Positions 1 to 39,817 of a DNA stretch of 39,817 bases are shown here, piece by piece. Positions within the stretch are counted from its first letter, which is position 1; every line of letters starts with the position of its first letter. Where the stretch lies: the sequence record MT808983.1; one strand, written 5' to 3'. Below the pieces are notes generated by a model. That model saw only the letters and a program-made list of their open reading frames with translations. It had not been told where the DNA came from and ran no database searches. This DNA comes from Escherichia phage TM1. The position numbers and the translations under genes are program-made.

Positions 1-179
1 TCACAGTTCAAGAACCTCAAGTCTCCCCATAGGCCCTCTTTTAGTCCAGACCAAAGGCCCTACCCCAGTCTATCATAAGGTGGGACCGATGGTCAAGACT
101 TCAGGTCAACGATAGGTTGAGGCTATGGCTGGAGGTCGGGACGATAGGTAGGGACTATGGGTCTGCCTCTAAGTCCCTA
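1..179. repeat. Left direct terminal repeat (DTR), identical to 39639-39817
   Basis: First 179 nt (tcacagttcaagaacctcaag...ctaagtcccta) recur at the extreme 3' end of the window; T7-like phages have terminally redundant linear genomes. Confidence 0.85.
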
Positions 180-215
180 TCTGTATAGTGTTATAGTATA
201 ACATTACGTCCTACA

Positions 216-299
216 CCTACAGTCTCACTAACCTACAGTCTCACTAACCTACAGTAACAACCATAAGACACTCACATCCTACAGTCATAGACCTACAGT
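216..299. repeat. Array of 5 copies of the octamer CCTACAGT just inside the left DTR
   Basis: CCTACAGT at 216-223, 232-239, 248-255, 278-285, 292-299; a matching array lies just inside the right DTR. T7 carries short-repeat arrays in and beside its terminal repeats. Confidence 0.7.
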
Positions 300-410
300 T
301 AATAGACACAAAGCTATAGACTTAAGGTCAAAGAAATGTTAGTCAAAGACTATATCCTCTTACACCATGAGGCCGACGATAGCTTAATCAATATTATTTC
401 AAATTACCTA

Positions 411-440
411 TTGACTATAGGTCTAGACTATGGCTTAATA
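411..440 (+). promoter_or_regulatory. Candidate host sigma70 early promoter (TTGACT, 17-18 nt spacer, TTAATA)
   Basis: TTGACT at 411-416 followed by an AT-rich -10-like hexamer; located in the non-coding early leader where T7 has promoters A1-A3. Judged by eye only. Confidence 0.3.
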
Positions 441-551
441 GCTTCCGTCAACACGACACGGCAACAACCGGATAGTGAAGACGCCGGGTCATCCCGGTTA
501 AGTAGACAGCCTGATAAGTCATACGAACAACAGGCAGATGACAGAAAGTAG

Positions 552-581
552 TTGACAAGATGTACCGACTTAAAGTAGTAT
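552..581 (+). promoter_or_regulatory. Candidate host sigma70 early promoter (TTGACA, 18 nt spacer, TAGTAT)
   Basis: Perfect -35 TTGACA at 552-557 and a -10-like TAGTAT at 576-581; the downstream context (cttaaagt) resembles T7 A-promoter regions. Confidence 0.35.
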
Positions 582-775
582 GTACCACATCAACACGAAA
601 CAACGGTGAGTCCCAACACTGAAACGGGATAGCACGGCGACGACAGCCAACGCAAATGCTCTTTAACAATCTGGATAAACTCTTAATGTGCGCCGATAGC
701 GACTAACTACAGGGTCTTTGAGTCTACATCTGAGGTCCCTGACTGATAGTCACTAACAACCTAAGAGGAATCATT

Positions 776-1057
776 ATGAGACTGAACAAAACTACGGCAG
801 AAGCCTTCCGCAAGGAGCTAGACTCAAGATTATTGCGTGGAGTGGAAGAAGAAGCAAAGCGCTATAAAGAGAATGGTCTAACGTTCAAACGATTTATGTG
901 GGATTGCTATCACGGGGTGGGTCATAAAAGGTCTCAGGAGATAATCACCAGCAACAATGCGGAAGTGCAAGTGATAGGAGGATATATGGCTAACGTGAAG
1001 GATTCTCACATAGAGACCATGCTTAAGAATGCACTTAAAGATGTAGCCTACGAGTGA
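776..1057 (+). CDS. Early protein of unknown function (93 aa), first early gene
   Basis: ATG at 776 preceded by AAGAGGAA; sits at the start of the early region upstream of the Ocr-like gene; no recognised motif. Confidence 0.6.
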   Translation: MRLNKTTAEAFRKELDSRLLRGVEEEAKRYKENGLTFKRFMWDCYHGVGHKRSQEIITSNNAEVQVIGGYMANVKDSHIETMLKNALKDVAYE

Positions 1058-1123
1058 TTAACTACAGGTCGTTAGCTTATAGCGGCCTGACTGATAGTCA
1101 CTAACAACTGAGAGGATATAACT

Positions 1124-1459
1124 ATGGAACGTAACGCTAACGCATACTATGACCTGCTGGCTGCAACTGTGAAAGCATTCAACGAGCGCATCCAGTACGA
1201 CCAACTGACTCAAGATGATGACTACTACGATGCACTGCATGAGGTTGTCGATGGAATGGTTCCGCACTATTACCACGAGATTTTCACGGTGATGGCCGCT
1301 GATGGTATAGACCACGAGTTCGAAGACTCTGGGCTGATGCCTGAGACCAAGGACGTAACGCGTATATTACAAGCTCGCATCTATGAGGCGCTTTACAACG
1401 ATGTGTCTAATAGCTCAGATGTGGTCTGGTTTGAGCCTACTGAGGAGGACTGCGAGTGA
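1124..1459 (+). CDS. ocr: Ocr-like anti-restriction DNA mimic (T7 gp0.3 homolog, 111 aa)
   Basis: Acidic protein containing [43 protein letters not shown], which closely matches the recalled core of T7 Ocr ([43 protein letters not shown]); SD GAGAGGA before the ATG. Confidence 0.85.
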   Translation: [111 protein letters not shown]

Positions 1460-1620
1460 TGGTAACTTATGGTCTCTGCCAGCACCACGTCACCAACGCC
1501 CGGCTTATGGTCAAGACCGGGCAGTTAAACCACGATGCGACTATGCGTTACCTGAAAGCGGTCTATGAGGGCCGCAAGCGAATACACGACAGCTTACACG
1601 CTGAGGACAAACCACAATGA
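1459..1620 (+). CDS. Small early ORF (53 aa), unknown function
   Basis: ATG overlaps the Ocr stop (TGATG); ends 1618-1620 overlapping the next start. Below the 60-aa cut-off of the supplied ORF track; supported only by tight gene packing. Confidence 0.35.
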   Translation: MVTYGLCQHHVTNARLMVKTGQLNHDATMRYLKAVYEGRKRIHDSLHAEDKPQ

Positions 1621-1808
1621 TAACTGAAGGTTCAATCATAGAATACAGATGTGACCACGGGTATATCCTGAAGGGTAAAGTAACGCAGGTATACACGTCT
1701 GTAACTGGTAAGCGATGCGTTGAGTTAACTAGCGGTGTGCGCTTAGGTCTGCATGAGTGTAGGCTGTTAAACGAGACGCAAGCGCCTACACGACAGCTTA
1801 CACACTGA
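1617..1808 (+). CDS. Small early protein (63 aa), unknown function
   Basis: ATG at 1617 preceded by the repeated leader ctgaggacaaaccacaATG; lies in the T7 gene 0.4-0.7 position. Confidence 0.5.
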   Translation: MITEGSIIEYRCDHGYILKGKVTQVYTSVTGKRCVELTSGVRLGLHECRLLNETQAPTRQLTH

Positions 1809-1820
1809 GGACAAGTAAAC

Positions 1821-1946
1821 ATGTACCAGATAACTTATAGCAGTGAACAGGCGTTCTACGATGGATGCTACGAGATGATGAAGCGCGGGGCTTGCTACGT
1901 GGCTAACCACCATAGCTTGACCATAACGCTGACAGGTGGATACTGA
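1821..1946 (+). CDS. Small early ORF (41 aa, MYQITYSSEQAFYDGCYEMMKRGACYVANHH...), unknown function
   Basis: ATG at 1821 preceded by a second copy of the repeated leader (ctgaggacaagtaaacATG); stop TGA at 1944-1946. Confidence 0.35.
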   Translation: MYQITYSSEQAFYDGCYEMMKRGACYVANHHSLTITLTGGY

Positions 1947-2103
1947 GTGATAAACGAGAGGTCATCTTTCTGATAGGTGGCCTCAAAGATTATCACTTAC
2001 ATTGATAGGGGTTAACTATGAGTATTGGACATTGGGTATGCCTAGCGCCAGTTATCTTGATGATAGGTTATGGGATATACGATTGTATTAAACGGAAATC
2101 ACT

Positions 2104-2301
2104 ATGAGTAGCGCACTATTGACAGCCATAGGCTATGGACTTATCGCCTACGTGCTGATGAGAGACATCAACAAGGCACGTAAAGTCTACAAATTCAACT
2201 ATGTACGTCTGGGTCGCTGGACTGTACGTCAACCTAACGGACGATTCATGCGTAACTTAGCGAACGTCTGGGATATAGCAACTCTTGGGAGCAAACTGTA
2301 A
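2104..2301 (+). CDS. Small early protein (65 aa) with hydrophobic N-terminus, unknown function
   Basis: ORF with N-terminal LLTAIGYGLIAYVLM hydrophobic stretch; weak RBS; stop overlaps the next start (TAATG). Confidence 0.45.
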   Translation: MSSALLTAIGYGLIAYVLMRDINKARKVYKFNYVRLGRWTVRQPNGRFMRNLANVWDIATLGSKL

Positions 2302-2561
2302 TGAAAACCGTATACACTCACAAATCATCAAGCCGTAGCCGCATGGAGCAAGCCCAGCGTGATATGTTCTTACATCGTCGAATGATGGCAGAGGGGCATG
2401 AGTCTGAGCTGATGTACCTGCTGTATGGTGGACGACCAATCACCGACGATGGTAAACTTCTGGTCTCAGGCTGGAAGGCGATATACCAACGGTCAACCAT
2501 CAAGCACACGACTCACGGTGACTTCAGCCATCTTCACGCTAACCAACTGATATGCAAGTAA
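2301..2561 (+). CDS. Early protein (86 aa), unknown function
   Basis: ATG overlaps the preceding stop; last early ORF before the RNAP gene. No kinase motifs, so it is not a T7 gp0.7 homolog. Confidence 0.5.
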   Translation: MKTVYTHKSSSRSRMEQAQRDMFLHRRMMAEGHESELMYLLYGGRPITDDGKLLVSGWKAIYQRSTIKHTTHGDFSHLHANQLICK

Positions 2562-2566
2562 TTCTG

Positions 2567-2590
2567 ACTTAACTATCACTATAGGACTCA
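2567..2590 (+). promoter_or_regulatory. Phage-RNAP promoter (ttaACTATCACTATAGGact) immediately upstream of the RNAP gene
   Basis: Matches the 11-member promoter family of this genome (core ACTATCACTATAGG); predicted +1 G at 2584. Confidence 0.7.
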
Positions 2591-2658
2591 AGGTCTAAGA
2601 CTCCAAGTGAAAGACCAAAGAGACTTTAAGTGAAAGACTAATAACAAGGACTTTAAGT

Positions 2659-5340
2659 ATGAGCGTCATCTCTATTGACAAACACGACTTCTCTGATGTG
2701 TCGAACGCCATTGAGCCGTTTAACCTGCTGGCTGACCACTACGGGCAAGACCTTGCAGTCAAGCAGCTTCAGCTTGAGCATGAGGCATACACTGAAGGCG
2801 AGCGACGTTTCATCAAGAACCTTGAGCGCCAGACCGAGCGCGGTGAGATGGCAGACAATCAGGTCGCCAAGCCTTTGATGCAGACTCTGGTCCCTAAGAT
2901 TGCGCAAGCCGTCAAGGAGTGGCATGAAGGCCCAGACGGGAAGCTGTCAACCTCTCGTCCTAGCGTAGCGTTCACCATGTTGAGCACTGAAGATAAGGCC
3001 GTCAAGGACCGCTCTCTGCGCATCTCCTGTGAGTCTGCTGCGGTTATCATACTGAAGGTCATCCTCTCCAAGCTGGTAAAGCCTGAAGGGATACCGATTA
3101 CACCTATGGCCTCCGCGATAGGTCGCACACTTGAAGATGAGATCCGCTTCGGTCGAATCAGAGACAAGGAGCAGGAGCACTTCAAGAAGGCGATAGCTGA
3201 TAACCTGAACAAGCGAGCTGGGGCATCCTATAAGAAAGCCTACATGCAAGCGGTTGAGACCTCCATGCTGGAGCAAGGTCAACTGGAAGATGCGTGGGGA
3301 ACTTGGAGTCCGACAGAGGCGGTACACGTTGGCATCAAGATGCTTGAGATTGTCATACAGTCTACACAACTGGTCGATATTAAGCGTTATGGTGCTGGCA
3401 ATGCAGCGGCTGATGTTGAGATGGTCCACCTGTCAGACTTCTGGGTCAAGAAGATGGCACAACGTGGGTTCAGCCTTGCGGGTATCGCACCAGTCTATCA
3501 GCCTTGCGTAGTTCCACCTAAGCCGTGGACGGGTGTCGTAGGCGGTGGGTACTGGGCCAAAGGTCGCAGACCGTTACCATTGATTCGCTTAGGGTCTAAG
3601 TCTGCGGTAGCACGTTACGAAGACGTGTACATGCCGGAAGTCTATGACGCTGTGAACATCATCCAGAATACACCTTGGAAAGTTAACAAGAAGGTTCTGG
3701 ACGTGGTGAACATGGTCGAGAAGCTGAACAACACGCCTATTGACGACATCCCTCAGATGGAGCCACTAAAGCCTGAGGACTATGCGGGTGAGACCGATGA
3801 AGAACTGAAGGCATGGAAGAAAGCTGCTGCTGGTATCTATCGACGCGAGAAGGCCAGACAGTCGCGCAGATTGTCACTGAGCTTTATCGTCAACCAAGCG
3901 AACAAGTTCTCTCAGTTCAAGGCCATCTGGTTTCCATACAACATGGATTGGCGAGGTCGTGTCTACGCTGTCCCGATGTTCAACCCTCAGGGTAACGACA
4001 TGCAGAAGGGTCTCCTGACTCTGGCAGTCGGCAAGCCTATTGGTGCTGACGGTTTCAAATGGCTGAAGGTACACGGTGCAAACTGCGCGGGTGTTGATAA
4101 AGTCACCTTCGAGGAGCGAATCAAGTGGGTGGAAGACAATCACGACAACATTATGGCTGCTGCTAAGGCACCGATGGATAGTATTGAGTGGTGGGGCAAG
4201 TTAGACTCTCCGTTCTGCTTCCTTGCGTTCTGCTTCGAGTATGCTGGCGTAATGCACCACGGCCTGTCTTACTCCTGCTCGCTGCCGATAGCGTTCGATG
4301 GGTCCTGCTCTGGTATTCAGCACTTCAGCGCGATGCTTCGTGACCACATCGGTGGACATGCAGTAAACCTAACTCCATCCGGCAAGGTTCAAGACATCTA
4401 CCGCATCGTGTCTGACCGCATCGCGGAGGAACTCAAAGTCCTGCTTGTTAACGGTACGGATAACGAGATGGTGACTCACGAGGACAAGAAAACTGGTGAG
4501 ATTACCGAACGTCTCAAGCTGGGGACACGAGAGCTGGCCCGTCAGTGGCTGACCTACGGTATGTCACGTAAGGTCACTAAGCGTTCGGTCATGACTCTGG
4601 CCTACGGGTCGAAAGAGTATGGCTTCGCAGACCAAGTATACGAGGACATCGTGATGCCAGCGATTGACTCAGGGTCTGGCGCTATGTTCACTGAACCAAG
4701 CCAAGCGTCTCGCTTCATGGCTAAGATGATTTGGGAAGCTGTGAGTGTGACCGTGGTTGCTGCGGTTGACGCGATGAAGTGGCTTCAAGGTGCTGCCAAG
4801 CTGCTGGCTGCTGAGGTGAAGGACAAGAAGACTGGAGAAATCCTGAAGCCTTGCCTTCCGGTACACTGGGTAACACCTGATGGTTTCCCGGTCTGGCAGG
4901 AATACCGCAAGAAGGATACAACCCGTCTGAACCTGATGTTCTTAGGGTCATTCAACCTTCAGCCTACAGTCAACAAAGGCACGAAGAAAGAGCTGGACAA
5001 GCACAAGCAGGAGTCAGGCATTAGCCCGAACTTCGTCCACTCACAAGATGGCAGCCACCTGCGGAAGACTGTAGTCCACACTCATCGCAAGTATGGCGTG
5101 ATGTCATTCGCAGTGATTCACGATAGCTTCGGGACCATCCCGGCTGACGCTGAGTATCTGTTCCGTGGTGTCCGTGAGACGATGGTAGAGACATACCGCG
5201 ACAACGATGTGCTGCTTGACTTCTACGAGCAGTTTGAATACCAGCTTCACGAGAGCCAGCGCGACAAGCTGCCTGAGCTTCCGAAGAAAGGTAAACTAAA
5301 TATCGAAGACATCTTGTCTTCAGACTTTGCATTCGCTTAA
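2659..5340 (+). CDS. gp1: Single-subunit DNA-directed RNA polymerase (T7 gp1 homolog, 893 aa)
   Basis: Collinear similarity to recalled T7 RNAP along the whole length (e.g. PYNMDWRGRVYAVPMFNPQGNDM, DGSCSGIQHFSAMLRD, HDSFGTIPADA, C-terminal SDFAFA). Confidence 0.97.
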   Translation: MSVISIDKHDFSDVSNAIEPFNLLADHYGQDLAVKQLQLEHEAYTEGERRFIKNLERQTERGEMADNQVAKPLMQTLVPKIAQAVKEWHEGPDGKLSTSRPSVAFTMLSTEDKAVKDRSLRISCESAAVIILKVILSKLVKPEGIPITPMASAIGRTLEDEIRFGRIRDKEQEHFKKAIADNLNKRAGASYKKAYMQAVETSMLEQGQLEDAWGTWSPTEAVHVGIKMLEIVIQSTQLVDIKRYGAGNAAADVEMVHLSDFWVKKMAQRGFSLAGIAPVYQPCVVPPKPWTGVVGGGYWAKGRRPLPLIRLGSKSAVARYEDVYMPEVYDAVNIIQNTPWKVNKKVLDVVNMVEKLNNTPIDDIPQMEPLKPEDYAGETDEELKAWKKAAAGIYRREKARQSRRLSLSFIVNQANKFSQFKAIWFPYNMDWRGRVYAVPMFNPQGNDMQKGLLTLAVGKPIGADGFKWLKVHGANCAGVDKVTFEERIKWVEDNHDNIMAAAKAPMDSIEWWGKLDSPFCFLAFCFEYAGVMHHGLSYSCSLPIAFDGSCSGIQHFSAMLRDHIGGHAVNLTPSGKVQDIYRIVSDRIAEELKVLLVNGTDNEMVTHEDKKTGEITERLKLGTRELARQWLTYGMSRKVTKRSVMTLAYGSKEYGFADQVYEDIVMPAIDSGSGAMFTEPSQASRFMAKMIWEAVSVTVVAAVDAMKWLQGAAKLLAAEVKDKKTGEILKPCLPVHWVTPDGFPVWQEYRKKDTTRLNLMFLGSFNLQPTVNKGTKKELDKHKQESGISPNFVHSQDGSHLRKTVVHTHRKYGVMSFAVIHDSFGTIPADAEYLFRGVRETMVETYRDNDVLLDFYEQFEYQLHESQRDKLPELPKKGKLNIEDILSSDFAFA

Positions 5341-5354
5341 CAGGAGAGAGAGTT

Positions 5355-5555
5355 ATGGAATTTGCACACAAGCAGACTGGCGTTAAGGGTGGTACTCAAA
5401 TCGTGACCGTAACAGAACACAACGGCAAGGGTCTGGTGAAGACCACTGTCATCCCTACCGAGATGTCAAAGCAGCTTAACGTCCAGTTCAAGTGGCTGGT
5501 TAAGCAGGTGGAGCAGACGCACGAGCAAGTCCTTAAAGAGGCGGCAACCAAATGA
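5355..5555 (+). CDS. Hypothetical protein (66 aa) between RNAP and gene 1.1
   Basis: ATG with SD AGGAGAGAG; T7 has no gene at this position. Confidence 0.5.
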   Translation: MEFAHKQTGVKGGTQIVTVTEHNGKGLVKTTVIPTEMSKQLNVQFKWLVKQVEQTHEQVLKEAATK

Positions 5556-5629
5556 CATACCTACAGTTACTGGCCCTGTGGCTGGGAGCACTAGCAGTAT
5601 TCACTCTAATCCAACGCAGAAGAGGTTAA
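5552..5629 (+). CDS. Possible small hydrophobic peptide (25 aa, MTYLQLLALWLGALAVFTLIQRRRG)
   Basis: ATG overlaps the upstream stop (ATGA); predicted single transmembrane helix followed by a basic tail; very short, so tentative. Confidence 0.2.
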   Translation: MTYLQLLALWLGALAVFTLIQRRRG

Positions 5630-5633
5630 CCAT

Positions 5634-6113
5634 ATGTTCGGTAAGTCAAAACTTAAGGCACAAATCAAAGAGTTGAGCATGAAGGTGGCATACTTGGAGC
5701 GAGTCGTAGAGGTCCGGGACAAGGACAACGAGCGGCTGAAGGTTAAACTTGCTGAATCAGAGCGTAAGCGCCTAACGCCACCAGCTGCTGTAACTGTCAA
5801 GCGTATGGTAGGCATCAAGTTCAAGGCTCTATTCAACGGTATGTACCAACCGGCTGAGTTCAAGACTGGGCCGGGTAACTGTGGGAAGAACGTTAAGCAC
5901 TTCACCATCTCGAAGACTGAACGCACACTGACCATCCACCAGCACCACATAGACGGGTCTCAGAAAGACTTTGAGTACCGACTGAGCGACATCGACGGTA
6001 GAATCCAGTATGACTATGAGCTGGTTAAGGTATACGGTGAGGAGGCTGAACAGGAACGTATAGTCCAAGCCTTCCGCAACAGACACGATTCGTACCCTAA
6101 ACTATCACTATAG
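5634..6113 (+). CDS. Hypothetical protein (159 aa) with coiled-coil-like N-terminus, accessory gene
   Basis: ATG with SD GAAGAGG; its stop codon TAG lies inside the following phage promoter; no recognised motif. Confidence 0.6.
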   Translation: MFGKSKLKAQIKELSMKVAYLERVVEVRDKDNERLKVKLAESERKRLTPPAAVTVKRMVGIKFKALFNGMYQPAEFKTGPGNCGKNVKHFTISKTERTLTIHQHHIDGSQKDFEYRLSDIDGRIQYDYELVKVYGEEAEQERIVQAFRNRHDSYPKLSL

Positions 6114-6119
6114 GATTAG
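6096..6119 (+). promoter_or_regulatory. Phage-RNAP promoter (taaACTATCACTATAGGatt), phi1.1 position
   Basis: Family consensus; predicted +1 G at 6113; overlaps the 3' end of the upstream ORF. Confidence 0.8.
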
Positions 6120-6160
6120 ACTCAAGGTCATGACTCAAAGTCGTGGCCTTCATGATTAAC
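6118..6160 (+). ncRNA. Conserved leader hairpin, candidate RNase III processing site (R1.1 position)
   Basis: agactcaaggtcatgactcaaagtcgtggccttcatgattaa; one of three copies of a conserved AGACTCAAGGTCAT...GGCCTTTATGATTA element. Confidence 0.5.
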
Positions 6161-6195
6161 CCTAACCTAACGTAAACTACTGGAGATTTAACAAC

Positions 6196-6375
6196 ATGTA
6201 TCAGAACACTATCAACTTCGAGCGCATCCGTGAACGTCAACAGACTGAAGATTATATTCCGAAGGGCCGCAAGCTGAACAAGACCAAGCGTGGCGGTGGT
6301 GTCAAGGGTGCTTTCCGTAACGCTGAAGGCAAAGACTCTCTGGTCAACCAAGAGAAATACTTCGTAGGAGCATAA
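6196..6375 (+). CDS. gp1.1: gp1.1-like small basic protein (59 aa)
   Basis: Contains GRKLNKTKRGGG, matching the GRKLNKTKR motif recalled from T7 gp1.1; position after RNAP and the phi1.1 promoter. Confidence 0.7.
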   Translation: MYQNTINFERIRERQQTEDYIPKGRKLNKTKRGGGVKGAFRNAEGKDSLVNQEKYFVGA

Positions 6376-6378
6376 GCC

Positions 6379-6630
6379 ATGAGTAAACGTTGGTTATTCG
6401 ACGCATCACCGAGCCAGTGGTCATCGTTAGGCCGGACCCACAGAGAGATGAGCGAGGCAGGACTTGAGGTCAGAATGGATGACCTGCCGTGCTCCGGAAA
6501 GACTCTGGTCCAAATCATTGAAGCAGACGATGGGAGGATTCTGGTCACGCGCAAATTTAACGAACACGAAATCTTTAGCTGTGAGCAATGGTGCTTGCAG
6601 CAACTGAATGCTTACAGGAGCTGGAAATAA
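6379..6630 (+). CDS. gp1.2: gp1.2-like protein (83 aa; the T7 homolog is a dGTPase inhibitor)
   Basis: Position between gp1.1 and ligase, similar length and C-terminal WK as recalled for T7 gp1.2; internal similarity is weak. Confidence 0.55.
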   Translation: MSKRWLFDASPSQWSSLGRTHREMSEAGLEVRMDDLPCSGKTLVQIIEADDGRILVTRKFNEHEIFSCEQWCLQQLNAYRSWK

Positions 6631-7670
6631 TGACAACTATCAAGACTAACCCTCACCGCGCTGTAGACTACTCTGAGTCTGGCGTTAAGAAAGCGCTCGA
6701 AGCTGCCGGGTCACTGGAAGCTGAAGTGAAGTATGACGGTGTGCGGTTGAACCTTCCGGTGCTGCGAGAGGGTGAGACTTATTGGTTAAGCCGTGAGTCG
6801 AAACCTCTGCCTGCCTTGGAGTGGATGAACTCTGAGCTAGGTAATGCGTGGACCCAAGCTGACTGGCGATGGTTCCTGCGGCAAGCTGGATACGAAGGTG
6901 TGGGCCTGATGATCGATGGCGAGGTCATGATCAAAGGTGTGGACTTCAACACCTCCTCAGGTCTCATCCGAACGAAGTGGCTCAAGCCTAACAATGAGGA
7001 GGTCGCTGAATGCTATCCGGGCCGTGGCAAGAAGGTCCCGTTCTTGGTCTCCCGGTCACGACTTCAGGTTGTGGTATATGGCGTTGTCGATATGACAACC
7101 ATAGCAGACCCGAAAGCCGAAGGTCCTATCCATAGCGTCACACGCCTGAAGGCCGAAGCCATCGTCCCTCTCCTCCAGAAATACTTCCCGGAAATCGACT
7201 GGGTATTATCTGAGAGTCATACAGTGTATGACCTTGAGTCGCTCAACTCCCTGTACGAAGAGAAGCGTCTGGAAGGACACGAGGGTCTGGTAGTCAAGGA
7301 CCCACTTGGTAAATACAAGCGTGGCAAGAAGTCAGGCATGTGGAAAATGAAGCCTGAGGAGACAATCGACGGGACAGTGTGTGGCCTCGTGTGGGGGACT
7401 CCGGGTAAGGCTAACGAAGGTAAGGTGATTGGCTTTGAGGTGCTGCTTGAGGATGGCATGGTGGTTAATGCTTGTGGTCTGACTGAAGAACAGAAGGATG
7501 AGTTTACGGAAGCCTGTAACACTGATACATATATTCTCGGTGGAATCAATCCATACGAAGGCTGGCAGTGTGAAGTCCTTTTCATGGAGCGGTTCCCTGA
7601 TGGCTCACTCCGTCACCCTAGCTTCAAGTGCTGGCGAGGGACGGAAGACAACCCGACCGTTAAGAGTTAA
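6630..7670 (+). CDS. gp1.3: ATP-dependent DNA ligase (T7 gp1.3 homolog)
   Basis: MTTIKTNPHRAV...EVKYDGVR (KxDG adenylation motif) ...GHEGLVVKDP...KRGKKSGMWKMKPE...SLRHPSF, collinear with T7 ligase; start taken at ATG 6630 (T7-like MxxIKTNP) rather than the upstream alternative start in the ORF track. Confidence 0.92.
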   Translation: MTTIKTNPHRAVDYSESGVKKALEAAGSLEAEVKYDGVRLNLPVLREGETYWLSRESKPLPALEWMNSELGNAWTQADWRWFLRQAGYEGVGLMIDGEVMIKGVDFNTSSGLIRTKWLKPNNEEVAECYPGRGKKVPFLVSRSRLQVVVYGVVDMTTIADPKAEGPIHSVTRLKAEAIVPLLQKYFPEIDWVLSESHTVYDLESLNSLYEEKRLEGHEGLVVKDPLGKYKRGKKSGMWKMKPEETIDGTVCGLVWGTPGKANEGKVIGFEVLLEDGMVVNACGLTEEQKDEFTEACNTDTYILGGINPYEGWQCEVLFMERFPDGSLRHPSFKCWRGTEDNPTVKS

Positions 7671-7678
7671 CTAAACGT

Positions 7679-7720
7679 CAACCCAGTGGTCTTCGGACTG
7701 CTGGGTTTCTTTGCTTTATG
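7679..7720 (+). terminator. Rho-independent terminator, analog of T7 early terminator TE
   Basis: GC-rich hairpin (aacccagtggtcttcggactgctgggtt) followed by a T-rich tract tctttgcttt directly after ligase, where T7 has TE. Confidence 0.7.
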
Positions 7721-7753
7721 CTAGCAAGCTATCGTCTGGTCAACCAGCCTGAC

Positions 7754-7777
7754 CCTAAGCTATCACTATAGGACAAC
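7754..7777 (+). promoter_or_regulatory. Phage-RNAP promoter (taagCTATCACTATAGGaca)
   Basis: Family consensus with one upstream substitution; predicted +1 G at 7771. Confidence 0.7.
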
Positions 7778-7803
7778 CATAACTTCGACCTAAGGAGGCC
7801 GAC

Positions 7804-8064
7804 ATGTTTAAGAACTTAATGTTCAACCGTTATACCAGTACCTTCCACCTGTCCCACAACCCGTTCGCTTGCATTAAGCGCAACGAGAAGCTGGGATACT
7901 TCGGGAAGGCCGTTAAGCTGTCACCTACAGTCTTCGCTCTGATTACTCCGGGCAAAGCTGAAGAGGCTCGCCAGAAGCGTGAGACCAACGTACCTGTGGT
8001 CTACACTAAGTGGCCCCGCGTTCGTCTGTTCGTTGAGCTCGTGAAGGAGGTGGTAAATGGTTAA
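7804..8064 (+). CDS. Class II hypothetical protein (86 aa)
   Basis: Strong SD (AAGGAGG) before ATG 7804; first gene after the TE-like terminator. Confidence 0.6.
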   Translation: MFKNLMFNRYTSTFHLSHNPFACIKRNEKLGYFGKAVKLSPTVFALITPGKAEEARQKRETNVPVVYTKWPRVRLFVELVKEVVNG

Positions 8065-8392
8065 GCACAAGGAGTGGTGCCGCTGGGTCCTTAGGTTCGG
8101 TTCGTGCGACTGCGGCGCTGTTACCATCATCCCCGCCCCGAGCAGTAAAGATGACGGGGTACGCAAGCCATCCCACTATCAGGTCTTTGATGGCGTGGAA
8201 TCCATTGAGATTATCGCCCGGTCCATGACTGTCAGTGAGTTCCGTGGTTTCTGCATGGGTAACGTCCTGAAGTATCGACTCCGAGCTGGTAAGAAGTCAG
8301 AGCTGGCGACTATGGAGAAGGACCTGAACAAAGCAGCCTTCTATCAGGAGCTGTTCGACCTGCATAAAGGTAAGTGCTATGCTGCCGAGTGA
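8057..8392 (+). CDS. Hypothetical protein (111 aa); tentatively related to the C-terminal region of T7 gp1.7 nucleotide kinase (DUF3310-like)
   Basis: SD GGAGG before the ATG; motif NVLKYRLRAGKK...DLNKAAFY recalled as typical of the DUF3310/gp1.7 family. The assignment is from memory and unverified. Confidence 0.55.
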   Translation: MVKHKEWCRWVLRFGSCDCGAVTIIPAPSSKDDGVRKPSHYQVFDGVESIEIIARSMTVSEFRGFCMGNVLKYRLRAGKKSELATMEKDLNKAAFYQELFDLHKGKCYAAE

Positions 8393-8470
8393 GTGGTGCC
8401 TGGAGATGTACGAGAAGACTCTCAACCCGGACTACATTACGTTATACAACCAATGGAAGGAGCGTGGTTT

Positions 8471-8629
8471 ATGACTGAGGTTGAGAAGAAATACATCGTG
8501 GAGCTTGAGGGTCGCGTTCAGTCCTTCGAGGTTCCGGTGTACGCAAAGTCTCTTGAAGAGGCTGCCCTGAAGTCCCAAGAGTATGAGGACGCTGGGTTTG
8601 TGGTCGGACGGATTCGTCCTGAGACCTAA
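8471..8629 (+). CDS. gp2: gp2-like inhibitor of host RNA polymerase (52 aa)
   Basis: [33 protein letters not shown] parallels T7 Gp2 ([34 protein letters not shown]); start placed at ATG 8471 with SD AGGAGCG rather than the upstream alternative start. Confidence 0.75.
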
Positions 8630-8648
8630 ACTATCACTGTAGGACAGA
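8625..8648 (+). promoter_or_regulatory. Phage-RNAP promoter variant (taaACTATCACTgTAGGaca)
   Basis: Family consensus with A to G at -3; precedes the SSB gene. Confidence 0.6.
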
Positions 8649-8686
8649 CGTCCAGTTCGTAACTTTAAAATAGGAGATTTACACCG

Positions 8687-9385
8687 ATGGCTAAAGAGCA
8701 ACTGAAGACTTTCACCACTCCGGTAGCTGGTATCGTTGAGCCTTACGCATGGCTGAACAAAGCAGACACCAAGTTTAACGAGCGTGGTGAGCATAAGGTT
8801 AACCTGACATTCGACCTGAGCAACCCGAAGGTCCGTAAGATGATTGATGTCTTACAGAAGATTCACGACGATGCGTATGCGAAAGCACTCGCAGACCACG
8901 AGAAGAACCCACCTCAGGTTCAGCGTGGCAAGAAGCCTATTGAACCACGAGAAGGCGACATGCCGTGGATTGAGAATGGTGACGGTACTGTTACCCTGAA
9001 GTTCAAATGCTTTGCGTCTTACCTTAAAGACGGCAAGTCCGAGCCTATCGTATTACGGTTCTACGGCACTGATGCTAAACTCATCCGTGACGTCCCGAAT
9101 ATTGGCGCTGGGTCTAAGCTGAAGGTCAAGTTTAAAGTCCTGCCGTTCAAGTGGAACGCTGCGACTGGTGCAAGCGTTAAGCTCCAGCTTGAGTCCTGCC
9201 TTCTGGTAGAGCTGAAGGAGTGGAAAGGTGATGGTGCTGGTGGTGATGGTGGCTGGGGTGATGATGAAGACCTCGGTACTGGCTACAAAGCGTCAACCGA
9301 TGGTGACTTCGGGTCTGATGACTTCGGTGACGATGGCTCCGATGGCGCTGACGACTCTAACTCTGGTGGCGATTACGACTTCTAA
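8687..9385 (+). CDS. gp2.5: Single-stranded DNA-binding protein (T7 gp2.5 homolog, 232 aa)
   Basis: MAKEQ...GDMPWIENGDGTVTLKFKC...GSKLKVKFKVLPFKWNAATGASVKLQLESCLLVEL, with an acidic C-terminal tail ending DYDF, as in T7 gp2.5. Confidence 0.92.
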   Translation: MAKEQLKTFTTPVAGIVEPYAWLNKADTKFNERGEHKVNLTFDLSNPKVRKMIDVLQKIHDDAYAKALADHEKNPPQVQRGKKPIEPREGDMPWIENGDGTVTLKFKCFASYLKDGKSEPIVLRFYGTDAKLIRDVPNIGAGSKLKVKFKVLPFKWNAATGASVKLQLESCLLVELKEWKGDGAGGDGGWGDDEDLGTGYKASTDGDFGSDDFGDDGSDGADDSNSGGDYDF

Positions 9386-9831
9386 TGAAACTTAAAGAGA
9401 AACTGGAGGTTTACTCTGAGGTTTCTCCTACTGGGTGCTGGGAGTGGCAACTCTCCCGGTTCCCTGCTGGATATGGTCGAATATCAATAGGACGTCAGAA
9501 ACAGGACTACGCTCACCGAGTTTCATACAGGGAGTACAAAGGTCCGATACCTGATGGATTGGTTGTTAGACATAAATGTGATAACCCCTGCTGCTGTAAC
9601 CCTGAGCACCTTGAATTAGGTACGCAGAAGGACAACATGAGGGACTGCATGGAGAGAGGACGAAAGTCCAACCCTCCCGTATTCAAAGGAGAAGCTAATC
9701 ATAAGACTAAGCTGACCAAGGAAAACGTAGAGTTCATCTTAGAGTCGATGCTGCCAGCTACAGAACTAGCCAAGATGTTTGGAGTCACACCAGCAGCTAT
9801 AAACTGGAGGAGACAACATGGCTGGACGTAG
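9385..9831 (+). CDS. HNH homing endonuclease (148 aa)
   Basis: H-N-H core HRVSYREY...VVRHKCDNPCCCNPEHLELGTQKDN; ATG overlaps the SSB stop (TAATG). Confidence 0.85.
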   Translation: MKLKEKLEVYSEVSPTGCWEWQLSRFPAGYGRISIGRQKQDYAHRVSYREYKGPIPDGLVVRHKCDNPCCCNPEHLELGTQKDNMRDCMERGRKSNPPVFKGEANHKTKLTKENVEFILESMLPATELAKMFGVTPAAINWRRQHGWT

Positions 9832-10270
9832 CATAAGCAGAGGACATCAAGTAGGGGCCTACCGCTCAGGACTTGAAGCAAAGAACCAAGAGTGGCTTGA
9901 GAAGAACGGCGTGAAGGCTGAATACGAGGCTTATAAAATAGGCTACGTAGTACCGTCCAGCGACCATTTCTACACGCCAGACTTTGTGTTGCCTAACGGT
10001 ATCATCGTGGAGACCAAAGGTATCTTCGATAGTGATGACCGTAAGAAGCACCTTCTGGTACGAGAACAGCACCCAGAGTTAGACATTCGGTTCGTGTTCT
10101 CAAGTTCCCGCTCCAAGTTATACAAAGGGTCTCCGACCACGTATGGCGCATGGTGCGAAAAGAACGGCTATAAGTATGCCGATAAGTTCATCCCGGTTGA
10201 GTGGCTTCGAGAGGCGACTGTACGTCTGCCTTCGGGCATACTCATCCCCAAGAAGAAAGGAGTTAAGTAA
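9818..10270 (+). CDS. gp3: Endonuclease I, Holliday-junction resolvase (T7 gp3 homolog)
   Basis: AYRSGLEAKNQEWLEKNG...YTPDFVLPNGIIVETKG...DDRKKHLLVREQHPELDIRFVFSSSRSKLYKGSPTTYG, collinear with T7 gp3. Confidence 0.92.
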   Translation: MAGRSISRGHQVGAYRSGLEAKNQEWLEKNGVKAEYEAYKIGYVVPSSDHFYTPDFVLPNGIIVETKGIFDSDDRKKHLLVREQHPELDIRFVFSSSRSKLYKGSPTTYGAWCEKNGYKYADKFIPVEWLREATVRLPSGILIPKKKGVK

Positions 10271-10725
10271 TGACTACCTGTAAAGACCTTGAAGTTGGAA
10301 CACGTTACAGATTCTCAAAGAACACCCTGCTGAATAACCCCGGATTCACTGATGCTGTTTTCGAAAAGCGAGAAGACCATAGCGTACTTGTGGAGAAGGG
10401 GTGGCATCCTGAGGATTACATCGGTGAGATTACAAGCTGGAATGGTCACGATACCTACAGTGTAGAAGTTGTTGACCAGCCTCAGGTCCTGCCAGCTTCG
10501 AGCGTACCACCTGTGACTGTGAAGCGTGAAGTCCTGACCATCGACAAGATTGGTGTAGGCCAGACGTTCATCGTCCACGGAAAGCCTGAAGAAGTTTACG
10601 TGAAGATTAGCAACTCACACGTCTTCAACCATAAGCGTCTCCAGATGCACACCACGGACGCACAACGCTTCACCCAGCACCTGAATCTGGTGGTCGTAGA
10701 ATTGGTGGTGTACAATGGTAAGTAA
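10270..10725 (+). CDS. Hypothetical protein (151 aa) between endonuclease I and lysozyme
   Basis: SD AAGGAG; start and stop overlap the neighbours; no counterpart at this position in T7. Confidence 0.6.
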   Translation: MTTCKDLEVGTRYRFSKNTLLNNPGFTDAVFEKREDHSVLVEKGWHPEDYIGEITSWNGHDTYSVEVVDQPQVLPASSVPPVTVKREVLTIDKIGVGQTFIVHGKPEEVYVKISNSHVFNHKRLQMHTTDAQRFTQHLNLVVVELVVYNGK

Positions 10726-11173
10726 GGTACAGTTCAACCCACGGTCCCGGACTGACGCTATCTTCGTTCACTGTTCGGCTACCAAGCCAGATATGGACAT
10801 CGGGGTAGAGACCATCCGTATGTGGCACAAGCAGCAAGGATGGCTGGACGTAGGCTACCACTTTATCATCAAGCGCGATGGTACTGTGGAAGAGGGTCGC
10901 CCGGTCAATGTCGTAGGGTCACATGTTAAGGACTGGAACTCAAAGTCCGTAGGCGTCTGCCTTGTAGGTGGAATCAACGCTAAGGGTCAGTTTGAAGCTA
11001 ACTTCACTCCAGCCCAGATGAACTCCCTTCGCAACAAGCTGGCTGACCTGAAGGCCTTGTATCCTCAGGCAGAAATCAAAGCACACCATGACGTAGCACC
11101 TAAGGCGTGTCCAAGTTTCGACTTGCAACGCTGGTTGACTACCAACGAACTGATCACTTCCGACAACGGTTAA
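10715..11173 (+). CDS. gp3.5: N-acetylmuramoyl-L-alanine amidase / T7 lysozyme homolog (gp3.5)
   Basis: VQFNPRSRTDAIFVHCSATKP...WLDVGYHFIIKRDGTVEEGR...AHHDVAPKACPSFDL, near-collinear with T7 lysozyme. Confidence 0.93.
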   Translation: MVSKVQFNPRSRTDAIFVHCSATKPDMDIGVETIRMWHKQQGWLDVGYHFIIKRDGTVEEGRPVNVVGSHVKDWNSKSVGVCLVGGINAKGQFEANFTPAQMNSLRNKLADLKALYPQAEIKAHHDVAPKACPSFDLQRWLTTNELITSDNG

Positions 11174-11197
11174 TAAATTCTAAAGGAGAACAACTCA

Positions 11198-11413
11198 ATG
11201 ATTAAACTTATCGAATTTCTTGGTCGTCTGGTGGTGCGTGGTTATCGTCGTGCTGCGGTACTGGAACGAAAGGTAGAAAAGAAGAATGCTGACGGTGCGA
11301 CTGATGCTGCTGCTCTGGCTGACAAGCTGACCATCGCGTCACTGGAAGCTGGCATGAAGGCACGTCAAGCTGACACCAAAGCTGACCAGTTGGCTCAGTT
11401 CTTCAAAGCCTAA
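11198..11413 (+). CDS. Small alanine-rich protein (71 aa), unknown function
   Basis: Strong SD AAAGGAGAA; its stop codon TAA lies inside the next promoter. Confidence 0.55.
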   Translation: MIKLIEFLGRLVVRGYRRAAVLERKVEKKNADGATDAAALADKLTIASLEAGMKARQADTKADQLAQFFKA

Positions 11414-11431
11414 ACTATCACCTTAGGGATG
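11408..11431 (+). promoter_or_regulatory. Phage-RNAP promoter variant (taaACTATCACcTtAGGGat)
   Basis: Two substitutions in the -4/-3 region; upstream of the tRNA-like element and the primase-helicase gene; probably weaker. Confidence 0.45.
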
Positions 11432-11476
11432 GGACCATGAGTCCTTTCCCTTTGTTCGCATTTGTGATTAAGAAAT

Positions 11477-11555
11477 GTCTCCATAGCTCAAACGGTAGAG
11501 CGGCGGGTCATGATGGCCTATTGCGATTAGGGTTCGAATCCCCGTGGAGACGCCA
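11477..11555 (+). tRNA. tRNA-like element (possible degenerate tRNA, candidate anticodon CAT; anticodon arm ambiguous)
   Basis: Perfect 7-bp acceptor stem (gtctcca/tggagac), T8, D-arm gctc-aaacggta-gagc with GG, T-loop GGTTCGAATCC, discriminator G and encoded CCA; but 26 nt between the D- and T-arms with imperfect anticodon stem pairing. Confidence 0.4.
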
Positions 11556-11566
11556 ATAAGGAGTGA

Positions 11567-13270
<1,704 letters not shown>

Positions 13271-13281
13271 GGAGGAGTACA

Positions 13282-13446
13282 TTGCTAAGAAAACTTAAAG
13301 CTCGCTACCATCGGTTCATGTACAAATGGTGGAGTGATGAAGCAACCTGCCTGTCCAACATTCTGGGAGACCAGAGGTTCTACTCTAAGGCATGGAAGAA
13401 AGCTAACCGGAAGTTTATGTATCACTTCTTGCGTACAGACTTCTAG
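13282..13446 (+). CDS. Small basic protein (about 54 aa), unknown function
   Basis: TTG start 7 nt after AGGAGG (alternative GTG at 13249, as in the ORF track); lies between the helicase and DNA polymerase genes. Confidence 0.35.
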   Translation: MLRKLKARYHRFMYKWWSDEATCLSNILGDQRFYSKAWKKANRKFMYHFLRTDF

Positions 13447-13450
13447 GTCT

Positions 13451-13498
13451 AGACTCAAGGTCATTCACATCGATTGGCCTTTATGATTAGACTAAACG
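13451..13498 (+). ncRNA. Conserved leader hairpin, candidate RNase III site (R4.7 position, upstream of DNA polymerase)
   Basis: agactcaaggtcattcacatcgattggcctttatgattagact; second copy of the conserved element. Confidence 0.5.
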
Positions 13499-13510
13499 CG
13501 GAGGATTAAC

Positions 13511-15679
13511 ATGGACTTAAGTAACGTATATGGGTCTGACATCGAGACCAACGGTCTCCTTGATACAGTCTCCCAGTTCCACTGCGGGGTCCTGATTAAC
13601 GCCGAGTCGAATGAGACCCTTAAGTATGGGGTAGCTCCGATGGTCGGTATCGTCGGTGGCTTCAAAGAGTATGTGCATAAAGTGGAAGAGATTGCCGCAT
13701 CGCCTGATGGTATGCTTGTCTTCCATAATGGTATCAACTACGACGTCCCGGCTATAGACAAGCTGAAGCGTCTGTACTTTGGGAAACGCTTTAACTTCCC
13801 GAAACACAAGATGATTGATACCTTGGTGCTGGGCCGCTTGATGTATCCAAACATTAAGTTCTCAGACATGGGCGCGGTGAAAGCTGGTCGTCTGCCACCT
13901 AATATGATGGGACGTCAGTCTCTTGAGGCTTGGGGCTATCGTCTCGGTGAGATGAAAGGTGAGTACAAACACGATTACATTGCCAAGTGCAAGGCTGAAG
14001 GTATCGAATATAAGGCTGGGGACGAATGGTTGTTCCCGTCTCAGGAGATGCTGGACTATAACGTTCAAGACGTTGTGGTCACGCTGGCGTTGTTCAAGAA
14101 GTTCCTGACTGACAAGTATTACTTCCAGTCTGAACAGTTCGCTTTCGACCAGATTTATGCGTTGCGTCTGGAACATGATGCTGCGTGGACCTGCGCGAAG
14201 ATGGAACGTAACGGCTATCCGATGAACACCGAGATGGTCGAAGGCTTATATCGTGAACTCACCGTCAAACGTGCAGAGCTGCTGGACAAGCTGCGTTCGA
14301 CTTTCGGTAGCTGGTATGCACCGAAGGGAGGCAAGGAGTTCTTCAAGCATCCACGTACAGGTAAGGACCTTCCGAAGTATCCGCGAGTCGTGTATCCTAA
14401 GGTCGGTGGCATCTTTAAGAAGCCGAAGAACAAAGCTCAACGCTTAGGTCTGGAGCCTTGCGAGTTCGACTCACGAGACACGATGGAGGGAGCACCGTTC
14501 ACACCTATCACTTACATTGAGTTCAATCCAGGGAGCGGAGACCACTTAGCGAAAGTCTTGATGGAGCGTGGCTGGGAGCCTGTGGACTTCACTGACACCG
14601 GGAAACCTGTAGTCGATGACGAGACGTTAGAGCACGTTAAGTTGCCAGACGCAGAGGCTCAGGCTTGCGTAGAGCTGGTTCGTGAGTATCTGGTAGTCCA
14701 GAAGCGCATCGGTCAGGCGGCTGAAGGTAAGAACGCATGGTTGAAACTTGTAGGTCCAGACGGACGTATGCACGGTTCAATCAACCCATGCGGGGCAGTA
14801 ACCGGACGTGCGACTCATAGTTCACCAAACATGGCTCAGGTCCCTGCTAACGGTGCTCCGTATGGTGAGACTTGCCGTGGTGCTTTCGGTGCAGCATGGA
14901 ACAAGAAGGACGGTAAGCCAGACCCTTGGATTCAAGTGGGTGTGGATGCCTCAGGTCTTGAGCTTCGTTGTCTGGGGAACCGAGCAGCTCCGTTTGATGG
15001 TGGTGCCTATGCGAAGACTGTGGTCGAAGGTGACATCCACTGGGCCAACGCAGTCAACGCTGGGTTAGCACCTAACGTCCCACGCGATAAGTCGAACCAC
15101 GACCATGATGCTTTCCGTAACAACGCTAAGACGTTCATCTATGCGTTCCTGTATGGTGCAGGGGCCGCTAAGATTGGACTGATAGTCGGAGGCGGTAAGA
15201 AGGAAGGTTCAGCTCTCATGAAGAAATTCATTGAGGGTACACCAGCCATCAAAGACCTCAGGGAAGCTGTGAGTAATACGTTAATATCAGACTCTAAGTG
15301 GGTGGACGGAGAGAACATCGTCAAGTGGAAACGCCGTTGGTTGCGTGGACTTGACGGTCGCCGTATCCACATCCGGTCGCCACACTCAGCACTTAACGCC
15401 TTACTTCAAGGCGATGGTGCGGTAGTCTGTAAAACGTGGTTCACTTGGCTTGAGAGGAACCTAGAAGCTAAAGGCTACGTTCACGGCTGGGATGGTGACT
15501 TTGCGATTATGGCTTTTGTCCATGACGAAGTTCAGGTTGCCGCAAGGACTATGGAAATAGCTGAGGACATAGTTAGGGTGGCGCAGTCTACAATGCGAGA
15601 GGTTGGAGAGTTCTACCAGTTCAAGTGTGTGCTTGACACCGAGGGGAAGATAGGACCTACGTGGCGCGAATGTCACTAA
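13511..15679 (+). CDS. gp5: DNA polymerase (T7 gp5 homolog, 722 aa)
   Basis: N-terminal exonuclease motif SDIETNGLL, FHCGV, LVFHNGINYDVPA, LEAWGYRLGEMKGEYK and C-terminal polymerase motifs, collinear with T7 gp5. Confidence 0.97.
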   Translation: MDLSNVYGSDIETNGLLDTVSQFHCGVLINAESNETLKYGVAPMVGIVGGFKEYVHKVEEIAASPDGMLVFHNGINYDVPAIDKLKRLYFGKRFNFPKHKMIDTLVLGRLMYPNIKFSDMGAVKAGRLPPNMMGRQSLEAWGYRLGEMKGEYKHDYIAKCKAEGIEYKAGDEWLFPSQEMLDYNVQDVVVTLALFKKFLTDKYYFQSEQFAFDQIYALRLEHDAAWTCAKMERNGYPMNTEMVEGLYRELTVKRAELLDKLRSTFGSWYAPKGGKEFFKHPRTGKDLPKYPRVVYPKVGGIFKKPKNKAQRLGLEPCEFDSRDTMEGAPFTPITYIEFNPGSGDHLAKVLMERGWEPVDFTDTGKPVVDDETLEHVKLPDAEAQACVELVREYLVVQKRIGQAAEGKNAWLKLVGPDGRMHGSINPCGAVTGRATHSSPNMAQVPANGAPYGETCRGAFGAAWNKKDGKPDPWIQVGVDASGLELRCLGNRAAPFDGGAYAKTVVEGDIHWANAVNAGLAPNVPRDKSNHDHDAFRNNAKTFIYAFLYGAGAAKIGLIVGGGKKEGSALMKKFIEGTPAIKDLREAVSNTLISDSKWVDGENIVKWKRRWLRGLDGRRIHIRSPHSALNALLQGDGAVVCKTWFTWLERNLEAKGYVHGWDGDFAIMAFVHDEVQVAARTMEIAEDIVRVAQSTMREVGEFYQFKCVLDTEGKIGPTWRECH

Positions 15680-15688
15680 GGAGGTAAG

Positions 15689-16003
15689 ATGGGAGGTGTA
15701 GCAACCTTACGCTTCCATAAGATGCCTACTGGATGTATCGTCTGTGTATCTCACAAGAGGAACCAAGATGGATACTTTCGGTACACGGTAGGATCTGCCC
15801 GTAAGCCAGGACGCAAGGCGTTTATGTTTCACCGATGGGTGTGGGAACAGAAGCGCGGGCCTATACCAGATGGCTATGAGATAGACCATTTGTGTTTGAA
15901 TCGTGGGTGCTGTAACGTAGAGCATCTGCAATGTATTCCAAAGCGTGAGCACGTCATCAAGACGAACCGTGAGCGCAAACTTGTCAAGAAGGAGTGTCAC
16001 TAA
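15689..16003 (+). CDS. HNH homing endonuclease (104 aa)
   Basis: FHRWVWEQ...IDHLCLNRGCCNVEHLQCIPKREH (H-N-H motif); SD AAGGAGG; occupies the T7 gene 5.3 position. Confidence 0.85.
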   Translation: MGGVATLRFHKMPTGCIVCVSHKRNQDGYFRYTVGSARKPGRKAFMFHRWVWEQKRGPIPDGYEIDHLCLNRGCCNVEHLQCIPKREHVIKTNRERKLVKKECH

Positions 16004-16320
16004 TGGCTATGACAAAACGTATGCGAGTTTCGTTCTCGCTGTGTACTGTATTATCAACTAAAGACATCGAGGGCCTCAATGGGGCTCTCTGCAAGCTGAG
16101 TCGTAAGGTTCTGAACGGAGAGAAGACCACTGGCTTCGAGCGTAAGATGGTAGAGGTAGGTGTTACAGAGGGTATGGAAGCTGTGGTAGAGCTTGTCTTA
16201 AAGAAAGGCATTGTTGACGGGCTGAAAGAAGATCTTACGTCCTACTCAAATAAGCCCAGCTTCGGAGATTTCAGAGTGGAGTTCAAGCTATCTCCTGCTA
16301 CTGTACGGGAGGTGTTCTAA
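16003..16320 (+). CDS. gp5.5-like protein (105 aa)
   Basis: Starts MAMTKR, as recalled for T7 gp5.5; position after DNA polymerase and HNH; ATG overlaps the upstream stop. Confidence 0.55.
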   Translation: MAMTKRMRVSFSLCTVLSTKDIEGLNGALCKLSRKVLNGEKTTGFERKMVEVGVTEGMEAVVELVLKKGIVDGLKEDLTSYSNKPSFGDFRVEFKLSPATVREVF

Positions 16321-16439
16321 TGGCTATCAAGCGTATCAAGAATAAGAAGGAGTGCGACCACTCTTTCGTAGTTAAAGGTGTCATTGGTTTTGCTGCCGAG
16401 AGTGTATTAAATGTGGATATTTTGAGGTTCAAGCAATGA
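16320..16439 (+). CDS. Small ORF (39 aa), unknown
   Basis: SD GGGAGGTG 7 nt upstream; ATG overlaps the previous stop (TAATG); very short. Confidence 0.3.
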   Translation: MAIKRIKNKKECDHSFVVKGVIGFAAESVLNVDILRFKQ

Positions 16440-16645
16440 GTGAATACTTACGGGTCCTAGCGGCCCTTAAGTCCTGCCCGAAGACATTTCAGTCCAACTA
16501 TGTGCGCAACAACGCTGCACTTGTGGCTGAGGCTGCGAGTCGTGGACATCTAAGCTGCCTGTCTATGGATGGGCGTAACAACGGTGCGTGGGAGATTACC
16601 GCTGCTGGCACCAAGTTCCTGAACCAACACGGAGGCTGTCTATGA
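16436..16645 (+). CDS. gp5.7: gp5.7-like protein (69 aa)
   Basis: MSEYLRVLAALKSCPKTFQSNYVRNNAALVAEAASRGHLSC...GAWEITAAGTKFL, near-identical in pattern to recalled T7 gp5.7. Confidence 0.85.
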   Translation: MSEYLRVLAALKSCPKTFQSNYVRNNAALVAEAASRGHLSCLSMDGRNNGAWEITAAGTKFLNQHGGCL

Positions 16646-16770
16646 GCCTGAAAGGTCTATTTGCATCTAGGTTAAAGTGTAAAAAGTGTGGACAACATCC
16701 TATGCTGGAGGGATATGCTGGCAGCTCATACTGGTGGTGTCTCAAATGCAACAAGGAGGTGAAAGAATGA
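16642..16770 (+). CDS. Small zinc-ribbon-like protein (42 aa, CxxC...CxxC)
   Basis: MSLKGLFASRLKCKKCGQHPMLEGYAGSSYWWCLKCNKEVKE; SD GGAGG; overlaps its neighbours by 4 nt at each end. Confidence 0.45.
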   Translation: MSLKGLFASRLKCKKCGQHPMLEGYAGSSYWWCLKCNKEVKE

Positions 16771-17636
16771 CTTCGAATAAGAAGATAGCTATGGTGCTGG
16801 ATGGTGACTATCTGGTCTTCTCTTCTATGGCTGCTGCTGAGGACGAGACAGATTGGGGCGATGATATTTATACCCTTATCTGCGATCATGCCAAGGCTCG
16901 TCGTATCCTTGAGAACACCATCGCTGAAATCGTTAAGAAGCGCAAGGCGTGGAAAGACGCTAAGATTGTGATGTGCTTTACTGACGATAACAACTGGCGT
17001 AAGGACGTTCTGCATACCTATAAGGCCAACCGTAAAGGTTCTCGCAAGCCTGTAGGTTACAAGAAGTTCGTAGCCGAAGTGATGGCTGACCCACGGTTCA
17101 ACAGCTTCCTACGTCCTACGCTTGAGGGCGATGACTGTATGGGTATCATCGGGACCCGACCTCAGATTGTTGGCTGTGACCATGCGGTTCTGGTGTCCTG
17201 TGACAAGGACTTCAAGACAATCCCGAACTGTGAGTTCTACTGGTTGACCACTGGTGAAATCCTGAGTCATACTACTGCCGAGGCAGACTACTGGCACATG
17301 GAGCAGACCATCAAGGGTGACCCTACAGATGGCTATGGTGGCATTCCGGGGATGGGTGAGGACACCACTCGTGCGTTCCTTGACGAGCCGTACTACTTCG
17401 TGCAGGAGAGCCGTGAGCTTAAGACTGGCAAGAACAAAGGCCAGATTAAGACTGAGTGGAAGAAGTATCCGAAGCGTGAAGACATGACGCTGTGGGACTG
17501 CATGGTTACACTGGCTGCGAAGGCTGGCATGACCGAGGAGGAACTTCTGGTCCAAGCTCAGGTCGCTCGTATATGTCGAGCCTCCGACTATGACCCTAGG
17601 TCCAAGGAGGTCATCCTGTGGACACCATCCATGTAA
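16767..17636 (+). CDS. gp6: 5'-3' exonuclease (T7 gp6 homolog)
   Basis: CDHAKARRILE, KANRK, PVGY, LEGDDCMGII, SCDKDFKTIPNC, HMEQTIKGDPTDGY, LWDCM...AKAGMTEEEL, collinear with T7 gp6; start taken at ATG 16767 (SD AGGAGG). Confidence 0.93.
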   Translation: MTSNKKIAMVLDGDYLVFSSMAAAEDETDWGDDIYTLICDHAKARRILENTIAEIVKKRKAWKDAKIVMCFTDDNNWRKDVLHTYKANRKGSRKPVGYKKFVAEVMADPRFNSFLRPTLEGDDCMGIIGTRPQIVGCDHAVLVSCDKDFKTIPNCEFYWLTTGEILSHTTAEADYWHMEQTIKGDPTDGYGGIPGMGEDTTRAFLDEPYYFVQESRELKTGKNKGQIKTEWKKYPKREDMTLWDCMVTLAAKAGMTEEELLVQAQVARICRASDYDPRSKEVILWTPSM

Positions 17637-17710
17637 TCTACTGGGCCGGACTTCTGGCCCTTTACTGCATGTACAAGTGGTTCGGGTCGAACAACCGTCC
17701 TAAACACTGA
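17618..17710 (+). CDS. gp6.3-like small membrane peptide (30 aa)
   Basis: GTG start 7 nt after AAGGAGG; VIYWAGLLALYCMYKW resembles the hydrophobic T7 gp6.3 as recalled. Confidence 0.35.
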   Translation: MDTIHVIYWAGLLALYCMYKWFGSNNRPKH

Positions 17711-17762
17711 GTCTAACCGATAGTCATATCCTATCAATCCAACAGTCATCCATAGGTGAAAC

Positions 17763-17786
17763 ACTAAACTATCACTATAGGGACTT
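17763..17786 (+). promoter_or_regulatory. Phage-RNAP promoter (taaACTATCACTATAGGGac), phi6.5 position
   Basis: Family consensus; predicted +1 G at 17780. Confidence 0.8.
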
Positions 17787-17846
17787 TAGGACCTAAGATA
17801 TGACTATAAGATAGACTTTAGTCTTAACTTAAAGAGGAGATTCAAG

Positions 17847-18119
17847 ATGGCGCTTAATGCTATTGAAAACGTTGTTAAGCAGTTACAGGAAGAAAGACTT
17901 GATGTCCCGAACATCTCCCAGTCTGCTATCCAGTTCCTGCACGTATTGTTCAACGCAAGCTACGCTGAGAAGATGGGAGCTATTAGTCTCCTCAAGCAGC
18001 AGGGCTACAGCGATGCGTTCATTGCCGGATTCATCAAGGGTCTCCAGTATTGCTCTGACACTCTCGACTCTGCGATTGCTATGCGTCGTGAGCTGAAAGA
18101 TACCGTTCAGTTCGATTAA
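17847..18119 (+). CDS. gp6.5-like protein (90 aa)
   Basis: SD AGAGGAG; first gene after the phi6.5-like promoter. Confidence 0.55.
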   Translation: MALNAIENVVKQLQEERLDVPNISQSAIQFLHVLFNASYAEKMGAISLLKQQGYSDAFIAGFIKGLQYCSDTLDSAIAMRRELKDTVQFD

Positions 18120-18133
18120 CTGTAGGAGGGACT

Positions 18134-18358
18134 ATGTGTTTCAGTCCAAAGATTAGCACTCCGAAGCCTTCGGTCCAAGCGCCTGAACCAGCACCTCTGA
18201 GTGAGGAAGTTGCGTCAGTTGACATCGGGGCTGAATCGGATGTTGATACCAACGAGACCAAAGGTATCAAAGACCTTAAGGTTAAGAAGGAGTCTGCAAC
18301 TAAAGATAAATCGTCAGTAAGTCGCGCTATGCGAGCCTCTGGCGTCAACATGGGGTAA
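18134..18358 (+). CDS. gp6.7: gp6.7-like virion protein (74 aa)
   Basis: Begins MCFSPKI, as recalled for T7 gp6.7; low-complexity basic/acidic composition. Confidence 0.8.
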   Translation: MCFSPKISTPKPSVQAPEPAPLSEEVASVDIGAESDVDTNETKGIKDLKVKKESATKDKSSVSRAMRASGVNMG

Positions 18359-18362
18359 GACA

Positions 18363-18767
18363 ATGCTACCATATCTCAACTCACGCGAAGGTCGCCACAT
18401 GTGCGCTTGTCGCCTCTGGGAAGACGGGCAGTCTAACTTCAAGTCATTCGAGGACTTCAAGGCTCATACTTACCGTATGGCTGACGAGTTCGACGGTGAA
18501 GAATACACAATCTACGATGTCTCAGGTCAACCAGTAGCGTATCTCTACATGCTGGCTACCGCATCTTGGCACCGACCGACTCCCGGTCTTGACCTTTCAA
18601 TCGTCGCTGTTCGTCGTGACTCGCAGTCCTCCCGCAAGGTTCTTGAGACTGTCAGGCACATCGTAAACGAAGAGTGCAAGCGTTGGGGTCTTGACTGGTA
18701 TTCTCGTGTCAAGCATGTTTCTGGGTCGGTAGACATCGTAACAACTAAGGAGATTAATCGTGGGTAA
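18363..18767 (+). CDS. gp7-like protein (134 aa)
   Basis: Position between the 6.7 and 7.3 homologs and length similar to T7 gp7 (about 133 aa); sequence similarity not verified from memory. Confidence 0.5.
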   Translation: MLPYLNSREGRHMCACRLWEDGQSNFKSFEDFKAHTYRMADEFDGEEYTIYDVSGQPVAYLYMLATASWHRPTPGLDLSIVAVRRDSQSSRKVLETVRHIVNEECKRWGLDWYSRVKHVSGSVDIVTTKEINRG

Positions 18768-19008
18768 ATCAATCAGTAAGGCTTTCAAGAAAGTGGTGAA
18801 AAGTACGCTAGGGACCGTTGGTCTTGGCTCTGATGACGCGCCTAAGGTTGTTGAGGCTCAGACCCCAGCAGCACCAGTGGAAGTACCGAACGACAAAGTG
18901 GAGGATGTGGATACTGAAACAACAGCATCTGACGAGAAGAAAGTGAAGCGTTCCGGTAAGCGTAGCCTTCAGGTCTCTCGCACCTCTGGTGGCGGTATTT
19001 CTATTTAA
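18760..19008 (+). CDS. gp7.3: gp7.3-like tail/virion protein (82 aa)
   Basis: MGKSISKAFKKVVK...KRSGKRSLQVSRTSGGGISI parallels T7 gp7.3 (MGKKVKKAVKKV...SLSVARSSGGGINI); GTG start after AAGGAG. Confidence 0.8.
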   Translation: MGKSISKAFKKVVKSTLGTVGLGSDDAPKVVEAQTPAAPVEVPNDKVEDVDTETTASDEKKVKRSGKRSLQVSRTSGGGISI

Positions 19009-19019
19009 GGAGGTGACGA

Positions 19020-20588
19020 ATGGCTGAACGTGAAGGGTTCGCTGCTGAAGGCGCGAAGGCAGTTTATGATAGACTGAAGAACGGTAGACAGCCATATGAG
19101 ACACGCGCTCAGAACTGCGCTGCTGTCACTATCCCGTCACTGTTTCCTAAGGAGTCAGACAACTCGTCTACGGAATACGTGACGCCGTGGCAAGCTGTAG
19201 GTGCTCGCTGTTTGAACAACTTGGCTGCAAAGCTGATGCTGGCATTATTCCCTCAGTCACCGTGGATGCGACTTACAGTCTCCGAATATGAGGCCAAGAC
19301 CTTGAGTCAGGACTCAGAGGCTGCTGCTCGTGTTGACGAAGGTCTGGCTATGGTCGAGCGTGTGTTGATGGCCTACATGGAGACTAACAGTTTCCGTGTG
19401 CCATTGTTCGAAGCTCTGAAGCAGCTTATCGTCTCCGGTAACTGTCTGCTCTACATTCCAGAGCCTGAACAGGGAACCTACAGTCCTATGCGAATGTACC
19501 GCTTAGTGTCCTACGTTGTTCAACGTGATGCTTTCGGTAATATCTTGCAGATTGTAACTCTCGACAAGGTAGCGTTTAGTGCTCTACCGGAAGACGTTAA
19601 GTCCCAACTCAACGCAGAAGACTATGAGCCTGACACCGAGCTGGAAGTGTATACGCACATCTACCGTCAGGACGACGAGTATCTGCGCTACGAGGAGGTG
19701 GAAGGAATTGAGGTAGCAGGGACCGAGGGTTCTTACCCACTGACTGCCTGTCCGTACATCCCGGTGCGAATGGTTCGACTGGATGGTGAAGACTATGGTC
19801 GTTCTTACTGCGAGGAGTATCTGGGAGACCTGAACTCGCTGGAGACGATTACAGAAGCTATCACCAAAATGGCTAAGGTAGCCTCCAAGGTGGTGGGCCT
19901 CGTTAACCCGAACGGTATCACGCAACCTCGTCGTCTGAACAAGGCGGCTACAGGTGAGTTCGTGGCTGGTCGCGTTGAGGACATCAACTTCCTGCAACTG
20001 ACGAAAGGTCAGGACTTTACGATTGCCAAGTCGGTGGCTGATGCTATCGAGCAACGTTTAGGCTGGGCCTTCCTTCTTAATAGTGCTGTTCAGCGTAATG
20101 CCGAGCGAGTCACTGCTGAAGAGATTCGTTATGTTGCTGGCGAACTGGAGGCGACCTTAGGTGGCGTGTACTCAGTACAATCCCAAGAGCTTCAGCTACC
20201 TATCGTCCGTGTACTGATGAACCAGCTTCAGTCTGCTGGCATGATTCCTGACCTTCCGAAAGAAGCGGTAGAGCCTACGGTCTCCACAGGTCTTGAAGCG
20301 TTAGGTCGTGGTCAGGACTTGGAGAAGCTGACTCAGGCAGTCAACATGATGACAGGTCTACAGCCTCTGCAACAGGACCCGGACATTAACTTGCCTACCC
20401 TGAAGCTGCGACTGCTGAATGCCTTAGGCATTGATACTGCGGGTCTTCTGCTGACTCAGGACGAGAAGATTCAGCGCATGGCTGAGCAGTCGTCTCAACA
20501 GGCAGTTGTCAAAGGTGCTAGTGCTGCTGGTGCTAACATGGGCGCTGCTGTAGGTCAGGGAGCTGGTGAGGACATGGCTCAAGCCTAA
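19020..20588 (+). CDS. gp8: Head-to-tail connector / portal protein (T7 gp8 homolog, 522 aa)
   Basis: Position, size and acidic C-terminus as in T7 gp8; SD AAGGAGG. Confidence 0.9.
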   Translation: MAEREGFAAEGAKAVYDRLKNGRQPYETRAQNCAAVTIPSLFPKESDNSSTEYVTPWQAVGARCLNNLAAKLMLALFPQSPWMRLTVSEYEAKTLSQDSEAAARVDEGLAMVERVLMAYMETNSFRVPLFEALKQLIVSGNCLLYIPEPEQGTYSPMRMYRLVSYVVQRDAFGNILQIVTLDKVAFSALPEDVKSQLNAEDYEPDTELEVYTHIYRQDDEYLRYEEVEGIEVAGTEGSYPLTACPYIPVRMVRLDGEDYGRSYCEEYLGDLNSLETITEAITKMAKVASKVVGLVNPNGITQPRRLNKAATGEFVAGRVEDINFLQLTKGQDFTIAKSVADAIEQRLGWAFLLNSAVQRNAERVTAEEIRYVAGELEATLGGVYSVQSQELQLPIVRVLMNQLQSAGMIPDLPKEAVEPTVSTGLEALGRGQDLEKLTQAVNMMTGLQPLQQDPDINLPTLKLRLLNALGIDTAGLLLTQDEKIQRMAEQSSQQAVVKGASAAGANMGAAVGQGAGEDMAQA

Positions 20589-20607
20589 ACTATCACTATA
20601 GGAACAA
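20584..20607 (+). promoter_or_regulatory. Phage-RNAP promoter (taaACTATCACTATAGGaac), phi9 position
   Basis: Family consensus; the portal stop codon TAA lies at promoter positions -17 to -15. Confidence 0.8.
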
Positions 20608-20677
20608 CGTCTGGTCTACAATTTGTAGGTTTCTAGTCCCGTTGTTCCTACCATTTCAATCAAAGGAGAATGACTCA

Positions 20678-21562
20678 ATGTCTCAATCAGTTTATGCCGA
20701 GTTCGGCGTTAGCTCTAATGCAATCACTGGTTCCGTTGAGGACCTGAACGAACACCAGAAGTCTATGCTTGAACAGGACGTAGCTGTTCGTGATGGCGAT
20801 GACGCTATTACCTTCAAGCAACTGGAAGCCGAAAACGAAGAGGCGACCGAAGAAGACGAGAACGTCGAAGAGACTGAAGGTGAAGAAGACCACGAGTCCG
20901 ATGACGAAGAGTCTGAGACCGATGGCGATCAACCTGAGTTCGTCGAACTTGGTGATGCACCTAAAGAGCTGACCGAAAGTGTCACCGCTCTGGATGAAAA
21001 CGAAGCTGCATTCGACGACATGGTGTCTTCTGCTGTAGAAGCTGGCAAGGTCACTGCTGATGAAATTACCGCTATCAAGGCTGAATACGCCAAGGACGGT
21101 AAGCTGTCTGACGCATCCTACGCTAAGTTGCAGGAAGCAGGTTACACCAAGCGTTTCGTAGATTCGTTTGTCCGTGGTCAGGAAGCTCTGGCTGAACAGT
21201 ATGCTGCTGGTGTGGTTCGCTACGCTGGTGGTGCTGAGCAGTTTAATCGCATCTTGTCACACCTTGAGTCCAACGACCCGTCAACTCGTGAAGCACTGGA
21301 AGCTGCTATCGTTCGTAAGGACATTGCGACTACCAAGGCTCTGCTGAATCTGGCTGGCAAGACTCTGGGTAAAGCTGTAGGTATTAAACCTCAGCGTACC
21401 ATCACAACTCAGGCTAAACCTGTGGTTGCACCTAATGCTCCTCAGACCGAAGCATTCAGCTCAAAGGCTGACATGATTAAGGCTATGAGTGACCCGCGAT
21501 ACCTGCGTGACGCTAAGTACACGATGGAAGTTCGCGCTAAGGTAGCTGCCTCAAGCCTGTAG
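20678..21562 (+). CDS. gp9: Capsid assembly/scaffolding protein (T7 gp9 homolog)
   Basis: Highly acidic N-terminal region (EEATEEDENVEETEGEEDHESDDEE); position between portal and capsid; start taken at ATG 20678 (SD AAAGGAGAA). Confidence 0.8.
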   Translation: MSQSVYAEFGVSSNAITGSVEDLNEHQKSMLEQDVAVRDGDDAITFKQLEAENEEATEEDENVEETEGEEDHESDDEESETDGDQPEFVELGDAPKELTESVTALDENEAAFDDMVSSAVEAGKVTADEITAIKAEYAKDGKLSDASYAKLQEAGYTKRFVDSFVRGQEALAEQYAAGVVRYAGGAEQFNRILSHLESNDPSTREALEAAIVRKDIATTKALLNLAGKTLGKAVGIKPQRTITTQAKPVVAPNAPQTEAFSSKADMIKAMSDPRYLRDAKYTMEVRAKVAASSL

Positions 21563-21563
21563 G

Positions 21564-21587
21564 ACTAAACTATCACTATAGGGAGAC
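21564..21587 (+). promoter_or_regulatory. Phage-RNAP promoter (taaACTATCACTATAGGGAGACC), phi10 position
   Basis: Longest match to the T7 class III consensus downstream region (TATAGGGAGACC); precedes the major capsid gene. Confidence 0.9.
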
Positions 21588-21689
21588 CAATAGACAGGCT
21601 CAAGGTTTCCCCTATTACTTCAGTCCATACGGATTGGGCATACAGTAAGTAATAAACTTTATCTTTCAATTGAATAGGAGAATTATCAT

Positions 21690-22733
21690 ATGGCAAACGT
21701 TCCGGGTCAGAAAATTGGTACAGACCAAGGTAAAGGCAAATCTGGTTCCGACGCTCTGGCGTTGTTCCTGAAGGTCTTTGCTGGTGAAGTCCTGACCGCA
21801 TTCACTCGCCGCTCTGTAACTGCCGACAAGCATATTGTCCGTACCATTCAGAACGGTAAGTCTGCTCAGTTCCCGGTCATGGGTCGCACCTCTGGTGTGT
21901 ATCTGGCTCCGGGTGAGCGACTGTCCGATAAGCGTAAAGGTATCAAACATACCGAGAAAGTGATTACCATTGATGGTCTGCTGACTGCCGATGTGATGAT
22001 TTTCGACATTGAAGACGCGATGAACCACTACGACGTGGCTGGCGAGTATTCCAACCAGTTGGGCGAAGCTCTGGCTATCGCTGCTGATGGTGCTGTTCTG
22101 GCTGAAATGGCTATCCTGTGTAACCTCCCGGCTGCATCCAACGAGAACATCGCTGGTCTGGGTACTGCGTCCGTACTGGAAGTTGGTAAGAAAGCTGACC
22201 TCGACACCCCGGCTAAACTGGGTGAAGCAATCATCGGTCAACTGACCATTGCTCGCGCGAAGCTGACCTCCAACTACGTTCCTGCTGGCGACCGTTACTT
22301 CTACACCACGCCTGACAACTACTCTGCAATCCTCGCGACTCTGATGCCGAACGCTGCTAACTATGCTGCTCTGATTGACCCAGAGACTGGTAACATCCGT
22401 AACGTGATGGGCTTCGTTGTTGTTGAAGTTCCGCATCTGGTACAGGGCGGTGCTGGTGAGACCCGTGGTGCTGATGGTATCACTATCGCTTCCGGCCAGA
22501 AACACGCATTCCCGGCAACTGCTGGTGACGACGTTAAAGTTGCTATGGACAACGTTGTTGGTCTGTTCTCTCACCGTTCTGCTGTGGGTACTGTGAAGCT
22601 GCGTGACTTGGCGCTGGAACGTGACCGTGACGTCGATGCTCAGGGCGACCTGATTGTTGGTAAGTACGCTATGGGTCACGGTGGTCTGCGTCCTGAAGCG
22701 GCTGGCGCACTGGTTTTCAGCCCAGCGGCGTAA
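21690..22733 (+). CDS. gp10A: Major capsid protein (T7 gp10A homolog, 347 aa)
   Basis: GTDQGKG...LALFLKVFAGEVLTAF...KSAQFPVMGRT...HTEKVITIDGLLTADVMIFDIEDAMNHYDV...AMGHGGLRPEAAG, collinear with T7 gp10A. Confidence 0.96.
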   Translation: MANVPGQKIGTDQGKGKSGSDALALFLKVFAGEVLTAFTRRSVTADKHIVRTIQNGKSAQFPVMGRTSGVYLAPGERLSDKRKGIKHTEKVITIDGLLTADVMIFDIEDAMNHYDVAGEYSNQLGEALAIAADGAVLAEMAILCNLPAASNENIAGLGTASVLEVGKKADLDTPAKLGEAIIGQLTIARAKLTSNYVPAGDRYFYTTPDNYSAILATLMPNAANYAALIDPETGNIRNVMGFVVVEVPHLVQGGAGETRGADGITIASGQKHAFPATAGDDVKVAMDNVVGLFSHRSAVGTVKLRDLALERDRDVDAQGDLIVGKYAMGHGGLRPEAAGALVFSPAA

Positions 22734-22864
22734 GCACCTTTAGCCAACCTAACGTCGCTACAGTAGCGGCTGCACCTGAAGAGGAGACTCTAACTCCTCA
22801 ACAGAAAGCTGCGCGTACTCGTGCTGCGAACAGGGCCGCTAAACTGGCTGAGTCCAACAACTAA
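22712..22864 (+). other. gp10B: Putative -1 frameshift extension of the capsid gene (gp10B-like minor capsid C-terminus)
   Basis: U-rich stretch GGTTTTC at 22712-22718, 5 codons before the 10A stop; the -1 frame stays open for about 50 codons (GFQPSGVSTF...KLAESNN) and stops at 22862-22864, just upstream of the Tphi-like terminator. Confidence 0.55.
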
Positions 22865-22865
22865 T

Positions 22866-22908
22866 TGAAACCCCTTGGGTGCCTTCGGGTGCTTGAGGGG
22901 TTTTTTGC
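22866..22908 (+). terminator. Late terminator, analog of T7 Tphi
   Basis: aaccccttgggtgccttcgggtgcttgaggggttttttg; close resemblance to T7 Tphi (AACCCCTTGGGGCCTCTAAACGGGTCTTGAGGGGTTTTTTG). Confidence 0.85.
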
Positions 22909-22927
22909 TTAAAGTGAGAGGAGACTT

Positions 22928-23494
22928 ATGGCTCAATACATTCCACTGAATGCTAACGATGACTTAGACGCCATCAACGATATGTTAGCAGCTATCGGTG
23001 AACCAGCAGTCCTACAGCTTGACGAGGGGAACGCTGACGTCTCGAACGCTCAACGTATCCTGCATCGTGTCAATCGTCAGGTCCAAGCTAAAGGCTGGAA
23101 CTTTAACATCAACGAAGCTGCTGTCCTGACACCTGATGTCCAAGACAATAGGATTCGATTCTTGCCGTCATACCTTCGTGTAATGACCGCTGGGGCCACC
23201 AGCTACTACAGCAACATGGGTGGATACCTGTACGACCTGTCCACTCAGTCAACCACTTTCACCGACCCCATCACGGTAGAGCTTGTGGAGATGAAGCCAT
23301 TCTCCGAGATGCCTGTGGTCTTCAGGGACTACATCGTCACTAAAGCTAGCCGTGAGTTCAACGCTAAGTTCTTCGGTAGCCCAGAGTCAGAGCTATACCT
23401 TCGTGAGCAGGAAGCAGAACTCTATCAGCAGGTTATGGAGTACGAGATGGACACTGGTCGCTACAACATGATGTCTGACATCGGGAGGGACTAA
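22928..23494 (+). CDS. gp11: Tail tubular protein A (T7 gp11 homolog)
   Basis: ANAQRILHRVNRQVQAKGWNFNINE...YIVTKASREFNAKFFGSPE...MEYEMDTGRYNMM, collinear with T7 gp11. Confidence 0.9.
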   Translation: MAQYIPLNANDDLDAINDMLAAIGEPAVLQLDEGNADVSNAQRILHRVNRQVQAKGWNFNINEAAVLTPDVQDNRIRFLPSYLRVMTAGATSYYSNMGGYLYDLSTQSTTFTDPITVELVEMKPFSEMPVVFRDYIVTKASREFNAKFFGSPESELYLREQEAELYQQVMEYEMDTGRYNMMSDIGRD

Positions 23495-23721
23495 TGGCTA
23501 GTCACAACCTGAAGATTCACCGCCAGCACTTTGGTCCGGTACAGCTAGGTCTAAAGACAGCAGAGCTGAGACTTAACGACCGGGACTTTAAGGTTGGCGA
23601 TTGGCTTATCCTGAATGAGTGGGACAACGGGTATACCGGACAACAGGTAGCGCGTAAGGTTGTCCACATTGCTGACGTTGGTGACATCTCTGAAGGATAC
23701 GTCCTAATGAGTATGATTTAA
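23494..23721 (+). CDS. ASCH/DUF3850-like small protein (75 aa) inserted between the tail tubular genes
   Basis: LKIHRQHFGPVQLGLKTAELRLNDRDFKVGDWLILNEWD...YTG...EGYVLMSMI matches the recalled DUF3850 (ASCH-like) pattern; ATG overlaps the gp11 stop. T7 has no gene here. Confidence 0.65.
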   Translation: MASHNLKIHRQHFGPVQLGLKTAELRLNDRDFKVGDWLILNEWDNGYTGQQVARKVVHIADVGDISEGYVLMSMI

Positions 23722-23730
23722 GGAGGGCCT

Positions 23731-26088
23731 ATGCCACTAATTACTCAATCAATCAAGAACCTTAAAGGTGGCATTAGCCAGCAGCCTGATATACTGAGGT
23801 TCTCAGACCAAGGCGAGGCACAGGTTAACTGCTGGTCATCCGAGAGTGATGGCCTCCAGAAGCGCCCACCTACAGTCTTCAAGAGACGTCTTAACATCGA
23901 CGTTGGGAGCAACCCTAAGTTCCACCTGATTAACCGTGACGAGCATGAGCAGTATTACATCGTGTTCAATGGGTCAAACATTCAGGTAGTTGACTTGAGT
24001 GGTAATCAATACTCAGTGTCAGGTGAGGTAGACTACGTTGAGTCCTCCAACCCACGAGATGACATCCGTGTCGTTACCGTGGCAGACTATACGTTCGTCG
24101 TTAACCGTAAGGTTGTCGTCAAAGGTGGAAACGAGAAGTCACACTCTGGTTATAACCGCAAAGCACGAGCTTTAATTAACCTGCGTGGTGGGCAGTATGG
24201 TCGAACCCTTAAGGTGGGAATTAATGGTGGCGTTAAGGTCTCGCATAAGCTACCAGCAGGTAATGATGCCGAGAATGACCCGCCTAAGGTGGACGCTCAA
24301 GCCATTGGTGCAGCTCTTAGAGACCTTCTTGTTCAGGCCTATCCTGACTTCACGTTCGACCTTGGGTCTGGATTCCTGCTAATCACAGCTCCTTCAGGGA
24401 CTGACATTAACTCAGTTGAGACGGAGGATGGCTACGCTAACCAGCTAATAAGCCCAGTCCTAGACACTGTGCAGACAATCTCTAAACTACCTCTTGCAGC
24501 TCCTAACGGGTATATCATTAAGATTCAAGGTGAGACAAACAGTAGCGCCGATGAATACTACGTGATGTATGACTCCAACACTAAGACGTGGAAGGAGACA
24601 GTGGAGCCGGGAGTTGTTACTGGGTTCGATGTCGCCACAATGCCACATGCTCTGGTCAGAAAGTCTGATGGCTCCTTTGAGTTCAAGACTCTGGATTGGT
24701 CCAAGCGTGGTGCTGGTAACGATGACACAAACCCTATGCCTAGCTTCGTGGATGCTACGATTAACGATGTGTTCTTCTACAGGAACAGGCTAGGGTTCTT
24801 GTCAGGCGAGAACGTAATCATGAGCCGTTCAGCCAGCTACTTTGCGTTCTTCCCTAAGAGTGTGGCTACACTGAGTGATGATGATCCTATTGATGTAGCT
24901 GTAAGTAACCCTCGTATCTCAATCCTTAAGTATGCCGTTCCGTTTAGCGAGCAGCTACTACTTTGGTCGGATGAGGTTCAGTTCGTGATGACAAGCTCTG
25001 GGGTACTTACCTCGAAGTCTATCCAGCTTGATGTAGGCTCAGAGTTTGCCTTAGGTGATAATGCCAGACCGTTCGCTGTAGGACGCTCCGTCTTCTTCTC
25101 AGCTCCTCGTGGGTCATTCACCAGCATTAAGCGATACTTCGCTGTAGCTGATGTGTCTGATGTGAAGGATGCCGATGATACAACTGGTCACGTACTGTCC
25201 TACATCCCTAACGGGGTGTTTGATATTCAAGGTACAGGTACTGAGAACTACATCTGCGTCAACTCTACAGGTGCATACAACCGAATCTACATCTACAAGT
25301 TCTTGTTTAAGGACGGCGTACAGCTTCAATCCTCTTGGTCACACTGGGAGTTCCCTAAAGATGATAAGATTCTGGCGTCTGCTTCTATTGGCTCTACCAT
25401 GTTCATCGTTCGTCAGCACCAAGGAGGGGTAGACATTGAGCACCTTAAGTTCATCAAGGAGGCAACTGACTTCCCGTCAGAGCCATATAGACTACACATT
25501 GACTCCAAGGTGTCTATGGTAATTCCAATTGGCTCATATAATGCTGACAACTATAAGACTACGGTTGACATTGGTGCTGCTTATGGCGGCAACGCTCCGT
25601 CTCCCGGTCGGTACTATCTGATTGACAGTCATGGTGCTTATGTGGACCTTGGGGACTTGACCAGTATCTCTACTGTGGTTATCCTCAACGGCGATTGGTC
25701 AGGACGCACAGTGTTCATCGGACGGTCTTATCTGATGTCCTACAAGTTTTCACGGTTCCTGATTAAGATTGAAGACGATAGTGGTACTCAGTCTGAAGAC
25801 ACGGGTCGTCTACAGCTTCGTCGGGCTTGGGTAAACTACAAAGACACTGGCGCTCTGAGACTCATTGTCAGAAACGGTGAGCGGGAGTTCGTGAATACCT
25901 TCAACGGGTACACCCTTGGTCAGCAAACCATCGGGACTACAAACATCGGTGACGGGCAGTATCGCTTCGCTATGAATGGTAACGCATTAACCACGAGTCT
26001 AACCTTAGAGTCCGACTATCCTACCCCAGTGTCAATCGTTGGGTGTGGCTGGGAGGCGTCATACGCTAAGAAAGCTCGTTCCGTTTAA
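23731..26088 (+). CDS. gp12: Tail tubular protein B (T7 gp12 homolog, 785 aa)
   Basis: Size and position after gp11; SD AAGGAGGG. Confidence 0.9.
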   Translation: MPLITQSIKNLKGGISQQPDILRFSDQGEAQVNCWSSESDGLQKRPPTVFKRRLNIDVGSNPKFHLINRDEHEQYYIVFNGSNIQVVDLSGNQYSVSGEVDYVESSNPRDDIRVVTVADYTFVVNRKVVVKGGNEKSHSGYNRKARALINLRGGQYGRTLKVGINGGVKVSHKLPAGNDAENDPPKVDAQAIGAALRDLLVQAYPDFTFDLGSGFLLITAPSGTDINSVETEDGYANQLISPVLDTVQTISKLPLAAPNGYIIKIQGETNSSADEYYVMYDSNTKTWKETVEPGVVTGFDVATMPHALVRKSDGSFEFKTLDWSKRGAGNDDTNPMPSFVDATINDVFFYRNRLGFLSGENVIMSRSASYFAFFPKSVATLSDDDPIDVAVSNPRISILKYAVPFSEQLLLWSDEVQFVMTSSGVLTSKSIQLDVGSEFALGDNARPFAVGRSVFFSAPRGSFTSIKRYFAVADVSDVKDADDTTGHVLSYIPNGVFDIQGTGTENYICVNSTGAYNRIYIYKFLFKDGVQLQSSWSHWEFPKDDKILASASIGSTMFIVRQHQGGVDIEHLKFIKEATDFPSEPYRLHIDSKVSMVIPIGSYNADNYKTTVDIGAAYGGNAPSPGRYYLIDSHGAYVDLGDLTSISTVVILNGDWSGRTVFIGRSYLMSYKFSRFLIKIEDDSGTQSEDTGRLQLRRAWVNYKDTGALRLIVRNGEREFVNTFNGYTLGQQTIGTTNIGDGQYRFAMNGNALTTSLTLESDYPTPVSIVGCGWEASYAKKARSV

Positions 26089-26111
26089 CTTATTGAATGG
26101 CCTATAGATTT

Positions 26112-26135
26112 ACCTTAACTATCACTATAGGGACT
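26112..26135 (+). promoter_or_regulatory. Phage-RNAP promoter (ttaACTATCACTATAGGGac), phi13 position
   Basis: Family consensus; predicted +1 G at 26129. Confidence 0.8.
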
Positions 26136-26174
26136 ATAGGCCCTTTAAGTTATAATACTTTAATAGGAGACTTT

Positions 26175-26657
26175 ATGTATATTCGTAAAGCTACGGAACC
26201 AGATGTCCACTACTTTCTCTGGCATCTTTCGGCAGATGATGTTAATGAGTGCAAAGCAAACTATGGGTCAACCGTGGGTCTCTCTGAAAGACTGCTTAAG
26301 CACCTATCTCCGTCATCTGTGGTTTTAACGAACGGTGTAGGCGAAGTGTTTGCCTATGGTGGCAGCCAAGGGGATAACGTATGGTTTTTGACTTCAGGTC
26401 TGGTCAACAAGCTGAGACCTAAAGAGAAGCGAGAGTTCATAAAGCGTATCTCTGAGTACAGGGACTTAATGTTAGACCAATACGGGACCATCTGGAACTA
26501 CGTGTGGTCAGGCAATAAGTCTCACATTAAATTCTTGAAGTTGCTTGGCGCTAAATTCCATGATGATTGGACTATCAGTCCGGTAACTGGTGAGCGTTTT
26601 CAATTATTTACTATCTCTAAGGAGGACGTATGTGTGAACCAGTATCCATCGGTCTAG
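26175..26657 (+). CDS. gp13-like internal virion/assembly protein (160 aa)
   Basis: ATG 26175 with SD AGGAG downstream of the phi13-like promoter (the longer track ORF from 26097 would span the promoter); position between gp12 and gp14. Confidence 0.6.
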   Translation: MYIRKATEPDVHYFLWHLSADDVNECKANYGSTVGLSERLLKHLSPSSVVLTNGVGEVFAYGGSQGDNVWFLTSGLVNKLRPKEKREFIKRISEYRDLMLDQYGTIWNYVWSGNKSHIKFLKLLGAKFHDDWTISPVTGERFQLFTISKEDVCVNQYPSV

Positions 26658-27217
26658 GAGTCATGTCTGTAGCCGGGGCCACTATGTCCTCATCCATGCA
26701 GGCCAAGGCCGAAGGTGCAGCAATTGACGCTCAGAACCGACAGGCTCAGGAGATGATTAAGCAGATGAACTACTCTGACGCCAACCTGAAGATGCAGGAG
26801 CGAGACCTGAAGGAGCAGCAGATGGCTGAACTGACAGAGACCACGCTCAACGGTATACGCAATCAAGGTATGGTCCGAGCTGCGGTGGCTGAGTCCGGTC
26901 TGGAAGGTAACTCTATGGACAGGATTGAACGTCAGGTCGAAGGAGATACAGTCAAGGAGCGAGCAGGGATTACCGAAAGTTACAACCGCGACTATGCAGC
27001 TATCTTCGGAAACCGTATCGCCAACATTGAGAACACCAAGTCTGCTATCCGTGGTCAGGGTAAAATCATCAAGACCAGCCCACTGGCTCATGCACTTAAT
27101 GTTGCTACAGCAGGGATGCAAGGTTACGCCGCTGGTAAGTCAATGTCTGGGACTTCAGGCTCTGGTGGTGCTGCACCAATTAGTGCTGCTAAAGGCACAC
27201 CGACAGGTCATAGATAA
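26630..27217 (+). CDS. gp14: Internal virion protein B (T7 gp14 homolog, 195 aa)
   Basis: Position between the gp13-like and gp15 genes; length as in T7 gp14 (about 196 aa); SD GGAGGA. Confidence 0.85.
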   Translation: MCEPVSIGLGVMSVAGATMSSSMQAKAEGAAIDAQNRQAQEMIKQMNYSDANLKMQERDLKEQQMAELTETTLNGIRNQGMVRAAVAESGLEGNSMDRIERQVEGDTVKERAGITESYNRDYAAIFGNRIANIENTKSAIRGQGKIIKTSPLAHALNVATAGMQGYAAGKSMSGTSGSGGAAPISAAKGTPTGHR

Positions 27218-27228
27218 GAGGAGGACTA

Positions 27229-29511
27229 ATGGCTAGTAATATTCAATCAGCTCTGGCTAATCGGACTATGGGTCGTGGCAGAGCGCCGGGTAAAACTATC
27301 GCCGTCAACTACCAAGCAGCCAACGTTCAGGCTCCGACTGGGGACTCCGGGCTGGCTCGTGCATTGACTAACTTCGTTGAGTCTGGGACAGGATTGTACA
27401 AGCAGTTCAAGGACGAGGAGAAGACACGGGCCGACGAGCGGTCTAACGAGATTATCCGTAAGCTGACACCTCAGCAAAGACGTGAGGCTATCCAGAACGG
27501 CACATTGCTGTATCAGGATGACCCTTACGCTATGGAAGCACTTAGAGTCAAGACTGGTCGTAATGCTGCCTTTGCTGTAGACGACGAGATTAACGTTAAG
27601 ATTCAGAACGGTGAGTTCCGTACACGTCAAGACATGGAAGAGTATCGCCACCAGCGACTTCAGGATGCAGCCAAGTCCTATGCTGAAGAGGCGGGTATTA
27701 ACCCTACCGACGAGTTCTTCCAGCGTGGGTTCAACGATAACATCACGGACCGAAACATCGCTATCTACGGGTCCTTCAATAAGTATTTCAGCAAGCAGTC
27801 TGAAGAGACAGCAATGTTGAACACTCGTATTGAGCTGAACTCGTTCCTTAACGATGGGGACCTGATGCGTTCGCCTGAGTCTGGAAAGACCTTCATGGCC
27901 TACCTTCGGGATGGACTGACGACTGCTGCTATACCTTCGGACCAGAGAGCACGAGAGGTCATCACACAGACGGTCCGTGACGCAATCCAGAAGTCAGGAG
28001 GCTCAAACTTCCTACAGCAAGTGCGAGGAGAGCGAATCACCCTTAACGGTGTGGATGCTACAGTCGAAGAGATTGTAGGACCTGATGTCTTCAATGCTGC
28101 TATGGTTGAGGCCCAAGGTACTGAGTATAAACTGGTAGCTAAGTATCAGGAAGACTTGGCGTTAGGCGTTCAGTCTGCGATTCTTCAGGATGACCCAACC
28201 ATCGGTCTGGCCCAGATTCAAAAACTCAAGGAGCAGAACAACCTGCTTCAACCGGGTGAAGAACTCACACCCCAGCGTCAGATGCTTATTAATGCCGAAG
28301 CCAGCTTACTGGAAGCGGTCAAGCGTAAGTCTGCTGAACAGGCGAAGGAGAACACTAAGTTAATCCAGACCCAGAACAAGCAACTGGTCATTGACCAAGT
28401 GTATCAGCGACGTCTGGCTGGGGACAACGTGTCCACCAACTATGAGGACCTTCCGGTCTCTGACGCTACAGGTGAGTTCAAGCGTTCAGATATGAACAAC
28501 TACGCGTCTGCCAAGCTGCAGCAGATTGACCAGATGGACATCCCTGAGGCTGCTAAAGACGCTCAGAAGGTGGCATTGTTAAGAGCTGACACTAACAACG
28601 GTCCGTTCCGTAATGCCTTCCAGACTCTAACTCAGGACGCTGCTGGCGAGTGGCAAGCTGCGGTCATCCGTGGACAGTACGACCCAGACAAGATGCAACG
28701 CTTCGAGTCTCTTCGTCGTGCCTACACTCAGGACCCTTCAAGTTTTGCTGCTCTGTATCCTGACCAAGCTCAGTTGTTCTCTACGTTCGACCAGATGGAC
28801 AAGATGGGTCTGGACCCTCAGACGATGATTGAAGCTGATAAGCAAGCTGCAAGTCAAAGCCGTGAGATGCGCATGGAGTCAGACAAGGCGTGGCAGGAGT
28901 TGAAGAACGACTCTCGGAATAAGGACCTTTCGCGTCTTCCTACGTCTCTGGACGCAAGTGCTCGTAAGGTCTGGGACTCATGGTACTATCGTACAGGTAA
29001 CGCTGACGCTGCAACTCAGCAGACTCAACGCTGGCTGAATGAGAACACCGTAACGTTCCAGTCTGAAGGTTCTGATGGTAAGTCCATCGGCATGGTGTCC
29101 AAACACCAGCTTATGGTCGGGGATAACCCAGAGTCGTGGCAGGTTGGTCGAGACATTATCGACACCGCTCGTAAGCAGCTCATTAAGGCCAACCCTTGGG
29201 TAGTGAACTCTCAGTTGTCCGTTGTTGAACAGAACGGCTCTATCTTCCTCCAAGACGCTACAGGGACTATTCGTATTCGTTACGATAAAGAACTTGTAGG
29301 TAAACTCTACCGCGAACAGCAGCAGAAGGCACAAGATGCCGCATACGCTCAGGCAGAACGTGACGCTAACAAGCGAGCGCGTATCGTCGGGACTAAAGCT
29401 GCTGGTGACAAACGTCGAGCTGACCGAGAGGCCAACATCGAGAAGCGCGGAGGGATGTACAATGACGTCTCATTGGAGGGTATCGCAAACGTACTAATCG
29501 GTAAGGAGTAA
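27229..29511 (+). CDS. gp15: Internal virion (ejection) protein C (T7 gp15 homolog, 760 aa)
   Basis: Size and position as T7 gp15 (747 aa); SD AGAGGAGG. Confidence 0.85.
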   Translation: MASNIQSALANRTMGRGRAPGKTIAVNYQAANVQAPTGDSGLARALTNFVESGTGLYKQFKDEEKTRADERSNEIIRKLTPQQRREAIQNGTLLYQDDPYAMEALRVKTGRNAAFAVDDEINVKIQNGEFRTRQDMEEYRHQRLQDAAKSYAEEAGINPTDEFFQRGFNDNITDRNIAIYGSFNKYFSKQSEETAMLNTRIELNSFLNDGDLMRSPESGKTFMAYLRDGLTTAAIPSDQRAREVITQTVRDAIQKSGGSNFLQQVRGERITLNGVDATVEEIVGPDVFNAAMVEAQGTEYKLVAKYQEDLALGVQSAILQDDPTIGLAQIQKLKEQNNLLQPGEELTPQRQMLINAEASLLEAVKRKSAEQAKENTKLIQTQNKQLVIDQVYQRRLAGDNVSTNYEDLPVSDATGEFKRSDMNNYASAKLQQIDQMDIPEAAKDAQKVALLRADTNNGPFRNAFQTLTQDAAGEWQAAVIRGQYDPDKMQRFESLRRAYTQDPSSFAALYPDQAQLFSTFDQMDKMGLDPQTMIEADKQAASQSREMRMESDKAWQELKNDSRNKDLSRLPTSLDASARKVWDSWYYRTGNADAATQQTQRWLNENTVTFQSEGSDGKSIGMVSKHQLMVGDNPESWQVGRDIIDTARKQLIKANPWVVNSQLSVVEQNGSIFLQDATGTIRIRYDKELVGKLYREQQQKAQDAAYAQAERDANKRARIVGTKAAGDKRRADREANIEKRGGMYNDVSLEGIANVLIGKE

Positions 29512-29515
29512 CATA

Positions 29516-32500
29516 ATGGCGACTCGTGGTATTCGCAATAACAATCCGGGTAACATCCGGGTAAGTAAGGACCAATGGGAAGGAATGACTGGAGATGATG
29601 GCGCATTCGTCACCTTCGATAGTCCAGAGTCTGGCGTCCGAGCTTTAGGTAAAAACCTGCTGTCCTACGGTCGCCAAGGTTATGATTCCATCGAGAAGAT
29701 TATCAACAGATGGGCACCTCCTAACGAGAACGACACTCAGGCTTATATTAACTCAGTGGTGGCTGCGACTGGTATTCCAGCTACCCAGAGTCTCGACCTC
29801 TCGAACCCGGACACCCTGTCTTCTCTGGCACAAGCTATCAGCTTCCATGAGACAGGCTCCCGGTACGACCCTGAAGTCTATCAGAAGGGAGTCGCACGAG
29901 CACTCAACGGCATTAGCCCAAAGACTCCACCAGTAAGCGCTAACGTATTTGACTCACTCACGGAAGGACTCAAGGCTAAACCTAAAGTAGCTCTGGGCGA
30001 GAATCTTCCGACCGCTGCTGGTCTAAACATTGAGGGTCAAGCACCTGAAGCTCCCAACGAATCGTTCGGTGAGATGTTCTATAAGGCTACTGGCGAGACC
30101 ATGCAGGAACGAGAGGACCGCTCTACGTGGTTCGGTTTCGGTGCGGCTACAGAAGCTGAAGTGAAGAACTCTATGGTCGGCGTGGCTATCCGAGCTGGCC
30201 AGACTGAGGATTCACTGGATGTCATTGGCGATGTGTTCAACCCAACCAGATGGAACAACCATAAGTGGTCTCGTGAGGAGCTGGACCAGATTCGTAACGC
30301 TGGGGTTTTGCCTCAGTATTACGGAGTCATTACTGGTGGTTCTCCTCAGAATCTGACAGAGCTGATCAACTTGGCGCTGGAGAACCAGAAGTTAGACGCT
30401 GAGAAGGCCAAGGCTGGTACTGGCGCTCAGTTAGCCGCTGGTGTGATTGGAGCTGGAGTTGACCCTCTGACTTACGTTCCTATTGCTGGACAGGTAGGTA
30501 AAGGTGGTAAGCTGGTAAACAAGATGTTCACCGTGGCTGCGCAATCTGGAGCGTTGGCTGGTGTGTCTGAGATGTCCCGTACCTCAGTGGCTGGTGGCGA
30601 TGCTCATGTGGCTGAAGCTATCCTTGGTGGTGCTCTCTTCGGTGGTGGTATGACTGCTATTGCTGATGGACTAGGCAGAGCCTTAGGCCGAAACACTAAT
30701 GAGTTTGCTGGTCCAGCCACACGTCTGGAAGCCCGTGAGACTGCACGTAATGTTGATGGTCAGGACCTGTCTCGTCTACCTATTCAGGAAGGTGAGCAGA
30801 CCTTTAGTCACCAAGGCGTTAAGTTCGCTGACGTTCCGAACGAGCCTGGTAGTGTACGACTTGAAGATGGTTCAATCCTGATTGGTGAGAACCCTCTGAA
30901 CCCTAAGACACGTAAAGTCTTTGACGAAGTGATTGAGCCTGAACGTGCCGCTGCTGGTGTGAACCTTGGTGGGCTGACTGAGATTGGCCTGAAGCTGCTT
31001 CGGTCCGAGAACCCTGAGATTCGTGGAGTCGCTGCTGACTTAGTGCGTTCACCAACTGGTATGCAGTCAGGGGCCACAGGTAAAATAGGGACCACTGCGT
31101 CAGACGTATTCGAGAGACTTCGTGCTGTGGACCATCGGTTCTACAACGACATCGACGATGCAGTTAGAGAGGCACTCAAGGACCCATACTTCCAAACAGC
31201 ATTCTGGCGAGACTCTGGCGCATTCCGTCAGGACATCTATCAGCGTGTGTCTATGGCTATCGAAGACGGTAGTGGGAACCTGAAGGCTGAACTGACTCCG
31301 GGAGAACTGAAAGTCTATGACCTGCTGAAGAACCAGTTTGACGCCAAGCGTGAGATGATGGAGAACCCATCTATGTTCGGGCGTCCAGACGCTCAGTCTA
31401 TCTTTCCGGGTAGCCGCTTCAAGGGAACCTACGTCCCGCATGTGTATAGTAACCAGATGAAGGAGCTGTACATCAAGGAGCTTGGGAGTCCAGAGGCGTT
31501 GCAGGAGGCAATCAAGAAGTCATGGCTTACCAGCTATGCGTCTCGACCTGAAGTAAAGAAACGTGTGGACGAGGCACTATTAGAGGCGGACCCTACGTTG
31601 ACTCCAGAGGGACTTGCGGCTGCGGTCGATAAGTACGCCAACGATAAGGCTTACGGTATCTCCCATACAGAGCAGTTCGAGCGTTCATCCGTAATGGAAG
31701 AGAACATCAACGGTCTGGTAGGTCTGGAGAACAACAGCTTCCTTGAGGCGCGCAACCTGTTCGATAGCGATATGTCAATCGTCCTGCCTAACGGTCAGAC
31801 CTTCAGTGTCAATAACCTACGTGAGTGGGATATGGACAAGATTGTCCCGGCCTACAACCGTCGAGTTAATGGTGATATTGCTATCATGGCTGGTACAGGA
31901 AAAACCACGAAGGACATGAAGGACTTGGTTGAGACCATGATGAACAAGGCTGGGGATGACGGTAAGTTGAAAGGTGAGGTATCTACCTTACGTGACACCT
32001 TGAAGATTCTCACTGGTCGTGCTCGACGTGATGGTGCTGATGATGCAGCACTCAATACCGTGCTACGCACAATGACAGACCTATCGTTCTTCGCTAAGAA
32101 TGCCTACATGGGTGTTCAGAACTTAACGGAGATTGGTGGTATGCTGGCCCGTGGTAACGTCCGTGCAATGCTGCATGGGGTCCCGATTTTCCGTGACCTA
32201 GCCTTCCGTAACAAGAAGGTAGGGGCCTCAGAGATTAAGGACCTGCACAATGTTATATTCGGTAAGGAACTGGATGACTCAATCCGTCCGTCTAAACAGG
32301 ATGTCATTGACCGTCTGCGGTCTTACAGTGACCTCGGTCGTGGTACGGCTACAGCTCTGGGGACTGCCAAGTATTACACTGGTGAACTTGCAGTACGCTC
32401 TCCGCTCACTAAAGTCCTCAACGGTACGACCAACTACCTGTTAGATGCTGGACGTCAAGGATTCCTGTCTGACATCGTGGAACATAGTCTGACTGGTAGT

Positions 32501-33403
32501 AAGCGTCGGTTCGATGACCGCTGGCTTAAGACCGCTGGTATCTCCGAAGAGCAGTGGAAGGGCATTAAGTCATTAATCCGTGAGTCAGTGACTCGTGGTC
32601 CAGACGGGAAGTATACCATCAAGGATAAGAAGGCGTTCAGTCAGGACCCAAGGGCTATGGACCTGTGGCGTATGGGTGACACCATCGCTGACGAAACGTT
32701 ACTCCGTCCTCATAAGCTGTCCAACATGGACGCCAAGGCTTATAGTCCCCTCGCTAAGACTGTCCTTCAGTTTAAGAACTTCGTCATCAAGTCCATCAAC
32801 GGGCGAACCATGCGAACCTTCTACAACGCCACGAAGAACAACCGAGCGATGGACGCTGCACTGTCTACTGTGATGTCTATGGGTCTGGCTGGTATCTACT
32901 ACATGGCTCAGGCGCACGTCAAGGCTTACGCTATGCAGGACGGTCGAGACAGAGATTACCTCAAGCAAGCTCTGGACCCGACGATGATTGGCTATGCGGC
33001 TCTGTCCCGTAGCTCACATCTGGGTGGCCCACTTGGGGTCGCTAACATTCTGGGCGGCATCGCTGGGTATGAGGACACTAAGATGCTCCGCTCGTCTATC
33101 CTCCCTCGTTCACCTACAGAGAAGCCTGAACGTGCCATCTCGTATGGTGCGGCTACAAGTGACCCTGTGATGAATGTCGTCGGTAACTTCTTGGAGCAGG
33201 TTCCAGCTTTCGGCTATGCTGCTAACGTTGGTGCTTCGGCTTACAACTTGGCTGGCTACCTCAAGGCTGATACTCGTGTCAACGAGCGAGACTACATGAC
33301 CGGGATGTATAACACGTTCCGTGAACTGGTCCCGAACGACCCGATTACCCAGAAGTTGCTGCTTGGAACGTTTGAGGAGCATGGTATCCACATCAAGGAC
33401 TAA
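29516..33403 (+). CDS. gp16: Internal virion (ejection) protein D (T7 gp16 homolog, 1295 aa)
   Basis: Middle and C-terminal regions collinear with T7 gp16 (FGFGAATEAEVKNSMVGVAIRAG, KGTYVPHVY, AYGISHTEQF, NNSFLEARNLFDSD, TNYLLDAGRQG, AMDLWRMGD...LRPHK); the N-terminal about 120 aa diverge. Confidence 0.92.
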   Translation: MATRGIRNNNPGNIRVSKDQWEGMTGDDGAFVTFDSPESGVRALGKNLLSYGRQGYDSIEKIINRWAPPNENDTQAYINSVVAATGIPATQSLDLSNPDTLSSLAQAISFHETGSRYDPEVYQKGVARALNGISPKTPPVSANVFDSLTEGLKAKPKVALGENLPTAAGLNIEGQAPEAPNESFGEMFYKATGETMQEREDRSTWFGFGAATEAEVKNSMVGVAIRAGQTEDSLDVIGDVFNPTRWNNHKWSREELDQIRNAGVLPQYYGVITGGSPQNLTELINLALENQKLDAEKAKAGTGAQLAAGVIGAGVDPLTYVPIAGQVGKGGKLVNKMFTVAAQSGALAGVSEMSRTSVAGGDAHVAEAILGGALFGGGMTAIADGLGRALGRNTNEFAGPATRLEARETARNVDGQDLSRLPIQEGEQTFSHQGVKFADVPNEPGSVRLEDGSILIGENPLNPKTRKVFDEVIEPERAAAGVNLGGLTEIGLKLLRSENPEIRGVAADLVRSPTGMQSGATGKIGTTASDVFERLRAVDHRFYNDIDDAVREALKDPYFQTAFWRDSGAFRQDIYQRVSMAIEDGSGNLKAELTPGELKVYDLLKNQFDAKREMMENPSMFGRPDAQSIFPGSRFKGTYVPHVYSNQMKELYIKELGSPEALQEAIKKSWLTSYASRPEVKKRVDEALLEADPTLTPEGLAAAVDKYANDKAYGISHTEQFERSSVMEENINGLVGLENNSFLEARNLFDSDMSIVLPNGQTFSVNNLREWDMDKIVPAYNRRVNGDIAIMAGTGKTTKDMKDLVETMMNKAGDDGKLKGEVSTLRDTLKILTGRARRDGADDAALNTVLRTMTDLSFFAKNAYMGVQNLTEIGGMLARGNVRAMLHGVPIFRDLAFRNKKVGASEIKDLHNVIFGKELDDSIRPSKQDVIDRLRSYSDLGRGTATALGTAKYYTGELAVRSPLTKVLNGTTNYLLDAGRQGFLSDIVEHSLTGSKRRFDDRWLKTAGISEEQWKGIKSLIRESVTRGPDGKYTIKDKKAFSQDPRAMDLWRMGDTIADETLLRPHKLSNMDAKAYSPLAKTVLQFKNFVIKSINGRTMRTFYNATKNNRAMDAALSTVMSMGLAGIYYMAQAHVKAYAMQDGRDRDYLKQALDPTMIGYAALSRSSHLGGPLGVANILGGIAGYEDTKMLRSSILPRSPTEKPERAISYGAATSDPVMNVVGNFLEQVPAFGYAANVGASAYNLAGYLKADTRVNERDYMTGMYNTFRELVPNDPITQKLLLGTFEEHGIHIKD

Positions 33404-33422
33404 ACTATCACTATAGGAAACT
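33399..33422 (+). promoter_or_regulatory. Phage-RNAP promoter (taaACTATCACTATAGGaaa), phi17 position
   Basis: Family consensus; the gp16 stop codon TAA lies at -17 to -15. Confidence 0.8.
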
Positions 33423-33468
33423 GGAGGCGCTACCATAGGTCTCCCTTTAATTCATAACAGGAGGCATA

Positions 33469-35772
33469 ATGTCCACGATTACACAATTCCCTTCAGGAAA
33501 CACTCAGTACAGGATTGAGTTCGACTACCTAGCCAGAACGTTTGTTGTTGTTACGCTGGTGAATAGCTCTAACCCTACCCTGAACCGTGTACTGGAAGTT
33601 GGTCGAGATTACCGATTCCTTAATCCAACGATGATTGAGATGTTGGTTGACCAATCAGGTTTCGACATCGTTCGTATTCACCGTCAGACTGGAACTGACT
33701 TAGTGGTAGACTTCAGGAATGGCTCAGTGTTGACAGCTAGTGACCTGACCAATGCAGAGCTTCAGGCTATCCATATTGCAGAAGAAGGTCGAGACCAAAC
33801 TGTTGACTTAGCGAAGGAATATGCCGATGCTGCTGGTAGCTCTGCTGGCAACGCTAAGGATAGCGAGGACGAAGCACGACGACTCGCTGCGAGTATCAAG
33901 GCAGCTGGTCTAATTGGCTATATTACCCGTCGCTCCTTCGAGAAAGGCTTCAACGTTACAACATGGAACGAGGTCCTGCTATGGGAAGAGGATGGTGGTT
34001 ATTACCGCTGGGATGGTACGCTACCTAAAGAAGTTCCTGCTGGTTCAACCCCTTCGACAACTGGTGGCGTTGGTCTGGGTGCATGGGTGAGTGTTGGTGA
34101 CGCCTCTTTGCGTTCAAATCTTATTAGTGACAATTCAACTAATGGAGATGCACTGATAACCGTCAAGCAGCCATTTGCTAATTCCACGCCAAGAACGCAG
34201 CATGATAAAAACTCGGACATCATAAATATCCGTGATTTTGGTGCTGTTGGTGACTGGGACCCAGTCACAGACACCGGAACTGACAGCACACAAGCACTTA
34301 TTAACGCGGTTAATGCCGCCGTTTCGTTAGGAGGGGCTGAAATTGTTGTCCCTGAGGGGGTGTTCTGTACTACAAAGCCGTGGTATATACCAAGCGGCAT
34401 CGTTGTCAGAGGTAGTGGGTATAATTCTGTTATTTACAATCATCAGGTTTCTGGTTCAGTTTTCCCGCAAACTAACTGCATTCACGTTGGATATAGCACC
34501 GAGTGGGGAAACAGCGGTGAGCCAATGCCGACGGCCCCTGATGCAAAAATGGCTGAAATTCTGGCAAATAATTTCAGTAACATTACAACAAGGAATTCTC
34601 GTGTAACTAATATCCGCGTAATGAATAAGGGGTTTGGTCTTGGTATTTGGTTCATGAATGCTATGGATTGCTCTTGCGACAATATATGGGCTACTAATAC
34701 TACCACACCAATTAACATAGCCAATGATAACCCCTCGGCAGAAATGGCGTGCAAAAATATATCCGTTGATAATATATTTCAAGATGACGGTACGTTAGGC
34801 GAATGGTACGACCTGGCTTTCTTAGGTTCAGCGCTGGACTGTTCTTTATCTCGTCTATACAATAACCCGAACACAAAAAGTAAATTGGCAGAAATGATTG
34901 CTGTCAACGGTGCTCGTCGTTGCAAACTGTCAAAACTATCCCTTTGCGGTAATGAGGACGGTGTGGACCTGCAAATCGCCACCGGGGTGCTTATTTCTGG
35001 TTCATCTACAGGGAACTCTGTAACTAACTCAACATTCTCTAAGATGTCCAATGGGGTGAGTATCACCGGCACTGGCGGCAACACAGTAAAAGATTGTCGA
35101 GGCGAAAACATTTACACGACAGTATATCTTAACTCACCGAAGAACAAGATTTCCGGATTATCTGGTATTGATGTTGTTAACGACATTAGAGGTAATGTAG
35201 ACGCAATCAAAAATGACATAAATAATTGTAATATAAATTCCGTTAATATTTTCGATGTAAACCCTCCAGCTATGTATAATAGATTCAGAGATAACTCAAA
35301 AGATGATTCTATTCTTTTTAATAACTACAATAGCTATGCTGGGCTTCGTGCGAGAAAGATAGCAATGTTCCCCGCCGACGCTGCCATGCTCGCGTCGGAT
35401 AGAGAAGCAACGACAAATAACCTTGCGCGCATAACCAGAAATTCTAACGGAATATTTTCGTTATATTACAAAATACCTAATAACGTTAAGCAATTAACTA
35501 ATGTTACAGTTTACGGATACGGCGCACAATCCGGTGAAGCTGTAGACATAAGCATTGTTGGCATTGACTCCGATAACAACATAAATGGATTCCCAACATT
35601 TCAGTCACTAGGCACAAAAACTACAACTTCCACCGCCGATTTTGCTTTTGTATTCGGACCAACTAACCCTTTTTATGCTGCGGGTAGTTATTATGTGAAA
35701 GTAACGGTGACAATAGGTAATACTGCGACACAAATAAGGAGTGTTATGCTTGAATGTCTGTGTGATGACTAA
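33469..35772 (+). CDS. gp17: Tail fibre / tailspike (gp17 homolog, 767 aa) with T7-like N-terminal adaptor and a predicted beta-helix depolymerase-like C-terminal domain
   Basis: N-terminus (FDYLARTFVVVTL...DLVVDFRNGSVLTASDL...IHIAEEGRD) parallels the T7 gp17 tail-attachment domain; from about residue 240, INIRDFGAVGDWD...TDDT...ALINAVNAA is a pectate-lyase-3/beta-helix-type start followed by N/S/T-rich repeats; the DNA turns AT-rich from about 34100. Confidence 0.9.
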   Translation: MSTITQFPSGNTQYRIEFDYLARTFVVVTLVNSSNPTLNRVLEVGRDYRFLNPTMIEMLVDQSGFDIVRIHRQTGTDLVVDFRNGSVLTASDLTNAELQAIHIAEEGRDQTVDLAKEYADAAGSSAGNAKDSEDEARRLAASIKAAGLIGYITRRSFEKGFNVTTWNEVLLWEEDGGYYRWDGTLPKEVPAGSTPSTTGGVGLGAWVSVGDASLRSNLISDNSTNGDALITVKQPFANSTPRTQHDKNSDIINIRDFGAVGDWDPVTDTGTDSTQALINAVNAAVSLGGAEIVVPEGVFCTTKPWYIPSGIVVRGSGYNSVIYNHQVSGSVFPQTNCIHVGYSTEWGNSGEPMPTAPDAKMAEILANNFSNITTRNSRVTNIRVMNKGFGLGIWFMNAMDCSCDNIWATNTTTPINIANDNPSAEMACKNISVDNIFQDDGTLGEWYDLAFLGSALDCSLSRLYNNPNTKSKLAEMIAVNGARRCKLSKLSLCGNEDGVDLQIATGVLISGSSTGNSVTNSTFSKMSNGVSITGTGGNTVKDCRGENIYTTVYLNSPKNKISGLSGIDVVNDIRGNVDAIKNDINNCNINSVNIFDVNPPAMYNRFRDNSKDDSILFNNYNSYAGLRARKIAMFPADAAMLASDREATTNNLARITRNSNGIFSLYYKIPNNVKQLTNVTVYGYGAQSGEAVDISIVGIDSDNNINGFPTFQSLGTKTTTSTADFAFVFGPTNPFYAAGSYYVKVTVTIGNTATQIRSVMLECLCDD

Positions 35773-35834
35773 AGCAGACTAACGTATGGTAACAACTTTG
35801 GGTCACGGACGACCCGCTTTAAACTGGAGGTTTT

Positions 35835-36029
35835 ATGATTGAGTTAGACTTCAAGAATGAGGTCCTTAAAGCCTCTCCTATCGTCGGGACCGCTGCGGCT
35901 GATGGTGCCAGTCGGTTCTTCTTCGGACTCACACTGAACGAATGGTTCTACGTTGCAGCTATCGCGTACACCGTTGTCCAGATTGGTGTGCTGGTCTACA
36001 AAACGATTAAAGGAGGCGGTAAAACATGA
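35835..36029 (+). CDS. gp17.5: Class II holin (T7 gp17.5 homolog, 64 aa)
   Basis: FFGLTLNEWFYVAAIAYTVVQIG matches T7 holin (FFGLSLNEWFYVAAIAYTVVQIG). Confidence 0.9.
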   Translation: MIELDFKNEVLKASPIVGTAAADGASRFFFGLTLNEWFYVAAIAYTVVQIGVLVYKTIKGGGKT

Positions 36030-36289
36030 CGCAGATGGACTTAGAGAAGTTCCTCTTGATGCTGGATACTGAACGTGCTCGACTCATGCTGCAAGACCTG
36101 CGGGATGACTCTAAGCGTTCACCTCAGCTCTACAACGCCATTGAGAAGCTACTGGCTCGTCACAACTTTGTGTTAAGCAAGGTGTCTGTGGACGAGAAGA
36201 CGCTCGCTGATATGGAGGCCCTGAACGCAGAGTACGATAAGGTGCTTTCAGAGACTGAGGATAATGACACCGGTTATGGTATTCAATAA
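36026..36289 (+). CDS. gp18: Terminase small subunit (T7 gp18 homolog, 87 aa)
   Basis: LMLDTERA...SKRSPQLYNAIEKLLARHNF parallels T7 gp18 (EMLDTAMA...RRSPQLYNAINKLLDRHKF). Confidence 0.85.
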   Translation: MTQMDLEKFLLMLDTERARLMLQDLRDDSKRSPQLYNAIEKLLARHNFVLSKVSVDEKTLADMEALNAEYDKVLSETEDNDTGYGIQ

Positions 36290-36290
36290 G

Positions 36291-36345
36291 TGTTAGACTC
36301 AAGGTCATTACTATATGTAGTGGCCTTTATGGTTAACACTAAGGA
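36291..36345 (+). ncRNA. Conserved leader hairpin, candidate RNase III site (R18.5 position)
   Basis: tgttagactcaaggtcattactatatgtagtggcctttatggttaacac; third copy of the conserved element. Confidence 0.5.
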
Positions 36346-36351
36346 GGTTAC

Positions 36352-36753
36352 ATGAAAGATTCATACATAAGTGGCGGTTACTGGAAGGTTACTCGTAATG
36401 GTAAGGTTCATGGAGTTCATAGATTACTATGGGAGGAAGCCTACGGTCCTATCCCAGATGGTTACGTCATAGACCACATTGATAGGAATCCTATGAATAA
36501 CGAACTGTCAAACCTTAGGTGCATACCTAAAGGCGCAAACAAGGCTAACACGGTATCCTCTAGGGAACTGCCTAAAGGCGTATACTCTAGGTTTGCTAAA
36601 CGTCAAGGTGTAACTGTGTACTATGGTGACATTAGGATGGGAGGTAAGAAAGAAACTCATGCGCCTACTGAGAATCTGAAGGAAGTCGTGGAATGGGCTA
36701 AGTCAACTCATAGCAGAATGCTAAAGGAGACATATGGTATTTCAAATGTTTAA
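36352..36753 (+). CDS. HNH homing endonuclease (133 aa) inserted between gene 18 and the spanin genes
   Basis: VHRLLWEEAYGPIPDGYVIDHIDRNPMNNELSNLRCIPKGAN (H-N-H/N motif); SD AAGGAGG; locally AT-rich. Confidence 0.85.
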   Translation: MKDSYISGGYWKVTRNGKVHGVHRLLWEEAYGPIPDGYVIDHIDRNPMNNELSNLRCIPKGANKANTVSSRELPKGVYSRFAKRQGVTVYYGDIRMGGKKETHAPTENLKEVVEWAKSTHSRMLKETYGISNV

Positions 36754-37186
36754 GAGAGCGGCTCCGTGGTTACTTGCAGCAGTGATGTTTGCTGGTGGCT
36801 ACCACACCGCTAACAGTAAGTGAGAGGCTAAGGTAAATGCAGAATACACCTCGAATCTTAAGGCATCGGAAGATACAAGGCTTGCTGTCCAAGCTGAAGT
36901 CAACAAAGTGTCCAAACGTTTTCAGGACGAAATGTCCTCGCTGGAAGGCAGCACTGATAGGATTATTGCTGACCTTCAGTCTGACAATAAGCGGTTGCGC
37001 ATCCGAGTCAAACCAACGAGTGGAACCACGCAAAGTGACGGTCGATGCGTCATTGATGATTTCGCCGAACTTGACGAACGAGATGCTAAACGTCTTATCG
37101 CCATCGGACTGAAAGGGGACAAGTGGATTAAGGCCCTTCAGGACACTGTGAGAGCCTTGCAGCAAGATAAGGAGGTGAAGCATTGA
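36746..37186 (+). pseudogene. gp18.5: Rz-like i-spanin (T7 gp18.5 homolog) interrupted by an in-frame TGA at 36821-36823
   Basis: N-terminal 25 codons (MFKRAAPWLLAAVMFAGGYHTANSK, TM anchor) then TGA, then the same frame continues EAKVNAEY...SSLEGSTDRIIADLQSDNKRLRIRVK...DERDAKRLIA...KWIKALQDTV, collinear with T7 gp18.5 on both sides of the stop. Confidence 0.6.
36837..37112 (+). CDS. gp18.7: Rz1-like o-spanin lipoprotein (T7 gp18.7 homolog), embedded in the +1 frame of the i-spanin gene
   Basis: PRWKAALIGLLLTFSLTISGCASE (signal peptide with lipobox ISGC) ...MISPNLTNEMLNV parallels T7 gp18.7 (PRWKGALIGLFLICVATISGCASE...MVEPNLTTEMLNV). Confidence 0.8.
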   Translation: MQNTPRILRHRKIQGLLSKLKSTKCPNVFRTKCPRWKAALIGLLLTFSLTISGCASESNQRVEPRKVTVDASLMISPNLTNEMLNVLSPSD

Positions 37187-38946
37187 GTAAAGACTTAGTG
37201 GCGCGTCAGGCGCTAATGACTGCACGTATGAAGGCAGACTTCGTGTTCTTCCTGTTCGTCCTGTGGAAAGCTCTGTCACTCCCAGTCCCGACTCGCTGTC
37301 AGATTGACATGGCGAAGAAACTATCGGCTGGGGACAACAGGCGTTTCATCCTACAGGCGTTCCGTGGTATCGGGAAGTCCTTCATTACGTGTGCCTTCGT
37401 GGTCTGGAAACTATGGAACAACCCAGACTTGAAGTTCATGATTGTGTCGGCCTCAAAGGAACGAGCCGATGCTAACTCCATCTTCATCAAGCGAATCATC
37501 GACCTCATGCCTCAGCTTCAGGAACTCAAACCTAAGCAGGGCCAACGAGATGCGGTTATCAGCTTCGACGTTGGACCAGCCAAACCAGACCACTCACCTT
37601 CGGTTAAGTCCGTTGGTATCACTGGTCAGTTGACTGGTAGTCGTGCTGACATACTGATTGCCGATGACGTGGAGGTTCCGAACAACTCAGCGACTCAGGC
37701 TGCTCGTGACCGTCTGTCAGAGCTTGTGAAAGAGTTCGACGCTATCCTGAAGCCTGGAGGTACAATCATCTATCTGGGTACTCCTCAGAACGAGATGACC
37801 CTGTATCGTGAGCTGGAAGGTCGTGGGTACACAACTACTATCTGGCCAGCTCGTTATCCACGCGATAAGAAGGACTGGCAGTCCTACGGCGACCGTCTGG
37901 CTCCTATGCTTCAAGCAGAGCTGGAAGAGGACCCTGAGTCCTTCTACTGGCGTCCTACTGATGAAGTACGCTTCGATGATACTGACCTGAAGGAACGTGA
38001 GCTGTCCTATGGTAAAGCTGGCTTCGCTCTCCAGTTCATGCTTAACCCGAACCTGAGTGATGCCGAGAAGTACCCTCTGAAGCTACGTGACCTTATCGTA
38101 GCAGACTTGGACCCAGCGTCAAGCCCAATGGTCTACCAATGGTTGCCGAACCCTCAGAACAAGCGTGAGGACGTTCCTAACGTTGGACTCATGGGTGACT
38201 CATACCACACGTATCAGACTGTAGGTTCTGCCTTCAGTTCGTACACCCAGAAGATTCTGGTCATTGACCCTAGTGGTCGTGGTAAGGATGAAACTGGTTA
38301 TGCGGTACTGTATCAGCTCAACGGCTACATCTTCGCTATGGAAGTTGGCGGTATGCGGGGTGGTTATGAAGACTCTACGCTTGAAGCCTTGGCTAAGATT
38401 GGTCGTAAGTGGAAGGTCAACGAATACGTCATTGAGGGTAACTTCGGTGATGGTATGTACCTTGAGCTATTCAAGCCTGTAGCGGCCCGTATCCATCCTG
38501 CGGCTGTAACTGAAGTGAAGAGTAAGGGTCAGAAAGAACTCCGCATCTGTGACGTTCTGGAGCCTATCATGGGGTCTCACCGACTTATCGTCAACGCTGC
38601 TGCTATCGTCCAAGACTACCAGACAGCCTCTGACAAGGATGGTGTTCGTAACCCTATCTACTCTCTCTTCTATCAGATGACCCGTATCTCTCGTGAACGT
38701 GGAGCCTTGGCACACGATGACCGACTTGATGCGCTGGCTATCGGTGTACAGTTCTTCGTTGAGTCTATGGCTAAGGATGCCAACAAAGGAGAACGTGAAG
38801 TCACTGAGGAGTGGCTGGAGGAACAGATGGAGAACCCACGGAAAGGCTTCGAGTCCATCCACACTGAGTTCTGGGACAATGGGGTCCGGGTAACTCACGA
38901 TACGGACGACGAGATGGGTCTAGGGTCCTACGTTACGTTCCACTAG
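37183..38946 (+). CDS. gp19: Terminase large subunit (T7 gp19 homolog, 587 aa)
   Basis: [29 protein letters not shown]...[20 protein letters not shown]...[17 protein letters not shown]...[11 protein letters not shown], collinear with T7 gp19; apparent TTG start 7 nt after AGGAGG, overlapping the spanin stop. Confidence 0.96.
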
Positions 38947-39040
38947 CTGAATGAATAACTATGGGTGAAAGCTGCATGAATACGCAGTTAGTAACCTATA
39001 GTTACTACCAGTCTAACCTACTGTTTTACAAGGAGTTTGG

Positions 39041-39064
39041 ACTTAACTATCACTATAGGGAAGA
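39041..39064 (+). promoter_or_regulatory. Phage-RNAP promoter (ttaACTATCACTATAGGGaag) near the right end (phiOR position)
   Basis: Family consensus; predicted +1 G at 39058; T7 has a promoter at the equivalent right-end position. Confidence 0.8.
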
Positions 39065-39242
39065 CCCCCGGTTACTTATAGTATTACTGTAGTGAATATA
39101 CATATGCAGACTTTATGCAAGACCTTAGGAGGCAGACTCCGAGTTCTTACCTAAGGCTTGCACCGATGGAAGGAGGTGATATTAATCATAATACCTCCAA
39201 TACAGATAGTCACCGACCATAGATACAGGAGGTATGTAGCAT

Positions 39243-39401
39243 ATGGCAAAGACCAAAGCTGTACTTAAAGCTCTGGCGACCAATCGAGCTACATACAGGT
39301 TTCTTGCTGCTGTTCTACTTGCTGCTGGCGTTACTGCTGGAAGTCAGTGGGTCGGGTGGGTCGAGACTCTCGTATGTTCTCTGGTGTCTGAGTGTCATTA
39401 A
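39243..39401 (+). CDS. Small hydrophobic protein (52 aa), gene 19.5 position
   Basis: ATG after AGGAGG (long spacing); MAKTKAVLKALATNRATYRFLAAVLLAAGVTAGSQWVGWVETLVCSLVSECH; last ORF before the right DTR. Confidence 0.45.
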   Translation: MAKTKAVLKALATNRATYRFLAAVLLAAGVTAGSQWVGWVETLVCSLVSECH

Positions 39402-39551
39402 CGCCGTAATGGTAACAATCAACGAAAGTAAGACCTAAGGTCAGTTCATAGCTGACGCTACTCTACTGACCTTAGCTACTGTAGTCAAGGACTTTAGGTA
39501 ACACCTTAAGAGAAGCTCACTTAGGGTCATCCTACTTATTGGTCTATCCTA

Positions 39552-39589
39552 GTGTCACCTGACCTACGGTCCTTGACCTACAGTAGCTG
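39552..39589. repeat. Array of 3 CCTAC(A/G)GT octamers just inside the right DTR
   Basis: CCTACGGT at 39552-39559, CCTACAGT at 39566-39573 and 39582-39589; same motif as the left-end array. Confidence 0.65.
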
Positions 39590-39638
39590 CCACCTACAGT
39601 CTTCGATGAGTTTTGGACCAAAAGTTTGAGACCACATC

Positions 39639-39817
39639 TCACAGTTCAAGAACCTCAAGTCTCCCCATAGGCCCTCTTTTAGTCCAGACCAAAGGCCCTA
39701 CCCCAGTCTATCATAAGGTGGGACCGATGGTCAAGACTTCAGGTCAACGATAGGTTGAGGCTATGGCTGGAGGTCGGGACGATAGGTAGGGACTATGGGT
39801 CTGCCTCTAAGTCCCTA
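39639..39817. repeat. Right direct terminal repeat, identical to 1-179
   Basis: Sequence tcacagttcaag...ctaagtcccta matches the first 179 nt of the window. Confidence 0.85.

Follow-up and report, generated by a model that had tools for sequence, protein, structure and literature searches.

Escherichia phage TM1 (record MT808983.1) carries short direct repeats just inside both of its direct terminal repeats (DTRs), which raises the question of whether these repeats are a real and shared feature of the genome ends and, if so, what they could do there. The window, that is the whole stretch of 39,817 nt that we analysed, is a complete T7-like (Kayfunavirus-like, K1F-like) phage genome. It has direct terminal repeats and the T7 gene order, it encodes a single-subunit RNA polymerase, a T7-type gene 4 primase-helicase, gp18 (PF11123; small terminase; 36026-36289) and the gp19 large terminase, and many Kayfunavirus (K1F-like) genomes match its left 1.2 kb at 87-90% identity. 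The DTR is exact and 179 bp long (1-179 = 39639-39817), the length also reported for the K1F repeat (PMC4925675). T7, T3 and K11 start with TCTCA(C/T)AG, the TM1 record starts with TCACAG, and TC (39637-39638) precedes the right DTR; the true repeat may be 181 bp long, with two bases absent from the record at its left end (next to 1-2). Nine strong phage promoters share a common consensus, CTAAACTATCACTATAGGRA; the last one, at 39051, is found upstream of the right array, the place occupied by phiOR in T7. A sigma-70-like promoter lies at 552-581.

Short-repeat arrays at the two ends of TM1

The repeated element is the 8-mer CCTACAGT (CCTACAG in its 7-bp form), accompanied by the variant CCTACGGT. 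The features of the two ends are:

1-179, no strand given: left DTR, exactly identical to 39639-39817
178-185, plus strand: TATCTGTA, resembling a class-II pause/termination signal (T7 RNA polymerase signal ATCTGTT) by its sequence, at the boundary between DTR and unique DNA
210-215, plus strand: truncated copy CCTACA, abutting the first full copy
215-255, plus strand: perfect 16-bp tandem of ACCTACAGTCTCACTA, 2.6 units (repeat analysis, family D3), with motif copies at 216-223, 232-239 and 248-255
278-285, plus strand: motif copy 4, CCTACAGT, its position kept in relatives
292-299, plus strand: motif copy 5, CCTACAGT, present as CCTACAGT or CCTACGGT in relatives
39548-39555, plus strand: degenerate copy CCTAGTGT, in register and 15 bp before the next copy; pattern CCTANNGT, kept in most relatives
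39563-39570, plus strand: right-array copy 1, CCTACGGT, motif columns invariant in 23 distinct Kayfunavirus right flanks
39577-39584, plus strand: right-array copy 2, CCTACAGT, the same in nearly every one of the 23 distinct right flanks
39593-39600, plus strand: right-array copy 3, CCTACAGT, varying among relatives
39605-39638, plus strand: conserved block GATGAGTTTTGGACCAAAAGTTTGAGACCACATC directly before the right DTR, identical in 8/8 relatives
39639-39817, no strand given: right DTR, exactly identical to 1-179

On the left, 37 nt separate the DTR from the array, which spans 216-299, exactly as given in the preliminary description, with five plus-strand copies of CCTACAGT at 216, 232, 248, 278 and 292 (spacings of 16, 16, 30 and 14 bp). 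On the right, two exact copies and one CCTACGGT end 38 nt before the DTR, spaced by 15, 14 and 16 bp when the degenerate copy at 39548 is counted. Their coordinates had been put about 11 nt too low, at 39552-39589, where the array actually occupies 39563-39600.

Counting both strands, the genome contains CCTACAGT 16 times where 1.62 matches are expected, and 100 shuffles gave at most 5. Of the 13 exact plus-strand copies, seven are concentrated in the 2 x 121 = 242 nt adjacent to the DTRs, or 0.6% of the genome (binomial P 5e-13), and the Poisson probability of this clustering, calculated from the internal rate, is 2e-14. The eight array copies, CCTACGGT included, are all on the plus strand, a number of direct copies in the same orientation far above chance, while six plus-strand and three minus-strand copies of CCTACAGT lie outside the arrays. 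The clustering is real and is not due to base composition. The end enrichment claimed at the outset is thus borne out by the genome-wide motif count, and the motif is not equally frequent throughout.

The left array is preceded by a pause-like element, ATCTGTA at 179-185, which is pause-like by sequence alone and whose seventh base is A where the T7 signal has T; the class-II signal itself is ATCTGTT (bioRxiv 10.1101/2021.01.11.426313). The repeat edge (marked by a slash) reads CCCT/ATCTGTT in T7, T3 and K11 and CCCTA/TCTGTAT in TM1, and the K11 annotation places a 'concatemeric junction' (180-188) at the position of its ATCTGTT. All eight Kayfunavirus relatives have ATCTGTAT at the DTR edge. 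No ORF of at least 40 codons exists in 180-335, and the CDS annotated across this region in Peacock (149-244) looks spurious.

Some further elements lie close to the arrays. Between the pause-like site and the left array, an A/T-rich near-palindrome (TAGTGTTATA/TATAACATTA) occupies 184-206; it is common to one relative only (L006), and the other relatives have degenerate motif copies there (CCTTGAGTC, CCATAAGTC). The region 406-438, where T7 has phiOL and A1, combines a TTGACT hexamer with an overlapping, degenerate core that resembles a phage promoter (GACTATAGG at 413); together with the last left motif copy, this region forms an 18-nt inverted repeat (288-305 / 408-425). On the other side of the genome, downstream of a gene 19.5-like ORF, 39432-39478 holds a perfect 11-bp inverted repeat (CTAAGGTCAGT ... 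ACTGACCTTAG) with a 19-nt loop, which is conserved in relatives and has a good RNA fold (z of -3.4); it has no T-run, so that it is not a typical intrinsic terminator. Inside the left DTR, at 14-25, lies a degenerate relative of the motif, ACCTCAAGTCTC (repeat family D3), which stands where T7 has ACCTAAAGT.

Counterparts in Kayfunavirus, T7, T3 and K11

We compared TM1 with 8 GenBank Kayfunavirus genomes and with IMG/VR contigs that encode a gp18 at least 90% identical and have locatable flanks. The motif occurs on both flanks of the repeat in all eight GenBank genomes, always on the plus strand, with 2-7 copies on the left and 1-2 exact copies plus CCTACGGT on the right, separated by spacers that differ; the fewest exact left copies (2) were found in relative L007, and the 15-16-bp tandem units on the left vary from 1 to 5 among relatives. 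The IMG/VR relatives display the same CCTACAG flank pattern, so that the arrays are conserved within the lineage by three sets of sequences (8/8 GenBank genomes, the IMG/VR relatives and 23 distinct right flanks). The motif had initially been called specific to this phage. This does not hold: as judged from these comparisons, CCTACAG arrays are a feature of the whole genus and not peculiar to TM1.

An alignment of the 23 distinct right flanks resolves which positions are kept. GACCTACGGTCCTTGACCTACAGT is essentially invariant, three sequences deviating by a single base or a small gap, while the third copy (39593) drifts between CCTACAG, CCTACGG, CCTATAG, CCTTAAG and CCTAAGG. The first 15 bases of the block at 39605-39638 are identical in all 23, and T7, T3 and K11 have a related A/T-rich block before the right repeat (...TTTAA.AAT.TACCA.AAAA.TCTGA.TG... 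or ...TTTGAGACC...). The core element for recognition or cleavage would more probably be this block than the arrays.

Likeness to T7, proposed from the start, was confirmed and extends to T3 and K11. Dunn and Studier (1983) reportedly gave the names SRL and SRR to the short-repeat arrays that flank the T7 terminal repeats. The T7 sequence (NC_001604) contains CCTAAAG 22 times on the plus strand and three times on the minus strand: of the plus-strand copies, eight follow the 160-bp terminal repeat at 175-332 with a period of 13 bp, two precede the right repeat (39671 and 39700; span 39671-39700), and each repeat contains three. In T3, CCTAAAG and CCTGTAG are found on both flanks. K11 has ACCTGAGG on both flanks with a spacing of about 13 bp, in the same layout and orientation as TM1, as do K11-like contigs, where CCTGAGG is common to both sides in 28/28 loci having both flanks. 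Among contigs with a T7/T3-type gp18, CCTAAAG is present in every right flank except that of L111, which has the most divergent gp18, and in 5/7 readable left flanks, the other two having tandems of CATAAAG or CCTAACG.

T7 and TM1 thus share a plus-strand CCTNNAG(T) motif of 7-8 bp every 13-16 bp, directly internal to both repeats, with more copies on the left than on the right and partly in perfect tandems. They differ in the central bases (CCTACAG in TM1 vs CCTAAAG in T7), in the tandem unit (16 vs 13 bp), in the number of copies outside the repeat (5 + 3 vs 8 + 2) and inside it, where T7 has three exact copies per repeat and TM1 has degenerate relatives only. The landmarks follow one another in the same order in TM1, T7, T3 and K11: rightmost phage promoter (39051 in TM1), right array, conserved block, repeat, ATCTGT, left array and early promoters. 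With a CCTNNAG-family motif spaced by about 13-16 bp in each (CCTACAG in TM1, CCTAAAG in T7 and T3, CCTGAGG in K11), the TM1 arrays are, on grounds of position and sequence family, the counterparts of the T7 arrays (positional homology), and CCTACAG appears as a new motif variant of a long-known feature. The genome ends of TM1 fit the standard T7 end architecture, which is knowledge at the level of annotation. When phages are grouped by their gp18, each clade has its own motif, the same on both flanks, CCTAAAG for T7/T3, CCTGAGG for K11-like and CCTACAG for Kayfunavirus; since the clades are whole-genome lineages, any other phage protein would match the motif just as well. Three lineages with three motif variants, each on both flanks, provide a testable handle (swaps of motif or gp18), and this is the most useful product of our analysis.

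A possible role at the concatemer junction

In a concatemer, the right array, a single terminal repeat and the left array form one stretch of about 450 bp, in which the motif copies all point one way across the junction, 14-16 bp apart. The copies could serve as redundant docking sites of low specificity for a phage-encoded DNA maturation or packaging protein, the most likely reader being the small terminase gp18; such sites would mark the concatemer junction and help to assemble or position the terminase-prohead complex. The arrays adjoin the presumed core signals, namely the repeat with the pause-like site at its right-hand boundary, and the conserved block that precedes the right repeat. 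We infer binding, binder and packaging role alike, and we give docking by the maturation/packaging machinery, with gp18 as the likeliest reader, a little less than an even chance.

Several observations bear on this proposal. A clade-specific motif that is found on both flanks, in one orientation, and that is kept while the spacers diverge fits a trans-acting factor that co-evolves with it at the junction. Left-right similarity could also persist through recombination across the short repeat, with no binding factor involved. A published model divides T7 Pac into PacB, which gp18 recognises, and PacC, which gp19 cuts (PMC9860248). The TM1 arrays lie in the same neighbourhood of the concatemer junction as PacB/PacC of T3 and T7, in a genome with the same machinery genes.

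Repeated terminase-binding elements around a cut site are a known design, exemplified by the hexamers of P1 pac and the R sites of lambda cosB. There, as in the arrays, several short direct repeats stand at a terminase site (on both sides of the cut in P1), and binding has been demonstrated; the sequences and proteins are unrelated to those considered here, so that the analogy is one of design only. Plasmid-transduction deletions in T7 (Chung and Hinkle 1990) are said to have placed the essential packaging signal in a core of about 170 bp around the repeat, in which case most of the array copies would be dispensable. Any requirement must also be loose, given the variable copy number (two exact left copies in L007) and the replacement of the motif by CATAAAG or CCTAACG in T7-like contigs. 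In the accessible literature (full text; the K1F, phiYeO3-12 and phiA1122 genome papers) we found no description or functional test of the arrays, and a search for a solved structure of a gp18 relative returned none. For K1F-like phage engineering or packaging plasmids, the arrays, the pause-like site and the pre-repeat block are cis elements to keep.

Three other explanations were weighed against docking. The arrays could be filler without sequence-specific function that separates the repeat from the first elements with a function and is prone to slippage and recombination, the two flanks, about 180 bp apart in concatemers, being kept alike by tandem expansion and exchange. Perfect tandem units, a copy number that shifts between close relatives, motif variants in some lineages and the poor conservation of the third right-hand copy are what such a process would leave behind. 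However, arrays are present on both flanks in every lineage examined, although their surroundings are not alignable between genera, and all copies have one orientation; moreover, non-tandem copies keep the motif amid unrelated spacers (278, 292; 39563, 39577), and two right-hand copies are essentially invariant in the 23 distinct sequences while nearby columns vary. We consider filler unlikely. A role in end replication, which we hold to be improbable to a similar degree, would mean that the flanks carry sites, just internal to each repeat, at which the gene 4 primase starts on the lagging-strand template, which would fix the start of the last Okazaki fragment and leave the repeat single-stranded for concatemer formation. 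The pentamers GGGTC, TGGTC and GTGTC, which we take to be the recognition types of the T7 gene 4 primase, peak genome-wide in both arrays of T7 (L002), in the orientation of the lagging-strand template, with 5 per 150 nt (minus-strand template, 175-375) and 4 per 150 nt (plus-strand template, 39600-39775). The distal T7-type unit is CCTAAAGACCA, and its GACCA is kept even where CCTAAAG has become CCTAACG. The gene 4 protein of TM1 is T7-like, and GGGTC, TGGTC and GTGTC all occur at 39524-39556 (top 3% of 150-nt windows), with GACAC at 267 and 305. Yet CCTACAGT has no GAC on the plus strand and therefore cannot offer the left end a T7-type site in the required orientation; nor can the 16-bp tandem unit, the sites occurring beside the motif copies, and the left-flank enrichment in TM1 is weak (2 sites, top 12%). 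Primase sites would account for the neighbouring sequence and not for the motif, and the site types are those of T7, which may not be those of the TM1 primase.

The arrays could also act on transcription across the concatemer junction, as DNA or RNA elements met by the phage RNA polymerase coming from promoter 39051, either modulating class-II-like pausing and termination or acting as decoy promoter cores. All copies share the polarity of transcription, and the left array begins about 30 nt after the pause-like ATCTGTA; a point against is that the right array is situated far upstream of this site. Read on the opposite strand, the motif gives ACTGTAGG, which differs from the promoter core ACTATAGG by one base and is identical to the core of a promoter variant before gene 2.5 (8635-8643); in T7, too, a single base separates the motif from the reverse complement of the promoter core. 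The likeness is only partial in T3 and fails in K11, where CCTGAGG would have to match a core that is presumably of the CACTATAGG type. Upstream promoter positions give the polymerase its specificity, and the motif has none of them. We regard a transcriptional role as very unlikely. The simpler idea that the arrays are promoters in reverse was rejected: the reverse-complemented array unit matches at the core ACTGTAGG alone and not over the full consensus CTAAACTATCACTATAGGRA, besides the failure in K11 and, partly, in T3.

Motif copies and look-alikes elsewhere in the genome

Outside the arrays, five plus-strand copies are conserved among relatives:

5560-5567, plus strand: internal copy ACCTACAGT, just after a stop codon and inside a possible 25-codon ORF, kept in 7/8 relatives
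7924-7931, plus strand: internal copy ACCTACAGTCTTC, kept in 4/4 relatives having the gene
10454-10461, plus strand: internal copy ACCTACAGT, kept in 3/3 alignable relatives
19477-19484, plus strand: internal copy ACCTACAGT in the portal gene, kept in 7/8 relatives while neighbouring synonymous sites vary
23869-23876, plus strand: internal copy ACCTACAGTCTTC in the tail tubular B gene, kept in 8/8 relatives

A sixth copy, at 4963, is kept in no relative, and an A precedes five of the six (ACCTACAGT). In synonymous-codon shuffles (n = 1000), the six internal plus-strand copies of CCTACAGT compare with 1.78 expected (P about 0.001), and the five copies of ACCTACAGT with 1.21 expected, a count reached by 0/1000 shuffles. 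No such excess of CCTAAAG is seen in T7. Because the relatives are about 95% identical, the conservation of an 8-mer carries little weight here, and how these sites relate to the arrays is uncertain. A peptide repeat was rejected as the origin of the plus-strand copies, which are read in three frames (P-T-V, T-Y-S and Y-L-Q). The 14-mer CACCTACAGTCTTC shared by 7922, 23867 and 39591 was set aside as a coincidence; the flanks of the 39593 copy vary among relatives. The possible ORF around the first site (5552-5629, MTYLQLLALWLGALAVFTLIQRRRG) overlaps the stop of the preceding small gene (ATGA) and would encode a hydrophobic product resembling a small membrane peptide.

A bolder reading would connect the internal copies with the ends: the central bases of CCTNNAG (AA in T7/T3, GA(G) in K11-like phages, AC in Kayfunavirus) might be a lineage code read by a co-evolving protein, most likely gp18, and the same protein might use the conserved plus-strand internal sites (5560, 7924, 10454, 19477 and 23869), for example as secondary loading or checkpoint sites in polar packaging or concatemer processing. 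We find this doubtful. We know of no function assigned to the flanking repeats of the T7 group since the T7 sequence was published; if the lineage code were true, comparative genomics combined with motif swaps would give them one.

The three minus-strand internal copies are not array-related. Their number is as expected (2.8 in codon shuffles), and each has another context: 8636 is the core of a phage promoter variant (aaactatCACTGTAGGacag) upstream of gene 2.5, 18119 overlaps a stop codon and a ribosome-binding site, and 38218 is coding. The promoter variant itself (8623-8651, gacctaaactatCACTGTAGGacagacgt) has G for A at -3 and is conserved in 8/8 relatives; when reverse-complemented, its core gives the array motif exactly.

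Two early ORFs (776 and 1124) are each preceded by one copy of a duplicated leader, about 90 nt long (692-765 and 1047-1113; repeat families D1 and D8). The preliminary description had also placed the motif in this leader, as TAACTACAGG, which turned out to be a different element: it has two mismatches to the 8-mer, as have 212 plus-strand sites, and it is the 5' arm of a hairpin. In both leader copies (704 and 1059), the partner of TAACTACAGG is CCTGACTGATAGTC, and the resulting hairpin contains an internal loop (z-scores of -1.9 and -3.8). By analogy with the sites before T7 early genes, these hairpins are probably processing sites of the RNase III type.

Follow-up and report, generated by a model that had tools for sequence, protein, structure and literature searches.

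Predicted RNase III processing hairpins before the first early genes of Escherichia phage TM1 and their coincidence with gene cassette boundaries in related phages

Maturation of mRNA by RNase III is established for phage T7 (PMC13454534). In both T3 and T7, the RNase III site R0.3 is located between promoter A3 and gene 0.3 (PMC3276506), and a further site is found upstream of T7 gene 6.5 (PMC2696425). Where an internal loop is present, RNase III is limited to a single phosphodiester, and a protective hairpin stays behind at the 3' end (PMC1540722); this retained hairpin guards the upstream RNA against 3'-5' exonucleases (PMC1540722, PMC6993053). Cleavage of a single bond in R1.1 RNA gives products of 47 and 13 nt (PMC4858673). 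The optimal proximal box for the E. coli enzyme has G-C at position pb1, A-U or U-A at pb2, A-U at pb3 and a pair other than G-C or C-G at pb4; past it lie a middle box of 2 bp and then a UA/UG distal box, and G-C at pb2 is strongly inhibitory (PMC1540722). Elements of this class are ordinary and well known among T7-type phages.

The window analysed here is the whole 39,817-nucleotide sequence of Escherichia phage TM1 (MT808983.1), a complete genome of a K1F-like phage of the T7 group, Kayfunavirus. Its nearest records are Kayfunavirus (K1F-like) phages, with ~88–91% identity over positions 400–1500. The genome has exact terminal repeats of 179 bp and encodes a single-subunit RNA polymerase of 893 aa (2659–5340). 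Eleven matches to the phage-promoter consensus were found, all on the plus strand; ten are clearly promoter-like and the eleventh is weak (2013–2029, 3 mismatches). A sigma-70-type early promoter is located at 552–581 on the plus strand (TTGACA, 18-nt spacer, TAGTAT; 10 of 12 consensus matches). Downstream of it, on the same strand, are gene Y (776–1057; 93 aa; phrog_9817) and ocr, or gene 0.3, encoding the DNA-mimic anti-restriction protein (1124–1459; PF08684, 1.7e-30; phrog_2568). The interval between ocr and the polymerase gene (up to 2659) has no ORF long enough for a gp0.7-type kinase of the kind found in T7, where this kinase stimulates RNase III; its absence counts against RNase III processing in TM1.

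A 23-mer, CCTGACTGATAGTCACTAACAAC, occurs exactly twice in the window, at 738–760 and 1086–1108 on the plus strand. The first-pass annotation had pointed out this repeat, and it is real: scanning the whole window with up to 3 mismatches gave no further match, and 100 shuffles gave none. Each copy ends 15 nt before an ATG (776 and 1124) and is followed by a purine-rich SD-like sequence on the plus strand, AAGAGGA (763–769) before gene Y and GAGAGGA (1110–1116) before ocr, which also agrees with the earlier description. A 10-mer, TAACTACAGG, lies upstream of each copy (704–713 and 1059–1068). This block alone is not significant, with at least 3 matches (up to 1 mismatch) in 41 of 100 shuffles, and the distance of about 35 nt previously assigned to it holds for copy 1 (34 nt from start to start) but not for copy 2 (27 nt).

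Across the relatives, the last bases of the conserved module are ...CACTAAC (CACUAAC in RNA). Judged from this comparison, the final AAC of the 23-mer is a coincidental match of two different downstream leaders. AAC opens both the leader of Y, AACCUAAGAGG, and the short leader of ocr, AACUGAGAGG, so that the repeat spans 23 rather than 20 nt. The short ocr leader is also found in ST1749 and T147P5, and the ocr leader of most relatives is 10–14 nt longer than that of TM1.

Together the two shared blocks form a single RNA hairpin, one providing its 5' strand and the other its 3' strand, a relation overlooked in the first-pass annotation. In the RNA, the TAACTACAGG block of either copy is paired with CCUG...UAGUC(AC) in the 23-mer of that copy. 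Both hairpins have the same architecture, with two helices, ~20 bp in total, and an asymmetric internal loop between them; its 5' side consists of 1 nt, the C of a C-G pair and 2 nt, and its 3' side of 3 nt, the G of this pair and 1 nt. In copy 1, TAACTACAGG thus comprises the end of the lower stem, the 5' side of the internal loop and the first pairs of the upper stem. Along the 23-mer, CCUG forms the last upper-stem pairs, ACU-G-A the 3' side of the internal loop and UAGUC the lower-stem strand, and ACUAACAAC is the start of the leader. The intervening stretch forms the apical stem-loop, which differs in sequence between the copies and is paired in both.

Copy 1 (697–755, plus strand), which we call type A and which is R0.3-like, folds with -19.5 kcal/mol (z -2.4). 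It is formed by outer pairs 697–699/753–755, a lower stem 701–705/747–751, the pair C707-G745 and an upper stem 710–718/732–741. Relative to K1F and Peacock, copy 1 has two substitutions in the 3' strand of the upper stem (734 and 736), resulting in a U715.U736 mismatch or a bulged U736 that is absent from the relatives. Copy 2 (1053–1102, plus strand), type B and R0.5-like, folds with -23.0 kcal/mol (z -4.4), an energy matched by none of 200 shuffles. Here the lower stem is 1053–1060/1095–1102, followed by the pair C1062-G1093, an upper stem 1065–1074/1080–1089 and a loop of 5 nt (1075–1079). The TGA stop codon of gene Y (1055–1057) is located inside this lower stem. RNA folding, proposed earlier as a check of the two leaders, thus yields a hairpin in each.

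Stable GC-containing hairpins between genes may be taken for intrinsic terminators or attenuators. For the two hairpins of TM1 this is very improbable, as neither is followed by a U-tract, a scan of positions 1–2700 on the plus strand found no terminator, and the design of two helices with an internal loop is typical of R sites.

The resemblance to the R sites of T7 extends to the sequence, as copies 1 and 2 align base for base with R0.3 and R0.5. In the first of these alignments, GCGGAUAACUCAAGGG...CCCUUUAUGAUAUUCACUAAUAAC of T7 R0.3 corresponds to GCGACUAACUACAGGG...CCCUGACUGAUAGUCACUAACAAC of copy 1. The T7/T3 R0.3 site likewise comes after the early host promoters, with the first early gene or ocr immediately 3' of it, and its internal-loop geometry is identical. 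Strings common to both are GCG..UAACU, AGGG where the upper stem begins, and ...CACUAA(C/U)AAC at the tail. The differences concern the loops (ACUAC / UGACUGA here, ACUCA / UUUAUGA in R0.3), the first upper-stem pair (C-G here, A-U in R0.3) and the apical part of copy 1, which is ~10 nt longer. Between copy 2, GAGUGAUUAACUACAGGUCG..., and R0.5, GAGUGAUAGACUCAAGGUCG..., the lower stem matches and so does the beginning of the upper stem; the closing pairs ACAGGUC...GGCCUGAAU are common to copy 2 and T7 R1. However, copy 2 is located before ocr, whereas R0.5 is located behind it, and the 3' strand of the lower stem, UAGUCAC, is specific to Kayfunavirus and distinguishes copy 2 from both R0.5 and R1.

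A covariance model trained on six T7 sites only (R0.3, R0.5, R1, R1.1, R4.7 and R18.5) was run on the window with filters off. This gave six significant matches, all on the plus strand, with the next best match at 10.9 bits. Copy 1 was matched at 701–757 (24.8 bits, E 1.6e-4) and copy 2 at 1056–1105 (37.7 bits, E 1.7e-8). The remaining four are a third early hairpin, type C, with the sequence ...GAGAGGUCAUC...GGUGGCCUCAAAGAUUAUCAC (1949–2000; 34.6 bits; -25.7 kcal/mol, z -4.1), an R1.1-like hairpin directly 3' of the phage promoter at 6099–6115 (6116–6166; 39.7 bits), an R4.7-like hairpin (13448–13497; 38.7 bits) and an R18.5-like hairpin (36292–36343; 48.8 bits). No R1-type site was found before the polymerase gene, where the sequence 2586–2658 folds weakly (z -0.7) and has no model match.

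As a control, the same model was applied to T7, where it recovered its six training sites at 49–56 bits together with the untrained R6.5 region (24 bits; 18507–18569) and R1.3 region (16.7 bits). Outside the known R sites, no match with E <1 was found on the plus strand of T7. The remaining T7 matches are weak reverse-strand echoes of known R sites. The T7 cuts at R6.5 and R13 are placed at 18852 and 27281; no hairpin of R-site type is found at either position, and both were excluded from the model. In the versions of the T7 records NC_001604 and V01146 used here, no RNase III features are annotated, and an Rfam search of positions 1–8000 of the window with E up to 1 matched no family. The T7 R sites are apparently absent from Rfam.

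Going by the alignments and the model scores, the two hairpins of TM1, in which they are unannotated, are orthologues or paralogues of T7 R0.3 and R0.5. Both belong to the early RNA that the host polymerase synthesises, since the sigma-70 promoter lies upstream of them and the first phage promoter on the plus strand is at 2570. We consider it highly probable that the two modules are RNase III processing sites of the T7-group kind on this early polycistronic mRNA, with cleavage predicted from the sequence. An RNase III-type site was one of several options in the first-pass annotation, and it is the option favoured by the homology to R0.3 and R0.5, by their sense-strand location in the early transcript and by covariation.

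The covariation was evaluated on 39 model matches from relatives, representing 33 distinct sequences. In this alignment, which was fitted to the model and so leans slightly towards structure, standard pairs are found in 97.8% of the pair cells, compared with 19–47% when the partners were slid, which is a large margin. Changes on both sides were observed in 7 of the 15 pairs, and the 76 compensatory cells were reached by none of 500 shuffles.

The inverted repeat TGACT-GAT-AGTCA, previously described as the core of the module, is present (740–752 in copy 1) but is not a conserved structure. On the same alignment it is paired in only 63.6% of the cells, against 97.8% for the long hairpin, and 3 of the 5 pairs are each disrupted in over half of the distinct sequences. 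As a conserved structure it is ruled out, and the palindrome is a by-product of the lower-stem strand. It had also been suggested that the modules act as operators, with a protein binding this palindrome as DNA before both genes. The 13-bp palindrome is indeed found in both copies and is invariant in most of the type A and type B copies of relatives. However, besides the poor conservation of its pairing in the family, every significant model match is on the transcribed strand, the stems use G-U pairs, and no sigma-70-like or phage promoter was found within 690–775 or 1045–1123, so that none overlaps the modules. We find an operator hardly credible on these grounds.

If the two hairpins are RNase III sites, the host enzyme would bind the ~20-bp helix of each and make a single cut per site. 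Cut positions in T7 were reportedly given by Dunn and Studier in 1983. We take the T7 cut to lie in the 3' side of the internal loop, CCUUUAU^GAU, which agrees with the R1.1 products of 47 + 13 nt. By alignment with this sequence, the cuts are predicted between U744 and G745 in copy 1 (744–745, plus strand) and between U1092 and G1093 in copy 2 (1092–1093, plus strand), and would be confined to the 3' strand because of the internal loop. The upstream RNA would retain the hairpin as its 3' end and would be shielded from 3' exonucleases. The downstream message would begin with GAUAGUCACUAAC... and carry an unstructured leader of 31 nt with an SD, predicted at 745–775 for gene Y and at 1093–1123 for ocr (both plus strand). 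The early transcript would be split in this way into a message for gene Y (776–1057) and a message for ocr together with three small ORFs (1124–1946).

The positions of the recognition boxes on the TM1 hairpins are our own mapping. According to this mapping, both copies have G-C at pb1, A-U at pb2 and a non-Watson-Crick A.A at pb4, and both deviate at pb3, where they have C-G, as does T7 R1. The distal box, mapped likewise, is G-C/U.G in copy 2 and C-G/U.G in copy 1, where the optimum is UA/UG; the G-C at db1 of copy 2 is also found in T7 R0.5. The middle box of copy 2, U.G/C-G, is the same as in R1.1. Taken on sequence grounds, this box pattern would be compatible with cleavage of both copies.

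The C-G at position 3 of the proximal box, the non-optimal distal boxes and the mismatch in copy 1 could, on the other hand, speak for hairpins that are not cleaved by RNase III in TM1, and whose conservation reflects only a part in recombination, a place at cassette boundaries or passive stabilisation of 3' ends. The observation that cassette indels and one order swap among relatives end exactly in the hairpins, described below, points in the same direction. We nevertheless regard this as improbable. The loop geometry is that of the T7 sites, the scores with the T7-only model are strong, and compensatory changes, G-U pairs included, keep the RNA pairing. Moreover, T7 R1 and R0.5, both listed as RNase III sites, deviate in their recognition boxes in the same way.

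A search in related genomes, also proposed earlier, showed that the module recurs in many of them. An exact 15-mer search of IMG/VR gave 79 loci, of which ~20 from ~40-kb T7-like contigs were used; the rest, from contigs of other sizes, may include chance matches. All fetched loci together contain 49 hairpins in 27 loci, with 1–4 hairpins per locus, and as many of the 27 loci are fragments these copy numbers are lower bounds. The exact 20-mer CCTGACTGATAGTCACTAAC is present in 39 of the 49 hairpins. In this small sample of loci, at least 12 unrelated ORF families are found directly 3' of hairpins.

Type A hairpins have the sequence GCGACUAACUACAGGG(U/C)C... and a long apical part, and type B hairpins the sequence GAGUGAUUAACUACAGGUCGUUAG... 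In the Kayfunavirus genomes examined, a type-A upper stem is found at the first site after the promoters; the exception in position is PM129, with an extra copy carrying a type-A upper stem further downstream. Hybrid hairpins that combine a type-B lower stem with a type-A upper stem occur in ST1749 and PM129. The type-B hairpin alone was found in 114 phage records, and for most of the 60 of these that were listed, no annotation ('none') is given under the match.

The identity of the two TM1 copies over 23 of 23 bases and their equal distances to both start codons could result from a recent tandem duplication of the leader within the TM1 genome, without a function of its own, and the first-pass annotation had described the module as duplicated. 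The differences between the copies make a recent duplication most unlikely: the upper stems and the 5' strands of the lower stems are not the same, one copy being of type A and the other of type B; conservation across many genomes is seen for each type; and the genes located 3' of the two copies, Y and ocr, are unrelated.

The gene order between the hairpins varies among the relatives. With X denoting gp0.2 of K1F and Y the gene at 776–1057 of the window, the order is A-X-B-ocr in K1F and ST1749, A-X-B-Y-B-ocr in Peacock, T147P5 and PM129, A-Y-B-ocr in TM1 and A-ocr in several other relatives. In a Vec13-like contig (L050) X and Y are swapped, giving A-Y-B-X-B-ocr. PM129 has a fourth hairpin copy downstream of ocr. 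In an alignment of five genomes, every indel comprises a whole cassette and ends inside hairpins. The cassette-wise acquisition of early genes that had been suspected is borne out by this pattern, in which the end points of whole-gene indels and of one order swap fall precisely within the hairpins.

From these comparisons, the mobile unit looks like a leader, an ORF and a 3' hairpin, and for single-gene cassettes such as X and Y this unit corresponds to one processed mRNA. The 40–60 nt of near-identical hairpin sequence between cassettes may provide portable homology, and recombination between co-infecting phages would then insert, delete or reorder such units. The chances appear evenly balanced to us that the RNase III hairpins double as recombination linkers in K1F-like and related T7-group phages, the unit being a leader, one or more ORFs and a 3' hairpin. 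The indel pattern could also have arisen from selection retaining intact expression units, and not from preferential crossing-over in the hairpins. No description of R-site-mediated cassette exchange in T7-like phages was found in the literature searched, and the systematic coincidence of processing sites with cassette exchange points may be the only new part of our observations.

The linker role proposed for the RNase III hairpins resembles what has been described for the promoter-early stem-loop (PeSL) of T4-type phages. The PeSL is likewise a conserved intergenic stem-loop between small variable early ORFs, and the end points of indels and replacements between close relatives are located in the motif (PMC2839356, PMC4122927). 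The two elements are not homologous, and they differ in that an early promoter is joined to a terminator-like stem-loop in the PeSL, whereas the TM1 hairpins are without a promoter and have RNase III processing as their proposed role. If the linker role is true, an RNA-processing signal would shape the turnover of early host-takeover and anti-defence genes, much like the PeSL in T4-type phages. The high variability of the left end of these genomes could also be explained if cassette exchange is tied to the processing sites.

With the assignment as processing sites, probable mRNA ends and 5' leaders are set for the first early genes, ocr included. In addition, CCTGACTGATAGTCACTAAC would be a simple marker of early cassettes, as an ORF located behind it would be an early gene transcribed by the host polymerase, and for this reason a candidate host-takeover or anti-defence gene. 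For phage engineering, the hairpins would offer natural, tolerated insertion points.

A homologue of gene Y (57% amino-acid identity) was also found in the Teetrevirus phiYe-F10, flanked by an R0.5-like site of T7 type and a hairpin resembling type B. The latter is 87.7% identical to the hairpin in the window and has a compensatory change from G-C to A-U in the lower stem. Y therefore moves together with its 3' hairpin across genera. The ocr gene of phiYe-F10 is preceded by a near-T7 copy of R0.3.

The 3' strand of the upper stem in the first predicted RNase III hairpin (copy 1, 697-755) carries two substitutions, at 734 and 736, compared with K1F and Peacock. As a result, U736 is either mismatched with U715 or bulged out, and RNase III processing at this first site may be less efficient in TM1. 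The ocr leader, which follows the second hairpin at 1103-1123, is 10-14 nt shorter than those of K1F, Peacock and Vec13, and the short form is also found in ST1749 and T147P5. The longer leaders contain the string (T)TAACTTTGAGAGGATATA, with TTAACTTTG in K1F and CAACTTTG in Peacock and Vec13; it is similar to the leader sequence of T7 gene 10, TTAACTTTAAGAAGGAGATATA. Given this resemblance, a piece resembling a translational enhancer may have been lost from the short leader.

A homologue of gene Y, the 93 aa gene at 776-1057, was found in the Teetrevirus Yersinia phage phiYe-F10 (KT008108, 1506-1913; 57% identity), where it is located behind ocr, whereas gene Y of TM1 is located in front of ocr. 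The phiYe-F10 homologue has a T7-type site on one flank and a Kayfunavirus-type hairpin on the other. This arrangement is evidence for transfer of the cassette between genera. The single genome of phage PM129 (MZ234044, 1281-2834) has four hairpins whose upper stems are of type A or type B, and one of those with a type-A upper stem is located downstream of ocr, before a 75-aa gene (MNTITGAI...). The hairpin preceding ocr in Escherichia virus ECG4 (MN218775, 1376-1438) contains an internal 18-nt tandem duplication, two copies of CTACAGGTCGTTAGACTG, and lacks part of the 3' strand of the upper stem. Possible explanations are that the site is aberrant, that recombination left a scar, or that the assembly is wrong here.

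From the third early hairpin up to the RNA polymerase gene (2018-2561), the genome encodes only small ORFs, of 29, 65 and 86 aa. The two longer ones match PHROGs of unknown function, and the 29-aa ORF has no PHROG match. In T7, a protein kinase of the gp0.7 type stimulates RNase III; all ORFs in the interval from ocr to the polymerase gene are too short to encode such a kinase. A perfect copy of the phage promoter consensus, TAACTATCACTATAGGA, lies directly before the polymerase gene at 2570-2586. Downstream of this promoter, the sequence ACUCAAGGUCU...AGACC begins like an R site but folds weakly (z -0.7), and the covariance model trained on six T7 R sites does not detect it. An R1-type site before the polymerase gene (2570-2658) seems to be degenerate or absent.

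The exact 179-bp direct terminal repeat (1-179 and 39639-39817) identifies the sequence as a complete linear genome of the T7 type. Just to the right of its left copy, a perfect 16-nt tandem repeat, ACCTACAGTCTCACTA, is present in 2.6 copies (215-255), and additional copies of CCTACAGT occur at 278 and 292. The repeats at 215-307 have the strings CTACAG and TCACTAAC in common with the two halves of the RNase III hairpins, which may be a coincidence or may be connected with the arrays of short repeats that T7 genomes carry at their left end. The early promoter region (TTGACT at about 411, TTGACA at 552) is overlapped by a 71-aa ORF (336-551), the counterpart of the annotated K1F gp0.1. This ORF is doubtful as a gene, since transcription from the promoter at 552-581 would start downstream of it.

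Follow-up and report, generated by a model that had tools for sequence, protein, structure and literature searches.

The early region and its genes

The stretch of Escherichia phage TM1 DNA analysed here (MT808983.1; 39,817 nt, in the following the window) derives from a member of the genus Kayfunavirus (K1F-type T7-like phages), with ca. 94% identity to pO91, P762 and ST31. The early region is 88-91% identical to Kayfunavirus records as determined by megablast, compared with 94% for the core genome. An ORF scan returned reading frames at 776-1057 (93 aa), 1124-1459 (111 aa), 1456/1459-1620, 1617-1808, 1821-1946, 2104-2301 and 2301-2561, followed by the RNA polymerase (RNAP) gene at 2659-5340. 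An earlier sequence-only reading had reported six small ORFs, all of which were found at the coordinates it gave, while a 29-aa gene at 2018-2107 had been overlooked. The following features were identified.

552-581, + strand: sigma-70-type promoter-like site (TTGACA, 18 nt, TAGTAT; 10 of 12 consensus matches)
776-1057, + strand: 93-aa accessory early gene (phrog_9817, PHROG E 4.3e-27; dN/dS 0.10)
1053-1102, + strand: hairpin with internal loop, RNase III-site-like (-23 kcal/mol, z -3.9)
1124-1459, + strand: Ocr (gp0.3), DNA-mimic anti-restriction protein, 111 aa (Pfam ocr PF08684, E 1.7e-30)
1459-1620, + strand: Gp0.4-family protein of the K1F gp0.35 type, 53 aa (PF26807 in homologues, PHROG, hhalign, AF2, position)
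1573-1610, + strand: 38-nt direct repeat, copy 1 (92% identical to copy 2, 204 nt apart)
1617-1808, + strand: 63-aa accessory gene with a weak phrog_14219 match (47 phage records)
1777-1814, + strand: 38-nt direct repeat, copy 2 (encodes the last codons of ORF 1617 in the other frame)
1821-1946, + strand: gene for a 41-aa protein (dN/dS 0.017)
1944-1999, + strand: second RNase III-site-like hairpin (-25.5 kcal/mol, z -4.1; none of 200 shuffles reached this stability)
2018-2107, + strand: gene for a 29-aa single-pass membrane micropeptide (14 loci, dN/dS 0.21; position of T7 gene 0.5)
2104-2301, + strand: gene for a 65-aa membrane-anchored protein, homologue of K1F gp0.37 and T3 gene 0.6 (phrog_2385, E 2.8e-31)
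2301-2561, + strand: gene for an 86-aa protein of the K1F gp0.38 type (phrog_7066, E 1.9e-39; dN/dS 0.34)
2570-2586, + strand: phage-RNAP promoter consensus (exact match, directly upstream of gene 1)
2659-5340, + strand: gene 1, T7-like single-subunit RNAP, 893 aa (right-hand boundary of the region)

We assembled a gene map of 20 Kayfunavirus loci (the window and 19 relatives), which consists of a fixed backbone and one variable slot. The backbone order is ocr, gp0.35, variable slot, gp0.37, gp0.38, phage promoter and gene 1. It is present in the window and in 17 of the 19 related loci, gp0.37 being missing in one locus and fragmentary in another. The annotated order of K1F itself is 0.3, 0.35, 0.36, 0.37, 0.38 and gene 1, again kinase-less (NC_007636). 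The layout is thus no peculiarity of this phage and represents the standard Kayfunavirus early region. Three accessory cassettes (776, 1617 and 1821) are added to a T7/T3-like early order, and gp0.38 (2301-2561) is a genus-specific gene adjoining gene 1.

Both ends of the region carry recognizable signals. The promoter-like site at 552-581 corresponds in position to the annotated A1-A3 promoters of T7 and T3 and is likely the early promoter of the operon, as judged from motif and location, with the sigma-70 promoter scan overall showing no enrichment over shuffles. With up to 2 mismatches allowed, the window contains 10 close copies of the phage-RNAP motif versus 0.08 expected, and most Kayfunavirus loci checked, K1F included, have a phage promoter before gene 1. 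At neighbouring loci, gene 1 contains the RPOL_N and RNA_pol Pfam domains. Ocr scored 105.9 bits against a cut-off of 25 for PF08684 and is 50% identical to T7 gp0.3. The hairpin just upstream of ocr (1053-1102) is the positional equivalent of R0.3 in T7 and T3, based on the T3 annotation, and its 3' half together with the ribosome binding site recurs as a direct repeat at 738-787, 5' of ORF 776. The second hairpin (1944-1999) is the positional equivalent of R0.5 and fills most of the 1947-2017 gap, and the variable slot occupied by a kinase in some relatives lies in this intergenic interval. Structure and position make both hairpins candidate RNase III sites; a search of positions 1-6600 against Rfam returned no match.

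Because ORFs this short arise by chance, we compared them with 2-18 distinct orthologues from related phages to assess whether they are coding. The resulting dN/dS values were 0.10 for ORF 776, 0.12 for ocr, 0.23 for ORF 1459, 0.017 for ORF 1821, 0.21 for ORF 2018, 0.32 for ORF 2104 and 0.34 for ORF 2301, with 0.08 for the RNAP N-terminus in the same comparison. In case of ORF 1617, no orthologue was found among the 20 compared loci; tblastn gave 47 matches in phage genomes. Every ORF has a Shine-Dalgarno-like sequence or a stop/start overlap (TGATG at 1457-1461, ATGA at 1617-1620 and 2104-2107, TAATG at 2299-2303). It could be argued that the ORFs are merely chance open frames, given that frames of 29-93 aa are common by chance and that antisense ORFs of like length exist in the region. 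We consider this extremely improbable, as dN/dS lies far below 1 in every testable ORF while a control ORF at 336-551 gave 0.81; moreover, starts, Shine-Dalgarno sequences and coupling overlaps are all conserved and hundreds of genomes carry the ORFs. The proposal that these are genuine early genes is thus borne out by purifying selection (dN/dS 0.017-0.34), translation signals and conservation.

Accessory cassettes and membrane-protein genes

ORF 776 has relatives in 61 phage records, including T7-like phages of Yersinia, Klebsiella and Serratia at 50-60% identity. An exhaustive HMMER search of 1.84 billion representatives yielded just 10 clusters, all of like size, together with one spurious 2129-aa protein. 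Pfam, NCBIfam and PDB gave no match for this ORF, DUF5680 appearing weakly at E 0.08.

The ORF 1617 cassette is present in the window only among the 20 Kayfunavirus loci, where the two 38-nt repeat copies bracket it. This arrangement fits an insertion by recombination at a conserved gene end and ribosome binding site. Relatives were found in Salmonella Kayfunaviruses (89% identity over residues 1-53), in Klebsiella T7-like phages (40-47%) and in 87-kb phages of E. coli and Shigella (mistaenkt, SUSP2, CHB7; 38-47%). The Salmonella match covers only residues 1-53 of 63, as would follow from an ORF end that is encoded by the repeat. In Klebsiella phage RCIP0028 the homologue lies directly 3' of a Gp0.4-like gene. 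ORF 1617 is mobile among phage groups. Assignment to the Sushi/CCP (complement receptor) domain was considered and rejected: the PDB matches arose by summing repeats below threshold, without a single significant stretch, no Pfam Sushi match was obtained at E<=1, and Cys12 is not kept in the Klebsiella phage homologue.

The 41-aa protein encoded by ORF 1821 is under extreme purifying selection: synonymous differences amount to 24%, while the amino-acid sequence hardly varies. At least 99% identity was found in 40 of 111 phage records, and the exact sequence occurs in 261 blocks of public assemblies. Its C-terminal LTITLTGGY persists in homologues from Rahnella and Klebsiella phages.

The overlooked 29-aa ORF at 2018-2107, which is without annotation in phage TM1, is found in the window and in 13 of its 19 relatives, each time with an ATG and its own Shine-Dalgarno sequence. 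Its stop overlaps or abuts the gp0.37 start (ATGA or TAATG), and the peptide has a hydrophobic core (KD 1.78) followed by KRKSL. The downstream ORF 2104 contains hydrophobic residues at N-terminal positions 3-19 and is represented in 575 phage records across Studiervirinae. A tblastn search of T3 gp0.6 against the window gave 40-42% identity over 60 aa (E 3e-6), both proteins being 65 aa long. The statement that none of the small ORFs is recognizable thus fails for this T3 gene 0.6 homologue. Homology of ORF 2104 to T7 Gp0.6 (the MreB inhibitor, 0.6A) was rejected: hhalign gave 0.2%, and only a 13-residue C-terminal resemblance (KxNKxGxxYxxTH) was seen.

The gp0.38-type protein of ORF 2301 has relatives in 218 phage records, essentially within Kayfunavirus alone. 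The C-terminal ca. 65 aa form a conserved core, and a variable N-terminus results in lengths of 83-139 aa. None of 110 homologues carries a Pfam domain, and an AF2 model based on a 46-sequence alignment reached a pLDDT of 54, too poor for a fold search.

Absence of the gp0.7 kinase

The sequence-only reading had noted the lack of a gp0.7-like kinase, and this holds for the entire window. Neither T7 gp0.7 (359 aa) nor a 244-aa Kayfunavirus kinase gave a tblastn match at E<=1 in six frames of the 39.8 kb. The kinase is therefore absent genome-wide and not merely from 776-2561. Further, no early ORF matched a kinase PHROG (phrog_2828 or phrog_15752). Roughly 48 phage records contain the genus-type kinase versus ca. 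218 with gp0.38, and the 244-aa kinase is present in only about one fifth of relatives, in the slot that is empty here. Lack of the kinase is thus the majority state of Kayfunavirus, including K1F, as read for the latter from two GenBank annotations, and no lesion of this isolate. The database entry "Escherichia phage JSS1" (KX689784) is a kinase-less Kayfunavirus; we do not treat it as identical to the JSS1 in the Dnd papers, which bears the kinase.

In vB_VIPECLMC06, a 244-aa kinase is located between the 41-aa and the 29-aa gene. Since this is exactly where the 1947-2017 gap lies in the window, the gap could be the scar of a recent kinase deletion in this phage. We regard such an event as very unlikely: the interval consists of an intact, very stable hairpin (z -4.1) with no remnant, kinase fragments were undetectable by tblastn in the window, and K1F and most relatives are kinase-less as well, their slot being empty or filled with other cassettes (gp0.36, a 115-aa gene). 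As a separate candidate, gp0.38 was compared with the kinases as a possible relic or stand-alone shut-off domain. This was rejected based on hhalign (0.1% against the T7, T3, JA10 and Sarma103 kinases) and hmmsearch (E>=0.07), and is also contradicted by the co-occurrence of gp0.38 with the kinase. The T7 kinase is described as a broad anti-defence factor (PMC13645617). Kinase-plus and kinase-minus Kayfunaviruses, which share a common backbone, represent a natural comparison set for what the kinase buys the phage.

A Gp0.4-family protein directly after ocr

The start of the gene following ocr is the ATG at 1459 and not the GTG at 1456 of the ORF listing. All orthologues begin with MVTYGL, which supports the start assigned by the sequence-only reading. 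PF26807 (Phage_T7_GP04) is a precomputed match in 89 of 89 homologues of ORF 1459-1620 as well as in 57 T7-type gp0.4 proteins, including a T7 'truncated protein 0.4'. Membership of the window protein is read via homologues that are 60-96% identical to it. Direct comparison of the K1F-type with the T7-type Gp0.4 profile using hhalign gave 95.5% (E 1.4e-8, 42 columns), where three unrelated small-protein families gave at most 0.3% and 20 column shuffles at most 4.5%. PHROG cross-matches were obtained between the two types in both directions. The AF2 model (pLDDT 84.9) shows helices at residues 8-20 and 25-48 (DSSP) connected by a 4-residue turn, a predicted two-helix hairpin; T7 Gp0.4 is described as two antiparallel helices (PMC13423816). 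In addition, ATG 1459 shares 1 nt with the ocr stop, as T7 0.4 does with 0.3 (1278). Bridging Gp0.4-like sequences occur in Klebsiella, Dickeya, Foetvirus and Rahnella phages, likewise directly after Ocr or SAMase.

The protein shares only about 30-39% of its residues with T7 Gp0.4, and the T7-type profile alone retrieved no K1F-type proteins in a large database search, in which candidates were limited to those sharing exact 5-residue words. When the Gp0.4-like model was searched against BFVD with Foldseek, the matches were family members and further small proteins without a name from T7-like phages, which agrees with the assignment but does not decide it for a two-helix protein. On the profile and family comparisons, ORF 1459-1620 belongs to the Gp0.4 family, and it is the second ORF that had wrongly been listed as unrecognizable.

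T7 Gp0.4 acts as an FtsZ inhibitor and as a trigger of CapRel-Ebc. Mutagenesis showed that its FtsZ-contact residues V15, V22, W28, M32, L35 and Y39 are needed for toxicity (PMC13423816), and that W28L and W28A abolish both toxicity and FtsZ binding (PMC13423816). Five of these residues (V15, V22, M32, L35 and Y39) are identical in the window protein and kept in 77-89 of the 89 K1F-type sequences. At position 28, 85 of the 89 have His, a residue shared by the Klebsiella, Dickeya and Foetvirus relatives. Of the five residues that contact CapRel, none is retained in the K1F type. Because the tryptophan required in T7 is a histidine here, FtsZ binding should not be taken for granted. Overall, ORF 1459-1620 probably encodes an FtsZ-binding inhibitor of cell division.

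This assignment bears on an earlier observation. Infection by K1F produces multi-ring filaments with mislocalised FtsZ, and the authors left the responsible factor unnamed (PMC9372555). Their 2022 study states that K1F blocks FtsZ, has no gene 0.4 and must encode a novel inhibitor (PMC9372555). On the present evidence, however, K1F gp0.35 and its counterpart in the window are members of the Gp0.4 family. K1F-type gp0.35 is probably this inhibitor and a direct and cheaply testable candidate for the K1F division block. One may object that the His-bearing protein has changed its target or lost FtsZ binding and that another protein blocks division. The loss of T7 Gp0.4 activity in W28L and W28A, the His found at this position in K1F-type sequences (85 of 89) as well as in relatives from Klebsiella, Dickeya and Foetvirus phages, and the low overall identity of about 30-39% would all fit such a change. 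However, the five other FtsZ-contact positions are kept in both types while the opposite face is not, K1F does mislocalise FtsZ, and gp0.35 is the sole recognizable candidate in the K1F early region. A nearly invariant His further suggests a retained contact rather than decay, and we consider a changed target unlikely. The division-inhibitor reading also carries a prediction, since a conserved FtsZ face combined with a replaced CapRel face would be expected to escape sensing by CapRel-Ebc.

Proposed expression and function of the early operon

Taken together, we assign a probability of roughly 0.8 to 776-2561 being the class I (early) operon of a K1F-like phage, kinase-less by habit of its genus and carrying a Gp0.4-family protein. 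Host RNA polymerase would probably transcribe the operon rightwards from a promoter near 552-581. The polycistronic RNA would probably be cut at the RNase III-type hairpins at 1053-1102 and 1944-1999, as their structure and position suggest. Translation is partly coupled via the stop/start overlaps seen in the sequence. The 53-aa helical hairpin (1459-1620) would then probably bind FtsZ monomers via the face used by T7 Gp0.4 and block Z-ring assembly. Homologues of Gp2, Gp5.5 and Gp5.7 are encoded further right in the window, and host transcription shut-off presumably relies on those of Gp2 and Gp5.7.

The sequence-only reading had expected host-takeover functions for the small ORFs. The general idea is reasonable, one of them (1459-1620) being a probable division inhibitor, while two turned out to be recognizable. 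In its stronger form, by which the small ORFs would encode novel inhibitors acting on host defence, division or transcription and making up for the absent kinase, the proposal appears doubtful. It gains from the fact that nothing of known function was found to resemble ORFs 776, 1617, 1821, 2018 and 2301; when all small ORFs were searched by sequence against Pfam, NCBIfam and PDB, nothing usable was returned. The dN/dS of 0.017 for ORF 1821 would suit a protein tied to a host target that is itself conserved, and the faster evolution and variable N-terminus of gp0.38 resemble the pattern of arms-race proteins. Phages without the kinase may also need substitutes for it, given its broad anti-defence role in T7 (PMC13645617). 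On the other hand, the genes are not new but catalogued hypothetical proteins: PHROG families already include every small ORF except the 29-aa one, and each small gene belongs to a PHROG or K1F gene family. The analysis also turned up nothing that would directly indicate an anti-defence activity. Two ORFs have recognizable relatives, and the gp0.38, 41-aa and 29-aa genes co-occur with the kinase in vB_VIPECLMC06, so that their distribution is not complementary.

More speculatively, and in our view with little likelihood, His-type Gp0.4 might keep its FtsZ face with the whole CapRel-sensor face replaced, and the 41-aa protein or gp0.38 might be a new takeover or anti-defence factor that spares most of the genus the T7 kinase. 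If true, His-type Gp0.4 would exemplify a phage effector that evades guard-type immunity and yet stays functional. The main value of the favoured reading, an ordinary early operon of a K1F-like phage, is mostly corrective: these phages normally have an early region without a kinase.

Comparison with known early regions

K1F (NC_007636) is the closest known system, with the order and orientation of the window, no kinase and a phage promoter just before gene 1. Identity to K1F is 80% for gp0.35, 92% for gp0.37 and 83% for gp0.38. K1F gp0.2 and gp0.36 are absent from the window, whereas the window ORFs 776, 1617 and 1821 (41 aa) are not in K1F, nor was a K1F match found for the 29-aa ORF 2018. 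Ocr has 111 aa in the window compared with 169 aa in K1F.

The Kayfunavirus kinases of SFPH2, Dev2 and vB_VIPECLMC06 are kinase-only T7K homologues (244 aa, phrog_15752) placed in the slot between the 41-aa and 29-aa genes, which is empty in the window. They consist of the kinase domain alone, covering profile positions 45-225 of 366, and do not possess the C-terminal shut-off domain of T7 gp0.7.

The T7 early region is colinear with that of the window, comprising an anti-restriction gene, a Gp0.4-type gene, an RNase III hairpin, a small membrane peptide, a gene at the 0.6 position and the RNAP, and T7 also encodes Gp2, Gp5.5 and Gp5.7 downstream. The window differs in lacking the 0.7 kinase/shut-off gene, in its extra cassettes and gp0.38, and in having a phage promoter before gene 1, where none is annotated in T7 or T3. 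T7 0.5 and the 29-aa ORF are analogous by position only. The gene at the 0.6 position belongs to the T3 type and shows no detectable relationship to T7 0.6A. Along with its equal length, it shares with T3 gene 0.6 the N-terminal hydrophobic segment and the motif TVR.PNGRF, while the middle segment is 5 residues shorter and the C-terminus differs (IATLGSKL vs IATH).

In case of Gp0.4, the T7 and window proteins have in common PF26807, a length of about 50 aa, the two-helix hairpin, a gene start on the last base of 0.3, the residues V15, V22, M32, L35 and Y39, and the YGL and LK..Y motifs. They differ in overall sequence (about 30-39% identity), in the replacement of Trp28 by His and in the five residues that contact CapRel-Ebc.

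Genome identity and coding status

The window represents a complete T7-like phage genome of 39.8 kb. Using megablast, bases 1-2700 matched 425 phage records with Kayfunavirus members (TM1, LS2, Vec13 and several "Kayfunavirus" isolates) as top matches at 88-91% identity, and the core genome (2659-27000) was ca. 94% identical over ca. 93% of its length to phages pO91, P762 and ST31. Based on these identities, we assign it as a new member of the K1F genus, near species level.

An ORF listing recovered all early ORFs proposed by the sequence-only reading (776-1057, 1124-1459, 1456/1459-1620, 1617-1808, 1821-1946, 2104-2301 and 2301-2561; named below by start position). The proposed Ocr identity of one of them was borne out by a Pfam match. 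The two flanking landmarks are:

1124-1459, given strand, Ocr (Pfam ocr, E 1.7e-30)
2659-5340, given strand, RNA polymerase gene (ORF listing)

Because ORFs this short can occur by chance, pooled Nei-Gojobori dN/dS values were calculated against orthologues in 19 related early regions. Values of 0.10 (776), 0.12 (ocr), 0.23 (1459), 0.017 (1821), 0.32 (2104) and 0.34 (2301) were obtained, with 0.08 for the RNA polymerase N-terminus in the same comparison. In contrast, the upstream ORF 336-551 ("gp0.1") showed 0.81 at very low divergence. Together with the Shine-Dalgarno sequences and stop/start overlaps seen for the early ORFs, these values indicate that the listed ORFs are genes.

ORF 1459-1620 encodes a Gp0.4-family protein

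The sequence-only reading had found none of the small ORFs recognizable. This does not hold for two of them, one being ORF 1459-1620, whose product we assign to the Gp0.4 family (PF26807, Phage_T7_GP04) by profile comparison. Membership was read from precomputed matches of its database homologues, all of which (89/89) carry PF26807. The protein matches phrog_5058 and weakly phrog_7202, with the reverse seen for T7 gp0.4, and the two share 39% identity over 41 residues (BLASTP). The T7-type profile likewise retrieves PF26807 proteins, including the T7 "truncated protein 0.4" and a Rahnella phage "putative host cell division inhibitor". Direct comparison of the K1F-type and T7-type subfamilies by hhalign yielded 95.5% (E 1.4e-8), whereas three unrelated small-protein families reached at most 0.3% and column shuffles at most 4.5%. 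The two types are bridged by intermediates from Klebsiella, Dickeya, Foetvirus and Rahnella phages, encoded directly after Ocr or SAMase. The ocr stop codon and the ORF 1459 start codon share one base, the last of the stop, an overlap seen identically between T7 0.3 and 0.4. In the AF2 model (pLDDT 85), a short turn connects helix 8-20 to helix 25-48, in agreement with the two-helix hairpin of T7 Gp0.4 (PMC13423816). In a Klebsiella phage, vB_Kpn_K74_evo4 (L039, 1492-1841), two Gp0.4-like genes lie side by side, the first K1F-type and sharing 51% identity with its counterpart in the window, the second a small ORF beginning MKRYGITQQ; this pair may reflect tandem duplication of a division-inhibitor gene.

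T7 Gp0.4 was reported to bind FtsZ at the synergy-loop face, and its toxicity is abolished by each of the mutations V15A, V22A, W28A, M32A, L35A and Y39A, while the immune sensor CapRel-Ebc contacts A12, T14, L16, S19 and R23 (PMC13423816). When 89 K1F-type and 56 T7-type proteins are aligned, V15, V22, M32, L35 and Y39 are kept in 77-89 of the former and W28 is replaced by His in 85 of these 89, whereas all five CapRel-contact positions are changed (Q, H, T, R and K). Because the FtsZ contacts are mostly kept and the CapRel contacts replaced, we infer that the protein would still bind FtsZ and thereby block division, with the Trp-to-His change as the main ground for caution, and that it is probably not sensed by CapRel-Ebc.

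Independent support for a division inhibitor comes from K1F, where infection produces multi-ring filaments (PMC9372555). The authors of that study described K1F as devoid of gene 0.4, with no BLAST similarity, and left the inhibitor unknown. However, K1F gp0.35 (MVTYGLCQHH...) groups with the Gp0.4 family, which makes it the obvious candidate. The interest of the region, a modest one, lies mainly in this testable link to the unexplained K1F FtsZ phenotype and in the pattern of one conserved and one replaced face.

Other early genes and regulatory elements

The second recognizable ORF, 2104-2301 (K1F gp0.37, phrog_2385), is by similarity a homologue of T3 gene 0.6 (about 40% identity, E 3e-6; both products 65 aa). 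It has a predicted N-terminal membrane segment, its family occurs in 575 phage records, and no relationship to T7 0.6A was detectable by hhalign. ORF 2301-2561 (gp0.38) is essentially confined to Kayfunavirus. None of 110 homologues carries a Pfam domain, no relative was found in the PDB, and the AF2 model reached a pLDDT of only 54; the C-terminal core is conserved and the N-terminus variable. It was also considered as a kinase relative and shows no similarity to kinase. Long 108-aa forms (record L002, 3029-3355, and others) have an N-terminal extension lacking in the 86-aa window protein and start MNKSYGINQVH..., resembling the Gp0.4-type N-terminus (41% identity over 17 aa, E 0.09).

Homologues of ORF 776-1057 form a narrow phage family. 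Copies of a 38-nt direct repeat at 1573-1610 and 1777-1814 (92% identical) flank ORF 1617-1808, an accessory cassette that only the window has among the 20 loci; it has relatives in Kayfunaviruses of Salmonella, T7-like phages of Klebsiella and 87-kb E. coli and Shigella phages. The most intriguing leftover is the 41-aa protein of 1821-1946, essentially invariant (dN/dS 0.017) even though ca. 24% of synonymous sites differ. Phages with Escherichia, Salmonella, Enterobacter, Citrobacter and Morganella as isolation hosts encode identical copies, public assemblies list the exact sequence in 261 blocks, and even distant homologues retain the C-terminal motif LTITLTGGY.

Missing from the earlier list was a 29-aa hydrophobic ORF (2018-2107), kept in 14 of 20 loci with a dN/dS of 0.21; each copy has an ATG and Shine-Dalgarno sequence, and its stop codon either overlaps or directly adjoins the start of the following gene. 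The preceding "gap" (1947-2017) is mostly a very stable hairpin (1944-1999, z -4.1) sharing its architecture with a hairpin before ocr (1053-1102, z -3.9); T3 has annotated RNase III sites, R0.5 and R0.3, at the respective positions. A 50-nt direct repeat (738-787 and 1086-1135, first 23 nt identical) comprises the 3' half of the hairpin and the ribosome binding site ahead of both ORF 776 and ocr, which suggests that ORF 776 was gained through duplication of, or recombination at, an R0.3-type site.

At the left end, ORF 336-551 (71 aa, annotated gp0.1 in K1F, phrog_30192; synonymous divergence only 5%) overlaps a promoter-rich stretch and looks like conserved regulatory DNA, not a protein gene. 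Several direct copies of a CCTACAGTCTCACTAA-like unit were read by eye at 215-300. Between gp0.38 and the RNA polymerase gene lies a perfect phage polymerase promoter consensus (TAACTATCACTATAGGA, 2570-2586). Most Kayfunavirus loci checked, including K1F, carry it in this position, whereas the elements annotated before gene 1 of T7 and T3 are limited to an E. coli promoter and an RNase III site. It would let the polymerase boost its own gene. Just downstream, the gene 1 leader carries two tandem 21-nt copies (AGACTCCAAGTGAAAGACCAA and AGACTTTAAGTGAAAGACTAA, 2598-2641).

Absence of the kinase

Neither T7 gp0.7 nor the 244-aa Kayfunavirus kinase gave a tblastn match at E<=1 in the whole window, so the kinase, previously noted as lacking from the early region, is absent from the entire genome. 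In the phage collection, gp0.38 occurs in about 218 records and a kinase sharing 60% or more identity with the genus type in about 48, indicating that the kinase-less state is the majority state of the genus. Where found, the Kayfunavirus enzyme corresponds to the kinase domain of T7 gp0.7 alone. A broad anti-defence role has recently been attributed to the T7 kinase (PMC13645617, PMC12345140). Using tblastn, homologues of Gp2, Gp5.5 and Gp5.7 were found in the window; T7 1.2, 4.5 and 5.9 were not detectable. Across the 20 loci, none of the unknown early genes is distributed in a manner complementary to the kinase, and there is no indication that any of them takes its place.

Within 5340-20000, tblastn found no homologue of T7 1.2, 1.4, 1.5, 4.3, 4.5, 4.7, 5.3, 5.9, 6.3 or 7; HNH-endonuclease-like sequences are located at 9385-9804 and 36418-36720. 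KX689784.2 (L052, Escherichia phage JSS1) is a kinase-less Kayfunavirus, whereas papers on Dnd and the kinase describe their JSS1 as carrying a full kinase plus shut-off protein (JSS1_004); these may be two phages sharing one name.

Comparison with K1F, T7 and T3

Both GenBank annotations of K1F give the order gene 0.3, gp0.35, gp0.36, gp0.37, gp0.38, gene 1 without a kinase, and gp0.35, gp0.37 and gp0.38 are 80%, 92% and 83% identical to the products of ORFs 1459, 2104 and 2301. Across the 20 loci, the backbone consists of ocr, gp0.35, often the 41-aa gene, a variable slot (gp0.36, a 115-aa gene, the 244-aa kinase, or empty), the 29-aa gene, gp0.37, gp0.38 and gene 1. The early small genes comprise one probable known function (division inhibition), one known family and five conserved unknowns. 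Of the sequence-only reading, which had proposed candidates for new host inhibitors, the missing kinase, the coding status and one probable division inhibitor stand; the region itself is, judged by gene order and similarity, an ordinary Kayfunavirus early operon, colinear with those of T7 and T3 except for the absence of 0.7.

What the first reader, a model, noticed from the sequence alone, without database searches (positions are those of the whole stretch)
1573..1823. Second duplicated leader preceding two consecutive small early ORFs
CGCAAGCG..TACACGACAGCTTACAC(G/A)CTGAGGACAA occurs at about 1573-1610 and 1777-1810, each ending 7-11 nt before an ATG (1617 and 1821) and overlapping the 3' end of the preceding ORF in a different frame. 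A roughly 35-bp repeat that includes a GAGG Shine-Dalgarno suggests duplicated translation-initiation or processing regions, or recent tandem duplication.
Basis: seen in the sequence. Interest (0 to 1): 0.45.

Follow-up and report, generated by a model that had tools for sequence, protein, structure and literature searches.

The report
Recombination scar flanking an inserted phage gene
The 38-base repeat is real, but it is not a special leader: it is the tail end of a T7-like phage's gene 0.4 homologue, copied a second time when a foreign small gene was spliced in beside it, which is an ordinary footprint of phage gene shuffling.

Summary
A 38-nt direct repeat lies at 1573-1610 and 1777-1814, with 35/38 bases identical, a spacing of 204 nt and no chance matches in shuffles. 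The window is a Kayfunavirus (T7-like) genome. The repeat is the 3' end of a gp0.4-homologue gene (A, 1456-1620). That end encodes RKRIHDSLHAEDK and contains the GAGG Shine-Dalgarno used by whichever gene follows. The local doubling was seen in none of 153 GenBank relatives. Most of the relatives examined have A followed directly by C (the 41-aa gene at 1821). Others have A-B, A-D, or A-B-C with a different B-C spacer. Here gene B (1617-1808) sits between two copies of the A end. Homology to other B genes stops at about codon 52-53, a few bases before copy 2. Copy 2 still reads RKRLHDSLHTEDK* in A's frame, behind a frame full of stops. B's synonymous divergence from all other B alleles is 0.61-0.96, against 0.04-0.31 for A and C. 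A second, distinct phage contig carries the same structure. Neither copy folds, unlike the nearby RNase III-like hairpins. Verdict: this is a scar of unequal or illegitimate recombination between genomes carrying different cassettes in one slot. It kept C's ribosome-binding site and gave B a new 10-11-aa tail. Interest is low.

The parts
1456..1620 (+). Gene A, a 54-aa homologue of T7 gp0.4. Its last 13-15 codons are copy 1 of the repeat.
   Evidence: ORF. phrog_5058 E=2.9e-27. BLASTP to T7 gene 0.4 gives 39% identity over 41 aa, E=7e-6. Homologues on related contigs carry a precomputed PF26807 Phage_T7_GP04 hit. It follows ocr (1124-1459, PF08684), as gene 0.4 does in T7.
1573..1610 (+). Repeat copy 1: the native 3' end of gene A (RKRIHDSLHAEDK), containing the SD GAGG (1603-1606) for gene B.
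   Evidence: The same A-end to B-start junction is found in Salmonella phage PRF-SP1 and in contigs L012, L014 and L016.
1617..1808 (+). Gene B, 63 aa, a small conserved phage protein (phrog_14219). Roughly the first 52-53 codons are native. The last 10-11 codons are read from copy 2 in a shifted frame, and the stop TGA (1806-1808) overlaps the SD of C.
   Evidence: tblastn homology to PRF-SP phages covers residues 1-53 only. The protein alignment shows native ends ...RLLK*...RLLNKPRTE* and others, against the window's ...RLLNETQAPTRQLTH*. pN is about 0.05 and pS about 0.6-0.96 against other B alleles.
1773..1777 (.). Novel joint between the end of B homology and the start of the duplicated A fragment. 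It can only be placed to within a few nt.
   Evidence: B homology ends at or just after codon 52 (AAC, 1770-1772). The repeat begins at 1777. The bases GAGA at 1773-1776 are of ambiguous origin.
1777..1818 (+). Repeat copy 2 (1777-1814) plus a TAA stop: an orphan 3' fragment of gene A. In A's frame it still reads RKRLHDSLHTEDK*. It carries the SD GAGG (1807-1810) for gene C.
   Evidence: translation; the same frame upstream, 1621-1776, has 8 stops. It is collinear with the A-C junction of SEA1f, Peacock, KKP_3263, EPr2 and TM1.
1821..1946 (+). Gene C, 41 aa. It is the usual immediate downstream neighbour of A in the Kayfunaviruses examined.
   Evidence: pN is 0-0.02 and pS 0.09-0.31 against Kayfunavirus relatives.
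1944..1999 (+). RNase III-like hairpin that forms the conserved right boundary of the variable slot.
   Evidence: Folding 1940-2020 gives -27.4 kcal/mol, z -4.46. The same sequence follows B in PRF-SP1 and L013, C in the window and L016, and D in pO91.

Best explanation
The repeat is a recombination scar. In Kayfunaviruses there is a variable slot between the gp0.4-like gene A and the next RNase III-like hairpin. Different genomes fill it with different small early genes: C, B, B then C, or D. Whatever sits first in the slot is translated from the GAGG embedded in the last codons of A. In the lineage of this window, a genome carrying A-B and a genome carrying A-C recombined unequally. The joint linked a point at about codon 52-53 of B to a point 38 nt before the end of A in the A-C genome. 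The mechanism was illegitimate or template-switch recombination during mixed infection. The product is A-B-[last 38 nt of A]-C. Three consequences follow. First, C keeps its native ribosome-binding site and spacing. Second, B loses its short native C-terminus and gains a 10-11-aa tail read out of frame from the A fragment, stopping at a TGA that overlaps C's SD. Third, B is now bracketed by 38-nt direct repeats. These repeats should allow its precise loss, regenerating the common A-C arrangement. Shown here: the anatomy, single copy in relatives, the alternative slot contents, the foreign divergence of B, the absence of RNA structure, and a second genome with the same structure. Inferred: the order of events, the recombination mechanism, translational coupling, and instability.
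For: (1) Six relatives aligned have A abutting C. The window differs from them by a clean 204-nt insertion bounded by the repeat. (2) The A 3' end was found once per genome in 153 GenBank records. The only record with two places is a 78.7-kb double-length assembly. Every fetched locus with an A gene matches both copies at a single position, except L010. (3) B homologues elsewhere also follow A directly, using the same A-end and SD (PRF-SP1, L012, L014, L016, L018). (4) A native B-C junction exists with a different spacer, TAATACAAGAGGTTCCTCTAA(T/C). It is shared by a Kayfunavirus-like contig (L016) and by two contigs carrying an S-AdoMet lyase gene (L011, L017). The window's B-C junction is therefore secondary. 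(5) Homology to B stops at about residue 52-53, a few bases before copy 2. (6) Copy 2 keeps A's reading frame and protein sequence (RKRLHDSLHTEDK*), while the same frame just upstream is full of stops. (7) There is a divergence discontinuity. The window's B has pS 0.61-0.96 against every other B and pN about 0.05. A has pS 0.04-0.20 and C has pS 0.09-0.31 against Kayfunavirus relatives. (8) L010 is an independent, mosaic second genome with the same structure. (9) There is a precedent in T7: spontaneous early-region deletions and duplications bounded by 11-12-bp direct repeats (PMC7261183).
Against: No sampled genome is a close donor of this B allele; the best match is 81% at the nucleotide level. 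The parents are therefore inferred, not observed. No clear microhomology is visible at the joint, and 1773-1776 is of ambiguous origin. Each copy has private substitutions not seen in the relatives examined, so the age and direction of the event cannot be read from the copies. Scans for the joint in IMG/VR and JGI metagenomes found nothing, so the structure is known from only two assemblies. Expression of B and C and deletion between the repeats are untested.
Confidence: 0.8

Rival explanations
1. The window arrangement is ancestral. The common A-C genomes arose from it by deletion between the 38-nt repeats, and the A-B genomes by another deletion. The repeat would then be an older duplication rather than a recent recombination product.
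For: Deletion between the two copies would give exactly the A-C junction seen in relatives. T7-group early regions do lose segments between direct repeats (PMC7261183). A weak 12-nt repeat (1765-1776 against 1948-1959, D20) could in principle mediate loss of the A fragment and C.
Against: The structure is seen in 2 assemblies, against 153 single-copy GenBank genomes. A cleaner native B-C junction is shared by two different lineages. The B allele is far more diverged than its flanks. A-B genomes end B differently (NKPRTE* followed by the hairpin), not as a D20-mediated deletion would predict. An orphan out-of-frame A fragment still has to be created by a duplication or recombination event first.
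Confidence: 0.1
2. The repeat is a selected, functional duplicated leader: an RNase III or other processing site, or a structured translation-initiation element placed before each small early gene.
For: Both copies end with GAGG 10 nt before an ATG. T7-like early mRNAs are cut between genes at repeated hairpins, and the window has such repeated hairpins at 695-780, 1050-1128 and 1940-2020.
Against: There is no stable or shared structure. MFE is -13.6 and -8.4 kcal/mol for 81-nt windows, with z -0.35 and +0.92, and the two copies fold differently. There is no Rfam match. There is no enrichment of sigma-70-like sites and none lies within either copy, no terminator-like site, and no match to the phage promoter consensus. 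In relatives the sequence is simply the coding end of gene A and is single-copy. Other early genes in the window use different upstream sequences.
Confidence: 0.04
3. It is a recent intragenomic tandem duplication of a roughly 204-nt unit, with later divergence of one copy into gene B.
For: The spacing is a multiple of 3 and the repeat lies at equivalent ends of two neighbouring small ORFs.
Against: Outside the 38 nt the two units share no similarity; the best local match is 11 nt. B has its own homologues in many phages and is under strong purifying selection. It therefore did not arise from A.
Confidence: 0.03
4. It is an assembly or chimera artefact joining reads from two co-occurring phage variants, one A-B and one A-C, at the shared 38-mer.
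For: Repeats shared by variants can mislead assemblers. The two variant types do exist in nature.
Against: A chimera at the shared 38-mer would yield A-B or A-C, not both genes in series with a novel B/A-fragment joint at about 1776/1777. An independent contig from another run has the identical structure in a different genomic background.
Confidence: 0.03

Closest known systems
Spontaneous deletions and duplications bounded by short direct repeats in the T7 early region (Studier's H1 deletion, 12-bp repeats AGGAAGTCGAGG; duplication between 11-bp repeats AAGTCGCACGA; Isaev et al. 2020, PMC7261183)
   Same: It involves the same genome region (genes 0.3-0.7) of the same phage subfamily. The rearrangements create or remove small early genes, produce fused or re-tailed ORFs, and are marked by direct repeats.
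   Different: In T7 the short repeats pre-exist and mediate the event within one genome. Here the 38-nt repeat is the product of joining two different genomes (A-B and A-C types). It is three times longer, and it carries a coding fragment plus a ribosome-binding site.
Mosaic module exchange at conserved boundary sequences in tailed phages (modular theory; conserved 'linker' sequences at gene boundaries in lambdoid phages). Cited from general knowledge; no paper was read here.
   Same: A variable slot with alternative cassettes (B, C, B-C, D) lies between two conserved flanks: the gp0.4 3' end with its SD on the left and an RNase III-like hairpin on the right.
   Different: Normal exchange replaces one cassette with another. 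Here an off-register crossover stacked two cassettes and duplicated the left boundary.
T7 RNase III processing sites (R0.3, R0.5, R1 and others) that precede early genes
   Same: They are repeated sequences upstream of consecutive early genes. The window has such elements at about 698-760, 1053-1105 and 1944-1999.
   Different: The 38-mer has no hairpin, lies inside coding sequence and is single-copy in relatives. It is not a member of this class.
Translational coupling with an SD embedded in the end of the upstream gene (general bacterial and phage operon feature)
   Same: GAGG lies within the last codons of the upstream ORF. The stop and start are 0-13 nt apart: ATGA overlap at 1617-1620, and TGA at 1806-1808 with ATG at 1821.
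   Different: Nothing unusual, except that the second SD is carried on an orphan gene fragment.

Membership tests
RNase III processing site of T7-like early mRNA | A stable hairpin of about 50-60 nt, usually with an internal loop, folding much better than shuffled sequence | tested here: not met
   the 81-nt windows around the copies give z -0.35 and +0.92, and the 38-mers alone give z -0.72 and +1.09. Positive controls in the same window score z -3.41 (1050-1128) and z -4.46 (1940-2020).
RNase III processing site of T7-like early mRNA | Located between genes, not inside coding sequence | tested here: not met
   Both copies lie inside ORFs. In relatives the sequence is the conserved C-terminal coding end of gene A.
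Tandem duplication of a gene unit | The two adjacent units are homologous along their whole length | tested here: not met
   Only 38 of 204 nt match. The A body and B body share at best 11 nt. A and B belong to different PHROG families.
Recombination scar / boundary duplication at a mosaic cassette junction | The repeated sequence is single-copy in related genomes, and the segment between the copies is absent there | tested here: met
   153 GenBank records have the sequence once per genome, and the six aligned relatives show a clean 204-nt gap.
Recombination scar / boundary duplication at a mosaic cassette junction | The enclosed segment has a different evolutionary history from its flanks | tested here: met
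   B has pS 0.61-0.96 against all other B alleles, whereas A has pS 0.04-0.20 and C has pS 0.09-0.31 against Kayfunavirus relatives.
Recombination scar / boundary duplication at a mosaic cassette junction | Candidate parental arrangements exist | tested here: met
   A-C: SEA1f, Peacock, KKP_3263, EPr2, TM1. A-B: PRF-SP1, L012, L014, L018. No close donor of this exact B allele was found.
Recombination scar / boundary duplication at a mosaic cassette junction | The event is demonstrated directly: parents and product observed, or deletion between the repeats observed | not testable with these tools
   This needs mixed-infection or passage experiments.
Translation-initiation region (SD plus start codon) | A purine-rich SD at a workable distance upstream of a start codon of a conserved gene | tested here: met
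   GAGG at 1603-1606 and ATG at 1617; GAGG at 1807-1810 and ATG at 1821; 10-nt spacers in both. B and C are conserved genes under purifying selection. Actual ribosome use was not tested.
T7 gp0.4 family (gene A, host of the repeat) | Sequence homology to T7 gp0.4 and a position immediately after ocr | tested here: met
   BLASTP gives E=7e-6 and 39% identity over 41 aa. The synteny matches. Homologues on related contigs have precomputed PF26807 hits. The local Pfam copy gave no hit. FtsZ inhibition was not tested.

The most novel reading that the evidence does not exclude
The gp0.4 3' end with its SD, and the RNase III-like hairpin, could be more than passive conserved flanks. Together they might act as a dedicated exchange slot for small host-takeover or anti-defence genes in Kayfunaviruses, loosely like an integron. 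Off-register crossovers at the left flank would then routinely stack cassettes, each arriving with a ready-made ribosome-binding site. The window would be a caught-in-the-act example. The out-of-frame A fragment would also supply a functional new C-terminus for B.
Probability: 0.12. Interest if true: 0.45.

Novelty: new member of a known kind. Interest (0 to 1): 0.2.

Why it matters
The repeat gives a base-resolved example of how T7-like phages add a small early gene without disturbing expression of its neighbour. The crossover carried along the upstream gene's end, and so carried a working ribosome-binding site. It also gave the inserted gene a new tail. The finding marks the position after gp0.4 as a variable slot with at least four alternative contents, which helps in annotating Kayfunavirus early regions. 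It predicts that gene B is genetically unstable in this phage, because it is flanked by 38-nt repeats. It does not reveal a new regulatory element or mechanism.

Tried and rejected
RNA structure and processing site: seven segments were folded. The repeat copies are unstructured and the flanking hairpins serve as positive controls, so this reading was rejected. Rfam at E<=1 over 1-6000 gave no match.

Promoter or terminator: the sigma-70 scan of 1300-2150 gave 3 sites against 1.7 expected. None lies within either repeat copy, and there were no terminators. The phage promoter consensus TAAACTATCACTATAGGA occurs 10 times in the window, never at the repeat.

Tandem duplication: A and B share no similarity outside the 38-mer.

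Other carriers of the joint: a scan of IMG/VR with protein B and with the joint sequence found nothing. A JGI metagenome scan with the joint found nothing. Only the exact-protein look-up found a second contig.

Local Pfam: no hits for A, B or C. Precomputed annotations do list PF26807 for A homologues.

D20 mini-repeat (1765-1776 against 1948-1959): this was considered as a remnant of the hairpin edge from the A-B parent. Most of it codes for the conserved LLN of B, so it is judged probably chance and was left out of the model.

Microhomology at the joint: none is convincing. 'GAGA' against 'GAGGGC' would need an extra 2-nt deletion.

GenBank record with two hits to the A end: it is a 78.7-kb double-length assembly, not a local duplication.

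Full report
**Context.** The window is a complete-length T7-like genome of the genus Kayfunavirus. Its core (6000-26000) is about 94% identical to Escherichia phages pO91, P762 and ST31. It has a T7-type RNA polymerase at 2659-5340 and ten copies of a phage promoter consensus. The finding lies in the early region. That region reads: ocr (1124-1459; PF08684), gene A (1456-1620, 54 aa), gene B (1617-1808, 63 aa), gene C (1821-1946, 41 aa), and then a strong hairpin at about 1944-1999.

**Observation.** The repeat is real. The two copies are 1573-1610 and 1777-1814. They are 38 nt long and ungapped, with 35/38 bases identical and a spacing of 204 nt. The 38-mer with up to 3 mismatches occurs only at these two places and never in 100 shuffles. 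Each copy contains GAGG exactly 10 nt before an ATG: 1603-1606 before 1617, and 1807-1810 before 1821. Copy 1 lies in the reading frame of A. Copy 2 lies in B in a different frame. An independent contig from another sequencing run (L010) has the identical structure. It is 99.8% identical over window 1109-2305, only 92-95% identical on either side, and lacks window 759-1108. The structure therefore exists in at least two distinct phage genomes and is not an assembly artefact.

**What the 38-mer is.** A is a homologue of T7 gp0.4. The evidence is phrog_5058 at E=2.9e-27, BLASTP to T7 gene 0.4 at E=7e-6, the same position after ocr as in T7, and PF26807 recorded for its homologues. Copy 1 is the end of that gene and encodes RKRIHDSLHAEDK, followed by PQ and a stop.

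In the six Kayfunaviruses aligned, the same sequence ends gene A and C starts 2-3 nt after the stop. The window differs from them by a clean 204-nt insertion delimited by the repeat. The A end was found once per genome in 153 GenBank records. The single record with two hits is a 78.7-kb double-length assembly. Every fetched locus that has an A gene matches both copies at one and the same position, except L010.

Copy 2, read in A's frame, still encodes RKRLHDSLHTEDK and a stop. The same frame immediately upstream (1621-1776) has eight stops. Copy 2 is therefore an orphan 3' fragment of gene A.

**What lies between the copies.** B is a real gene of an independent family. The evidence is phrog_14219, homologues in Salmonella Kayfunaviruses and more distant ones in Klebsiella and other phages, and nine homologous proteins (cluster representatives) found in the public protein collection. 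Against eight B alleles, pN is about 0.05-0.09 while pS is 0.61-0.96. This indicates strong purifying selection and deep divergence. In contrast, A differs from relatives by pS 0.04-0.20, and C differs from Kayfunavirus relatives by pS 0.09-0.31. The divergence jumps at both edges of B.

Homology to other B genes ends at about residue 52-53. Native B proteins end ...RLLK*...RLLNKPRTE*...RLMNKS* and similar. The window's B ends ...RLLNETQAPTRQLTH*, and that tail is read from copy 2 in a shifted frame.

**The slot.** The segment between A and the hairpin varies among relatives.

| Slot content | Where seen |
|---|---|
| C alone | SEA1f, Peacock, KKP_3263, EPr2, TM1 |
| B alone | PRF-SP1 and contigs L012, L014, L018 |
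| Unrelated 50-aa gene D | pO91 |
| B then C, with a native spacer | L016, L011, L017 |
| B, A fragment, then C | the window and L010 |

In the A-B genomes, B starts from the same A end and SD as in the window. The native B-C spacer is TAATACAAGAGGTTCCTCTAA(T/C). It occurs in a Kayfunavirus-like contig with ocr and A (L016) and in two contigs carrying an S-AdoMet lyase gene (L011, L017). Because a different B-C junction is shared by two lineages, the window's B-[A fragment]-C junction is a secondary construction. It must have drawn its right half from an A-C type junction.

**Mechanism proposed.** An off-register (illegitimate or template-switch) crossover occurred between a genome with A-B and a genome with A-C. 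It joined B at about codon 52-53 to a point 38 nt before the end of A. All other exchanges needed are ordinary homologous ones and leave no trace.

The result stacks both cassettes. C keeps its native SD, spacing and start. B keeps its own, which is copy 1, as in the A-B genomes. B ends at a TGA that overlaps C's SD, 13 nt before C's ATG, so re-initiation or coupling is plausible. The 38-nt direct repeats bracketing B should allow its precise loss, restoring the common A-C form.

Spontaneous deletions and duplications bounded by 11-12-bp direct repeats are documented for the same region of T7 (PMC7261183). The order of events, the mechanism, the coupling and the instability are inferences. The anatomy and the comparative pattern are shown.

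**Rivals.** Four alternatives were considered.

- A dedicated leader or RNase III site is rejected. The copies do not fold (z -0.35 and +0.92) and fold differently from each other. The repeated hairpins at 1050-1128 and 1940-2020 give z -3.4 and -4.5. Rfam, promoter and terminator scans are negative.
- A tandem duplication of a unit is rejected, because only 38 of 204 nt are shared.
- An ancestral double-copy state, with A-C and A-B derived by deletion, cannot be fully excluded. It is disfavoured by rarity (2 assemblies against 153 single-copy genomes), by the shared native B-C spacer, and by the foreign divergence of B.
- An artefact is excluded by L010.

**Limits.** No close donor of this B allele was found; the best match is 81% at the nucleotide level. 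No microhomology is evident at the joint, and 1773-1776 is of ambiguous origin. The joint sequence was not found in IMG/VR or JGI metagenomes.

**Verdict.** The duplication does include an initiation region. The feature is an ordinary footprint of mosaic recombination: a new instance of a known kind of event, useful for annotation and for predicting instability of gene B, and of low general interest.

Noticed in passing
window 698-787 and 1053-1135 (with 759-1108): The other 'duplicated leader' (repeats D1 and D11, spacing 348) consists of RNase III-like hairpins plus an SD ahead of gene 776-1057 and ahead of ocr. The related contig L010 lacks exactly window 759-1108, that is, one hairpin unit plus the 93-aa gene. 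This gene is therefore also a cassette that comes and goes with its own leader.
   Followed up: partly
window 1944-1999: There is a strong hairpin (-27.4 kcal/mol, z -4.46) whose sequence is conserved downstream of B, C or D in different phages. It is probably the RNase III site equivalent to T7 R0.5 and forms the right boundary of the variable slot.
   Followed up: partly
window 1617-1772 (gene B): The B family keeps C12-x-H14, C34 and H46-x-C48 invariant or nearly invariant across homologues. B may therefore be a small metal-binding protein. Distant homologues occur in Przondovirus (Klebsiella) and in an 86-kb Escherichia phage.
   Followed up: no
L020 (Escherichia phage pO91) 862-1014: pO91 is the closest GenBank relative of the window's core. 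In the same slot after gene A it carries a different 50-aa gene (MKMYNVVVVNNK...), with an A-end/ATGA junction almost identical to the window's A/B junction.
   Followed up: partly
window 1456-1620 (gene A): The abstract of a 2026 paper (PMC13423816) reports that T7 Gp0.4, of which A is a homologue, is sensed by the CapRel(Ebc) defence protein. This may add selective pressure on this part of the early region.
   Followed up: no
window 200-300: Short tandem or dispersed repeats (ACCTACAGTCTCACTA twice, and related CCTACAGT motifs) lie near the left end, ahead of the early promoters. They may be left-end repeat elements of the kind seen in T7-like genomes.
   Followed up: no
window 2569-2586 and nine other sites: The phage RNA-polymerase promoter consensus TAAACTATCACTATAGGA occurs 10 times on the + strand, against 0.03 expected by chance.
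   Followed up: partly

Follow-up and report, generated by a model that had tools for sequence, protein, structure and literature searches.

A predicted promoter for the phage's own RNA polymerase and a conserved repeat-containing leader directly upstream of gene 1 in Escherichia phage TM1

We analyzed a window of 39,817 bp, the whole stretch of DNA deposited for Escherichia phage TM1 (MT808983.1), which represents a complete genome of the T7 group, genus Kayfunavirus (K1F-like). An identical array of a 13-nt repeat was found at both of its ends (positions 133 to 163 and 39771 to 39801), indicating terminal repeats. Gene 1 encodes a single-subunit RNA polymerase (RNAP), and the specificity loop of this enzyme (RLNLMFLGSFNLQ) shows no differences from the K1F loop. 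Between the stop codon (2561) of an 86-aa homolog of gene 0.38 and the start of gene 1 there is a gap of 97 nt, which holds the predicted phage promoter phi1. The region around this promoter is 93 to 96% identical to Kayfunavirus phages, among them ST31, pO91, and K1F. The main features of the locus are the following.

Positions 2567 to 2589, plus strand: predicted phage RNAP promoter phi1 (-17 to +6, ACTTAACTATCACTATAGGACTC), with +1 at G2584; the leftmost phage promoter, assigned by core match, matrix, and relatives.
Positions 2584 to 2658, plus strand: 75-nt 5' leader of the phi1 transcript, 64 to 66% A+T, with an A-rich sense strand and no ORF.
Positions 2659 to 5340, plus strand: gene 1, single-subunit RNA polymerase of 893 aa, 99% identical to K1F RNAP.
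Positions 6096 to 6160, plus strand: the next phage promoter (core at 6101 to 6114) and an R1.1-like hairpin; it aligns to the leader of T7 phi1.1A with z = 9.

In the early region (window positions 1 to 2560), a homolog of gene 0.7 (kinase/host shut-off) is absent before gene 1, which is preceded by the 86-aa gp0.38 homolog. In CR8, a 0.7-like gene is retained and a gene-1 promoter is present too. The left end harbors two sets of repeats, ACCTACAGTCTCACTA in 2.6 copies (215 to 255) and CCTACAGTAATAGA in 2.1 copies (278 to 307), whose reverse complement includes ACTGTAGG, a sequence resembling the promoter core. A similar repeat, (acctacagtcaac)3, is annotated in CR8. Further along, the 23-nt block CCTGACTGATAGTCACTAACAAC occurs in two copies on the plus strand (738 to 760 and 1086 to 1108), each located just 5' of the RBS of an early gene (at 776 and 1124) and after a small hairpin of the ACAGG..CCTGA type. 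These hairpins resemble T7 RNase III sites such as R1, and the two blocks are probably early-mRNA processing sites.

On the other side of gene 1, the interval from 5355 to 6113 harbors two ORFs of 66 and 159 aa, the latter ending inside the promoter at 6101. In close relatives, the next promoter follows the end of gene 1 after about 300, 550, 760, or 1015 nt, and this interval looks like a hotspot of gene gain and loss. Far downstream, both ARAGORN and Rfam (36.5 bits) identified a tRNA-Met-like gene with anticodon CAT (11477 to 11555, plus strand). It lies just 3' of a variant promoter (11414 to 11427), in the gap before the primase/helicase gene, at the place occupied by gene 3.8 in T7. In some Kayfunavirus records, the same tRNA is labeled tRNA-OTHER, tRNA-Thr, or tRNA-Pseudo, and the segment is covered over most of its length in only 32 of 182 matching records. 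We know of no tRNA in classical T7-group phages.

The original prediction had placed a promoter, with +1 near 2584, 75 nt before the RNAP start, and we found all of its coordinates to be right: the promoter core ACTATCACTATAGG occupies positions 2572 to 2585, +1 is the first G of the GG (2584), and the ATG is at 2659. It had also described the site as a good match to the phage promoter family, which our analysis bore out. Indeed, phi1 carries the 14-mer core without any mismatch. This core has eight exact copies in the genome, all of them on the plus strand, and is shared by seven other promoters. When up to three mismatches were allowed, 15 matches were found, compared to a mean of 3.2 in shuffled sequences, and none of 100 shuffles reached 15. 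With a position matrix trained on ten other promoters, phi1 being left out, and applied to both strands, phi1 scored 31.3 bits, the ten other promoters 33 to 39 bits, and the best nonpromoter site 15.9 bits. phi1 therefore has the lowest score of the eleven promoters. The eleven aligned sites have CT(A/T)AACTATCACTATAGG in common, all promoters of the matrix set are located on the plus strand, and the matrix scan of the TM1 genome returned no phiOL-like site.

An experimental link is provided by work on a T7 chimera, in which T7 RNAP equipped with the K1F loop gave 17-fold activation of a promoter carrying the K1F consensus at -12 to -7 (PMC3458549). This pair of loop and promoter was thereby validated, and the TM1 loop is the K1F loop. 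A literature search on K1F-like phages returned no transcript-start, transcriptomic, or in vitro transcription results. On the basis of the sequence comparisons, we consider it very likely that phi1 works as a promoter for the RNAP of the phage itself.

A comparison with the gene-1 leaders of related phages had been proposed as a check, and it came out in favor of the promoter. Our comparison set comprised 80 loci from IMG/VR encoding RNAP relatives. In all 21 loci with an RNAP at least 79% identical, a promoter of the phage's own type precedes gene 1 by no more than about 120 nt. By contrast, none of the 52 loci with an RNAP 58 to 63% identical (T7-, T3-, and K11-like) had such a promoter in this interval; these loci harbor a T7 R1-type hairpin there.

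The gene-1 site differs between lineages. It reads TAACTATCACTATAGG in TM1, TTAAACCCTCACTATAGG in the relatives L018 and L038 (promoter type ACCCT), and AAGGAAGGTACACTATAGG in CR8 (L016, genus Caroctavirus; promoter type GGTA). Elsewhere in these genomes, L018 and L038 have other TTAAACCCTCACTATAGG promoters 3.4 and 5.2 to 5.3 kb downstream of the gene-1 start, and three downstream promoters of CR8 are also AAGGAAGGTACACTATAGG. The specificity loop is RLNLMFLGSFNLQ (N..N..Q) in TM1 and RLDLMFLGTFRLQ (D..R..Q, with a T3-like Asp) in L018 and L038, and it is divergent in CR8. Each of the three promoter classes, distinguished by the bases at -12 to -8, is paired with a loop type of its own, and in every class the gene-1 site conforms. 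Because this site was retuned together with the loop each time, the data argue against a nonfunctional copy.

The type-B relatives (L012 to L014, L020, L021, IMM-002, and Pisces) have the gene-1 promoter CACTAAAGG, with an A at -2, and the other promoters of the same phages read CACTATAGG. In type B, moreover, the core sequence TATCACTAAAG and the leader sequence CTTTAGTGATA (2407 to 2417 and 2461 to 2471 in L012) form a perfect 11-bp inverted repeat, which was equaled in 1 of 500 shuffles and is absent from the TM1 type. It may represent a hairpin of the read-through RNA or a regulatory site. In view of its lowest matrix score and of the -2 A in type-B relatives, phi1 may be a weak promoter. 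The low score and the -2 variant in one lineage would also suit a more extreme reading, in which phi1 is a promoter copy left behind by recombination that fires very weakly or not at all, and the leader is kept only for its RBS. We consider this highly improbable, since a relic is not expected to be retuned three times with polymerase specificity, and conservation spans the whole 73-nt leader, beyond the RBS.

The leader of the presumptive phi1 transcript has a GC content of 0.36 (80-nt windows) and harbors the following repeats.

Positions 2585 to 2602, plus strand: repeat unit 1, GACTCAAGGTCTAAGACT.
Positions 2599 to 2616, plus strand: repeat unit 2, GACTCCAAGTGAAAGACC.
Positions 2622 to 2639, plus strand: repeat unit 3, GACTTTAAGTGAAAGACT.
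Positions 2647 to 2661, plus strand: RBS block AGGACTTTAAGTATG, with repeat unit 4, GACTTTAAGT (2649 to 2658), the Shine-Dalgarno sequence AAGGA (2646 to 2650), and the start codon.

Units 1 and 2 together resemble the first 23 nt after the promoter at 6101 (GACTCAAGGTCATGACTCAAAGT). The 17-mers GACTCCAAGTGAAAGAC (2599 to 2615) and GACTTTAAGTGAAAGAC (2622 to 2638) differ at 2 of 17 positions, where 0.15 matches would be expected. A repeat search recovered three families with 71 to 86% identity and start-to-start spacings of 14, 23, and 50. The motif GACTNNARGT has 22 plus-strand copies in the genome, four of which fall within 2585 to 2658 and two after the 6101 promoter. The leader had been predicted to hold degenerate tandem repeats. 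The repeats are real and they are degenerate, but they do not constitute a tandem array: Tandem Repeats Finder detected no array in 2585 to 2658 even at a score of 30, and the spacing is irregular. What the leader holds is a cluster of direct repeats built on one short motif.

The repeats are also found in relatives. Leaders of type A, type B, and CR8 all carry four or five GACTYNAAGT-like units; the middles of these leaders differ, and their mutual alignments are significant (0 of 1,000 shuffles). Among 20 type-A genomes, the diversity (pi) of the leader was 0.031, compared to 0.21 and 0.26 at the third positions of gene 1 and gene 0.38, respectively, and 0.05 to 0.13 at first and second positions. 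This very low diversity supports a functional leader, and the comparison indicates that the repeats are under strong selection at the level of the sequence. The constraint on the leader is at the sequence level, without structural covariation.

The proposal that the repeats form RNA structure was not upheld for the phi1 transcript. At -12.7 kcal/mol (z = +0.43), the predicted fold of 2584 to 2670 was equaled or surpassed in stability by 134 of 200 shuffles. A different exposure of the RBS in the two types of transcript was considered and discarded, the unpaired probability of 2644 to 2664 being 0.49 to 0.56 in the read-through RNA versus 0.51 in the phi1 transcript. At gathering thresholds, Rfam returned nothing at the leader, its sole match being the tRNA elsewhere. 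The T7 RNAP pause/termination signal ATCTGTT has four matches in the genome, fewer than expected by chance, and none of them is near the leader. Finally, our scan revealed no sigma-70 promoter within the leader that would correspond to the T7 C promoter.

In T7, the RNase III site R1 occupies the same position, and the TM1 leader might be its equivalent, freeing the gene-1 mRNA from the early polycistronic transcript with the repeats serving as hairpin arms. One predicted structure is relevant here.

Positions 2573 to 2636, plus strand: imperfect hairpin of the read-through (host-RNAP) RNA only, low confidence; -17.4 kcal/mol, z = -1.6, 11 of 200 shuffles as stable.

This 64-nt hairpin with several internal loops can form in the read-through RNA only, because its 5' arm is the promoter core. 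The perfect type-B inverted repeat likewise links the promoter core to the leader, and the -2 A is specific to that promoter, which would be consistent with processing. However, the longest perfect inverted repeat in TM1 is not significant, the helix is interrupted by five internal loops, and the pairing is not the same in type A, type B, and CR8. Rfam is without a match here. Furthermore, T7 R1 and the T7 gene-1 leader have the same placement as the TM1 element, after the last early gene and before gene 1, but no sequence similarity to it; a homology to either was rejected (z = 0). We regard an RNase III site as unlikely.

The repeats might instead act in translation of the mRNA, either as ACUUUAAG modules similar to the "epsilon" enhancer of T7 gene 10 or as an operator for a phage protein, and thereby set the yield of polymerase per transcript. 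The epsilon element, UUAACUUUA, is said to be complementary to positions 458 to 466 of 16S rRNA. Consistent with such a role, one unit is directly adjacent to the start codon, T7 gene 1.1 makes use of the same block, and the leader is unstructured and highly conserved. In addition, CTTTAAG is located just 5' of the Shine-Dalgarno sequence in T7 genes 9, 10, and 17, and similar words are present in several TM1 leaders. On the other hand, units 40 to 70 nt before the start codon are far away for ribosome contact, the complementarity to 16S rRNA amounts to just 6 to 7 nt or so (by eye), the RBS is equally accessible in both transcript types, and no binding protein is known. We propose a role in translation only tentatively.

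The closest parallel to the leader that we describe here is found behind gene 1 of T7. In T7, the leader of gene 1.1 (phi1.1B, +1 at 5923) closes with the RBS and start of that gene, AGGACTTTAAGTATG, a sequence identical to TM1 positions 2647 to 2661. When viral contigs were scanned for AGGACTTTAAGTATG, most of the 80 matches listed were in unrelated contexts, and the T7-group contigs were the informative ones. Among the matches listed, the copies in T7-group contigs precede either gene 1 (in Kayfunavirus) or gene 1.1 (in T7-like phages) and no other gene, and each copy is located 75 to 85 nt after a phage promoter. With four CTT(T)AAG units within 84 nt, the phi1.1B leader is where such units are most densely clustered in T7; a second cluster of this type is located at phi6.5. 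The only comparable cluster in TM1 is the gene-1 leader. The phi1 cassette and T7 phi1.1B have in common a promoter, an A+T-rich leader of 75 to 85 nt, the densest cluster of CTT(T)AAG-type units, and the AGGACTTTAAGTATG end.

Full-length homology between the two leaders was at first suggested by a z score of 7.9 against mononucleotide shuffles. With a stricter local alignment and dinucleotide shuffles, the signal turned out to reside mostly in the 15-nt RBS block; without this block, 52 of 1,000 shuffles scored as well, and the similarity to phi1.1B was no better than that to the phi2.5 leader. Because the alignment without the RBS block is marginal, we lowered the claim of homology to one of shared architecture and an identical RBS. 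The two elements also differ in placement, T7 phi1.1B being located behind gene 1, where it drives gene 1.1, and the TM1 cassette before gene 1. The TM1 promoter at 6101 corresponds to T7 phi1.1A/R1.1 and is single, whereas T7 has a tandem pair.

Replication of T7 starts at phi1.1A/phi1.1B (PMC8373140), and given the shared architecture, an origin role of the TM1 element is a live hypothesis. The promoter and its A+T-rich repeat leader might be mainly, or also, a replication origin, the counterpart of the T7 primary origin. Transcripts made by the phage RNAP from this promoter would then either prime synthesis by the phage DNA polymerase or open the DNA to it. Such a role would be compatible with autoregulation. 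T7 origins reportedly consist of a promoter and an A+T-rich segment.

Several observations are in agreement with an origin. The T7 phi1.1B leader shares with that of TM1 the RBS block, the CTT(T)AAG-type units, a similar length (75 nt in TM1 versus 84 nt), and a high A+T content (0.66 versus 0.73). In each genome this is the densest cluster of such units, and phi6.5, the site of the second T7 cluster, is a secondary origin of T7 replication (PMC8373140). The single promoter after gene 1 in TM1, where T7 has two, points in the same direction, and a constraint on sequence without structural covariation fits a DNA element. There is also one primase-type site, 5'-TGGTC-3', on the bottom strand at 2611 to 2615, which conforms to the type (G/T)2GTC (PMC12839067), and T7 has GGGTC at a similar distance from +1. 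However, this site is not kept in the CR8 leader, and by our estimate about 0.3 such sites per 75 nt are expected by chance. Moreover, the similarity outside the RBS block is marginal, and the A+T content of the TM1 leader (66%) is below that of T7 phi1.1B (73%) and not distinct from that of other A+T-rich TM1 leaders (0.66 at 17780 and 0.67 at 26130). We consider an origin role possible but far from assured.

In its boldest form, the parallel would mean that phi1 and its repeat leader are the primary replication origin of Kayfunavirus and Caroctavirus, derived from a T7 phi1.1B cassette that moved across gene 1, and that the GACTYNAAGT units are conserved determinants of the origin, in T7 too. 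We put this forward as a speculative conjecture, and a rather doubtful one. In a T7-like contig (L081/L142, IMGVR_UViG_651703085_000001), the phi1.1B leader shows an expanded run of the same units, located 110 nt before gene 1.1, with the sequence CCTTAAGAC ACTTTAAGAC CCTTAAGGC ACTCTAAGAC CCTTGAG. Thus, unit number is variable in the T7 origin region too.

Turning to the expression of gene 1 itself, two further features frame the transcripts that would cover it.

Positions 552 to 581, plus strand: the best sigma-70-like early promoter, TTGACA-18-TAGTAT, from a consensus scan in which such sites are no commoner than in shuffled sequences.
Positions about 7680 to 7717, plus strand: intrinsic terminator after the ligase gene, at the T7 TE position, from the terminator scan.

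We propose that host RNAP starts at left-end early promoters and reads into gene 1, which would give rise to the first polymerase molecules. The sigma-70-like site at 552 to 581 is the presumed source of these first transcripts, and the scan found no terminator-like site on the plus strand before gene 1. The newly made RNAP would start at G2584 and produce a transcript consisting of a 75-nt A/U-rich, essentially unstructured leader and gene 1, in which AAGGA, a good Shine-Dalgarno sequence, precedes the ATG by 8 nt. Because the scan detected no terminator-like site between +1 and the ATG (2584 to 2659) and the RBS is inside the transcript, gene 1 would be self-transcribed if phi1 fires. Since phi1 very probably works, the RNAP gene can very probably be transcribed by its own enzyme. 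The first stem-and-T-run site listed downstream of phi1 is the 7680 terminator; a weaker site at 7187 is followed by TATTATCTGA and has no T-run.

Gene 1 would thus be an early gene and a phage-transcribed gene at the same time, and positive feedback would be a consequence of this layout. The original prediction of positive autoregulation from a phage promoter follows on the same condition, namely that phi1 fires. Its premise that T7 gene 1 is transcribed by host RNAP only is a simplification, as T7 phiOL (nt 405) is also located upstream of gene 1. T7 is the textbook case of a polymerase gene that is early and read by the host enzyme.

The promoter, the leader, and the RBS appear to form one conserved cassette with the architecture of the T7 phi1.1B promoter and gene-1.1 leader, placed before gene 1 instead of after it. 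The repeats would be copies of the GACTYNAAGT/CTT(T)AAG module typical of this cassette. Our leading guess for their role is translation initiation or a leader function of the mRNA; as a possible second role, they might belong to a promoter-dependent replication origin of the T7 kind and supply its A+T-rich half. Overall, we assign a probability of roughly 75% to this account of a genuine K1F-type promoter, host-primed feedback, and a conserved cassette.

The feature is already known in kind and is annotated in relatives. K1F (DQ111067) has a nearly identical promoter and leader, the same element as in TM1. In CR44b (HG818823, 1814 to 1836) and CR8 (HG818824, 3356 to 3378), the homologous site is annotated as a "predicted promoter" directly before gene 1. 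For vB_EcoA-Sparklingdew, a 2026 Kayfunavirus paper lists CTWAACTATCACTATAGG at the 3' end of the gene that precedes the one for RNAP (PMC13298934). Autoregulation, the leader repeats, and the likeness to T7 phi1.1B are not discussed in the CR44b and CR8 records or in the passages of the Sparklingdew paper available to us (PMC13298934).

Within the Autographiviridae, TM1 shares with LUZ100 and phiA318 a polymerase gene that is immediately preceded by a promoter of the cognate type. For LUZ100, ONT-cappable-seq mapped the start site of phi1, the promoter before the RNAP gene, and the study proposed a positive feedback loop (PMC10134795). Similarly, autoregulation was suggested for phi-A8, which precedes the RNAP gene of Vibrio phage phiA318 (PMC4099482). 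Both phages are distant (the LUZ100 RNAP is 37% identical), and the experimentally mapped LUZ100 promoter is tied to a proposed lysogeny switch; TM1 is strictly T7-like. The layout also recalls the engineered T7 "autogene", as in both cases the polymerase gene is under its own promoter, although the arrangement in TM1 is natural and would be host-primed. The autogene, T7 gene 1 under a T7 promoter, is said to be self-amplifying and to need tight repression. To these precedents the present analysis adds the evidence from co-variation, the strong constraint on the leader, and the parallel with phi1.1B and its origin.

From this parallel, a concrete candidate emerges for the replication origin of the K1F-like group. 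If the conjecture is true, one 100-bp element would start DNA replication and also self-amplify the polymerase that fires it. The parallel also draws attention to the short conserved units in the origin leader of T7 itself, for which we know of no defined role.

The self-transcription loop, for its part, should alter the timing and the amount of polymerase in K1F-like phages, which are widely used as therapy candidates. It should lessen their dependence on continued host transcription and may affect the speed of genome entry. Synthetic biology would find in it an "autogene" that is natural and evolutionarily stable and whose leader and RBS are compact and highly conserved.

Follow-up and report, generated by a model that had tools for sequence, protein, structure and literature searches.

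In this study, we determined that eleven short repeats in the genome of Escherichia phage TM1 are almost certainly promoters of a K1F-like phage that are used by its own T7-like single-subunit RNA polymerase (RNAP). The window, that is, the whole 39,817-nucleotide stretch that was analyzed (MT808983.1), is a complete linear K1F-like genome of the genus Kayfunavirus in the T7 group, with terminal repeats of 179 bp at its ends. A preliminary description of the sequence had proposed that the repeats constitute a distinct promoter family, matched by substitutions in the specificity loop of the RNAP. The proposed alteration of recognition by the phage's own RNAP is upheld by a published loop graft and its pairing with ACTAT promoters; the family itself is neither distinct nor uncharacterized, as its core is identical in the characterized phages K1F, EcoDS1 and Ro45lw, an outcome that the preliminary description had itself named as a refutation. 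The K1F-type promoter/polymerase pair has already been annotated, tested in the laboratory and adopted by synthetic biology as one of its standard orthogonal parts, so that the finding, while correct, is an ordinary one with small discovery value.

For TM1 itself, the analysis established the sites with their statistics and alignments, as well as the identity to K1F, EcoDS1 and Ro45lw. A search of both strands of the whole window for the core ACTATCACTATAGG (-12 to +2), allowing up to two mismatches, returned exactly the eleven matches anticipated, all on the plus strand, compared to an average of 0.30 and at most 2 in 100 dinucleotide-preserving shuffles, none of which reached 11. The core was exact at eight sites, had one mismatch at two (7759, GCTATC, and 8630, CTGTAGG) and two mismatches at one (11414, CACCTTAGG). 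Scoring with a 23-bp weight matrix separated these sites (30.9–37.4 bits) from the best other site on either strand (14.9 bits). Weaker candidates at 2015 (+1 = 2027), 17587 (+1 = 17599) and with +1 = 17809, sought by allowing three mismatches and with the weight matrix, were rejected, as they scored at most 14.9 bits and all deviated at -7 or within the initiation core. With +1 defined as the first G of GG, nine of the start positions previously proposed were reproduced, and the other two, 11425 and 26129, were off by one (Table 1).

The 23-bp consensus of the promoters is (A/C)CT(A/T)AACTATCACTATAGG(G/A)A, and none of the eleven sites departs from C at -16 or T at -15. Positions -15 to -13 read TAA at eight promoters, in agreement with the earlier remark that TAA usually precedes the core, and TTA at the remaining three. 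Five upstream genes do indeed have their stop codon inside a promoter, four of them a TAA and one a TAG. The -12 to -8 segment, ACTAT, was compared with annotated reference records and differs, as had been proposed, from those of T7 (CGACT), T3 (ACCCT), K11 (GGGCA/GGACA) and SP6 (GGTGA).

Table 1. Promoters, terminators and RNAP segments in the TM1 window (promoter coordinates span -17 to +6)
Feature	Coordinates	Strand	Basis and remarks
Promoter before gene 1, ACTTAACTATCACTATAGGACTC (named phi in EcoDS1)	2567..2589, +1 = 2584	+	Exact core; 23-mer same as K1F/EcoDS1 site
Promoter at gp1.05/gp1.1 junction	6096..6118, +1 = 6113	+	TAG stop of ORF 5634..6113 (gp1.05) at -2 to +1
phi1.6, G at -12, directly after TE	7754..7776, +1 = 7771	+	One mismatch; EcoDS1 annotation phi1.6
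phi2.5, G at -3	8625..8647, +1 = 8642	+	TAA stop of gp2 (ORF ending 8629) at -15 to -13
Promoter before gene 4, weakest match (CACCTTAGGG)	11409..11431, +1 = 11426	+	TAA stop of gp3.7 (ORF ending 11413) at -15 to -13; pseudo-tRNA downstream
phi6.5, GGGA start	17763..17785, +1 = 17780	+	Core match; EcoDS1 annotation
phi9	20584..20606, +1 = 20601	+	TAA stop of gp8 (ORF ending 20588) at -15 to -13
phi10, capsid gene promoter, ACTAAACTATCACTATAGGGAGA	21564..21586, +1 = 21581	+	Core match; EcoDS1 annotation
phi13, CCTTAACTATCACTATAGGGACT	26113..26135, +1 = 26130	+	-17 is sole difference from promoter used with Ro45lw RNAP in vitro
phi17	33399..33421, +1 = 33416	+	TAA stop of gp16 (ORF ending 33403) at -15 to -13
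phiOR near right end, ACTTAACTATCACTATAGGGAAG	39041..39063, +1 = 39058	+	-17 to +4 same as Ro45lw minimal promoter
Gene 1, T7-like single-subunit RNAP, 893 aa	2659..5340	+	Full-length homology to T7 RNAP structures
AT-rich recognition loop counterpart, DGKLSTSRPSV (residues 93-103)	2935..2967	+	Alignment; T7 93-101 KAKRGKRPT
Specificity-loop coding segment (residues 749-780 = T7 739-770)	4903..4998	+	Ungapped alignments, codon coordinates, loop limits from literature
TE, host RNAP terminator after ligase gene	7680..7717	+	12-bp stem then T-run; position as EcoDS1 TE
T-phi counterpart after capsid gene, terminator-like	22882..22909	+	Hairpin and T-run; EcoDS1 terminator at equivalent place

The gene 1 product is orthologous to K1F gp1 and is encoded at a syntenic position, after the early genes. 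Its match to T7 RNAP in phmmer extends over residues 1-893 on 1-883 of 1aro_P (E = 0, 1275 bits), and its sequence identity is 98.8% to K1F gp1 (893 aa, gap-free), 98.7% to the EcoDS1 enzyme, 94% to that of Ro45lw and 63.7% to that of T7. The specificity loop, TRLNLMFLGSFNLQPTV, aligns gap-free to TRLNLMFLGQFRLQPTI of T7, and its segment RLNLMFLGSFNLQPT carries both substitutions noted in the preliminary description, Q754S (TM1 residue 764) and R756N (766), with I761V (771) as an additional one; R746, N748 and Q758 are retained. Across T7 positions 735-775 the loop is the same as those of K1F and EcoDS1, and a 62-aa region containing it was identical in 135 records of a phage collection and 95–99% identical in 69 more.

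Comparison with the related phages revealed how closely this promoter set has been conserved. K1F has eleven promoters at syntenic positions with the same ACTAT segment, ten of which have at most one difference per 23 bp, so that in total 4 of 253 positions differ from TM1; three of the 23 phiOR positions differ, each of them downstream of +3. The two RNAPs have eleven amino-acid differences, all outside the specificity loop. The GenBank record of EcoDS1 (EU734172) annotates eleven phi promoters that correspond one-to-one to the TM1 sites in the same gene context and differ from them at 1 of 253 bp. Both K1F and EcoDS1 have the same three off-consensus sites as TM1, and the G at -12 of phi1.6 is also present in Ro45lw. 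EcoDS1 further resembles TM1 in having terminal repeats (178 bp) and TE and T-phi terminators. Their overall nucleotide identity is ~93%, measured across 88% of the first 25 kb, and the TM1 tail fibre is of the EcoDS1 type (95% identical to EcoDS1 gp17), not a K1F endosialidase. The RNAP of Ro45lw has the same residues as that of TM1 at T7 positions 746, 748, 754, 756, 758 and 761, and departs from it by M750L (specificity loop) and L96S (N-terminal loop).

The engineered promoter P_K1F probably reads TAATAACTATCACTATAGGGAGA, and published text confirms its ACTAT segment. Temme et al. 2012 (PMC3458549) put the K1F hairpin (T7 Q744-I761), whose loop is exactly that of TM1, into T7 RNAP and replaced -12 to -7 of the promoter; the grafted enzyme was active on ACTAT promoters, with 17-fold induction, and largely orthogonal. 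A later table pairs a T7 RNAP variant having 754S, 756N and 761V, the substitution set listed for T7(K1F) and present in TM1, with ACTAT as the promoter segment. A later paper judged the grafted polymerase set to be orthogonal to a limited degree, and in a split-polymerase context the grafted K1F loop was weak and required M750R. More recently, the native Ro45lw RNAP was purified, its minimal promoter was determined to be ACTTAACTATCACTATAGGGA, which is the same as -17 to +4 of TM1 phiOR, and its +1 was mapped to G (Takatsuki et al. 2025, PMC12272871). By analogy with these characterized relatives, the TM1 enzyme would be expected to behave as they do, including initiation at the +1 G and discrimination against T7 and T3 promoters.

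TM1 shares with T7 and T3 the RNAP fold and length class, the 23-bp promoter with its conserved -7 to +1 segment CACTATAG, and a genome layout that includes TE, T-phi and promoters of classes II and III. It has 11 promoters versus 17 in T7, and no phiOL-like site was found at the left end by the three-mismatch and matrix scan. It also belongs to neither promoter specificity class, as its combination of ACTAT with N748/N756 differs from CGACT with N748/R756/Q758 in T7 and from ACCCT with D748/R756 in T3; both T7 and T3 have R756 and Q754 in the loop, whereas TM1 has N756 and S754.

These features suggest a course of events in which the host RNA polymerase would transcribe the early genes, gene 1 included, and the gene 1 RNAP would then initiate at the leading G of GG in each of the eleven 23-bp promoters. 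All eleven face rightward and precede the middle and late gene blocks, often in overlap with the stop codon of the gene before them. They would be distinguished from T7 and T3 promoters mainly at -12 to -8 (ACTAT), in the major groove, through the specificity-loop hairpin. According to the literature, the base-contacting residues of T7 RNAP are R746, N748, R756 and Q758, with hydrogen bonds R756:G-9 (stable), Q758:A-8 and R746:G-7. The loss of R756, which in T7 bonds to the template G at -9, would fit the change of C to A at that position in TM1. The R756N substitution alone cannot account for what differs at -12 to -10, as -11/-10 go from GA to CT with N748 kept, and since Q754 is absent from the four listed residues, any role of Q754S is putative. 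A simple code in which N756 specifies A at -9 was rejected, as K11 combines N756 with C at -9. The assignment of individual residues to individual bases is a matter of inference. A second, putative recognition module, comprising the N-terminal AT-rich loop and -17 to -13 with its invariant C at -16, has changed too.

Potentially, specificity requires Q754S and R756N but is not determined by them alone, and the N-terminal loop, by reading (A/C)CT(A/T)A at -17 to -13, also matters, as the same loop does in T7 by analogy. We consider this quite possible, if somewhat short of probable, and it complements the specificity-loop explanation without any conflict between them. Unlike in T7 (TAATA) and T3, the -17 to -13 element of TM1 is not purely AT-rich, and its C-16 and T-15 are invariant in 11 of 11 sites. 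The TM1 N-terminal loop is two residues longer than that of T7 and has no RGK(R) motif. In addition, the full 5' ACTTA is kept in the Ro45lw minimal promoter, and the directed evolution of T7 RNAP to T3 specificity required the AT-rich-loop mutations R96L and K98R. However, T7 RNAP with the K1F hairpin is active on a promoter having the T7 -17 to -13 element, which indicates that ACTAT as such can be recognized without the K1F-type upstream element.

Further support comes from the Kayfunavirus species GW1 and EcpYZU01, which have the same genome layout as TM1 with promoters comparable in number and position, and which represent a natural experiment inside the genus. Unlike TM1, their loop is RLDLMFLGTFRLQPT (D748, T754, R756), which is paired with eleven or more T3-type (ACCCT) promoters, ACCCTCACTATAGG. 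Their N-terminal loops carry RGKP or RGRP and their -17 to -13 elements are AT-rich (ATTAA, AATAA), so that AT-rich loop and upstream element co-vary between the K1F type and these phages. This co-variation comes from two lineages only and could be explained by shared descent. A fuller reading, which we hold to be slightly less probable still, is that both promoter-reading modules were altered jointly in the K1F lineage, that full natural discrimination needs both, and that the reading of N748 is context-dependent. N748 would then read C-11/T-10 in TM1 versus G-11/A-10 in T7, and the remodelled N-terminal loop would read the upstream element with its invariant C at -16. No experimental dissection of the K1F-type N-terminal module was found in the literature searched. 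The switch within the genus between the K1F type (N748/N756, ACTAT) and the T3 type (D748/R756, ACCCT), with the AT-rich loop changing in parallel, means that such closely related backgrounds could serve to dissect specificity.

That TM1 represents a new, uncharacterized specificity class, unlike that of every characterized phage RNAP, is highly improbable. The promoter/loop pair does differ from those of T7, T3, K11 and SP6; however, K1F, EcoDS1 and Ro45lw have an identical core and loop, the pair has been tested both in vivo as the graft and in vitro with a native Kayfunavirus enzyme, the loop is common to more than 200 deposited phage genomes, and the same CTWAACTATCACTATAGG repeats were reported as promoters in a 2026 genome paper. 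There is next to no likelihood that the repeats serve instead as a signal of another kind, such as one for recombination, packaging or RNA processing, in favor of which nothing specific speaks beyond conserved hairpins downstream of several sites, since they contain the T7-group initiation core CACTATAGG, all lie in the gene direction where T7 has phi1.6, 2.5, 6.5, 9, 10, 13, 17 and OR, and include the 21-mer from which a purified Kayfunavirus RNAP transcribes.

A pseudo-tRNA was observed downstream of the gene 4 promoter in TM1 that is absent from K1F and EcoDS1, and its source was not found among the 5,426 E. coli genomes searched. A function as a decoding tRNA-Met was rejected, as its 'anticodon' varies between variants and its arm is non-canonical. 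The practical gain of these analyses is a correct annotation of TM1, namely eleven phage promoters together with the TE and T-phi terminators.

In this analysis, both elements proposed for Escherichia phage TM1 in the preliminary description, a family of eleven promoter-like sites and a matching change in the specificity loop of its T7-like RNA polymerase (RNAP, gp1), were confirmed. A search of the whole window for ACTATCACTATAGG with up to two mismatches returned 11 matches, all on the + strand, against a chance expectation of 0.30 (maximum 2) in shuffled sequences. A 23-bp weight matrix separated the sites cleanly, as they scored 30.9–37.4 bits and the next best sequence on either strand 14.9 bits. 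The predicted transcription starts, each the first G of GG, agree to within 1 nt with those originally listed. Positions -16 (C), -15 (T), -13 (A), -11 to -5, -2, -1, +1 and +2 are invariant across the eleven sites. TAA, which had been said usually to precede the core, occupies -15 to -13 in eight sites, and TTA in the other three. The stop codons of five upstream genes do lie inside promoters, as had been noticed: those of gp2, gp3.7, gp8 and gp16 are the TAA at -15 to -13, and that of gp1.05 is a TAG at -2 to +1. The gene 6.5 leader also contains, 29 nt 3' of phi6.5, the sequence CCTAAGATATGACTATAAGATAG, which resembles a degenerate copy of the promoter (14.9 bits). Its G at -7 and its A at +1 make it probably inactive, but its conservation is notable, with 23/23 positions identical in the related Kayfunavirus phages K1F and EcoDS1.

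Coordinates of features in the TM1 genome
Feature	Position	Strand	Remark
Phage promoter (+1)	2584	+	
Phage promoter (+1)	6113	+	
Phage promoter (+1)	7771	+	
Phage promoter (+1)	8642	+	
Phage promoter (+1)	11426	+	before gene 4
Phage promoter (+1)	17780	+	
Phage promoter (+1)	20601	+	
Phage promoter (+1)	21581	+	
Phage promoter (+1)	26130	+	
Phage promoter (+1)	33416	+	
Phage promoter (+1)	39058	+	
Degenerate promoter-like copy	17792-17814	+	+1 would be 17809
tRNA-like element	11477-11555	+	ARAGORN; Rfam tRNA 36.5 bits (gathering score 29)
Repeat hairpin	1947-2004	+	z = -5.6
Repeat hairpin	6113-6170	+	z = -3.3
Repeat hairpin	36290-36347	+	z = -4.5
Terminator-like hairpins	7680-7707, 22882-22899		
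Direct terminal repeats	1-179, 39639-39817		179 bp
gp17 tail fibre/spike	33469-35772	+	767 aa
Common leader of early ORFs	738-787, 1086-1135	+	

The polymerase is encoded by ORF 2659..5340 (893 aa), which matched structures of T7 RNAP from end to end (HMMER, E = 0). The loop alignment on which the original proposal depended proved correct, being ungapped both in the HMMER alignment and in a MAFFT alignment with the RNAPs of T7, T3, K11, SP6, K1F and EcoDS1. The loop reads VWQEYRKKDTTRLNLMFLGSFNLQPTVNKG versus VWQEYKKPIQTRLNLMFLGQFRLQPTINTN in T7, so that TM1 has S764, N766 and V771 (codons at 4948, 4954 and 4969, respectively) in place of T7 Q754, R756 and I761, with R746, N748 and Q758 (T7 numbering) retained. 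Contacts described in the literature for T7 RNAP and its promoter are R756:G-9, Q758:A-8 and R746:G-7. In many Kayfunavirus records (K1F, EcoDS1, ST31 and others) the gene 1 product carries the RefSeq label "N4-like RNA polymerase", which is misleading since the protein aligns with T7 RNAP over its full length.

The -12 to -8 segment, ACTAT, does differ from those of T7, T3, K11 and SP6, as had been proposed, but the core is identical to the promoter core of a characterised polymerase, which the preliminary description had named as the finding that would refute a distinct family. K1F (DQ111067) and EcoDS1 (EU734172) each have eleven sites that correspond one-to-one to the 23-mers of TM1, with differences at 4/253 bp and 1/253 bp, respectively, and share its three off-consensus sites: phi1.6 has G at -12, phi2.5 has G at -3, and the site before gene 4 reads CACCTTAGG. 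All eleven are annotated as phage promoters in the EcoDS1 GenBank record, seven of them named (phi1.6, phi2.5, phi6.5, phi9, phi13, phi17 and phiOR) and four unnamed (the first two sites, one before gene 4 and one before gene 10), together with TE (the host-RNAP terminator after the ligase gene), the late terminator and host promoters. The TM1 RNAP shares 98.8% identity with K1F gp1, and the two do not differ in the loop region; its identity to the enzyme of the Kayfunavirus Ro45lw is 94%, and none of the key loop residues differs between these two. In the phage collection, the 62-aa loop region was identical in 135 records and 95–99% identical in 69 more.

The proposed match between loop and promoter is nevertheless right, and is supported by published work on K1F-type RNAPs. 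In addition to predicting the promoters of phage RNAP subfamilies, Temme et al. 2012 (PMC3458549) placed the K1F hairpin (T7 Q744-I761) into T7 RNAP and changed positions -12 to -7 of the T7 promoter to the K1F consensus; the resulting enzyme was 17-fold inducible and reported as orthogonal. In the work of Segall-Shapiro et al. 2014, the K1F loop served as a "sigma fragment" that required M750R to be active. A later study (PMC11880802) listed the K1F-graft variant of Temme et al. as 754S, 756N and 761V with the cognate segment ACTAT, placed K1F among nine natural specificity clusters set by residues 748, 756 and 758, and judged the orthogonality of the grafted set to be limited. In addition, Takatsuki et al. 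2025 (PMC12272871) purified the native Ro45lw RNAP, reported ACTTAACTATCACTATAGGGA as its minimal promoter and identified +1 as G by sequencing, and a 2026 genome note gave CTWAACTATCACTATAGG repeats as promoters of another Kayfunavirus. Given these experiments and the identity with K1F, EcoDS1 and Ro45lw, the TM1 promoter/polymerase system is established knowledge and not new.

Comparison within the genus provides a natural experiment. The Kayfunavirus phages GW1 and EcpYZU01 (the latter with an RNAP ~85% identical to that of TM1) have the loop RLDLMFLGTFRLQPT (D748, T754, R756) and at least eleven promoters, laid out as in TM1, whose core ACCCTCACTATAGG is of the T3 type, which indicates that a promoter-specificity switch has occurred inside Kayfunavirus. 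Across this comparison, R756 pairs with C and N756 with A at -9, and D748 pairs with C and N748 with T at -10. The residue-to-base code is not simple: K11 has N756 yet C at -9, and N748 is common to T7 (G-11, A-10) and K1F (C-11, T-10). A second recognition module, the N-terminal AT-rich loop, co-varies with -17 to -13 as well. Its TM1 counterpart, DGKLSTSRPSV, is 2 residues longer than T7 93-101 (KAKRGKRPT) and is without RGK(R), and the promoters read (A/C)CT(A/T)A at -17 to -13 with C at -16 invariant, whereas GW1 and EcpYZU01 keep an RGKP/RGRP loop and are AT-rich there. By analogy with T7, we infer that this counterpart reads -17 to -13; no experimental dissection of such reading was found in the literature for the K1F type.

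Relative to K1F and EcoDS1, TM1 has an 88-nt insertion (11473-11560) between the gene 4 promoter and gene 4 (ATG 11570) that contains a tRNA-like element, for which one paper uses the name "pseudo-tRNA". It has acceptor, D and T arms and encodes the CCA, but where the anticodon arm would be there is instead a 5-bp stem capped by a 5-nt loop, which the Rfam alignment skips; the "anticodon" called by ARAGORN varies between phages (Met, Thr, Ser, "Stop"). Across variants, 93.5% of cells in the cloverleaf stay paired, with clean compensatory changes at U2-A74 (to C-G) and G55-C65 (to A-U), although a register shift in Kc166A makes some of the acceptor-stem counts too high. The element occurs, inconsistently annotated, in ~35 Kayfunavirus records, and a search of 5,426 E. 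coli genomes returned no copy. Any role as an RNase P/Z processing signal or as a decoy is guesswork. Three related 50-nt repeats form stable hairpins built around AAGGTCA...TGGCCTT, one of them starting at nucleotide 6113, the +1 of a promoter, and look like the RNase III processing sites of T7/T3 transcripts.

The genome is complete and linear, with every large ORF on the + strand and a T7 gene order, and its terminator-like hairpins match the annotated TE and late terminator of EcoDS1. Megablast placed it in Kayfunavirus (K1F-like, Studiervirinae), a very well sampled genus, and the ~94% identity of the top records over ~90% of the first 25 kb marks it as a new isolate or species-level variant. 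Since its gp17 is 95% identical to that of EcoDS1 instead of being the K1F endosialidase, the capsule specificity of the host is probably other than K1. Early ORFs 776..1057 and 1124..1459 have a common ~50-nt leader (CCTGACTGATAGTCACTAACAAC..., 74% identical) that may have arisen by duplication of a region for translation initiation or processing.

Follow-up and report, generated by a model that had tools for sequence, protein, structure and literature searches.

Probable T7-type RNase III processing sites in the genome of Escherichia phage TM1, a Kayfunavirus

The closest described counterparts of the elements considered here are the RNase III processing sites of phage T7, among which R1.1, in RNA form, is said to be a model substrate of the enzyme, from work of the Nicholson laboratory. 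The T7 sites include a non-canonical, weaker class, that of R3.8, and R3.8, R6.5 and R13 are weaker sites proximal to promoters. Internal loops restrict Escherichia coli RNase III to one cut, with a protective 3′ hairpin remaining, and the enzyme needs cut and loop to be separated by at least about 11 bp, a UA/UG distal box being optimal (PMC1540722). The cellular substrates of E. coli, the rRNA precursor stems and the rnc leader, resemble the phage sites in their roughly two turns of double-stranded RNA with proximal and distal boxes (PMC1540722); unlike the phage elements, with which they have no sequence in common, the cellular sites are mostly cut on both strands.

The window, by which we mean the whole stretch of DNA analysed (39,817 nucleotides; MT808983.1), is a complete Kayfunavirus genome, similar to those of K1F, EcoDS1 and ST31, and a relative of T7. 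A sequence-only reading had pointed to three near-identical elements at 6118–6160, 13451–13498 and 36291–36345, and these are indeed present: AGACTCAAGGTCAT has exact copies at 6118, 13451 and 36295, on the plus strand in all three cases, and GGCCTTYATGRTTA has exact copies at 6145, 13476 and 36322. With up to two mismatches allowed, AGACTCAAGGTCAT is matched nine times against an expectation of 0.54, a number reached by none of 100 shuffles. The whole hairpins slightly exceed the spans originally given and are as follows:

6112–6163, plus strand: predicted RNase III site, equivalent of R1.1 (64.0 bits; exact motifs; aligns with T7 R1.1)
13446–13493, plus strand: predicted RNase III site, positional equivalent of R4.7 (65.3 bits; exact motifs; T7 alignment)
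36289–36340, plus strand: predicted RNase III site, equivalent of R18.5 (66.9 bits; exact motifs; T7 alignment)

The architecture is the same in all three, a lower stem, a 4 × 5 internal loop (ACUC/YAUGR) and an upper stem (AAGGUCAU.../...GUGGCCUU), and a hairpin of about two helical turns with an asymmetric internal loop between its stems is found in the single folds, in the consensus fold and in the covariation. In the order 6112, 13446 and 36289, the folding energies are −18.8, −16.2 and −23.1 kcal/mol, with z-scores of −3.9, −3.9 and −5.7 against shuffles; the minus-strand folds are weaker (−15.7, −10.0 and −12.2). At 6112–6163, the lower stem pairs 6112–6119 with 6156–6163 and the upper stem 6124–6135 with 6139–6150, the loop between them consisting of ACUC (6120–6123) on the 5′ side and CAUGA (6151–6155) on the 3′ side. 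The corresponding loop strands are ACUC (13453–13456) and UAUGA (13482–13486) in the second hairpin, and ACUC (36297–36300) and UAUGG (36328–36332) in the third, whose upper stem pairs 36301–36311 with 36317–36327.

The hairpins are intergenic, lie on the transcribed strand and occupy conserved map positions, as seen from the ORF map, the promoters, the annotation of EcoDS1 and T7, and orthologous matches in EcoDS1 and K1F. Only 6112–6163 is a promoter leader: it begins where the phage promoter at 6101–6114 initiates transcription and has the gene 1.1 homologue downstream, a setting like that of T7 R1.1 after phi1.1A. The other two are intergenic within long transcripts. The second separates the gene 4.3-like ORF and the gene 4 block from gene 5 (DNA polymerase, start 13511); T7 R4.7 precedes gene 4.7, which is absent here, so 13446–13493 stands directly before gene 5. 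The third lies between gene 18 (end 36289) and gene 18.5 (start 36352). Both these matching map positions and sequence homology agree with the original suggestion that the elements fall where T7 has R1.1, R4.7 and R18.5.

The homology extends over the core of the T7 sites, which the window elements have in common with R1.1 (ACTCAAGGTCATT..GTGGCCTTTATGATT) and R0.5 (AGACTCAAGGTC..GTGGCCTTTATGATTA), and R4.7, R18.5, R0.3 and R1.3 align with them in one register; ACUCAAGGUC...GGCCUUYAUGAUU is common to the window elements and all six of these T7 sites, whose cleavage in T7 is established by experiment. The T7 cleavage coordinates, which we take to be those of Dunn and Studier 1983, fall in one motif register at all six. 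The likeness includes the lower stem, the 4 × 5 loop, the upper stem, the strand, the intergenic placement and the map positions, whereas the sequences of the apical stem, the apical loop and the lower stem differ here, with compensatory changes. By the T7 register, a single cut is predicted at U6153|G6154 in the first site; those predicted in the others lie between U13484 and G13485 and between U36330 and G36331, the last being 21 nt ahead of the AUG. Set against the published box rules (PMC1540722), 36289–36340 retains the upper-stem pairs of R1.1 in an 11-bp upper stem; in 6112–6163, with a 12-bp upper stem, G-C replaces U-A in the distal box, and in the upper stem of 13446–13493 a U·U mismatch occupies the distal-box position, where R1.1 has a U·G pair. 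Because of these two deviations, cleavage efficiencies may differ among the sites.

The pairing covaries strongly. A consensus fold of nine sequences contains 18 pairs, with compensatory changes in nine of them; in an alignment of 123 different sequences taken from relatives, paired cells make up 93.8%, compared with 78.7% after shuffling and 24–49% with slid partners, and double, compensatory changes are seen in 16 of the 18 pairs. These include the lower-stem and apical pairs, which the pattern used to retrieve the 123 sequences left unconstrained; conservation of the loop columns in this large alignment is partly imposed by that pattern. G·U pairs are frequent, one pair being U·G in 111 of the 123 sequences, and every copy is on the coding strand; the G·U pairs and the weaker minus-strand folds fit an action as plus-sense RNA, not as DNA. 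A covariance model scores the three window sites at 64–67 bits, equal to the T7 sites' own scores, and is specific: its top eight matches in T7 are all known sites, nothing else appears at E < 0.05, and R6.5 (40.4 bits) and R1 (21.6 bits) were recovered though they lay outside the training set. Rfam, at the gathering score and at E ≤ 1, places no family at the elements, its sole match being a tRNA at 11477–11552.

The set of three copies initially described is real but incomplete, and grows to six sites of canonical type, with an R3.8-like hairpin besides. The covariance model adds three diverged copies from the early region, and the fourth feature below comes from comparison with T7:

694–759, plus strand: weaker candidate early site (21.1 bits, E = 0.003; fold z = −1.8)
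1049–1107, plus strand: predicted diverged early RNase III site (36.2 bits, E = 1.4e-7; −23.0 kcal/mol, z = −3.7)
1942–2002, plus strand: predicted diverged early RNase III site (35.1 bits, E = 2.8e-7; −25.7 kcal/mol, z = −4.45)
11426–11462, plus strand: R3.8-homologous hairpin, candidate weaker RNase III site (shares UUUCCCUUUGUUCGCAUU with T7 R3.8; −17.9 kcal/mol, z = −3.2)

The three early copies have the ACAGGUC...GGCCUGA variant and the register of T7 R1. The hairpin at 1049–1107 lies immediately 5′ of the homologue of ocr (gene 0.3) at 1124 and has the loops ACUAC and GACUGA, as in R1, with a cut predicted after U1092; that at 1942–2002 is intergenic, following an ORF that ends at 1946, with a cut predicted after A1987. 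The copy at 694–759, which precedes the first early ORF (776), is identical in lower stem and loop sequence to 1049–1107; its cut is predicted after U744, and of the six sites it is the least secure. In T7, R1 lies upstream of gene 1, whereas here the variant sites precede early genes, including ocr, and gene 1 is served by a phage promoter of its own, with an unstructured leader. The covariance model detected no equivalents of R1, R1.3, R6.5 or R13 in the window; T7 R6.5 spans a promoter, a type of site that we did not find in this phage, and the phi6.5 and phi13 leaders gave no significant fold. The hairpin at 11426–11462 resembles T7 R3.8 in beginning at the transcription start, here of the promoter at 11414, and in an 18-nt block held in common; its conservation extends to EcoDS1 and K1F.

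The elements had been proposed as a phage-specific family, and that does not hold: they occur in 765 phage records and at least 120 IMG/VR stretches, from enterobacterial T7-like phages, with syntenic intergenic copies in T7, EcoDS1 and K1F. The GenBank features of T7 (NC_001604, V01146), EcoDS1 and K1F contain no annotated RNase III sites, and our literature search for such sites in K1F, Kayfunavirus and T7-like genomes found nothing specific. Given their sequence, fold, covariation, T7 homology and synteny, the three elements and the three diverged early copies are very probably T7-type RNase III processing sites in polycistronic mRNAs. A role in processing or stability, as first suggested, is likewise supported by the homology to T7, the shared and strongly covarying fold, and the T7-specific model. 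They would be this phage's copies of a well-known kind of T7 site, a reading that is supported and ordinary.

From this likeness we infer the cleavage itself, its exact position and its effects on stability and translation. The transcribed plus strand would fold into a hairpin of about 50 nt and about two helical turns, in which a lower stem of 7–8 bp and an upper stem of 10–12 bp are split by the asymmetric loop, 5′ ACUC and 3′ YAUGR. Host RNase III would bind this quasi-continuous helix, and the internal loop would limit it to cutting a single phosphodiester, at YAU|GR on the 3′ side. The upstream mRNA would then terminate in the intact upper hairpin and be shielded from 3′-to-5′ exonucleases, and the downstream mRNA would gain a new 5′ end 21–42 nt ahead of the start codon, released from the lower stem.

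Two promoter leaders had been linked to the same family. A partial copy reported at 2585–2601 does contain an exact GACTCAAGGTC at 2585–2595; its 3′ half is absent and the covariance model finds no match. The GACT..AAG words noticed in the leaders at 2584 and 17780 are likewise present, and the leaders themselves are not members of the RNase III family: as degenerate sites they were rejected, since the model gave no match and no fold was significant, whether upstream sequence was included or left out (z = −0.66, −1.0 and −0.5; −0.66 and −0.54 for the gene 1 leader). The leader at 17780 has neither the RNase III motif nor the AC-N5-GT dyad described below, nor a significant fold. The gene 1 leader shows 98% identity to those of K1F and EcoDS1, and both leaders are almost invariant among relatives, which leaves too little variation to assess covariation. 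In the gene 1 leader, the partial copy and the GACT..AAG words are instances of that dyad:

2585–2595, plus strand: no RNase III site; first of four tandem AC-N5-GT dyads (2586, 2600, 2623 and 2650)

The dyad is a distinct, conserved, genome-wide DNA motif separate from the RNase III sites, and is more interesting than the hairpins. AC-N5-GT has 421 copies in the genome compared with about 155 at other spacings; the excess is 2.7-fold here, 1.7-fold in T7 and nil in a 50-kb sample of E. coli. Its form is R-AC-Y-N3-R-GT-Y, and its density is highest in the gene 1 leader and in the short-repeat arrays beside the terminal repeats. A coding or codon artefact was rejected, the dyad being found in all three frames, most strongly in non-coding DNA, and enriched at spacing 5 only; a hairpin was rejected as well, as no covariation is seen in the mirrored flanks. 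T7-type primase sites are unlikely, given that in T7 the GTT form is enriched above GTC and that the inner positions are not GG, TG or GT, and restriction avoidance would give depletion where enrichment is seen. Among 20 small or lineage-specific ORFs scanned against Pfam, none was an obvious dimeric sequence-specific DNA binder, and a literature search for GACNNNNNGTC in phages returned nothing.

Could the elements, then, act as DNA, as cruciforms or as protein-binding dyads akin to AC-N5-GT? Their 5′ half, GACTCAAGGTC, is an instance of GAC-N5-GTC, and the motif is strongly enriched and conserved in the genome. The T7 sites share this 5′ half, but GAC-N5-GTC has no excess in T7 (14 versus 11); moreover, the covariation spans about 50 nt, far past a dyad of 9–11 bp, and the G·U pairs become A·C mismatches on the opposite strand, which folds worse, making the explanation highly improbable. 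That the elements are intrinsic terminators or attenuators between gene blocks is scarcely credible. As stable, intergenic hairpins on the coding strand they could pass for such, and MZ726794.1 labels the homologous 18/18.5 stretch 'terminator'; yet no U-tract or T-run follows any of the six, a scan that flags the TE-like 7680–7707 and the Tphi-like 22882–22899 flags none of them, and terminators are not marked by a conserved asymmetric internal loop. We dropped Rho-independent termination, as the combination of GC-rich hairpin and U-tract is found at none of the six elements.

It is also very unlikely that the hairpins merely stabilise mRNA 3′ ends by their structure, or are bound by RNase III or another protein and left uncut. 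In their internal loop and the pairs next to it they agree with cleaved T7 sites, and a hairpin in mid-transcript protects no 3′ end unless an end is made beside it; these arguments stand against the departure of 6112–6163 and 13446–13493 from the distal box of R1.1 and the existence of motifs that permit binding by RNase III while blocking cleavage (PMC1540722).

One further idea joins the hairpins to the dyad. It seems doubtful, though conceivable, that the 5′ half of the RNase III sites (G/A-ACUCAAGGU-C) serves both as part of an RNA hairpin and as a DNA instance of a pervasive dyad under purifying selection that marks enterobacterial T7-like genomes. If so, the GACT..AAG words would be only the most conspicuous part of an undescribed recognition signal that extends across the genome and serves a phage or host DNA-binding factor, which might act, for example, in concatemer processing or packaging. 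The conserved dyad, absent from the host DNA sampled, may matter more than the hairpins, and points to a sequence-specific interaction with DNA that T7-group phages share and that has gone unrecognised. As RNase III processing sites, the elements leave the understanding of that processing unchanged, and their value is mainly one of annotation: six sites with predicted cuts would correct the transcript boundaries of Kayfunavirus, a genus that is used in phage therapy work concerning the K1 capsule, and would also supply naturally occurring sequence variants of R1.1, the classic substrate.

Two words, AGACTCAAGGTCAT (at 6118, 13451 and 36295) and GGCCTTYATGRTTA (at 6145, 13476 and 36322), recur exactly at three places in the window, each a count reached in none of 100 shuffles, and the hairpins carrying them (sites 1, 2 and 3, at 6112–6163, 13446–13493 and 36289–36340) share one fold: a lower stem of 7–8 bp, an asymmetric internal loop with ACUC on its 5′ side and (C/U)AUG(A/G) on its 3′ side, and an upper stem of 10–12 bp that starts with AAGGUCAU and finishes with GUGGCCUU. 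The near-identical recurring elements of the sequence-only reading are thus real. The three hairpins fold at −18.8, −16.2 and −23.1 kcal/mol (z = −3.9, −3.9 and −5.7); as the reverse strands fold less well (−15.7, −10.0 and −12.2 kcal/mol) and G·U pairs are frequent in the hairpin alignment of 123 distinct sequences, we take the structure to be that of the plus-sense RNA.

The R sites of T7 were located by the RNase III cut positions reported by Dunn & Studier 1983; all six cuts lie in one register, five bases past GGCC (..YAU↓G..), which supports these positions. T7 R1.1 reads gggacaaACTCAAGGTCATTcgcaagaGTGGCCTTTATGATTgacc, both halves of R0.5 (AGACTCAAGGTC..GTGGCCTTTATGATTA) are identical to the window consensus, and R4.7, R18.5, R0.3 and R1.3 are clear variants of it. 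Sites 1–3 are an orthologous set of the textbook T7-type RNase III element, and the earlier proposal of RNase III sites at the places of R1.1, R4.7 and R18.5 was right: the T7 sequences match, the fold is shared and the covariance model described below is specific. Their placement in inter-operon leaders holds for site 1, which lies in a promoter leader, but not for sites 2 and 3. Nor is the family phage-specific: BLAST with site 3 found homologues in 765 phage records, whose hosts include Klebsiella, Escherichia, Salmonella, Yersinia and Vibrio, and a pattern scan of IMG/VR found at least 120 stretches, in T7-like contigs of roughly 40 kb.

The model matched 150 sequences from 83 sources. In the 123 distinct ones, 93.8% of the cells are paired, versus 78.7% when shuffled and 24–49% with slid partners, and the covariation score is 0.45 versus 0.18. 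Loop and inner upper stem were set by the pattern used to retrieve the sequences, so the independent evidence has to come from the lower stem and from the apical pairs, which covary heavily (one pair, for example, is UA 52, GC 50 and AU 12). The folding and covariance analysis that the sequence-only reading had suggested thus came out in its favor, with z from −3.9 to −5.7 and double changes in 16 of the 18 pairs across the 123 sequences.

The covariance model was built from a nine-sequence alignment, whose consensus is two-helical, 9 of its 18 pairs showing compensatory changes, and was searched without filters. In the window, it gave sites 1–3 at 64–67 bits and three matches in the early region; these are listed with two other features of the genome.

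Candidate RNase III sites and other features of the window
694–759, plus strand: candidate early RNase III site with a weak fold (covariance model 21.1 bits; fold z = −1.8)
1049–1107, plus strand: candidate early RNase III site, diverged (36.2 bits; z = −3.7)
1942–2002, plus strand: candidate early RNase III site, diverged (35.1 bits; z = −4.45)
2659–5340, plus strand: RNA polymerase gene, 893 aa
11426–11462, plus strand: promoter-proximal hairpin, R3.8-like, sharing UUUCCCUUUGUUCGCAUU with T7 R3.8

Beyond these six sites, no match in the window was better than E = 0.9. In T7, the model returned its six training sites and two real sites on which it had not been trained, R6.5 (40.4 bits) and R1 (21.6 bits), with no other match under E = 0.05, and is therefore specific. 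The early-region matches score about equal to or above R1, a genuine T7 site, and from the model matches the window appears to hold six canonical-type RNase III sites. No equivalents of T7 R1, R1.3, R6.5 or R13 were detected in the window with the model, and Rfam has no family for the elements. In the model alignment, T7 R6.5 (18499–18576) takes the form of a hairpin of 78 nt with the phi6.5 promoter inside the apical loop, a structure that could be formed in full by read-through transcripts only; matches of 72–80 nt resembling it occur at several IMG/VR loci, with no such site in the window.

A reading of the hairpins as terminators fares poorly. All six elements lack a following U-tract, and none was flagged as terminator-like by a scan that does flag a TE-like hairpin at 7680 and a Tphi-like one at 22882. 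The R18.5-equivalent hairpin of a relative (MZ726794.1, 36774–36834) is labeled "terminator" in GenBank, and RNase III site annotation is absent from all phage records seen among the BLAST matches of site 3; the RNase III hairpins thus seem to be systematically unannotated or mislabeled.

The polycistronic transcripts of T7 are processed at specific sites by host RNase III (PMC6938266). Substrates of the E. coli enzyme span about two helical turns, with a minimum cut-to-loop distance of about 11 bp and UA/UG as the optimal distal box; internal loops limit cleavage to one phosphodiester, and the single cut leaves a 3′ hairpin guarding against 3′-to-5′ exonucleases (PMC1540722). By homology, the predicted cuts fall after 6153, 13484 and 36330 at sites 1–3 and after 744, 1092 and 1987 at the early sites. 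Cleavage there would leave the upper hairpin capping the upstream message, start the downstream message 21–42 nt ahead of its AUG and release the downstream Shine–Dalgarno region from the lower stem. Site 3 retains the pairs of T7 R1.1, whereas sites 1 and 2 deviate in the distal box and may therefore be cut less efficiently.

The window is a complete T7-like genome of 39,817 bp with every gene on the plus strand, eleven phage promoters containing the core ACTATCACTATAGG and terminal repeats of ∼179 bp (a motif triplet at 84/97/153 is found again at 39722/39735/39791); its nucleotide relatives, at 90–94% identity, are Kayfunavirus phages such as P762, ST31, EcoDS1 and K1F relatives. Two HNH_3 ORFs on the plus strand, at 9385–9831 after gene 2.5 (additional to the EcoDS1 order gp2.5-gp3-gp3.2-gp3.5) and at 15689–16003 after gene 5, are probably homing endonucleases. 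Between tail genes 11 and 12, a 75-aa ORF (23494–23721, plus strand) has a DUF3850/ASCH (PUA-like) domain, its EcoDS1 counterpart being labeled "unknown product." The R3.8-like hairpin is separated from gene 4 by a tRNA-like element (11477–11555, plus strand; tRNA-Met with anticodon CAT by ARAGORN, Rfam tRNA 36.5 bits), which could serve as a second signal for RNA processing, in this case of RNase P type; ST31-like relatives have it too, labeled variously tRNA-OTHER, tRNA-Thr or pseudo, whereas EcoDS1 and K1F lack it.

The partial copy proposed at 2585, GACTCAAGGTC, is a nonchance match, with 17 copies at up to one mismatch on both strands of the window versus 1–3 expected, but it is an instance of a DNA dyad, AC-N5-GT, in a gene 1 leader without a significant fold. 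Likewise, the GACT..AAG words of the gene 1 leader are real but stem from four tandem dyads (at 2586, 2600, 2623 and 2650); neither the 2584 leader nor the 17780 leader shows a significant RNA fold, and both are nearly unchanged in K1F and EcoDS1. AC-N5-GT occurs 421 times in the window versus about 155 for other spacings, and GAC-N5-GTC 72 times versus 16.9 ± 4.1 in Markov-3 simulations, with an excess at spacing 5 only; EcoDS1 (76 copies) and K1F (80) show the same pattern. Density peaks in noncoding DNA and near the genome ends, and the tail-fiber gene region is nearly free of the motif (longest gap 2,096 bp, from 32689). The commonest unit, the 9-mer ACCTACAGT (12 copies versus 0.4 expected, including dispersed internal ones), forms arrays adjoining both terminal repeats (215–299 and 39576–39600), much as T7 ends carry ACCTAAAGT-type arrays, both being AC-N5-GT words. 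The excess is weaker in T7 (275 versus about 160, 1.7×) and absent from a 50-kb sample of E. coli K-12 (151 versus about 160) and from more distant T7-like contigs.

Of the GAC-N5-GTC sites, 91.7% have all six specified bases preserved at the orthologous place in EcoDS1 and 91.5% in K1F, versus about 74% for 63 control palindromes; per-base identity to these phages is 98.4–98.6% at specified and 93.1–93.5% at spacer positions, and the AC and GT bases are conserved at 96.8% for spacing 5 versus 93.9% for other spacings (Fisher p = 4e-11). Judged by this conservation, the specified bases are under purifying selection. Coding bias is a poor fit, as the motif occurs in all reading frames, and neither primase sites nor restriction avoidance fits. 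AC is preferentially preceded by R and GT followed by Y, with Y/R on the inner sides (best form R-AC-Y-N3-R-GT-Y); these flanks are mirror-symmetric yet without covariation, which argues for a double-stranded dyad and against a hairpin. Separately, GAC-N3-GTC is nearly missing (1 copy in the window versus about 17 expected; 1 in EcoDS1, 0 in K1F) and GCC-N5-GGC and GAT-N5-ATC have no copies, scarcities that may reflect restriction-site avoidance. Pfam scans of 20 small or lineage-specific ORFs gave no candidate dyad-binding protein, and we know of no description of the AC-N5-GT dyad, which merits separate follow-up, more so than the RNase III hairpins.
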